A stretch of DNA of 63,023 bases, the filler included, from Reclinomonas americana ATCC 50394 (Eukaryota): the NCBI GenBank assembly GCA_048213135.1. It is 25 parts of 25 records of this genome, joined end to end, with 100 filler letters (N's around TTAATTAATTAA, not from the genome) between each part and the next. Parts side by side here need not be neighbours in the genome. Positions count along the whole stretch, not along the records: positions 1 to 1,694 come from AFZH01020998.1; positions 1,795 to 4,990 come from AFZH01020999.1; positions 5,091 to 7,036 come from AFZH01021000.1; positions 7,137 to 8,764 come from AFZH01021001.1; positions 8,865 to 11,254 come from AFZH01021002.1; positions 11,355 to 13,385 come from AFZH01021003.1; positions 13,486 to 14,689 come from AFZH01021005.1; positions 14,790 to 16,062 come from AFZH01021006.1; 17 more parts are not named here. One strand, 5' to 3'. The translations under genes and the position numbers were made by a program. This document shows, piece after piece, positions 1-63,023 of this stretch; positions within the stretch are counted from its first letter, which is position 1; each line of letters starts with the position of its first letter. The notes beneath the pieces were generated by a model, which was given only the letters and a program-made list of their open reading frames with translations, was not told the DNA's origin and made no database searches.

Positions 1-1582
1 CCTACACACACACACACACAGCCACTGGTCAGCAATCATAATCGGTCACACCACAACTGCATTGACGAAACATGTGCCGCCAGCGCACGCGCGGCCTCCG
101 TGTCGACGCCAGCCAACTCGTCGTCATCAAGTTCCTCGTCCTCGTTGATCTCGTCCAGCTGGTTGCCGCCATCCTCGTCGTCATCGTCGTCAATGACGAC
201 ATTGACGCCGAGCTTGTCGTTCAAGGTGTCGGCTGCACAGGTGAAGACGTGAGCCACTTGCACACACATACACACGCACACACAAGCACACACACACCAT
301 CCACGGCCATGCCATCCTCAGTCTTGAAATCGGTGATTTTGCGAGACAGGTTCGTCAGCTTTGCAAATGCCTCGTCACTGATGGAGCCGAGAAACTCCTG
401 GATCGACGTGCGCTTTTCCGGTTCCTGTGGGAGAGGGAGGGCGAATCAGTTGGATATTCTCTCGCACAGTCACAGCACGCCAGACACCACCACGCAACTC
501 GTTTCCGCTCGTCCTTGAGCACAGTGAGCATTTCGTCGACTGCATTTCGCAGCACGTCGCGTGGCTGGTCGCCAAGCTGCATGTGCACAAATCCCAGCAA
601 CATCTCGTAGACCTGCACACACCCCCAATTAGAAGTGCGACAAGAGTGCGCAAGCGAAGCGCGCGACGAGCATAAACATGCCTGGCGCGTTTCGCCGGTA
701 CGTGGTCGGTACGCCGAGCTGTCCAGCTCGTCCAGTGCCTCCAGCACATTGCCGGCCTGTCCCTTGCGACGCTTGCGCGCAGCCTGCGACATGGCAGCAT
801 CACTGTCGGCCACCTGGTCTGCTGAAGCCTCCAGCCGACGCTTTCTCTTCTCGAGACCCTCTGCCACCTCCTCCGGGCTGCAATAACACAACAAGTCAGA
901 AGCGCGCACGGTGGCTGACTTTGACAAGAAGCATGAAGAAGGAAACACACCGTTCCCGCAAACCAACTCGATCACCCATCTTGCCAATGACATTGCCACG
1001 AATGGTGATCGGCTCGCCCGAAGCCTGTCCATCGCCGCGTCGTGTCCGCGACTCCGACTCGAGTACAAGGTTCACATTCTGTGGACACGTGAACGCGTGT
1101 GTGCAAGTGTGAGTGTGCGCGCGCGCGAGTGTGCAGAGCAACAAAAACATGTTCCACCCCTCTTTCCCACGCTTGCCCACTTCCTCTCCCCTACTGCCAA
1201 CTCACTGCTGTGCACATCGCAGAAAGACGAATGACAAGAAAGAACCACCGTCGACGAGAAGGGTCCACATCACATGTGCCGCATGCGTGCACTTTGCATG
1301 TGACTGCATGTCGCTCGGCATGCAAATGACACCAAGACTCACATGCACACACGCGAATGCACCAGGCTGCGAAGAGAGCGAGCGAGGACAAGAGACAGAG
1401 ACAACACGGTGGCGCACGAGGCACAATGCCCGCCTGCACATGGCGCACACACGCACACACACAGAGAGACGCACGCGCACAAACAACTCTACAGTGCCAC
1501 TCCCGCCTGAACGCACCGACTTGTACTCGTAGCCACGGAACACCTCGTACTCCTGATTGCTGCCGCTCCCCCGGTGCGACAT
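1..1582 (-). CDS. SNRNP200: U5 snRNP 200 kDa helicase Brr2, 5' part (spliced; runs off the window start)
   Basis: Spliced translation MSHRG..GYEYKS|NVNLVLESE..GKMGDRV..YRPRTGETRQ|VYEMLLGFVHMQLGDQPRDVL..LGVNVVIDDDD matches the Brr2 N-terminus (YEYKANSNLVL, MGD, YxPKTxETR, LGDQPRD). Confidence 0.93.
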
Positions 1583-1694
1583 TGTGTTATCAATGCAGGA
1601 CAGACACCCTTCGTTCTTGTCGCTCAACGCTCCGTTTTTACTCGTCGCTACCTCGTCGCTGCACTTTGAGAGAAAAGTCTACGGCCGGGCATCC

Positions 1695-1794
1695 NNNNNN
1701 NNNNNNNNNNNNNNNNNNNNNNNNNNNNNNNNNNNNNNTTAATTAATTAANNNNNNNNNNNNNNNNNNNNNNNNNNNNNNNNNNNNNNNNNNNN
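1695..1794. other. Assembly spacer N44-TTAATTAATTAA-N44 (first of 24; the last is 61560-61659)
   Basis: Identical six-frame stop linker at every contig junction. Missing gene parts show that the true gaps are often much longer than 100 nt. Confidence 0.98.
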
Positions 1795-1843
1795 CCGGAA
1801 CTGTGCGCAGTGAGTGTGTGTGTGTGAGAGAGAGAGAGAGGAT

Positions 1844-1877
<34 letters not shown>

Positions 1878-1881
1878 TGCA

Positions 1882-2220
1882 CCTCGCGCGCCACCAATCA
1901 CATCGCCTTCGGTAGCCGCCCACTCGACAACACATTCGAGATACTCAAACACGGCTGTGAAGAACGGAACTCCTGTTTACAAATGTGAGCGAGAGAGGGA
2001 GCTGCGCGAGTGTGTACTCAGCCAGCAGCCGACACCAACCGGCCAGTGTGACATCGGGCGACTTGACAAAGAGCGTGGCGGAGGCCTCGGCAGTGCCAAC
2101 CACTGCACCACCGACATCGAAGGCCGGGATGTCCTCACGCAGGAACTCTTGCACAGTGCGATCGGCAAAGTCTGGCGGCAGAAGCGCTGCAAACTTGGAA
2201 ACGGAAGACGCCACGGCCAT
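1882..2220 (-). CDS. QPRT: Quinolinate phosphoribosyltransferase (NadC), first two exons; remainder in the gap
   Basis: MAV..VQEFLREDIPAFDVGGAVVG..ATLFVKSPDVTLA|GVPFFTAVFEYLECVVEW..EG matches the eukaryotic QPRT N-terminus. Confidence 0.9.
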
Positions 2221-2353
2221 CGCTTGCACACACAATGAATGACGGATCACAATCTCGTCCCGCTAGCGTCGACGTCGTCCTCACTCCAAACCTTCCCATC
2301 ATAATCAATCCTTCGTCGGTGACGGCACCCGCGGGTGTGATCTCCCCACAACC
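2221..2353. promoter_or_regulatory. Probable bidirectional promoter (QPRT / coiled-coil gene)
   Basis: Divergent ATGs 133 nt apart. Similarly, 103 nt separate the divergent MDH1B-N-like and Mic60 ATGs (26587-26689). Confidence 0.55.
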
Positions 2354-5179
2354 ATGTTCAAGAAAGCGTTGGCCGAGGCCTCACGTCGCGTCCAGCAAGA
2401 ACGCTCGACAGTCGATGACGACGAAAGTGGGCAGTTTGGCGCCGCCGACAACGGCGACGACGATCGTGGAAGTGATGGCGATCGCGATGGCGATGAAGAA
2501 AAAGAGGAAGGCGGAGGCGGAGTACGCGAGGTAGACGAGGATGAGATGTTCAACTGGTCGGAGAGTGCGGCGACGCCAGTGTCACGACGAGGGTCGGCGA
2601 GACGAGCGGCAACGCGCGCTGCGGTGCAGGAGGCTGATGAAGAGGAAGATGGGGAAGAGGAGGAGGTGGCGAGCGGTAGTCGCCGAGCCTTGTCGCAGCG
2701 TGTAGCGGATGCATTGGACGATGAGCGGGGGAGCGGCAGTGGGCGGCAGCGACGAGTGGTTGACGATGATTTCGCAGGTAGTGAACCACTCTCAGCTGAT
2801 GGTGAGTTGTGTTCTTGTCTGTCTCTGTGTGCGTGTGTGCTGAACTACTCCGTGCGATCGCGTGCAGCGCGGTACTGGAAAGGTCGTTACGAGGAAAAAC
2901 TCAGTGCGACCTCGGCAACGGGCGGAAAACGTGGTATGCGCGCCGCCGCCGATGCAGGGTCTCGCAAATCGTCCACGAGTGCTGCCTCCAGGCGACTCGG
3001 TGAGTGTGAATCTACCTTGTACCATCCATTAATGTTTGTCGGCGCTGTTCTCACCGACGCGATCACTTTCGAGCAGGTGAGGTCAAGGAGGAGACCGAGT
3101 CTGCGGTCGCCGCCGCCGAGCGCGGCGACATGCTGGCGATGCATCACGAAATCAAGAACCTCAAGCAGCAGCTGGACATGAAACGAGCGCAGGTGCGCAC
3201 AATGATGCGTCAGCACGATGCGCTGCTGGCCAAGGCTCGTGGTGAGCAGGGACAGGATCAATCATCGGACTTGGCTCGCAAGGTGCATTCATCTGGCGGT
3301 GTGCAAGCGAATGCTGCCCAGTGCTCATCTGTCGCTGCAGTGCAAGGAGATGCGTGAAGAAATGATCCTCAATCGTCGTGTACGAGCCGAGCTGGAGGAC
3401 CAGCTGCTCAAGACCGGGATGCCGCTGGAGACGGTAAGTGATGGTCGCTAGTAGTTGCTTGCACCAATCGCCTGCACGGGGATGATCACATGCGCGCGCG
3501 CGCGCAGCTGCGAGAAGTTGAACGAAAGGCAATTGTGGGTAACGGTGGTTCGCGCAAGAATCTCGACGAGCTGGAAACTAAGAAACAGGTGCCGCTCGCT
3601 CCTACAGGCCATGCATAACTGTCACCTGCTCAGTCCACTGTGATTGTAGGTGGATGCGCTGAAGAAGGAACTTGAGGCGATGAAGCGGCAAAAAACACGC
3701 GAACGGATAGTGTATGGTGTGTGTGTATATATATTTGAACTGGCATGATTTCTGCTCTGGCGCGTACTCACAAGTATGTGTGTGTCTCACGCAGTCACGC
3801 GAGAGGCTGGCATGTCGTCAACTGTCCTGTCACGATACGCAGAATCGTTTGCCGCTCGTGAATTGCTGGATAATCCAGAAGTGCAGGCGCTTCGACGTGT
3901 GGTGGAGGAACTTCGTGCGGAATTGTTTGCGGTCCGTGAGGCAGAAGCCACTGTGCGGCGCAAGTGAGTCTACCTCTCCCTTGTTTCTGTTGGTATGGGG
4001 TGCTGACGGACAGGGATACGTGACGTGCTGTGTAGTGCGATGCAAGAAGCCGCCGATCATAGCGTTCTCTGCAAGAAGCTACAGCAGCAAGCGGACGAGG
4101 CTGAGGAACACCGAGTGCAGGCCGTCGCCGAGCAGGCGCAATCGCGTGCCGAGGCAGAGAAACTAAGAGCGCAAGTTGAGGCGATGGAGCGAGAATTCAC
4201 TCAGGTGTGTAGGGCACTGGAGGCGTGTTCCGTCGAAGGTGGATGATGACGATAAAGCGCCCATGCATGTCGCAGCGCAACGGGGAGGAGTCGGCGCAGA
4301 CGGCCGCAGTACAAGCTCAAGTGACGAGGCTTGAGGGAGAACTTAGTACGGCGAGTGCCAAGTTGCGGCAACAGGAGTACGAGTTCCAGGTGGCACAGAG
4401 TCACGTGGTGGAGTTGCAAAAAGTTGGGTTGCAATGATCCACTGCCGCGCTACAGCATTTCGCGCTCACCCTCACGATTATGTTGCGCAGGAAATTGACG
4501 AACTCCAGTTTGCAGAGCGAGCCGCCCGTGAGTCCTACAAGAGCGCTTCACAAGAATGCCAGGTTTTGTTGTCGCGCGCTGCGACTATTGTTGTATTGTA
4601 TTTGCGATTTCTCACAGATGCCCTGTGCTGCACAGTTGTGGCAGAAGAAGCACGACAAGGTCGTCGCACAGTGCCAGTTGCTGCGAGAGCAGGCGCAGTA
4701 TTTGACAACTGAGCTAGATGTGCGCGACTTGTGTTTCCACTACTCCACCATCGCACGCGTTACTGAACTTCTCCCCCGTGCGTGATTGCGTGCAGAGCTT
4801 GAGAGCAAGAGTGCTGGAACTAGAATCGGCAGTCGACCAAGCTGATCCACCCACCAATGGCACTGTCACTCCCGTGACTACGGATCGAGCGCAGCAGCAC
4901 GGATCAAATCAAGAAGCGGCCACGGCACCAGTCGTGATACGTGATCACACACAATATCAGGCACAAGGAGCGCCTCAAACACAACAACAANNNNNNNNNN
5001 NNNNNNNNNNNNNNNNNNNNNNNNNNNNNNNNNNTTAATTAATTAANNNNNNNNNNNNNNNNNNNNNNNNNNNNNNNNNNNNNNNNNNNNAGCAACTCGC
5101 GCAACTCCGTGCGCTGCAGCCCACAAGAGCACCGACACGAGCAAGTACAACAGCAGCAACTACTCGGATGGTAAAATAG
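2354..5179 (+). CDS. Unknown protein with an acidic N-terminus and long coiled coil (about 11 introns)
   Basis: Exons join in phase across GT-AG introns and give a heptad-rich E/Q/K/R/L sequence. The likely stop at 5179 lies beyond a gap. Confidence 0.75.
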
Positions 5180-5233
5180 CATCAATATTCCTCAACGCGT
5201 ACATCATTTTGTTTCACGTGCAGAGTGAGTATG

Positions 5234-8200
5234 TCACTGCAAAACGAAGAGCTTGTTCAGCAGGTGAATGAGAAGCGACAAGTCTAACTGCACTTCCGCC
5301 AACTCCACCACCGTCTCGCCCTGCTGCTGTCGCTCAAGTAGGTAGCTGAAATCGAGCTGCAGAGAGAATAACCAGTGAACTGCACGCACACAGCACAGCA
5401 GCCGACGACAAAAACGACATACTTGCTTCTCCATCAGTGGCTTCTTCCGGTGCTGAAGCACAAGAGTAAATACACCGGGCTCCATCGAAGAAAAGCACAG
5501 TTGTGTTCGCTTGGCACTACGAGCATGTATGTCGTGAATAAAAAATGAAAGAAAAGTAATAACTCGTACCCCCCGCGCAGCAATCAGACGCAACACATCC
5601 GTCGGCAGCGTCACCGCGGTCACCACACCCTCCGCCTCCATCTTACTGAGTGCGTAGTTGAAGGGTCCAACTACGCGTACAGCGCCGGTATTGCGGCTTG
5701 ATGCATCCCTGCGAGACACGCACATCATCAGCCAGAAACAACACTCAGGGCAGACGGGTGGGCCACACACAGCCACACACACACACCTCGGATTGTACGC
5801 CTTCTTCCGAATGTTGGCGAGGTACTCTTCGAAAAAGTGGCGTTGCCCCTGCGCACGATAAAGCGTCGGCCACGGCATTTCAACAACAGGAGCATAAAAA
5901 CAACGCACCATCAAAAATGTGCTGTGTTCTCTCAACTCGGCCAACACTGATTGCAGCATACGCATGCGCGCTGTCAATGCTTGCATAATCTGAACACGAG
6001 CCTCAATGGTCTGCGAGTTGGAAAATCGGCCAGTAAGACGACGAGGCAGAGAGGGTTGGGTAATCGATAAACAGGGAGATAGGAGACGGCGACGAACCGA
6101 CTGGACGTGGCATAGTATGCACTGGTCGACTGGCACTCGAGCCTCGCCACACACCACCGGTGGTACCATGTCGTCGGTCAGCGCAAGAATGCTCTCGCTC
6201 AGCTGTACAACGGTGCAAGTATGTCAGGAGGCCCACAGAGAGAGGGCGAGAGTGCGAGCGACGTGTGGACATGTTTGCGTACCCGCTTGATCTTGTCAGC
6301 GAGCAAGTAGTCCTCTGTTTGAATTGCATTGAGCTTACCCGTCTGCACACAATCATACAGATCAAGGAGGAGACAAGTCAGCGATATATGTGCAGGTGTC
6401 AGACCGCAACGAATGCATCCCACCTGCAATACAGTGAGCAGGGACAAGCCGCCGATTTGAGCCGGGACCTCGGGAAGCTGCCGCAAGACGCTAACAACGC
6501 CGGAGCACACGGTTTCAAAGGCGCTCAGTGGCTGATGTTGTGGGACGGACTCGGTTTCTGAGAAGACATTGCATGCATGTGTGGGTGCTACCAAAAAATA
6601 ACGACAAGCACGAACACGGGGGGCAACCGCGCGGGGTACCTGGTGCAGGCGATGATTCAAACGGCGGCACCAATCGAAGGTTGAAGAAATTGTTCTCCTC
6701 CGGTGGTACGTCCAGCGGTGGATCGCCTTGTGCACGCAGCTGTGTAACCAGCGCGCTCAGCTCATCGGTTGGGTCCGGAGCCTGTGAGCGCAGAGACAGA
6801 GAGAGTGTGTGTGAGGAGGAAAGGCTCATGCTTTCGCCGCCGTGTACAATGGTGTGCCAGCGTAACTATTGAGCCAATGTGCTCCAGCAGCAGTCGGTGG
6901 ATCATAAACACTTCGTTCAGCGAGATGCTAATCACATTCGAGTCGCGCCGTGTGGACTCGAGATACCGGTCAACCTACGCCAGATTAAAGAACATACACG
7001 GTCGGCGAACCATCTACCAACACACACACACACACANNNNNNNNNNNNNNNNNNNNNNNNNNNNNNNNNNNNNNNNNNNNTTAATTAATTAANNNNNNNN
7101 NNNNNNNNNNNNNNNNNNNNNNNNNNNNNNNNNNNNAAAGAATGCCGTGACGCGAGTGCCGTTGCGTTCAAAAAACTCATTCAGCGGTGTCATGTACGCC
7201 TCCTTTCCGCCGTACATGACTCCGTTGCTCAGATTCTGCAAACGACAACGTTTAGCACGACGCAAAGCAGGCGGCCAATAGACACGCCAACAACAGCTGT
7301 CGTACCTGTACTAGCTTGCCGATGATAATAAAATTGCGCTGCATCACTTCTGTCACGCTCTCCGGTCGCAACAAATCTTTGGCTGCTCAATGGTACAGTA
7401 ATTCGTGTTAGTGGCGAAAGCCAGAATGAACAAAACATACAACAGTGGAGCAACACACAACTCTGTGGGCTACTGATGGCTGGCGTGATGAACCGCAGGA
7501 ATGCAAGACCACCAACAAGTCCCCACCGCTCTCGCTCGTCGATGTCAGGGTAGAAGGTCTGCAGCGCCAATGACAAACAGCTGTGAAGCGACGGCTCCTG
7601 TGGCGGCAAGTGTGCAAAGGACGCGTACCGCTCCGTACTCCAATATCTTCTTGCACAAGAAACGCAGGCCATACGGCACCTTCTGGACCGATGCAATAAT
7701 GCGATCCACAATCAACTGAGTGTGTTCCTGGATCAACCGGAATCCTGCAAGCAGGCACAACAACAACAAACAACGCGTGATGAGTGAACTGCCAGTCGCA
7801 ATCACCACTTGTCGAGTTACGCACGATCTTCCATGATGGCACGAACGGCGGGAATTTCAGCAGCTTCACCATCCTCCAACGACTCAGGACCCGGCAACGG
7901 TCTTCCCTCGCGCTGTGCGGCCTCTCGAAGACCGCGATACAGCTGTCTCCACAACGCACATGCATGTGCACAATTTAGGTCGGACAGCAGAGCACGCGTG
8001 TTTTTCAGAAGAGAAATCTGCGTGTAGCGCACCGTCGACGGGCGGATTTCCAAATCGAGTTCACCCTGCGCCACCAGCTCCTGCAGTGGCTGCGACAAGG
8101 TGTCTGTCAAGTACTCTCGGCACATTCGGCGGCTGCGCGCGCCACACGTGTGAGAGAGAGACATTGTTCGTCAACACAGAAGCGGGGGACGCTGCGGCGC

Positions 8201-8711
8201 ACTTGAAAAACACGTTGAGCATTTTGGTGAAAATAGTGTTGGTGCGCATGAAATCCGTGCGTCGGGGACACCGCTCAAACTCTTGCATCATCAGCATCTA
8301 CACCAACGGCGGCGAGCGGCAGCAGAGCAGCAGCATCAATATCAGACACGCATGCAGCGAAGACACGGCTCCACCCGACGCACCTCGAACATCGTAAGCA
8401 ACAGCCGCTCCTCCTTGCTGTCGTACTGATCACCAAAGAGCGTCAGTACCACCGTCTGCAACATTCGTTGGACGTCGCCTGCGCGCACACACGCCCGTGA
8501 GTGGAAGCACGACGAGACGCAAAAAAACCACGACTTTTTTTGGCACGCAACGACCCGACACAAACTGCACCAGACTGGCCATGTACTGCGGCGATCGCTG
8601 CAACACGAAAAAGATATTTTCGTACAGCCGGAATCGTTCCGCCACCTGCGAGGTCTGCGGCACAGCATCTTTGACGTCGCGCAGCGATTGCGACAACAAT
8701 CCCTTCAAATC
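5234..8711 (-). CDS. RasGAP with RasGAP_C domain (Gap1/Sar1, IQGAP-related family), 5'-partial
   Basis: LFGDQYDSKEERLLL, DFMRTNT (arginine finger), VPYGLRFLCK, VGGLAFLRFITPAISSPQ, YMTPLNEFF; C-terminal LDLSLLIHLLNKLF. Confidence 0.88.
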
Positions 8712-8918
8712 CTGCACATCGAAAGAACACACACACAGAGAGAGAGAGAGAGAGGGAGAAAAGCNNNNNNNNNNNNNNNNNNNNNNNNNNNNNNNNNNNN
8801 NNNNNNNNTTAATTAATTAANNNNNNNNNNNNNNNNNNNNNNNNNNNNNNNNNNNNNNNNNNNNGGTACTGGTGGTGGTCGCTGATTGGTTGCACGTATG
8901 ACCGTGTCATGCACGCAG

Positions 8919-9871
8919 GAAAGACAAGTTACTTGTTGCGACTCACAAAGAACAAGTTCGAAGAGAGCTACAAGCACACCATTGGCGGTGAGAGTGGCAG
9001 ATGTGTGTTTCTTCTTGCACGCTGCGTGTTGACAAACGAACCACTGCAGTCGACTATGCCAGTGTCAAGTATGACGTGCTTGGACTGGCGCTTGATGTCG
9101 AATTGTTTCGTTTGTTCACTGTGTGTGTGTGTGCATCTGCAGTGACTTACTCCTTGCACGCAGATGGGATACAGCCGGCAACGAACGGTACCGAGCGGTC
9201 AGTCGCAGCTACTTTTCCGGTTGCGATGGTGTCATCATTGCGTACGACGTGACGACACCTGCGTCATTCCGCAACGCACAAACATGGCACACCGAAGTCC
9301 TACAAATGACCGGCAGTCGCATGCCATTGTTCATGCTCCTCGGCCTCAAGAGCGATCTCCCAGTTGTGTGACTTCATGCGCCCCTGCTACTGCACGCTTA
9401 CCGCCACAGGTCGTCGTCGTTGCTGACTCTCTTTCGTGCGCGAGTGCAGGAAATCGTTACCGAAGCTGAGGAGGAGGCACTTGCGTCCGAGTTGCACATG
9501 ACGATGCATGGAAGGGCAAGCGCCAAGTATGGTTTGTTGCACGCACCTCTGCACCGACCGGCCAACGCTGCCAGTGAAACATGCCTCATTGTGTACGTGT
9601 ATGTGTTTTGGTAGAAACGCACGTGCGGTCCTTGTTTGACTCGTTTTCGCTCGCGCTTCTCGAACGCACGGCACGCGGGCCAACCGGTTCAACAAGTCCA
9701 GGTGCGCACTCTGTGCATTGCACTCGCGCGCTGGTAACGAATTAACAAGTGTGCTTGTTGAACGCAGAGGAGAAGCGAGTGCGGTTGCACGATCTGCAGG
9801 GCGGAAGTGGCAGCGGTGCGCGCTCAGGTGACGGCCACCAGGAGCAACCGCGAAATACGTGTCGCTGTTAA
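8919..9871 (+). CDS. Rab-family small GTPase (Rab34/36-like), 5'-partial
   Basis: GKTS..YKHTIG|VDY..L|WDTAGNERYRAVSRSYF..LLGLKSDL..RASAK; C-terminal CxC prenylation motif (TCRC*). Confidence 0.88.
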
Positions 9872-9907
9872 CTAGAATCACTACGGTGCATGCACGTATA
9901 CTACTGC

Positions 9908-19056
<9,149 letters not shown>

Positions 19057-19224
19057 CTCATCAAAAGTGTGCGTGAGTTTCATCTATCAAGGAACCACAC
19101 ACCCATCACATGATCTCGCACCCANNNNNNNNNNNNNNNNNNNNNNNNNNNNNNNNNNNNNNNNNNNNTTAATTAATTAANNNNNNNNNNNNNNNNNNNN
19201 NNNNNNNNNNNNNNNNNNNNNNNN

Positions 19225-20541
19225 AACTATCAGGGGTGAGTCTCCTATTCTATTCTGCATCTGGTCGGTTCGCTCTGCAGTCACCTGACACGATCGTGTG
19301 GCGTGGCGCAGCAAGTATCCGCACGAGGTGCCGCCCAACGTGTTCGCCTTGGCCGAGCTTGCCTATCGCAATCTGTGCTACCAGAAGGAGAACCAGTGTG
19401 TCATTATCTCGTTGCGTTTGTCAGGCCGTGTCTCAGGCGTTGAACGAGTTCAACTGACCAGACGGCGTCAGTGGTGAGAGTGGCGCAGGCAAGACAGAGA
19501 CCGCCAAAATCTTCACGAGCTACATTGCTCGCGTATCTGGTGACTCCGAGCGTGCACAACAAATCAAGGCCATGATGATGGAGTCGAATCCGGTGCGTTT
19601 TCGTTGTGTGTGCGCTCTCTCCCGCTCGTGAATATGTGCGACCTGACCGCACTGCGACTTTGCGGCCGTGCAGATGCTTGAGGCTTTCGGTAACGCCAAG
19701 ACGTTGCGCAACGACAACTCGTCTCGCTTCGGCAAGTTTTTCGAGATCCAGTTCAACACGATTGGACAGCCTGTGGGTGGAAAAATCACGAATTGTTGCG
19801 TACCTTGTGGCCAGTGCATTCTCCCGCTCTCTGCAGCTCACGACGCATCACCTAGATCTGCTGGAGAAATCGCGAGTCGTGAACCAGATTGCAGGCGAAC
19901 GCAACTTTCACATTTTCTACCAGCTGTGCGCTGGCTTGTCACGCGACGAGAAGGGTTTGTCGGCATGAGCGCTGCACTGTTGTTGTCCACGTGTGCACTT
20001 TCCTCATCCTTCTCTGCAGCCGCTTACCGACTCGGCACGGCTCGGGACTACTTCTACCTGACTCGCGGCCAGACCACAGAAATTGCTGGTGTCAACGACG
20101 CGGAGGATTTCCATGCTTGTGTGGTGCGTTGCAATTTGTTTTTCCCTGTATCTCGGGACGAAAAAACTGAGCCTCTTTGTGATGGCTGCGGCTATCGATC
20201 AGCATGGTATGGAAGTCATGGGTATCAACAGCGCGGAGCGGAATCAGCTGTTCTCGATTCTCGCTGCCATTCTGCACCTTGGCAATATCGAGTTTGTGCC
20301 ACACGACTCTGGTTCCACCATTCGCAATCCTGACGGTTCGCCAGTAATCCTGTACCCCCCGAGCGCAGACTGTGTGTGCGTGTGTTGATTTGTGGTTTGC
20401 CCGTGTCCCGCAGCGTTGCAAATGACGGCTCACCTGTTGGGAGTGGAAAGTGCAACACTGACCGACGCGCTGGTCACCCGTCGTGTACAAATTGGCGGCC
20501 GCCGTGGCTCCATCATTCGCTCGCCTCTCAACCCCGACCAG
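19225..20541 (+). CDS. Myosin motor domain fragment, class I-like
   Basis: [75 protein letters not shown]. Confidence 0.93.
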
Positions 20542-20656
20542 GTACATTCAGCTGTTNNNNNNNNNNNNNNNNNNNNNNNNNNNNNNNNNNNNNNNNNNNN
20601 TTAATTAATTAANNNNNNNNNNNNNNNNNNNNNNNNNNNNNNNNNNNNNNNNNNNN

Positions 20657-22010
20657 GACGACGGAGGGTACGACTCGGATGTCACCGACGACGATGCCGG
20701 TGATTCCCCGCGTAACGATCACGTGATCTTTCGTGCTGCCGATGGAAGCATTTACTTGGGTGAGATCTCTGTGTGTGCGTAAGTGCGAGAGAGCGCGCGG
20801 CAGGGAGAATGCTGATGTGGTGTGTGTGTGTGTGTGTGTGTATGCGCGCGCACGCGCACAGGGCACGATCCTCGTTGGCCCCTGTCCAATCCGCCACCAC
20901 TGAGTAGTGTGGCAGAGTACGGTCGACTGCCGGTGTACTCGCAGTTTGACTTGCTGCGCTTGGCGCCACACCTGCCTGGTGGTGCAGGCGGTGGTGCAGC
21001 CGGGCATCCACACGACCTGGCTGGTTTGTCATCTGCTCACGTCTTCCGTGTTCCAATCTTTTTTTTCATGTCGACTTTAGACGCACAACTTGAGGCACGG
21101 CTAGCAGAGTTGGCCACTCTCACGCGCGCAGACTACGAGATTATGGTGTTTATGCGGCGGCGCCGCTCATTCTTGTTTCTGCTGGCGCTTGATGCCTTTT
21201 ATTTTCTTTTGCTGCTGCTCGGTTACGTTGGCGACGCACTGTTTCCCTTCGCCTCCCCGCCGCGCTCTTCTCATGCAGAGATGAACTTGTGTAGTGTCAT
21301 TCACCTCCAAAGTGGAGACTGATCACGACACGCTTTCGCTGTCAAGCCGCGTTGCGAACGTGCTCATCGATACATTCGGAGTCTTTGTTGTGTTGAAGAG
21401 TTGCGGGGACTCGACGCAGAGATCGTGCAACCCACCACCTCATCAATGGTGTGCTCCGCAGACAACATCAGCGGTCTCTCGGCGTTTGTGGTTCTCGAGA
21501 CTCTGAGTCTGGCCTTCATGACGTTTCGTGACACACTTTTTGTGCTTCTCCGCTGTGTGCGTCGACGCTGACGTACGTTGGTGTAGATTTTCGGAGCTGA
21601 CACCATTGATTCTGGTCCGCCTTGTAATTCTGCTGCTGGCCCTGCAACTCAAGTCCAACCTGAAGGGAATTTATGATGTTGCGATTGGCACGATAATCTT
21701 TGCACTGCGTACTCTATAGTTGCCGTGCACGCTGATCCCGTCGTCGTCGTGTATACAGTTACTCCATTCGGTGGCGCTCATCAGTGCGAGCGATGACATG
21801 AATGCTGCTGATCGCGACGATGGTCTGGCGTCGGAGTCGAGTGACAGCGAGTCGAGCGGATCCGATGTGGAGAATCCTCGCCCTGAACACCCCCCCGCTC
21901 GTAGCGACCGCGCACTACTTCGTGCGCCCTCAGAGCCTGCCGAAGTTGTATCTGGTAACGCCAGGGCGCCGCTGCCGTTGCCCATCATGTCGGACGCTGT
22001 AAGAGTGTAG
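20657..22010 (+). CDS. Unknown multi-pass (about 4 TM) membrane protein, 5'-partial
   Basis: Seven exons join in phase. Hydrophobic segments include FLFLLALDAFYFLLLLL, VLIDTFGVFVVL, LSAFVVLETLSLAF and LILVRLVILLLAL. Acidic tail; TAG at 22010. Confidence 0.7.
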
Positions 22011-22047
22011 CAGACACTGAATGTGCATTTCGTTTTTGAGTGTGGAA

Positions 22048-24315
22048 TCAGTATCCAAACTTTGCGTTCAGAGCTGTTCTCCCGTCGCCCCTCTGGCCAG
22101 TGGGAGCTACCCAAGCGGATTCGCTTGACGCCGTCTCGTCCTCGTCTTCACGCGTGTCGCCGACAACAGTTGTGTTGCCGGACATTTCCGCCAGGCGATG
22201 CAAGTCCACATCCACGTCACCCACAACGGACGCATCGATCACCAGCTGAGCATCCGGATCCAGCGACCGACGAACGTCTTCCAGCTGTCGGCGCCGGGCA
22301 GCCTGTTTCGCCAGGTGTTGAGCGTCGTCGGCTTCCGGGTCAGCTGTGCCTGTACCTCCCGTCATCCCTGCGCGTCGGTTCGTGGTCGGCGCTGCCGCAC
22401 GCTTCCGCCCGAGTGCTGGTGGCGGAGCCATGTCACCATCAAACACACTAAGTGCCGCATCGAGCAGCGCCTCGGCCTTCTTCTGCTGCGTGCGGGAAGC
22501 AGTGGACACGGCAGGCCTTCGAGCAGACGACGCTAGAGCGAGAGAGAGAGAGAGAGAGAGACGAAAGCAAAGAGTTAGCGACGCAGGAGCCTCCTCTGCG
22601 AGACAAAGTATGATGATGATGATGATGANNNNNNNNNNNNNNNNNNNNNNNNNNNNNNNNNNNNNNNNNNNNTTAATTAATTAANNNNNNNNNNNNNNNN
22701 NNNNNNNNNNNNNNNNNNNNNNNNNNNNCAGGCTTGAAGCACGATTCGTACAGGAAAGATTGCTGCGCAACTCTGGTTGTGCCTGTTGTGATTCTGGCAC
22801 CGCAGCAGGAGTTTCTTTCGTGATGTTACTACTTCTGACGTCAAACGAACAGCACGCAGTGAGCAACTCAGACTCACAAGGACAACAACTCTCGACTGCC
22901 ACGAAACGACGCCGATGGAACAGACGACACATGACTGTGCCTCGAGAGTCAAAGTAAGTGTCAGCTGGAAAACACAAAACAACACACCAAAAAAAAATGC
23001 ACCTTCCAGGAGCGCGCAAGGCGGGACGTGTCAACTCTGCAACGAGAGAATTCAGCAAATCACGGTCACTCGATGCGGGGGACTCAAGCAACAAATGACC
23101 GACCGACAAGGCGCTGAACAGAGGCCAGCTCGGTATCCACAGCCGTCAGTTGCGTTCGGAGTGTACCCTCATCGTCACGCTGTGTCGATACGCATGAATG
23201 ACGGACACACACGGGGAGAGAGAAGCTGGGTGATCAACAAAACCTTGATGCTGCTCTGTATCTCTTGCATGTACGCGTCAAGTTCGTCGTCGACAGGCGC
23301 TGACAGTCAAAAAGCGAGACCACTGTGAGAAGCAACTCGACCAACACATCAATGGAGGTGAACATACAGCGGACACACCGACGGCTGCTTCAGTGGCCGA
23401 CGAGGTCGCAGCTAGGAGCGCGCGTAGACGTGTCTGTTCAGCAAGCAGCTCGTCCATCCGTTTCGACAACGTCTCAAATGTCTCCACCGGAGCCGCCTCC
23501 GCCAGAGAACTCTTGTCTCCCCGTCGACGCTTTCCTGACAAGAAAAAACGCGGTTGGTGGCCATGAGAACCACACGGAGAGGAGTCGCGAGAGCGCAACG
23601 ACGTGCAGTGCGATCGTAGAATTCGTCCTCGTCCGAGTCGTCGGAATCGCGCCCACGTTTTCGCACCACTGGCCCGGTGTCTGCAGCCGCATCTCATGAG
23701 ACGAAGCACGTCACTTTGCGCTACTCATGCAAGCAGCAACTACGAACCCTCGGCCGCCTCGCTTTCCTTCTCTCCATGGCCTTCCTCGTCGCTGTCCGAG
23801 GGATACTCTGGACTCCAGTCACCCCCGTCCATGCCCCTGCGACTCACGTGAATCAGCAAGCAGTGGATCACGCAACCGTGAGGGCGATGGTCGTTGTGAT
23901 AGCCACGCACCACGAGCAACCCTCGCTGTCGTCTGCACGCGCAAATGCATGAGTCCCCACAGCTCGTCGCCGCGCTGACGCTGGTGGAGCAATGTTCTTG
24001 TAGAACTCCTTGTCGGGCCCGCCGCCAAGAACAAACATGCGGGTGGACTGGCCAAACGTGACAATGTCACCGGTGCGCACACGTGTGTACACTCTGCGCT
24101 CACGAGAAGAAGCACATTGAGGTAACAAGTCACGCCCATACGCATCGAGAAAGAGACGTACTTGGGCTTTACCGCCTTCCTGTTCCACGCACTGCCGTGC
24201 GTCGAGCCGCAGTCGTACAGGAACACCTCCCGAGTCGCACCGCGATGCTGAATGACTGCGTGTTGGCGCGACACAGAGGGATGCTCGAGAATAATGTCGC
24301 AGGAGCTGTGCCGGC
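22048..24315 (-). CDS. SLC4A1AP: Kanadaptin (FHA-domain protein), 5'-partial
   Basis: FHA domain GRHSSCDIILEHPSVSRQHAVIQH..DCGSTHG..GDIVTFGQSTRMFVL; DSDEDEFYDRT; C-terminus WVAPTGQRGDGRTALNAKFGY*. Confidence 0.9.
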
Positions 24316-24475
24316 CTGTGTCGCACCACAGCCGAGAGCGGTCAGCGAAAACGAGAAAAACACACACATGCATGCNNNNNNNNNNNNNNNNNNNNNNNNN
24401 NNNNNNNNNNNNNNNNNNNTTAATTAATTAANNNNNNNNNNNNNNNNNNNNNNNNNNNNNNNNNNNNNNNNNNNN

Positions 24476-25345
24476 CGGGCAAGCGGCGGCGAATCGCAGA
24501 CCGTGCTTCACGCGAAACTCGTTTGCAATCCGCGTTTCGCTGAGGAACACTCCACGAGTGTCCGGAAACGCTTGGCGAAGCATGGTGAGAAGGCGCTGAT
24601 CGTCCTGGTTCTGCAAGCAGCGATCGACACGAGTTGGCAACAGCAACCAGGAGTTAAGCAACGGGTTACAGACTGGCTAACCATCGGCAGCACCGCCGGT
24701 GGCTCACGCGGCGGCCATACCGACTGTCGATCGACCAGGCGAATGGAGCCACGAGCCTGGCGCACAGGCGTGAGCGAGGCTACATAAAACAACTCCAATC
24801 GCTCACTCATCAAGCAACCTCACCGATGGGGTGTGGCGACCGCGAGTTAGCAGCGGATCTGCAGCAGGCGGTGATGGGGAGACAGCCGACGTCATCGACG
24901 GCGCACTGTTCTCAGTCTTGGCCTGGGTCAGCGCCAGAAACTGTAAACAATGCACACACACACACACACAAAATGGGGAGACAGAGAGGGGGAAAGCGAG
25001 AGAAGAGTGAGCGAGAGCACAAAAGTGAGGGGGTGTGTGAGGTGGTGCATGTGCATGTGCACGAGGCAGGCGACTCGGTGAAAAAAGCGATTCATTCACG
25101 CTGCAGATGGCCAACGTGCATTTCTTCTTGCAACAGTAGCAACAACAAGCGGTGTCGCCGAGCACACACACACACGCAACTTGCTCAGGTGTCATCCACG
25201 AGGGGCGGACCATCGACTGCCCGCGACCTGCTCCATTGACCGCACCTGCAGCACTGCTACCGCCACGCCCGCCTCGACCAACATGGCCATGGCCGCCACG
25301 TCCACCATGGCCACCGCGTCCACCACGTGCACCTCGCCCGCGCAT
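24476..25345 (-). CDS. RGG-rich putative RNA-binding protein, 3'-partial
   Basis: MRGRGARGGRGGHGGRGG.. first exon, followed by three in-phase exons ending LLTMLRQAFPDTRGVFLSETRIANEFRVKHGLRF at the gap. Confidence 0.65.
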
Positions 25346-25973
25346 CGATAACAAATAAAATTCGGTCGGTCCGTTGAAACTCCGATCGCTGATCCAAAAC
25401 AATTACGCGAGGGGAAGCAGGATGTCTAATGTATAGCTCCCTGGACACTTCGATGTATATTCTCGTCGCCTGAAGCTGGTTGTATCATGGCTGGATCGAT
25501 CGCGATTGAACTCGAATTCGAACGAGTTGCTCGGTATTGCTTGCAAGTGTATCGCGACAACAACAACAACAACAACAACAACACAGCGATCCTCTGCTGG
25601 TCTGATTGACCCGGACCCGGCATAGCTTAGAACGACTGGCTTCGGCCTTTTCCGGTATACGATCGCAAAATTCGAAAACACTGATGGTGATCATCATGCA
25701 GCTGTGTAGCTGTTTATTAGTAAAGTTCCGAGAGCGAACACACACAACGAACCTACTGCTGCCTCAAGATTGGTGTCTGTGTTGATGTTTGGTGAATGAA
25801 TTTGCTGTTGTTTGTTGCTGTCGTTATTGCCGCCGCCGTCGCTCATTTCATTGTACCACAGTCAGCAACGCCCACCCCGTACAGCGCGCACAGCGTACAG
25901 TTGTCCCGCTGTTGTGACCATGACGACGTCAAGCAAAATAACACGTACATTCATCACCACCACACCACCAAAT

Positions 25974-26438
25974 TCACTGCGACGGGATGGACGACGCAGC
26001 GAAGTTCTCCTGCGCGATTTCTCGCAAATGTAGATCGTCCAAGTCGCACTCAACATTGTACTTGCGTCGCAGCTGCAGCCAGCAAATCCCGCACCAGTGA
26101 GTTCGATTGCACAAAACACACAGACAAAGATGTGCTCACCAAGTCCTCAAAATCCACCATCGTCCCCAAGAAGCGACCCGTGCAAGTGAGGATCAGAGGA
26201 CCGCCGCTGTTTGCCGCCTGGGTGACAGCCGACGCTGAGCTGCCGAGACCAGTGGCCGCGGTCAGCGCGGCCACTTCATCGGACCACTTGGACGGGTGCA
26301 CGGCTTTCATGTCGAACTTGATGGAGTCCATACCACGTGCCGCGAGAAGCGCAGCAATGCGCTCAAGCTGTCGTGCGTGGTTGCGCTTCAGTGTGGGGAC
26401 GCAACTCACCCTCTCTATCTCACTTTTTCTTTCATTTT

Positions 26439-26475
<37 letters not shown>

Positions 26476-26586
26476 CCCGCTACATACCTTGGCAAACTGG
26501 ATGCAGTTGGACTGGCCAACGACTGATATCCTGTGCGAGCCGTCAAGAAGCTTGCTCACACTCACAAGGTTGCTGTAACTGGCCAT
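25974..26586 (-). CDS. Small protein resembling the glutaredoxin-like N-terminal domain of MDH1B (complete, 3 exons)
   Basis: RISVVGQSNCIQFAK|LERIAALL..VHPSKWSDEV..GPLILTCTGRFLG..FEDL|LRRKYNV..LREIAQENF..SQ* parallels the MDH1B N-terminus as I recall it (VIAGRADCPYYAK..PEVW..LLLGG..F..YY..IAQEN). Confidence 0.72.
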
Positions 26587-26689
26587 ACGATAACGAGGGC
26601 GGTGATCGCACACAAAAACGACAGTTTATGTCCACCGTCTGCTCCACTCAACGGGCCCCGCATCGAATCGCTACGCACCTCACACGCGG

Positions 26690-26973
26690 ATGCTTCTGCG
26701 TCGGCTGTGGACTAGGTGGTCCACTCCCGTGGCCGCAGTCAATTCGGTATGCAGCAAGACTTGGCGTTTGCACTCTCTCTCTCTCTCTCTCTCTCCTCTG
26801 TGTGTGCCTCTGTGTGATGTTGTCCTTTTCTCGCCCATTCCTTCGCCGCCCCGACTCTGCCCACTTTTCTTCTCCCTTCCCACCCGCCACCACAGTGAGA
26901 GCAGTATATGCACCTTGCCAAGCAATTTCATGTGAATCGCAGACATTCGCTTCCTGTTGTCTCACTGCTTTTC

Positions 26974-27030
<57 letters not shown>

Positions 27031-28108
27031 TGACCTGCACACACACACACAGCTGCGTGCTGCAGCGCCGCGCGACACTGGGGTTGTCCCTTGCGCAGGT
27101 GCGCATGGCATGGCATGGTGCGGACGGCGTTCCCTGTCCACGCAGGCCACCGGCAACACCGGCGGCACCGCCGCAACCAGTGTGCCGCCGACGGGGCCCG
27201 CTGGTGCACCGGCTGCACGTGGTAACCCGTCCACTCCGCCTGGTGCATTTTTTTTTTATTTATTCGTGGTTTAATGCACCACCAGGGCTCCTGCTGATGT
27301 GTGACGTTTTTTTGTACCAGGGTTGCCGCCGCCTCGGCGCTCTCGCCGGCGAGTCGGAATGGTTCTGACCGCACTTGGAGGATCCATGATGGTTGGTTCT
27401 GCAGTGCTGTACTACAAGCTCCAGTCCGACGCTGGCTACGCCGATTCATTGCGACGGTCGTACCCGACATTGTTCGAGTGGATTGAGCGCGTGGTGCCGC
27501 TGGTGAGGGATGTCACCTATTCTTGTCCTTCCTCTCTCTCTCTCTCTCTCACATTCGGGCGCTGTTGTCATTCAGCCGCCGCCGCCGCCGCCGCCGCCAC
27601 TCCCACAGACTCCTCTGCCCCCACCACAGGCGCCAACTCGGACAGCACCGGCACCAGCACCTCCCTTGTCACTTCCATTGTCTGCACCGTCAGCAGCACC
27701 CGAGTCAGATGGCGTAGATCATTCTCATGCAGCAACATCGACCGAGTCCGTGAATGCCGCCGCTCCTGACATGCCCTTGCCGCTCCCTGTCGACGAGGCT
27801 TCGTCGCTCGCCACCGATGCTGACACTCCCGCCGCGAGTTCCTCAAGCGCACCTATCGATACGGATCATGCTCACGTCGAGGGGGACTCGGCGCTCTCTC
27901 CAGAAGACGCAGACACACGGCAGGTACCGGATGAAGGTTGGTTTGCTCTTGTTGTCCCCCCCCCTCCTCTCTCTCTCTCTCTNNNNNNNNNNNNNNNNNN
28001 NNNNNNNNNNNNNNNNNNNNNNNNNNTTAATTAATTAANNNNNNNNNNNNNNNNNNNNNNNNNNNNNNNNNNNNNNNNNNNNGTAGTGTGTCGTCTCTCT
28101 CCTCCCTC

Positions 28109-28177
<69 letters not shown>

Positions 28178-30292
28178 GGAATGCACTTGCTGACTGTAGC
28201 ATTCAAAGTCGGCACCGGTGGCGATACTGTGCCGACGATTGATTATGTGCCTGGTGAAGCTGCTGATGTTCCAGCGACTCCGGCGCCGGCCGAGCATGCA
28301 GTCGTTTCAGTTGCGTGCGAGTTTTGCGGCACGAGTGTACACAAATCGGCGGCATTTGTCTTATGCATTATTGGTGTTTGGTGTCTTCAGAGTCCTATCG
28401 ATGCAGATGCAGTGCTCCTCGAGAATCCCTCCGAGGCGGTAGCTGTTGCTGTGGATTCTGGGATGCAAGATGGTGCCGAGCATTCTGTCAGTCCGCAAGA
28501 GGCGAGTTGGATTTGTTCGGTCTGCGTGGGCACAATTTCGCGCTCACTGGTTGTAAGTGCGGGCCAGATGTCGGCCACCGAGCAAGCGCCGGGCAACGTT
28601 GACGCGCAGGAGGAGATGAAGGGTGCTGTAATTCAGCAGTCGGAGTTGCCTAGTAGCAGCGAGAAGGCCGTTGTCATCCCCGATGCTTCGCAAGCGCCGT
28701 TGGAAGGTGCTGCCAGATTGGCGAAGTCCTTGGCCTGCCAAAATCGTTTATTCACTCGTGCGTTGTAGTTGATGACGTCAACCGTGATCTACGGTCGCGG
28801 TTGGCTGCCGCTGAGCGCCGTGTTGCTGGACTTGTGCATGAACTTCGCGCCCTACAACGGTATCCAACGGAGGGGTGTTTTTTTGAGTTATAGTTCTTAC
28901 AGTTACGCTGGTGCGCAGGGCGGAGGGAGTCGTGTTGCAAGAAGCGCTCGCTGTCCAGCTGGAGCGGGACAACGAAGTATTCGGTGAGCTCATCGGGTTG
29001 CAAGAAGAGATCCACCAGCGTGAGCTTGCCGCGCTGGAGAAGCGTCTCACTGAGACACATGCGAGCGAGATGGAGACCCGGGCTAGGCAGTTGGAGGTTC
29101 TTCTCGCGCCTCGCTCACGCTCCCTGCTGCGCGCACTCTGAACCCGTGATTCTTTCATCACCGCAGCGGGAGAGCCTGGAGTCGCTGCAGATTGCGTTGA
29201 ATGCAGCACGCACTGAGTACGAGGTGCAGCTGAGGTCGCAGTTACTGGAGGTTGAGAAAAAGAGGGATGCAGCGCAGATGCACGCGCTTGAGAATCAGGA
29301 GAAATCGCTTCTTGATGCCTTCAATGACCACCGCGAGAAGTGGTGAGTTGGGCGGCACCAAACAGATGTCACATGAGCACTTACTCAAATGTTGTGCGCT
29401 TCTGGTAGGTTTGCCGATGTGGACATTCTGCGGTCACGAGTGGAGGCTCTGCGACAGATTATGCAGAAGCACAGCGAGTATGAGCGTCGGAGTAACTTGG
29501 TTTCGTCGTGTATTCGTATTTGTTGTGAACCTCTTTCTCTCTCTCGCCGATGATGACAAAACTTCTCTTCGCAGGTTCACAATGTTGCTGCGTCGATTGC
29601 CTCCCTGCAGCAAGTGATGGACTCGCCGCGTCCGTTCGGTCGCGAGCTGGCACATATTGAGCGCGTTGGCAAGGTGCTGTTCGCTTTCAGAGAAATGCTT
29701 CCAGTTTGATTTTCTCACTTTCAATGTGGTATCCGCCAAAGGACGACGTGATTCTGCAGGCCGCCGTCGAAGAAGTCCGGCGAGCAGGGTTTGTTGATTG
29801 TGGCATTCCCACTCTGCTCGAATTGCAGTCGCAGTTTGAGTCCACTGCGGAGCGTGCTCGACGTGCTCTGTACACACCACCGGATGCTGGATTCTGGGGA
29901 CATGCGTACGCCAATATTTTCAGCACGTTGATTCTTCCTCCGCGTGGTTTGTGGTGCATATTGCGTGGTGGCTCCACAACGCGTCCCTCACTGTCGTCCT
30001 TGCAGGCATCACAAACGGTGACAGCGTGGAGGCTCGTTTGGCAGCTGCGAGGTACTGGCTTGTCAAGGGCAACGTCGAGTTGACCATTCGCGAGCTTGAG
30101 CAAGTGCGAGCGGGCTCGACTGCTGCGGTGAGTTGTCTGAACAAGGAAGAACAAAAAAAAAACTCATGCTCAGCTACGTATCTGCAGGAACTTCGCGAGT
30201 TCATTGCACTCTGCCGGCGTCGCTTGAGCACAGTACTGGCTGTTGATGTCATACGTGCACATTCGCTGGTGATGCTGCGCTCTATGCAGTGA
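26690..30292 (+). CDS. IMMT: MICOS subunit Mic60 (mitofilin)
   Basis: Arg-rich presequence MLLRRLW..RRSLSTQA, one TM helix, coiled coil, GIPTLLELQSQF, and a mitofilin domain GFWGHAYANIFSTL..GDSVEARLAAARYWLVKGNVELTIRELEQ..CRRRL. Confidence 0.88.
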
Positions 30293-30499
30293 GTGCGTGT
30301 GTGTGTTTGTCCGTGCTCGCGATTCATCGAAATATACATCGAATGCGACGCCAACGCATCCACCATGNNNNNNNNNNNNNNNNNNNNNNNNNNNNNNNNN
30401 NNNNNNNNNNNTTAATTAATTAANNNNNNNNNNNNNNNNNNNNNNNNNNNNNNNNNNNNNNNNNNNNCCCGAATTGTGTATCTCACCACGGTGTTCCAG

Positions 30500-33400
30500 C
30501 CCCGCAAATTCGTCGTGTGACCCGACTGCCGCGGACGGTAGTTGCCGGTGCGATCCGGGCTATGGTGGCGCAAAGTGTGCTTGCCTCGAGGCGGCATGGT
30601 ACGTGGCGTAGTGCCTAATTTTGACGCATTGTCTACATGACTCGACCCGACTGTAACACTTTTTGATGACGCAGCCCGACAAACGCGACCTGCAATCCGA
30701 CGGCAAATGACGGATCTTGCATTTGCAAGTCTGGCTACGGAGGATTGAAGTGCACTTGTGTGCAAGATGCTTGGTGCGTGCAACTTCAGCTCATTGCTTC
30801 TCGTTGACGGTGTGCTCAACCCTAGCGATTTGCAGCGGCTACTCGAAGGGATGGGGAAGCTGTGATCCATCTCAGGTGAATTCGTGCATCTGCGAACCCG
30901 GTCATACGGGTCCATCGTGCGGATGCCTTGATGCCGAATGGTTGCGTCGATAGCAAGAAAGAATGCCGCTGATTATGCTATTCTAACGAAGCTTGTTCGG
31001 TTGCAGTGCGATCATCAACGACTCGCTCGAAGTGAAGGGCTCGATCTCTGCTCACTCGATAACAGTCGCGAACGGTAATTTGGTGAGCGGTAACGGGACC
31101 TTGGATCTCGGCAGCTCGGATGTCATCACCACCGGCAAGGTTACGGCGGCCACAGTTGTCGCGAACCGGGTGACAGCTACAACTGTGTCTGGTACTACGA
31201 TTACCGACGGATCAGCGCAAATTTCAGGTGGCGATTTGTCGACGACAGGAACGGTTGCAGCTAACGTACTCAGCGCAACGTCGTTGGTTACCAGCCAGGG
31301 TGGCGTTACGGCTCAGACAGTTACTGCGTCAGATTTGTATGTCAGCAACATTACGAATCCACTGGGGTCATCAATCGACTTTGGACGTGAGGACTTGACG
31401 ACCTCCGGCAAGATCTCCGCCGACGTTGTGTCTGGATTCAAGATTACCGACGGCGACATTGTGATCACTCAAGGAACGATTACGAATCCTAATGGCAAGG
31501 GAGTGGATTTCGTGACTGAAAACATCACGACAAGTGGTGTTGTTGCGGGTGGCACTGTTGCCGGTCGAACTCTCACGGACGGTACTATCGAAATTTCTCG
31601 TGGAAGCATCACCAACCCGTCTGGTCCGACCGTTGACTTTGGCGGCGAAGACTTGGTGACTCAGGGTTCCGTACGTGCCGCGACACTGTCGGCGTCGACG
31701 ATCACTGACGGCTCCATTCATATCACTGGTGGATCCATCACCAACTCAAACGGGTTGGCGATTGACTTTGGCCAGGAGAACTTGGTGACCGAAGGATCTG
31801 TGCTGGCGTCTGTTGTTTCAGCGGCCACGCTCACGGACGGAACGATTGAGATTTCTGCTGGGTCGATTACCAATCCGAGTGGGAACACCGTTGACTTTGG
31901 CGACGAAAATCTCACAACGACAGGTGTGCTGTCTGCAACTACGGTCGCAGTGGATTCGTTTATCAGTGGCAACGACATCGCGGCAGGCGGTACTGTTTCC
32001 GGCCGTGAACTCATTGCGACAGGAAAGTTGACGGTCGGTGACATCACTGACAGAGTGCTTACTATCACACCTGGACCGACAACCGAGATTTCGTTGGATG
32101 CTGTTAACGGAATTATTTCCTTTGGCGATGATAACATCTCCACCTCCGGCAACGTTTCGTCTGGTGGAGCGCTCACGGCTGTGACCGGATCATTCGCAAA
32201 CGGAGCGTTGGTTATTGGCGCGAGTGGCAATTTGGTTACTGTAGGCAGTGTGACCGGCGGTGTTGCTTCTTTCGGTAACATCAGCGGCGCGGATATCGTG
32301 GCTAGCAGCATGCTTACTGTTGGCGATACCACGGGCGACATGCTTACAATTGTTCCAGGACCTACTACTGAGATCTCACTCGATGCGGTTCAAGGTCTTA
32401 TCAGCTTCGGTGACGAATCGCTGTCAACCACGGGAAACCTGTCGGCGAACAGCATCACGGCAACTGGCAACGTCGTCGGCAGTTCTGTCACTCTTGCCGG
32501 AGGAGCAGCATCGATTGACGGCGCTGGCCATCTGACAGCAACAAGCGTAACCGCACCGACGGCGACGTTTGCGGATGGTTCTACTACAATCGACGCAAGC
32601 GGGAATATTAACACAGTCGGCGACGTGTCTGGTGACCAATTGTTTGCACGGGATTCCTTGACTGTTGGAAGCGTCGCCAATCGAGTGTTGCGAGTTATTC
32701 CTGGCCCGAGTATTACGGAGGTGTCCTTGGATGCGACCCACGGAACCATCTCATTCGGTGACGAAAATCTGACGACAAGCGGAACAGTCAGTGCAGCAGC
32801 TGTGAGTGGTAACTCGGGCTCGTTCAATACCCTGTCGCTGGCCGGAGGCCAGGCTCACGTTGATTCGTCGGGAAATGTGGTTTCCTCGGCCGACATCCGA
32901 GGAGGAAGTGTGACGGCAGATACATCTCTTACAGTCGGAAGCATCGCCCGTCGTATTCTGACCATCACGCCAGGAACGACCACCGAGATTTCAACGGATG
33001 CTGTGAATGGTACGATTTCTTTCGGAGACGAGAACATCACCACGTCCGGCGACATGACGGCGACTGTTGTCCGTGGCTCGAAACTTACTGATGGAACAAT
33101 CGAGATTTCTCAAGGAACCATCACGAATCCGTCCGGAACCACAGTGTCATTCGGCGCAGAGAATATTGTGACTACTGGCACAGTATCCGGTACATTCGTC
33201 TCAGCGTCGAAAACTCTCAGCCGCCACCGTTACTGACGGGATCATCGAAATCTCCGGTGGCAAGATTACGAACCCATCGGGAACTGCGATCGACTTTGGC
33301 GGTGAGAATCTTGAAACAACAGGTGACGTGAACTCAGGCTCCGTGACGACCGGCACTGTGACAGCGAACACGGTAGTGGGAGTCAACATTACGGACGGCA

Positions 33401-35165
33401 CGCTGCTCATCAGCGCTGGGTCTATCACGAATCCGACGGGAACTAACGTTCTCTTCGGCGGTGAGAATGTCGTCACGTCCGGCTCCGTCGTGGCTGCAAC
33501 ACTTACTGACGGTACTATTGAGGTGTCGGGCGGCCGTATTACGAATCCTCGTGGGCCGTCAGTTGATTTTGTATCCGAAAATTTGACGACTACTGGGCGT
33601 GTAGTCGCCGGCGTGCTGACAGACGGCACTCTGGAGATGGCCAACGGCTCGATCACGAATCCGACTGGCCTTGCCGTAGATTTTGGAGCTGAAAACCTCA
33701 CGACCACTGGCGAGATTGTGGCAAATGCCTTCAGTGATGGAATTCTTCGCATCAGCGACGGGTCAATCACCAACCCGACCGGGACCGAAATCGTATTCGG
33801 CAACGAAAACCTTTCAACGAACGGTTCGATTACAGGAGCGAGTCTCACTGCTGGCGGAGAGCTGCGGGCGAGGACTGCACGAGTCGGCACTGGAGCGACA
33901 ATTGATGACGCTGGAAACATTTCGACGACAACAAGCGTAACGTTGACCGGTTCGCGGAGTTCTCTCAGCATCGGCGCTGCACCGAATACAATCAGTATTG
34001 CTCATGATGGTACCAATGGTATCATCACAACTGGTGCGGGAAGTGTCTCCTTCGGCGACGAGAACGTGATGACGACGGGCGAGATGACGGCGACCGTGAT
34101 CAGTGGCACAACAGTGACAGACGGAACGTTGGTTATCTCTCGCGGCTCAATTACGAATCCGTTCGGTGCAGCCGTCGATTTCGGTGCCGAAAACCTGACG
34201 ACAACAGGCACAGTGCAGGCGACTAACATTTCTGCTAGTGCAACTGTTACTGCGAACACAGTTGTTGGCGTCGCCCTCACTGATGACTTCATCCGTATTT
34301 CTGGCGGCCAAATTACGAATCCGCGAAGTCCTGACGTGGATTTTGCTGACGAGAATATTGTCACGACCGGCCAGGTTCGCGCAACAACTGGCAACTTCAA
34401 CTCCGTTGAAGCTGTTTCCGTCACAGCCACAAGCATCAGTGACGGAACGTTGCTGATCTCCGGAGGAACTATCTCGAATCCTTCTGGCAGCAGTGTTGAT
34501 TTCGGCGTGGAAGACCTTGTGACGACAGGAAATGTTGTCGCAGAAGCACTTCAAGCAACAACGGTCTCAGCAACCACCGTCGTAGGCACGGCTTTGACAG
34601 ATGGACAGCTGCTTATCTCCGGCGGTTCTATTACAAACCCAACGGGCAGCATTGTGGACTTCGGATCAGAGAATTTGGTGACTGTTGGTACAATTACTGG
34701 TGACGCTGTAACTGCAGTAAGCGACTTGACTGTTGCCAACCTCGTTCTGTCGGGTAACCAAATTTCCAGCATCGATGGATCCGGAGTCAGTTTGGGAAAT
34801 GACAGCTTGACGACAGCTGGCAACGTCAACGCCGCGTCTGTTCACGCAGCTGATCTCGTCTCCACTGGCAATATCACAAGCGCCGGTAACGTGATTGCAG
34901 ACAACGTCACCGCGACAAATACAGTTGGCGCCGATGTGCTCAAGGCCATTACATCACTCTCGGCCGGCAATCTTCTCATTATCGGCAATCAGCTGACCAA
35001 CACCGTGGGAGACAGTATCGACCTTAACGGAGACAACTTGACCACGATGGGAACGGTAACTGCAAACAACCTAATTGCCGCCGCCGACGTTGTTGCTGCT
35101 GGTTCTGTAAACGCCAGCAACGTGAGCGCGGCAAACGATGTCTCAGGCAATGTCGTTCGTGCAAA
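30500..35165 (+). CDS. Large putative extracellular protein: at least 3 EGF-like repeats followed by a long Thr/Gly/Ser/Val fibre-like repeat region (partial at both ends; one frame break near 33210)
   Basis: Exons 30500-30598, 30675-30757 and 30826-30940 each encode an EGF-like unit (C..GSCxCxxGYGGxKC). Exon 31007-35165 has about 15 copies of TDGxxxISxGxITNPxGxxVDFGxENLxTTG and 4 copies of LTVG..LTIxPGxTTEISxDAxxGxISFGDE. Confidence 0.85.
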
Positions 35166-35287
35166 NNNNNNNNNNNNNNNNNNNNNNNNNNNNNNNNNNN
35201 NNNNNNNNNTTAATTAATTAANNNNNNNNNNNNNNNNNNNNNNNNNNNNNNNNNNNNNNNNNNNNTCGTCGTCGTCGTTCTCTACTC

Positions 35288-35354
<67 letters not shown>

Positions 35355-35405
35355 CTCGTGCCACTCATGTGATTCTTACTGTTTCTCTCTCTGATTTGAG
35401 TACAG

Positions 35406-37440
35406 GCCACAAACATCCACTCCCATTCCGGTTGTTTCCGTGTCGCCGTTTGACGTTCCCGAGTCGGCGGCCGCTGGGAGCAGCGAACCAAGGTGATACA
35501 CTCACACAAAAGAGACAACAAAGGCTCAGTCTCTTTGCTCTATACACTTGACTCCTTGTTGTATCTGAGTCTCTGTGCTCGTGGTGTGTGTTTGATGCTT
35601 CCGAGCCCATGACATTTTGTCGTGTGTGCGATGTCTGCTTCAGCTTGTCTTGCATGCTCTGTATATGTGATTCGAGCTTCCTGGTACTTCCGTTCATCCT
35701 TGGCCTTTCTGTTGTTCTGTTTTCCTTTCCTTCTTTTTGTTGCCGCTCACACCCTTCATCATCGCCAGTGACGCCGAGGAGGAAGACTACGGACCACGCC
35801 GACCTGGACGGGAGGAAGAGGAAGAAGAGGAGGACCGTGCCCCCGCCGTGTCGGCTGCCGCCGGCGCTGTGAGTGGTGCATCCGCTGCTGCCGCCGCCAT
35901 GGCCAGCAGTGACGCCGAGGAGGAGGAAGAGGAGGACGCGGATGAGCGACACGATCGCGATGATGACGACGATGATGATGATGACGAGCATGGTGGTGCA
36001 GCGAGCAGTGCGTCGGAGAGCAGTGGCACTCGACAGCGACCTCGGCGCCGCCCGCGCACCGTGTCGGTGGACCGCATGGTGAACACGATGTTGCAGATGG
36101 GCATTCCCCCGACGCAAAGCAACGTGCTGCGCTTCCTGTTATTGCAGTCGAGGTGAGGATATGAGAGGGGATTGTGTCTCTGGCTTTGTTGCACTTTAGT
36201 GACTGTTTCTGTTTGCAGGCTCGGTCTGCAGCTGGACGATGAGGACGAAGAGAGTGAGGCGGGCAGTGCGTCGGGCGGCAGCACAGCGACAGCTGGCTCA
36301 TCCGGCAGCCGTGCCCCCACCCATCGCGGCCGGCTACCAATTGACGCCAAGACTTACAAGCGCAAGTTCGAGGGCCACGTGTCGCGGAGAACGTTGCGCC
36401 CATCCCGCAACTATTTGATGGCTTTGCATTGTGTGCTCACTTAACGACCACCGCAGCATCAAGTCCTGCAACTTCTTCGGTCCCAACTCCGAGTACGTCG
36501 TCTCGGGCTCGGATGACGCCCGCATCTACATTTGGGAGAAGAGAACTGGGCGTCTCTTGAATGTGCTGGAAGGTTCTTCGTTTACCCCCGTACGTTGCGC
36601 AAGAGTGGTCGTCTCATGGTCACGCAGGTCACGACTCGGTGGTCAACTGCGTGGAGGCGCACCCCACACGGCCCGTGCTCGTCTCCAGTGGCATCGATCA
36701 CGAGGCGTTTGTGTGGGAGCCGCACGGCAACTCGATCTACCTCAGCGATCTGGCGGAGCAGCGGGATGAGCGGCGGCGGTTCATGGATACTATAATAGAG
36801 GTGAGTTGTGGGGAGAAGAGGGTGGTGGTTAGGAGGGTGGAGGTGGAGAGTGCGGGGAGCGTGGGAGGTGAAGATGGTGGAGAGCGTGTGAGTAAGGGGT
36901 GGGGAGCATGTGGGTAAGAGAGTGGGGGTGTGTGGGGAGGGTGTTAGCTGCGGAGAGTGGAGAGCATGTGAGGTGAAGAGAGGGTGGAAGTGTGAGACTG
37001 AGGAGGGTTGGGAACGTATGAGTAAAGAGAGTGGGGAACGTGTCAGTTGAAGAGAGAGGGTGGAAGCGTGAGACTGAGAAGGGTTGGCTGCGTGTAGGTA
37101 AAGAGGGTTGGGAACGTGTCAGTTGAAGAGATGGTGGAAGTGTGAGACTGAGGAGGGTTGGGAACGTATGAGTAAAGAGAGTGGAGAGCGTGCGAGGTGA
37201 AGAGAGGGTGGAGAGCGTGAGACTGAGGAAGATGGGGAGCGTGTGGGTGAAAAGAGTGGAGAGCGTGTGAGGTGAAGATCGTGGGGAGCGTGTGAGGTTA
37301 AAGGGCGGAAAGCGTGTGAGCCGAAGAGGATGGGAGTTTGTGAGGTAATGAGGTTGGGGAGTGCGTGCTGGAGGCTCAACCTGTCATCGGTGCAGGAAAA
37401 CCGCAATTCGCCGCCGCGCAATGGCTGCAGCCTGATGTGA
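35406..37440 (+). CDS. DCAF8: DCAF8/WDR42-like WD40 protein, 3' part
   Basis: YKRKFEGH..TL|SIKSCNFFGPNSEYVVSGSDDARIYIWEK..LEG|HDSVVNCVEAHPTRPVLVSSGID; last exon ENRNSPPRNGCSLM*. Confidence 0.8.
36830..37360. repeat. G/A-rich degenerate minisatellite in the last DCAF8 intron
   Basis: Recurring gagagggtggaagtgtgagactgaggagggttgggaacgtatgagtaaagagagtgg and related ~20-nt sub-units. Confidence 0.85.
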
Positions 37441-37549
37441 AAAAAAGTGCCCGTGTTGTGTGAATGGTGTGTACGTGTGAATGTGTAGATCATGTGGCAA
37501 GAAGTGTACAATGGCAGAATGGGGGATAACAGAGCAACACCACCGCGCT

Positions 37550-38954
37550 TCACTGATTGCAGTCCTCCTCGGGCGACCGTGTTCGAATCCAGTAAATGGG
37601 TCGCGGGCTCCAAAAGTCGCCATCGTCGCCACGCTCTCCTCTCTCATTAAACACCTTTCTGAACTCGTTGTAGTACAGCGGGGCTTGCTGGACCGAAATG
37701 TACATGTCGGTGGTCTGCGAGGGGAGGAAGGGGGAAAGGAGGCAAGGTTGAGTGCGTGATCAATAGGGGGAAGAGAGATGAGAACGTGATCAAGGGTGAT
37801 AGGAGATGAGTAATCAAAGGGGACAGGAGATGAGAGTGAGATCATGGGAGATACGAGGTGAGAGAGTGATCAAGCACGCGATGAAAAGTAGGGGCTCTCT
37901 CTCTGTGTTACATGTGCTCCCCACACTCACCGGTTCAAAGGGTGTCAGGAAGTCGCCCTCAAATCGCTGTGCTCAGAAGGTGAGCCGTTTGTCCACCATT
38001 ACATCACACATTACAACTCACCGCACACGGTGGGGCCGGGGTGGCAAAGATATTCAACGGGCCACCACCCTCCCAGTTGAAATCAAAGGCCGCGGCCTTT
38101 ACAAAGTCAGTGGTGAAGCCAAGGCCACCACGGAAGGCGACGTCTGTGCGCCGACTCGTGAGTACACAAGGGGGAAATAGGCAGGCTCTGTGAGGAGTGC
38201 GCAACAGAGGCGGTTCTTTGGCGGAAACGTAAAGGCGCCGTCACGCACAATGATGCGAGCAGCGTCCTCGCGAACGCTGCGGAACACAAACTTGGAGCCG
38301 TCTGCGCACAGCAATGAGTCTCAACACACGATGTGAGTTGCGCAGGCTACCGCACCTGGCAGTGGTCGCACGAGTGCCATGTCGGGCACCTCGCCGAGTC
38401 GCAGCACTTCTACTTCGCTCTGGTGTCGATTCGGTCTCGATTTCATCTCCCTGCGGACGACAGACGGAGATAAGCGATGACCGACGCGCCAGTGATCACA
38501 GAGAGGAGCAAGCGGCTGAAACATCGAGGAGGCACGCCCAACAAGCGAATCACAGCCAGGAGAAAGGAAGGACTCGATCGCGAAATAGATGCCCGAGGCA
38601 ATCAGTGCCTCACTCACTCCGATTCTTCACAATCGCCACCATCAACAACACACAAATACGAGCCCAAACGAAAGGAAAAGCACAATCCACGACAACTCGA
38701 TGTCAACACCGCGCAAACTCCGAGACGACGACGACGCGCCAAATGTGTGCATTTGAGCATCATTCTCTCTCACACAAACACAACATGCACACCAGTTTCC
38801 ATGAATGCGCAAGAGTGAACGGAGGTGAGGGAGAGAGTGTGTGACAGAGAGTGAAGTGCAGGAGTGTATTCTCGTCTTCGCACTCAGTTCTCTCAGGCTC
38901 CCTCCTCTGTCTCTCCGTCTCTCTCACACACACGCTCTCTGTGCACGTGTGAAC

Positions 38955-38993
<39 letters not shown>

Positions 38994-39099
38994 TGAGCGC
39001 GTATTCTCGACTCCGTTCTACATTGCTCAAGATCACACACGATGACAAGCTCACGAGCCACACACTCTCTCTTAGCGCGTGCAAGTGTGAACGAGTGCG

Positions 39100-39148
<49 letters not shown>

Positions 39149-39231
39149 AAGAGAGTGAGCGCGTTCTCGACTCCGCTTCTCTCTCTCTCTTTCTCATCTT
39201 CCTCTCGAACACACAACGCGATCACTCAAGC

Positions 39232-39268
<37 letters not shown>

Positions 39269-39375
39269 TGATCACACAAGCTGACACACACGCACGATCA
39301 CACAAGCTCACACGCCAATTGTTATCTCTCATCCTCCCTCCCTCTCACACACACGTACTCACTCGCACACGCAAG

Positions 39376-39409
<34 letters not shown>

Positions 39410-39704
39410 TCACACACACACACACACACGATCACACACCAATCACATCTCTCTCCCCCACATTCTCCTCCCCTTCTCCTCCCCTTCTCGTCCCCTTCTC
39501 CTCCCCTTCTCCTCCCCTTCTCCCTGTCTCCCCATCTCTCACCTAAAGATGCCATCCAACCGCACTTGCTCCAACTCCGCCGGCGACACCAATCGCCACG
39601 CATGCGACCAATCCACCACTGCACCACCCTCCACATCATCCACTGCTGCAGCAGCAGCAGAAGCAGAAGAAGCAGACGAGGAGGAGGAAGAGTCAAGTCT
39701 GTCG
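37550..39704 (-). CDS. Unknown protein, 5'-partial (6 exons)
   Basis: In-phase exons ..VRLDGIFR|EMKSRP..RPLP|DGSKFVF..NRL|YVAFRGGLGFTTDFVKAAAFDFNWEGGGPLNIF..|RFEGDFLTPFEP|TTDMYISVQQAPLYYNEF..CNQ*. Confidence 0.7.
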
Positions 39705-39840
39705 NNNNNNNNNNNNNNNNNNNNNNNNNNNNNNNNNNNNNNNNNNNNTTAATTAATTAANNNNNNNNNNNNNNNNNNNNNNNNNNNNNNNNNNNNNNNN
39801 NNNNGAGTGAGAGAGAGAGAGAGGGGGGAGGGGGAGCGAC

Positions 39841-39901
<61 letters not shown>

Positions 39902-39948
39902 GCATAGAGAGCTAATAGACGAAGAGGCAAGCTGTTCTGGACTCATGC

Positions 39949-39990
<42 letters not shown>

Positions 39991-40099
39991 CTTCGCCTCT
40001 GCATGTCTTCTGCCTGTCCTTCATCGTGGCACACACTCCGACATATTCACAGGCAAAGAGAAAAGCCAATGCTGCTCGCCTGTCCTTCTGCTTCTCCTT

Positions 40100-40655
40100 C
40101 CGCTGCATTGTGTCGCATACACAGACAGACACGAACGCAGACAGAGAGGAAAGCCAGACTCTCGCTGCTCGCCAGTCTTTCTGCGAGCATGCTATTCGCC
40201 TCTGCCTCTCCTTGCCCGTTCTCTTCTGCTTCTCTTCCTCTTCTCCCATTGTGTTGCACACACAGACACGAATACAGATAGAGAGGAAAGACCAAGGCAA
40301 TCTATTTTGGCCACCGCGTTCTCCTCCTGGCCTTCTGCAAGCATGCTGTTCGCCTCTTCCTCTCCTTGCCCGTTCTCCTTCCTCTTCTCCTTCCTCTGCA
40401 TTGTGTCACATACACAGACACGAACACAGATAGAGAGGAAAGACCAGGCAATCTGTTACGGCCACCTCGTTCTCTTCTGAACGCATGCTGTTCGCCTCTG
40501 CCTCTCCTCGCCTATTCTCCTCTGCTTCTCTTCCTCTTCTCCTTCCTCTGCATTGTGCCACATTCACAGACACATACACAGGAAGAGGAAAAACCAAGGC
40601 AATCTGTTACGGCCACCTCGTTCTCTTCTGCAAGCATGCTGTTCGCCTCTGCCCT
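40100..40655. repeat. ~150-bp tandem repeat, about 4 copies
   Basis: cattgtg..cacagacacgaa..agagaggaaagacc..gcatgctgttcgcctct recurs near 40105, 40247, 40399 and 40551. Confidence 0.88.
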
Positions 40656-41027
40656 TCCTCTGCACATTGCTTCTCGTTCACGCTAATCTGTAATTCTGCC
40701 TCCATTTGCTTTCTCCTTAAGTCTCTGTCCTTTCCACAACCTCATCGCCTGTCATTGTGCTTCATCCTTCTCCCTGCAATTTGCGCGCTCGAATTTCTGT
40801 CATCCTCCTCTTGATTGCCTTTGCCTCTGCTCTCCTCTCCTCTGTGACAGCACGCTCTTCTCTCCCCCTCGCACAACTGTCACCCAGCCGTGCCCAGCCT
40901 CTTTTCCTCCTCTTTTCTGCCTTCCATTCTCTGTGTGCTATCTCACATCCCTTCCCCCCTTCCCCCCTCCCTTCCCCCCTTCCCCTTCCCCCCATCCCCT
41001 CCTTCCCCCCTTCCCCCTTTCCCGCAG

Positions 41028-43322
41028 ACCCCGAACTCGCCCCACCCCGTCAACGCCCGCACTACGCCACCGCCCCTCGACCCTCTCCCGACCACTACCC
41101 CGGCGCACCACCTCGCCCATACCACCAACCCTCATTTCGCGGTTGCGTCGCCCGCCCCCCTTCTCTCCTTCCCTTTCCCCACCTCTCCTCACCGTGCCAC
41201 AGGCGGTCGCGGTCGCGGCCGCGGACGCCCACCAACCATCATCACGCGGTCGACTGGCCCGCAGCAACCGCGCCCCTTCTCCGCCCGGTCTCCACCACCC
41301 CCCTCGTCCTCCCCGTCCACGCCAACGACTCCCGGCACAGGCGCCGTGGCCTCGCCACCAGCCTCCATTCCTCGCTTGTCGCTCGGCCGATCGGCCACCG
41401 AGTCCGAGTCGCCTGTGGGCGGTCGCCGTGCACCACCAATCGAAATGGATCGCACCAACAAGCGGATGAACCCGCAGCTGCGAAAGGAATTCGTCAACAG
41501 CAAGGTTACACACCTCCCTCTCCTCTTTCCTCTCTCTCTCTCTTTCTCACTTTCCCACCCTCACAGGAGGCCATGCGCGAGCGCTTCAATCGCAAGCCCT
41601 CCGCCGGCCACATCAACGACTACTCGCAGCACTTTGTCGACACGGGCGAGCGGCCGCAGAATTTCATCACCAACGTCGGCCCCAGCAAGTTTGACGACTA
41701 CCCCGAACTGCAGGAGCTGGTCCGGCTCAAGGACGCGCTGGTGGCCGAACGCAACACGCCACCATTCTCGCTCAAATGCGATCTGCGCACCTTCGATCTC
41801 GCCTCGCTCAAGTGCCAATTCGATGTGATTCTCGTGGATCCGCCGTGGTCCGAGTATCAGCGCCGCCTGCCCGGCCTCGTGCGCAGCAGCTGGTCCTACG
41901 AGGAGATGTGTCGACTCAATGTCCGTGCACTGGCGGCGCCGGCCAGCTTTGTGTTTCTGTGGGCGGGGTCGGCCGATGGAGTGGATCAGGGTGCGTTTTT
42001 GTTGGGGAAGGAGGTGCATTTGTCGTCTTCGGTCGTGCTCATCGTTCTCTCTGCCTTGCTCTCATTCTTTTCCCTCTGTTGCTCTCTTTCTTCTCTCCGC
42101 CTTGCACTCATTCTTCTCCCTGCCGCGCCCTCTTTCTTCTCTCTCTCTCTCGGCCAAGCTCGTCTCTCCGCCTCGCTCTCGTTCCTCTCTTTGTCTTGGT
42201 CTCTTTCTTCTCTCGTTTTGCTCTCTTTCTTCTCGGTCGTGCTCTCTTTCTTCTCTCTGTTGTGCTCTCGTTCTTCTCTCTCTTCCGTTCTTTCCTCTCT
42301 CTATCTCGTCTCTTTGTATTGCTCTCGTTCTCTCGGACAGAGAGAACGAAAGCGAGGCGGAGAGAAGAAAGAGAGCACGACAGAGAGAAGTGAGGCAGCA
42401 AGGCAGAAAGAGAGAGAGAGAGAGGATAGAAAGAGGGAAGAAAGAGACCAAGACAAAGAGAAGGAAGAGTACAAGGCAGAGAGAAAGAGAGCAAGACAGA
42501 GAGAAGGCAGGGAGAACACAGAGAACAAGAGAAGAAGAAAGAGAGCAGGGCAGAGAGAAGGCTCTCTTTCTCTCCGCCTTGTACTCATTCTTCTCGTCTT
42601 GGTCTCTTTCTTCTCTCTGTCTTGCTCTCTTTCTTCTCTCTGCCTTGCGCTCTTTCTTCTCTCGGTCTTGCTCTCTCTCTTCTCTCTGCCTTGCTGTCTT
42701 TCTTCTCCCTGCCTCGCCTCTTTCTTCTCTCGGTCTTGCTCGCTTTCATCTCTCTCTCTCTCTTCCGTTCTGTCCTCTCTTTCTCTCGTCTCTCTGCATT
42801 GCTCTCGTTCTTTCATCTTTCTTCTTTGCTCTCTCTTTCATCTCTCTTTCCTCTCTCTTTCTCTCTGTCCCTCACTCACTCTCTCTCCCTCTCCTTCTCG
42901 GCGACAGGCCGCCTGCTCCTCACACGCTGGGGCTTCCGCCGCGTGGAGGAAATCTGCTGGATCAAGTCCAACAAGGTGCGCAACAAGCTCGAGTCGGTGG
43001 AGGTCGGCACGCTGTTCAAGCACTCCAAGGAGCACTGTCTGGTGGGCATGCACGGCACCGTTCGGCGCAGCCACGACGGGCACTTGGTGCACGCGAATAT
43101 CGACACGGATGTGATTGTGGCGGAGGAGCCGCCGTTGGGAAGTTGCGTGGAGAAAGGGAAAGGGGATAGGGAAGGGGGAAAAGGAAAGAGAGGGAGAGAG
43201 AAATGGGGAAGGAGAGGCGAATAGAGAGAAGGAGATGATACAAGCACCTGTCCTCACGGCAGTGTGTATTGTTCGAGAAGATGCATGTGGCATGGCGCTG
43301 TCTTGTCTTCTTTGATGCAATC

Positions 43323-43378
<56 letters not shown>

Positions 43379-44585
43379 NNNNNNNNNNNNNNNNNNNNNN
43401 NNNNNNNNNNNNNNNNNNNNNNTTAATTAATTAANNNNNNNNNNNNNNNNNNNNNNNNNNNNNNNNNNNNNNNNNNNNGAGAGAGAGAGAGAAGTTTCTG
43501 GTGTTCAAGAAGATGTACGTGGCAGGGCACTGCTTTGTCTTCTTTGACGCATTCAGAGATAGAGAGAGAAGTGTCTGTTGTTCAAGAAGATGCACGTGAC
43601 AGGGCGCTGCTTTGTCTTCATTGATAAATTTTGAGAGAGAACTGAAGAGTGTCTACCTTGTCTATGCGCTGCCTTCTTCTCAGATTCTGTTTTACACCAT
43701 TCAGAGAAAGAGAGAGAAGAGAGTTGAGAGCAGTGCGTTGGTGCACAACCACACGATTCCTTCTTTACATCACACTCAGTGAGAAAGAGAGTGCATGTAT
43801 CTGTTATTGGCTGTTGACCTACTTTCTTATCTATCCTCGCTAGGATTACGTTGCGTCCTGAACGCCATTGTGCAACATCATCTCTTTGCCTTCATTTACC
43901 CCTACCGTTGCCCATCATGCCTCATCCTTTCGTTTATAAGCCCCTTTGCTCATCCTTCCCTTGTTCCACCCGTCCCCTTGTTCCCCCCGCGCTATTGTGC
44001 TTTGGCATCTCTTTTTCTTCATTTACCTCTTCCTCTTCCCTACCATTTCTCATCATGCCTCGTTCTTCCGTTTATAACCCCCTTTGCCTCACCCTTCCCC
44101 CTTCCCCCCTTGTCCCACCCTTCCCCCCTTCCCCCTTCCCCTGCGTAGGCCTTCGCAAACCCGACGAACTCTACTCCATCATCGAACACTTCTCTCTCGG
44201 CCGCCGCCGCATCGAGCTATTCGGCGAGGACCACAATCTGCGACCCGGCTGGGTCACCCTCGGACAGGACATTACGCGCTCCAACTACACCACCGAGGCC
44301 TACATCCAGGCACTGGAGCGCACGCGTGCCCCCGTGGACGACGTGTGGACGCCCGCCACCACCTGCGTCAACTACAATCCCTACCTGCTCGGCTCGACGC
44401 CGGAGATTGAGCTCGCACGGCCACAGTCGCCGGGCAAGCGTATCGTGCCACCCGGATCCACCAACGGCGCCGCCTTTACGTACCCCGGTTCTTCTTCCAC
44501 CACCACCACCACCACCACTTCCACCGCAGCAGCGTCTCCTGCTGGCGGAGGACGCAAGGGCGCAGGAGGAGGACAGCCGCCGTAG
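41028..44585 (+). CDS. METTL14: m6A writer subunit METTL14, 5'-partial
   Basis: NDYSQHFVDTGERPQNFI, YPELQELVRLKD, FDVILVDPPW, WGFRRVEEICWIKSN, KEHCLVGMHGTVRRSHDGHLVHANIDTDVI, IEHFSLGRRRIELFG. Confidence 0.95.
43270..43640. repeat. ~78-bp repeat in a METTL14 intron, on both sides of a gap
   Basis: gttc(a/g)agaagatg..gtggca(g/t)ggc(a/g)ctg..ttgtcttc near 43271, 43503 and 43580. Confidence 0.8.
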
Positions 44586-44630
44586 CCAAACAATAAACGA
44601 AACGTATTTACGACATTGATTTTTGATCCG

Positions 44631-47600
44631 TCATGTCGTGGGTGGTCGACGCGGTGGCGGGATCGTCGACGCGGCCGGTGCCGTCGGCGGCCGAATCGTC
44701 ACGTGACTCAGACTGGCGAGTGATGATTGCGCGGCCGCACTGCCAGTCACGCTGCCGGAACCCGACGCCAGCGAGCCGTGACCCGACGACATGCCAGACG
44801 GCGATCCCGTGCGGTAGTCCACGCTGCCGGCCCCGCTATAGGCCGCCGCCGACGTGGAGTCGGGGGCGTCGGGAGTGGCAATGCGCGCACGACCGCGCAG
44901 CTGATTCGCCGCCAGAGACAGCAGAGTGACGGGACCGGTCGACACTGGCACCGCGTGCGAATCTGTCGGCATGGCGCGATGCACGTCGACATGCGTGGAG
45001 AGCGCATCGCCACGCCCACCCTCTGGCAGCGCCGGCAGCGGCGGTGTGCTGCTGTGCAACAGGCGACGTCCAGACGACGACGAAGACGATGTGCTGTGCG
45101 AGTCCTGCCACATGTCGTCGCCGACTCGTCGCCGCATTCGCATACCGGGGGCCGACATGGCATCTGAAAATGGAAAAGGGTGGTGTCACACACACACACT
45201 CACGTTGATATACACACAATCCCCCATCCCTCTCTCTCACCACCAGCGGCGCGAACCTTCGTCAGCTCGCGGCGCAGCGGCCTGTGCACGTCCCGCTGCT
45301 GCTGCTGCATCGTGGCCTCCACGACCACCACCACCACCGTGCGAGCTATTTGGCCGTCCAGCGGCCGACACGGTGGTGGGTGAGGGCGCCGCAGCAGACG
45401 AGGACGAACCGCCACCGCCACCACCAGACGCCGCAGCATTGGCCGCCGCCGCACGTCTCCGCATCATGACATCGCGCGCCTGTTCGCGCGACGGCTCCAC
45501 GTTGAAATGGCGCACGACGGGCGCATTCGGGTCAGCCGGCACCACCTGGGCGGGCGGCACAGGGGCACCGGGAACCACGGCACCGGCTTGCGCGCCTGCC
45601 GCTGCCGCACCCGCGCCCGNNNNNNNNNNNNNNNNNNNNNNNNNNNNNNNNNNNNNNNNNNNNTTAATTAATTAANNNNNNNNNNNNNNNNNNNNNNNNN
45701 NNNNNNNNNNNNNNNNNNNAAGAGAGAAAGAAAGGAAGTAGAGAGAGAGAGAGAGAGAGGAGTGAGATTCATGAGCGTGCGCAATGGTGAGGGGCACAGA
45801 GAGTACGCACTGTTCGATAATCTGCCCGAGATTCGGGTGCAAAAAGGGAGACACCGGTCGCACGAGGTACCCCAGGTAAATGTACATGACGTACACAATG
45901 AGCTGGTTGAGGGTGGGCGGAAGCTGGGGTGCGGCAAAGATGGATGAGCGCACAGTGATCGGAAGAGTTGAGCGACAAACAAAAACTTACCCACGCCTGA
46001 CGCCACGAGAACAGGTACAGGTCGATAAACACCAACATCACCGGATACACGAGGAACACAATGACGAAAATGACGAGCATGTACCTGTGGCAACGCAAAA
46101 GAAGAGTGTGAGAAACAAACAAACAGAATCCTTTATGTGATCCTGCGCACGCAACTGGTACCACATGACACGCCGCGGCAGGTTGAAATGCGAGGCCATC
46201 TCCAGCGTCACCCAGCTTCGCAGGCGCTCTGTGTTGGTGCTGAGGGTGATGATGATGGCCAGCAGCACGATGAAGCGCATGACGAGTTCGGTGGCGAGGA
46301 AGGCGGTGCAGACGGTGGAGCCGGAGCAGAGGGCCGAGAGGAGTTGGAAGAGGAGGTAGAGGGCGAACAGGCCTGTGGGGGGAGAAGGGTGAGAAGGGGG
46401 GAAAGGGGAGGGGGAAAGGGGAGAGGGAAGGGTGGGGAAAGGGGAGAGGGAAGGGTTGGGAAACGGGAGAAGGAAAGACGGTGGCGGAGAGGAGACAAAT
46501 GGGAGGGATAGGAATCAGAAGGGAAGCAAGGAGGGAGAGAGAGAGAAAGAGAAAGAAAGAAAGCAAGAAAGAAAAGGGGAAAAACCAACAGCGAGAGAGG
46601 CCAGGCAATCAATGAGAATGAGACAACTCAAGAAGTGATAATGCGAGGGCAATCGCAGCACTGAAGCGCGAGGACTGAAGAAGAAGCTCACCTCCTAGCA
46701 TCTGATACTCGCGTGCATTGAGATGCATGCGCAAAACGCGCCACCCGAGCGACAGCAACATAATGTATGCCAGCAGCGTGTTCACAGAGAGAACGCCAAG
46801 GATACTCGACACCGTACTGTCGCGACAGGAAGAGAGTTAGTATGTGTCAGTGTAGGGCTGACAGGGCAAGTGCGCAACTAAAAGCCGTTGCTCTCGTTGC
46901 CCGTCTGGCCAATCTCGATCTGGTTCACGAAGCGGAAGAGCATTTCCATCACTTTGATGACGACCACTGCACTGAAAATGTGCTGCAGGATGCGTGTGCT
47001 CCGCCTGTGCGAGAGATGTGCGTCAGCATACATACAAAGAGTCTCCATAGATATCTCTCATTCAACGAACTCGGGTCACATTATCCTTATCTCAGTCACC
47101 AAAAGAATGAGGAACGAAGGATGCACAGTAAAACACTCTCCCACGCGTTCTCGCTTTTTGTCTCAACCCTGCCATCTCTCTCCTTTACACGCACACCAAA
47201 CACAGACGGCTAGGTCAATACTAGAACGAGAGGAATGAAACATGCACAGTAAAACACTCTCCCACGCGTTCTCGCTTTTTGTCTCAACCCTGCCATCTCT
47301 CTCCTTTACACGCACACCAAACACAGACGGCTAGGTCAATACTAGAACGAGAGGAATGAAACATGCACAGTAAAACACTCTCCCACGCGTTCTCGCTTTT
47401 TGTCTCAACCCTGCCATCTCTCTCCTTTACACGCACACCAAACACAGACGGCTAGGTCAATACTAGAACGAGAGGAATGAAACATGCACATGAAAACACT
47501 CTCCCACGAGCTCTCTCTTTCTCTCCCCTTTGCAGACGAAGGGATAATTTTAGAATGATTGGAAAGACACGTGCGCAGTAGAACACTCTCTCACGCGCTC

Positions 47601-48001
47601 TCGCTTTCTGTCTCGCCCCTTCCATATCTCCCCTTGACACACGCACAACAAACACAGATGGCAAGGTCAATTCTAGAATGAGAATGACACATGCGCAGTG
47701 AAACACTCTCCCACGCGCTCTCTTTCTGTCTCATCCCTTCCATATATCCCCATAAGACACGCACAACAAACACAGAAGGTATGGACATCAATTGTAACTG
47801 CGCGCGTGTTCTCCCGCTCGCAAGCAAGCACGCACACGCAGAGTCCAACACACAGAGCCAGCGAGAACTCTCTCTCTCTCTCTCTCNNNNNNNNNNNNNN
47901 NNNNNNNNNNNNNNNNNNNNNNNNNNNNNNTTAATTAATTAANNNNNNNNNNNNNNNNNNNNNNNNNNNNNNNNNNNNNNNNNNNNGACGACGACGACGA
48001 C

Positions 48002-48047
<46 letters not shown>

Positions 48048-60500: not shown

Positions 60501-61974
60501 CATGGCTTGAATACTTAAAGGTGGAGGTGAGGGAGAGAATGCCAGTATTATGAAAGAAGTGCAAGTGCTCTTGGCTGGTGCAAAGAGCAAAAGGTGGCTG
60601 TCGAAAGAAAGGGAACTGCGGTGCCACAGAGCGCAGAGGAATATCACATTGGTTCGCAAGAAAGGAAGCTATGTTGCCACAGATCAGAGGTTCACATTAT
60701 CGTCGACAGAAAAAATAATGTAGAGCGCGTGATGTCGGCTGCTCCCTGACAGATAATCATATCGTCTTCGAATTAAACAGGAATAGTAAGGAAAAGCTAT
60801 TGGGTGGTGCCTTCCAGTGCAGCGGGAAATCACAAGCCTTCAACAGAAAGAGAAACAACGACAGAGGACTTTCACACGGTCGTCGAAAGAACAAGAATCA
60901 ATGACGGAGATAGCAGCGCAAGATTGCGAACAAGCAGTAGCAGCATGACGCCACGATGGTTCGAATTCTTGGACGTATAACGGAGGCAAGCAAAGAATAA
61001 TGCTGAGGCCGCTGAAGCGTGCAATTCGCCCACATCTCTCTCTTGACTCAACACGAACTTCTTCTCCGAATTATGTGAAACCATTCTTCTCCCTCTCCCA
61101 CATACCGGCTTCATGATCCACACGGCACCCGGATACTTCTTGAACTCCTCCACAAAGAGTGTGTACTCGGCCGGCAACACAAAGGTGGTCGGCGCAAAGT
61201 CGTACTTGGCGGCCTCTGGATTCTGATCGCGCAGCAGCTGCTTGTGACATCGCTTGATGTTTTTCACCAACAGGTCCTTGCGGGTCATCTGTGAAAAGGG
61301 GGAGGAGAGGAGAAGGGAAGATTGATAAGAGAAGTGGATGGAGAGTGAAGAAAAAATGGAAGAAGTAGACGAGGCAGAAAGACAAGCAGGAAAGGGGGGA
61401 GGATAGTGGGAAATGGCAGTAAAAGATGAAGACGAAGAATAAGAAGAGAGAGAAAGAAAGACAAACAACTGAGTTCACAAGACGCACTACCTCCTCCTCG
61501 CCCTCTCCTCATCAAACGCACCTCGTAGTGATTGCGGAAATGATTGACGCGCTGATTGTNNNNNNNNNNNNNNNNNNNNNNNNNNNNNNNNNNNNNNNNN
61601 NNNTTAATTAATTAANNNNNNNNNNNNNNNNNNNNNNNNNNNNNNNNNNNNNNNNNNNNAACAGACGTGGAAGAAGAAGAAGAAGAAGAAGAAGAAGAAG
61701 AGGCAGGCACTCGTCGCCTCGCCATCGCAGGCACACCACGATGAGCAGACGACCACAATGCGCTCTTCTTCTTCTTCTCATCATCATCATCGTCGATGAT
61801 CTTGATGAAGGGAGAGGAGGAATGCATCATCGTCGTCGCATGCTGCTTGCTGTCGATGAGCATCATGTCTGCTTTCTCGTCTTCGTCGCACGGAGAAGAA
61901 GCAGACATTGGCTGCGAAGGAGTTGTTGTTGTTGTTGAGTGAGGGCGAGGAGGAGGAGGACGTCGAGCGGCCAT
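57584..61974 (-). CDS. TTLL9: Tubulin polyglutamylase TTLL9 (start at 61974 or 61725)
   Basis: [101 protein letters not shown]. Confidence 0.92.
57830..58370 (+). repeat. Polypurine (GGGGAAGAGAG-type) tract in a TTLL9 intron
   Basis: About 540 nt of nearly pure A/G with ~15-nt periodicity. Confidence 0.9.
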
Positions 61975-62518
61975 TCGTGTGTGTCTCTGTTCTTGTCTCG
62001 CACACACGCGCGCACTGCGTGAATACAAGAAACGAAGAGAGGGAGAGAGAACAATTCGTTGATCCGAACAGCATGATGAAAAGGTGACAAGTCGTGATGT
62101 GCAGCGAAGAGTGTGGTGGGGAGAAGGGGAAAGTGAGGAGAGAAGATGGTATCAGGAGAACGGGGCAACCTTGGGTGCATTGACAGCTGCACATGCGATT
62201 GTTCGCAGCGCGAATTCGAATTCTCCATGCATGACTAGCAATGCAAGTCTCTTTCTTTGGACACGGAGAGAGCAGGCATAGATCCGAGAAGCTGGTCGAT
62301 ACCTCATCAGGCCGCAGTGGCACAGCGCTGTTTGGCTGGCACTTTCTTGCTTCTTGCACGCATGCGGTGTCTCAGAAGAAATTGAATGCACGCAGCCATC
62401 GCACCACAAGCCAACCCAGCTTTGAGAACTCGCGCCTCGGCACACAGCGTGCCCTTCCACACTTGCACTTCCACGCTGCGACTTGTCCTCGTCCCGATTT
62501 TCGCGCCCACAACGAAAG

Positions 62519-62749
62519 ATGTCCAACGGCGATCCCTTCCGCTCCCCACCACCCTCCTCCACTACCACCACCACCACCATTACATCCCCCCTCTCGCCCA
62601 CCGCCGCCGCCTTGCTTCCCAATGCCAGCGCGGAGTCCGCAGTGGCCGCTGCCGCACTTCGCGCCCAACACATGCGCGATCTGCAGACGCACACTCGACA
62701 GCGCGTGCTGGCGCTCCTCAGTGAGCTCGACCCACAACTGGCCCGCGAG
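62519..62749 (+). CDS. First exon of an unknown gene
   Basis: MSNGDPFRSPPP..RVLALLSELDPQLARE followed by GAG|gtac donor and a CT-rich intron. Confidence 0.55.
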
Positions 62750-62971
62750 GTACTAAACACCGATACCTGGATTGTCTCTCTCATTCTCTGTCACTCTCCT
62801 CCTTAGTCTCTCACTCTCTGATTCTCTCTGTCTCTCTCAGTCTCTCTCTCACTCTCCTCCTAAGTCTCTCACTGTCTTGTTCTCTCTCTCTCACTCTCTC
62901 TCACTCTCTCTCAGTCTCTCTCAGTCTCTCTCACTCTCCACCTCTTCCCCTCGTTTCCGTCTTCTTCGCTT

Positions 62972-63023
<52 letters not shown>

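Follow-up and report, generated by a model that had tools for sequence, protein, structure and literature searches.

Recognition of the 5' splice site by U1 snRNA in a register other than the canonical one, either shifted or bulged, is established for rare human sites (PMC4856993, available in part). The shifted-register sites go back to Roca and Krainer (2009) and the bulge +2/+3 sites to Roca et al. (2012), both as described in the accessible part of Tan et al. (2016; PMC4856993). The available text of PMC10599564 describes a compensation across the 5' splice site in which -1G is negatively coupled with +4A, +5G and +6T, and excerpts of PMC3561869 and PMC10870369 describe U1 snRNA variants whose 5' ends are altered. 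Shifted and bulged registers have so far been rare human exceptions, shown site by site.

In a stretch of 63,023 nucleotides of the Reclinomonas americana ATCC 50394 genome (the window), we find that the 5' splice sites of GT-AG introns fall into two classes, and the motif of the second is displaced by one base. Going by the available part of PMC4856993, the second class resembles the human shifted-register sites in having a GU at the cut followed by a U1-complementary-type block displaced by one base, in placing the +1 G where the -1 G would be, in its cleavage at the GU and in a -1 base that is not G. The human sites, as described there, are rare and atypical and follow the GUAAGU consensus, whereas the block in R. 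americana is GCGU and occurs in about one-eighth to one-quarter of predicted introns; U1 pairing in this organism is a prediction from the donor sequence. We regard the second donor class as real and as a common version of a mechanism known so far as rare, with the mechanism itself being what the donors suggest rather than what was observed. Among the literature matches listed for GTTGCG or GUUGCG(U) as a whole word, none concerned splicing, no such donor class appeared among the matches listed for unusual donors, U1 and protists, and the part of PMC3033335 that is available reports none.

All GT-AG introns discussed here are predictions from DNA; 16 were checked by homology and the rest depend on a home-made DP gene finder, whose donor model used intron positions +3 to +9 only and left exon bases unused. 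Its sensitivity is about 70 to 80% (10 to 11 of 14 hand-checked donors were recovered, and two of the five homology-verified GTTGCG donors were missed), and tiny spurious exons are numerous in its output. The predicted introns are dense, have a median length near 70 nt and end mostly in CAG (156/204). One of the 204 had fewer than four upstream bases and was dropped, leaving 203, of which 66 form the high-confidence subset. The gene finder was rerun under eight parameter settings as a robustness check, and a forced-donor scan covered all 341 GTTGCG and GTGCG sites on both strands of the window (69 and 272, respectively, the former out of 7639 GT hexamers). Because a Pro/Ser-rich low-complexity ORF dominates the longest-ORF training set of the window, gene models built on that set placed donors at random and were discarded, and donor-hexamer enrichment anchored on the branch motif was uninformative in the window.

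The major class has a G at -1 followed by GT[G/T/A][C/T/A]GT, and the second class has any base at -1 followed by GTT[G/T]CGT, the canonical motif with one T added. GTTGCG by itself accounts for about 12 to 20% of predicted introns, according to which intron set is counted, and the second class in full for about one-quarter; in the high-confidence set GTTGCG is the commonest donor hexamer (13/66). Its enrichment precedes any donor model, as GTGCGT and GTTGCG were the top donor hexamers of a pass run without one (4 and 3 of 54 introns) and were found 8 and 4 times among the 66 introns of the next such pass (binomial P=0.013 and 0.003 for GTTGCG in the two passes). Unsupervised EM with two components plus background, applied only to positions within introns, yielded the motifs GTGcGT and GTTGCGT, and the information content at the C position was higher in the second class (0.73 to 0.79) than in the canonical class (0.40). 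Summed over positions -3 to +8, the column divergence between the classes fell from 3.17 at offset 0 to 1.45 at offset +1, a comparison that favours a one-base shift. The register shift of the original prediction, in which the intronic block equals the canonical one displaced by a single base with a T at +3, is thus borne out by both the EM and the offset comparison. The extra base is essentially T, since 23 of 69 GT-T-GCG sites are donors compared with 2 of 122 sites carrying A, C or G there, a count that is partly circular because the T had already been learned by the donor models of later runs.

Both classes appear to be handled by the same spliceosome. Introns of the second and canonical classes have similar lengths (66 versus 70 nt, p=0.30), mostly CAG acceptors (21/25 versus 52/59) and similar GC contents, and they share U2-type features: the ends are GT...AG, and removal restores frame and homology at five shifted and eleven canonical junctions. 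U12-type introns carry a highly conserved RTATCCTT-type 5' motif and distinct 3' signals. We rejected a U12-type identity for the second class, given its GTTGCGT donor and a length, acceptor and GC content like those of canonical introns. An introner or transposon-derived family was likewise rejected, as all-versus-all blastn of the 204 predicted introns gave zero GTTGCG-GTTGCG pairs; the matches that it did return were microsatellites and one tandem-repeat region.

Five shifted donors were verified by homology, and as judged from these alignments cleavage before the GT, as originally proposed, holds at each of them. On the minus strand, the intron at 425..498 in the BRR2 N-terminal region (donor GTTGCGTGG after A, 74 nt, CAG end) separates exons that align up to residue 144 and from residue 145 of PDB chain 8ro0_B, and the intron at 11086..11151 in the ATR kinase domain (donor GTTGCGCTC after T, minus strand) is 66 nt long and in frame, so that the read-through ORF carries an insertion of about 22 aa, as its 91 aa fall on 66 positions of the PI3_PI4_kinase profile. 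Two lie in the myosin head on the plus strand. At 19411..19471 (donor GTTGCGTTT after C), the two flanking ORFs cover Myosin_head profile positions 55-91 and 90-134, and splicing restores the peptide; at 19795..19855 (donor GTTGCGTAC after T, TAG acceptor), the profile alignment closes at 19793 with position 173 and reopens at 19855 with position 174, with the split codon T+AT giving the Y of ...KITN-Y-LLEKSRV. The fifth, in TTLL9 at 59918..59990 on the minus strand (donor GTTGCGTGG after T), joins TTL profile positions 160 and 159 contiguously, and the 87% identical homologue P0001 has ...DNT-Y-IHLTNV over the junction.

The canonical donors checked by homology come from three of these genes and all follow G. 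In the ATR kinase gene on the minus strand, the PI3_PI4_kinase profile is contiguous over the GTGCGT donor at 10679..10684 (~145/146) and over GTGAGA at 10427..10432 (~204), while the GTGAGT donor at 10955..10960 is placed approximately, with a profile gap at 73-83 bridged by about 15 aa from both exons; at the GTGCGG donor at 10006..10011, the FATC profile match (2-22) runs as far as the donor, and MYIWWMPW and a stop follow in the next exon. In the myosin gene on the plus strand, the Myosin_head profile is contiguous at ~133/134 over GTGCGT at 19593..19598, its match stops at 206 at the GTTTGT donor at 19955..19960, where the following 34-aa exon corresponds to the 34 missing profile positions, and it restarts at 241 in the exon after GTGCGT at 20124..20129. 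For TTLL9 on the minus strand, homologue P0004 is contiguous over the junction of GTGCGT at 61516..61521, and P0001 is contiguous at residue 188 over GTATGT at 61100..61105, which opens an intron of about 829 nt; P0001 residues 332 and 334 lie either side of GTTGGT at 59764..59769, and residues 406 and 410 either side of GTTTGT at 58516..58521, an approximate placement.

Further shifted donors were predicted with high confidence. On the minus strand, these begin the introns at 8479..8551 in an IQGAP-like RasGAP gene (GTTGCGTGC after C), 12349..12428 in the ATR FAT region (GTTGCGTGT after A), 18237..18312 (GTTGCGAAT after A, TAG acceptor, with a forced-scan delta of -3.2), 23535..23599 in an FHA-domain gene (GTTGCGCTC after C), 38144..38205 (GTTGCGCAC after T), 46085..46155 in a membrane-protein gene (GTTGCGTGC after A) and 46817..46878 (GTTGCGCAC after A), and on the plus strand those at 28310..28390 in the mitofilin gene (GTTGCGTGC after A), 36393..36456 in a WD40 gene whose downstream ORFs have WD40 matches (GTTGCGCCC after C) and 56109..56171 (GTTGCGTTT after A). 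At the junction at 8551, one exon matches IQGAP1 among PDB chains at a weak E=0.16 and the other has no match there; a homologue search with the RasGAP ORF found none, nor did one with an ATR exon, and the FAT profile match stops about 2 aa before the donor of 12349..12428. The protein P0121, related to the gene at 46085..46155 and itself an unspliced prediction, has extra residues at this place and provides no evidence on the junction. The DP gene finder also predicted, each with a delta of 0, minus-strand introns at 5517..5594 (GTTGCGTCT after T, 78 nt, TAG acceptor, also found by the forced scan), 6343..6410 (GTTGCGGTC after C, 68 nt, CAG acceptor) and 17920..18005 (GTTGCGTCA after A) and plus-strand introns at 21400..21461 (GTTGCGGGG after A), 56679..56736 (GTTGCGTCA after A) and 56782..56844 (GTTGCGTGT after C). 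An intron at 21678..21758 on the plus strand (GTTGCGATT after T, 81 nt, CAG acceptor) is plausible at a forced-scan delta of -1.2.

The last exon base covaries with donor class. The original prediction had tallied 24 GTTGCG donors as A 12, T 7, C 3 and G 2 at -1, and our independent set of 24 agrees, with A 12, C 6, T 5 and G 1, compared with G 14, C 6, T 3 and A 2 for 25 GTGCG donors. The contingency test that it called for, carried out on predicted introns, separates the classes both by -1 G (1/24 versus 14/25, Fisher p=1.0e-4) and by -1 A (p=1.5e-3). The same contrast is present in the high-confidence subset (13 GTTGCG donors with A 7, C 3, T 3 and G 0; 12 GTGCG donors with G 9, C 2, A 1 and T 0; p=1.1e-4) and in the forced-donor scan (24 plausible GTTGCG donors with A 10, T 7, C 6 and G 1; 38 plausible GTGCG donors with G 17, T 8, C 7 and A 6; p=4.8e-4), and among homology-verified donors -1 G occurs in 11 of 11 canonical and none of five GTTGCG sites (p=2.3e-4). 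Across the eight settings, p for -1 G ranged from 8e-6 to 3e-4, and from 1.5e-6 to 1e-4 when GTTNCGT was compared with GTNNGT. The single GTTGCG case after G, at 30941, overlaps an ATG-GTT-GCG reading that was coding in an earlier gene model and is doubtful as a donor. The plausible GTTGCG set leaves out contig-end sites lacking an acceptor (5105, 22771, 43142 and 53806) and sites with introns longer than 130 nt (14556, 25180 and 49472), whose -1 bases are, in this order, A, A, A, C, C, A and A.

That GTGCG donors mostly follow G was also correct, as all 12 examples named for this are preceded by G, two of them at coordinates that were off by one (9702 on the plus strand, and 55144); as donors, three of these examples lack the support of gene models, 9702 being antisense to a neighbouring gene and 41991 and 52388 falling outside the retained models and having atypical introns (168 nt ending in AAG, and 250 nt, respectively).

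Sites that are not plausible as donors provide a baseline at -1 (GTTGCG, n=45: A 14, T 13, C 11, G 7; GTGCG, n=233: T 75, C 59, A 53, G 46), and GTTGCG donors barely differ from the remaining GTTGCG sites, so that much of the contrast between the classes is G enrichment in the canonical class. The usual -1 G is lost as predicted, as it is depleted at GTTGCG donors below the codon-position background of coding sequence (1 observed versus 7.2 expected, P=0.0019). The companion proposal, that the -1 A takes the place of a -2 A, was not supported: canonical donors have no A preference at -2 (10/61), which means that the -1 A is not a simple relabelling, and -1 A in shifted donors is only marginally enriched (9 observed versus 5.1 expected, P=0.05) and occurs in only one of the five homology-verified cases. 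The shifted -1 position is compatible in overall composition with canonical -2 (p=0.15) and different from canonical -1 (p=2.6e-6), and shifted -2 is nearer to canonical -2 (p=0.91) than to canonical -3 (p=0.07).

We consider it slightly better than an even chance that the second class is read one position downstream of the cut in a +1-shifted register. A single recognition template, G-[G/T]-T-N-C/N-G-T, suits both classes, with the cut 5' of the first GT inside it. U1 snRNA, or another reader of the template, would pair a position further downstream with respect to the scissile bond, so that the intron +1 G would stand opposite U1 C9, where the -1 G usually is, and -1 would face U10, with the +2 U forming a mismatch and the +3 U pairing with A7, and later spliceosomal steps would set cleavage at the GU. 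U1 is the probable reader, in a register that appears to be shifted rather than bulged. Duplex energies were calculated with a human-type U1 5' end, AUACUUACCUG (PMC4856993), not with the organism's own U1. GTTGCG donors are predicted to form almost no duplex with it in any register, averaging -0.11 kcal/mol in the canonical register, -0.51 in the shifted register (a mean gain of only about 0.4, with both values near zero) and -0.39 with a bulge at +3; in unconstrained duplexes, the shifted class (-1.7) scores worse than exonic decoy GT sites (-2.4), with canonical donors at -6.1. Pairing with a standard U1 thus does not explain recognition, and since a human-type U1 pairs with the shifted class no better than with decoys, the mechanism hinges on the real U1 of the organism.

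The near equality of the shifted and bulged energies would also suit a U1 that pairs normally with the +1 G and +2 U and then with GCGU after looping out one U at +2/+3, and the class does have the form of the canonical motif plus one nucleotide after the GT. In this it is like the bulge +2/+3 sites, of which the available part of Tan et al. (PMC4856993) gives 68 predicted human examples, with an extra U right after the GU and a downstream block that pairs one base later. That register, as described there, keeps the exon-side pairing of -1 G, and with -1 still opposite C9 a G should persist or rise; it is instead lost and avoided (0 to 1 of 13 to 24 donors, below coding background, and in none of the verified ones). 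A bulge at +3 should moreover accept any base, in contrast to the T found there, and we find a looped-out U unlikely. The shifted register fits better, as -1 G should persist or become commoner under either a bulge or the ordinary compensation between exon and intron. A little more probable than the bulge, though still unlikely, is a second reader, whether a U1 variant, some other snRNA or a protein, with a recognition sequence fully complementary to GUUGCGU after A (for example, with A for C at U1 position 8), for which the GTT class would be the perfect site of a dedicated particle and not a mismatched shifted site. The high frequency of the class and its greater information content at the C position are in keeping with this, as is the inability of standard U1 to pair with it. 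When 64 hypothetical U1 5' ends differing from one another at positions 5, 6 and 8 were scored, a U1 with G5 and A or G at position 8 gave -9.5 kcal/mol for the shifted class versus -4.3 to -4.9 for decoys, and the human variant U1 snRNAs in the available parts of PMC3561869 and PMC10870369 show the kind of molecule that could serve. Against it stand the 3' signals and intron lengths common to both classes, and neither U1 nor any other spliceosomal snRNA was found by Rfam in the whole window at the gathering cut-off or at E<=1. To our knowledge, the U1 5' end is almost invariant across eukaryotes.

The original prediction had also suggested that shifted donors are used where coding constraints prevent a G at -1. 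More generally, the -1 base could differ through phase, codons or an exon/intron seesaw while the register is unchanged, and the phases of high-confidence donors do lean differently (GTTGCG to phase 1, 7/13; GTGCG to phase 0, 8/12). Phase tables of the broader classes are alike (p=0.26), the depletion of G remains given codon position, and in four of six phase-0 shifted donors the wobble base is A, the rarest one there (13.7%), where a G would often be synonymous; the suggestion therefore found no support. Ordinary compensation shares with our data a last exon base that depends statistically on intronic positions, but the seesaw in the available text of PMC10599564 predicts more -1 G at donors weak at canonical +5 and +6, and these donors have less. 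Explanations of this kind are improbable, and less probable again is that the GTTGCG donors and their -1 bases reflect hand selection or gene-finder error at ordinary coding or intronic sites. The imperfect recovery of checked donors, the spurious exons and the weak -1 difference from non-donor GTTGCG sites would allow for such error, but five of the donors are confirmed by contiguous profile, PDB-chain or spliced-homologue alignments, GTTGCG is enriched without a donor model, and a scoring that ignores exon bases gave a result stable over all settings.

If the shifted register is the correct reading, an organism in which such donors are common offers a natural genome-scale test of the decoupling of U1 binding from the cleavage site, and it raises the question of whether co-evolution has affected the 5' end of U1 or the interaction with U6. 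It is possible, with somewhat less than an even chance, that a one-base-offset 5' splice site is routine in this lineage, used by at least a fifth of introns through a +1-shifted register or a dedicated U1 variant (with a 5' end matching AGUUGCGU), and that cleavage is decoupled from the U1 register genome-wide. On this reading, the strong C at +4 in canonical and +5 in shifted donors further points to a reader whose 5' end departs at position 5 from the near-universal ACUUACCU. Gene finders that rely on only one donor matrix will produce wrong annotations of this genome. As a minor observation, Rfam returned sub-threshold miRNA- and snoRNA-like matches in the window, mostly at ~38900-39250 and 42300-42700.

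The base preceding the intron differed between the GTTGCG donors and the canonical donors in three sets of predicted introns, which bears out the covariation put forward in the original prediction. In the introns of our dynamic-programming gene finder, the last exon base (-1) of GTTGCG donors was A in 12, C in 6, T in 5, and G in only 1 (n = 24), while that of GTGCG donors was G in 14, C in 6, T in 3, and A in 2 (n = 25; Fisher's test, p = 1.0e-4 for -1 G and p = 1.5e-3 for -1 A). The same was found among the 66 of 203 introns of high confidence, which measured 50-110 nt, ended in YAG, and lay between two exons that each had a positive coding score and a minimum length of 60 nt (GTTGCG, A7 C3 T3 G0, n = 13; GTGCG, G9 C2 A1 T0, n = 12; p = 1.1e-4 for -1 G), and in a forced-donor scan of all 341 sites (GTTGCG, A10 T7 C6 G1, n = 24; GTGCG, G17 T8 C7 A6, n = 38; p = 4.8e-4). 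Across eight parameter settings, p ranged from 8e-6 to 3e-4 for -1 G and from 1.5e-6 to 1e-4 when GTTNCGT was compared with GTNNGT. Relative to the codon-position background, -1 G was depleted in GTTGCG donors (1 observed, 7.2 expected, P = 0.0019) and enriched in GTGCG donors (13 versus 6.8 expected, P = 0.006). All 12 GTGCG donors named as examples in the original prediction do follow G, but two of their coordinates were off by one, and those at 9702, 41991, and 52388 were unsupported as donors. Taken together, it is very probable that this second donor class and its -1 covariation are real.

The gene finder combined codon log-odds, GT...AG introns, an acceptor matrix, and a length prior, and, as its donor term read the intron from +3 to +9 alone, the choice of donor was independent of the exon bases being tested. 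Its codon model was seeded from 833 Pfam-supported codons, at first without any donor model, and GTGCGT and GTTGCG were already the top donors at that stage (4 and 3 of 54 introns, respectively, and subsequently 8 and 4 of 66). For GTTGCG, both counts exceed what its share of the window's GT hexamers (69 of 7639) would give (binomial P = 0.013 and 0.003). An unsupervised two-component mixture with background, fitted to the predicted donors, returned GT[G/T/A][C/T/A]GT, in which G is nearly missing at +4 (2 of 61), and GTT[G/T]CGT, which is the first motif with one T inserted at +3; the -1 base again differed between these canonical (A8 C12 G70 T33, n = 123) and shifted (A25 C15 G19 T18, n = 77) classes (chi-square p = 2e-7). 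The converged model held 29 genes and 204 introns with a median length of 70 nt, 156 of which ended in CAG. It also contained many tiny spurious exons and recovered 10-11 of 14 hand-checked donors, missing the shifted donor at 19411 in the main runs (5 of 8 settings) and that at 19795 in every run, so the GTTGCG class was, if anything, under-called. Introns of about 829, 1020, and 710 nt in the TTLL9 gene (60277-61105, 58746-59769, and 57808-58521, minus strand) lie beside the usual ones of 60-80 nt, making intron length bimodal, and the 400-nt intron maximum of the gene finder produced false mini-exons within them.

Homology confirmed five of the GTTGCG donors. At the shifted donor at 498 (minus strand, -1 A), one exon matches the BRR2 chain 8ro0_B as far as residue 144, and the other takes over at residue 145. 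Two further donors lie in plus-strand introns: splicing at 19411 (-1 C) restores a 16-residue protein stretch and leaves the profile contiguous, and splicing at 19795 (-1 T) joins myosin profile positions 173 and 174, the split codon supplying the Y of Y-LLEKSRV. On the minus strand, the intron at 11151 (-1 T) corresponds to a 22-amino-acid insertion relative to the kinase profile, and removal of the one at 59990 (-1 T) leaves the TTL profile contiguous, where a spliced homologue, the best TTLL9 match (87% identical), reads DNT-Y-IHLTNV. Eleven canonical donors were verified likewise in the same genes (10960, 10684, 10432, 10011, 19593, 19955, 20124, 61521, 61105, 59769, and 58521), and -1 G was present in 11 of 11 of these and in 0 of the 5 shifted donors (p = 2.3e-4). 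A membrane-protein relative, P0121 (79% identical), carries at residues ~290-306 an extra QFLYCSKW... exactly at the A|GTTGCG intron at 46085-46155 (minus strand); P0121 has the appearance of a gene model from a related genome that was left unspliced, and the intron at the same site there would also begin CA|GTT.

Several features bear on a one-base displacement of the donor block. The composition at -1 of shifted donors is distinct from that at canonical -1 (p = 2.6e-6) but consistent with that at canonical -2 (p = 0.15), and the divergence between the classes summed over -3 to +8 is 1.45 at a one-base offset versus 3.17 unshifted; shifted -2, however, resembles canonical -2 and not canonical -3. 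Donors of the GTTTGT and GTTGGT types, whose G and T fall at +5 and +6, act as canonical, so that it is where the G-T block lies that decides, rather than T at +3 in itself. Among GT-N-GCG sites, donors were called at 23 of 69 with T, 0 of 12 with A, 0 of 48 with C, and 2 of 62 with G (p = 7e-10), a count that is partly circular, as later donor models had already learned the T. The classes did not differ in intron length (66 nt shifted, 70 nt canonical), GC content, or acceptor, and a branch-like CTSAY motif occurred in 76% of shifted and 51% of canonical introns (p = 0.05). This motif, CT[CG]A[CT], precedes the acceptor by a median of 18-19 nt (e.g., in the minus-strand introns 10894-10960 and 11086-11151). 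Copies of one element were ruled out as the source of the GTTGCG introns, which are without extended mutual similarity.

The best-supported reading is the one originally inferred, in which U1 would pair one base downstream, such that the +1 G would face C9 of the U1 5' end, the +3 U would face A7, and the GCGU block would lie one step further on. This +1-shifted register is established for rare human sites (PMC4856993; review, PMC9311317), and it explains at once why the block is displaced, why +3 is T, and why -1 G is missing. A U1 register with a bulged U is contradicted, since it would keep -1 opposite C9, and -1 G is lost instead. Ordinary compensation between exon and intron is likewise contradicted: as set out in PMC10599564, it predicts more -1 G where +5 and +6 are poor, the opposite of the loss seen in shifted donors. 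The further proposal that the -1 A replaces the canonical -2 A was not borne out as a simple relabelling: canonical -2 has no A preference, -1 A is only marginally above the codon-position background (9 versus 5.1 expected, P = 0.05), and only 1 of the 5 verified shifted donors has -1 A. Coding constraint as the cause of the shift found no support, the intron phases of the two classes not differing significantly (p = 0.26), and 4 of the 6 phase-0 shifted donors have A in the wobble position, the base least often found there.

What speaks against a shifted register is the pairing energy. With a human-type U1 5' end in place of the organism's own (the standard, near-universal end being ACUUACCU), GTTGCG donors averaged -0.51 kcal/mol in the shifted, -0.11 in the canonical, and -0.39 in the bulged register, which is virtually no duplex in any of them, versus -3.5 for GTGCG donors. 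In unconstrained duplex folding, canonical donors reached -6.1 and decoy GT sites from exons -2.4, with the shifted donors trailing both at -1.7. Of 64 hypothetical U1 5' ends, both classes were separated from decoys solely when position 5, which faces the highly conserved C of the donor block, was G. It follows that either the U1 of this organism departs from the standard, or a variant U1 exists, or the block is read by something other than U1 pairing. An Rfam scan of the window, with the gathering cutoff and also at E<=1, turned up no spliceosomal snRNA. On balance, we have moderate confidence in a shifted U1 register as the mechanism at GTTGCG donors. Its type is already known; of a genome in which it supplies one of the commonest donor motifs, we found no report in the literature searched.

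The window (63,023 bases, GC 53%) comprises 25 pieces, in order, of a single eukaryotic scaffold and 24 identical 100-base spacers, the first at 1695-1794, each consisting of N44, the six-frame stop linker TTAATTAATTAA, and N44. Genes were placed by Pfam matches on open frames: BRR2 (358-1071), an IQGAP-like RasGAP (7232-8170), an ATR kinase on three consecutive pieces (8865-14689), and a TTL-family gene, identified as TTLL9 by homologue search (58308-61474), all on the minus strand; a class-I-like myosin head (19289-20556, plus strand); and also an FHA protein, mitofilin, and a WD40 protein. Piece order and orientation follow the genes, the ATR gene crossing two spacers. A very long open reading frame nearly without introns (30931-35165, plus strand; exons of 692 and 653 amino acids in the gene model) had no Pfam match at E<=0.001, and its product carries dozens of degenerate copies of a TDGTIEISGGSITNPSG..VDFG.ENL.TTG repeat. 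At 40721-43221 (plus strand), all three forward frames are open for more than 2 kb (797, 446, and 326 amino acids) in low-complexity, Pro/Ser-rich sequence, where sub-threshold miRNA-like Rfam matches gather. Tandem repeats at 48500-49500 (minus strand), with units of ~90-100 nt ending in ...CTCCTCCTGCCTATCAG, were split by the gene finder into many mini-exons and mini-introns, the latter probably not real introns. A short open reading frame 3' of the ATR stop codon (9212-9373, minus strand) matches a 2Fe-2S ferredoxin domain (E = 1.9e-4) and could represent a small gene of its own, lying between ATR and the end of the piece.
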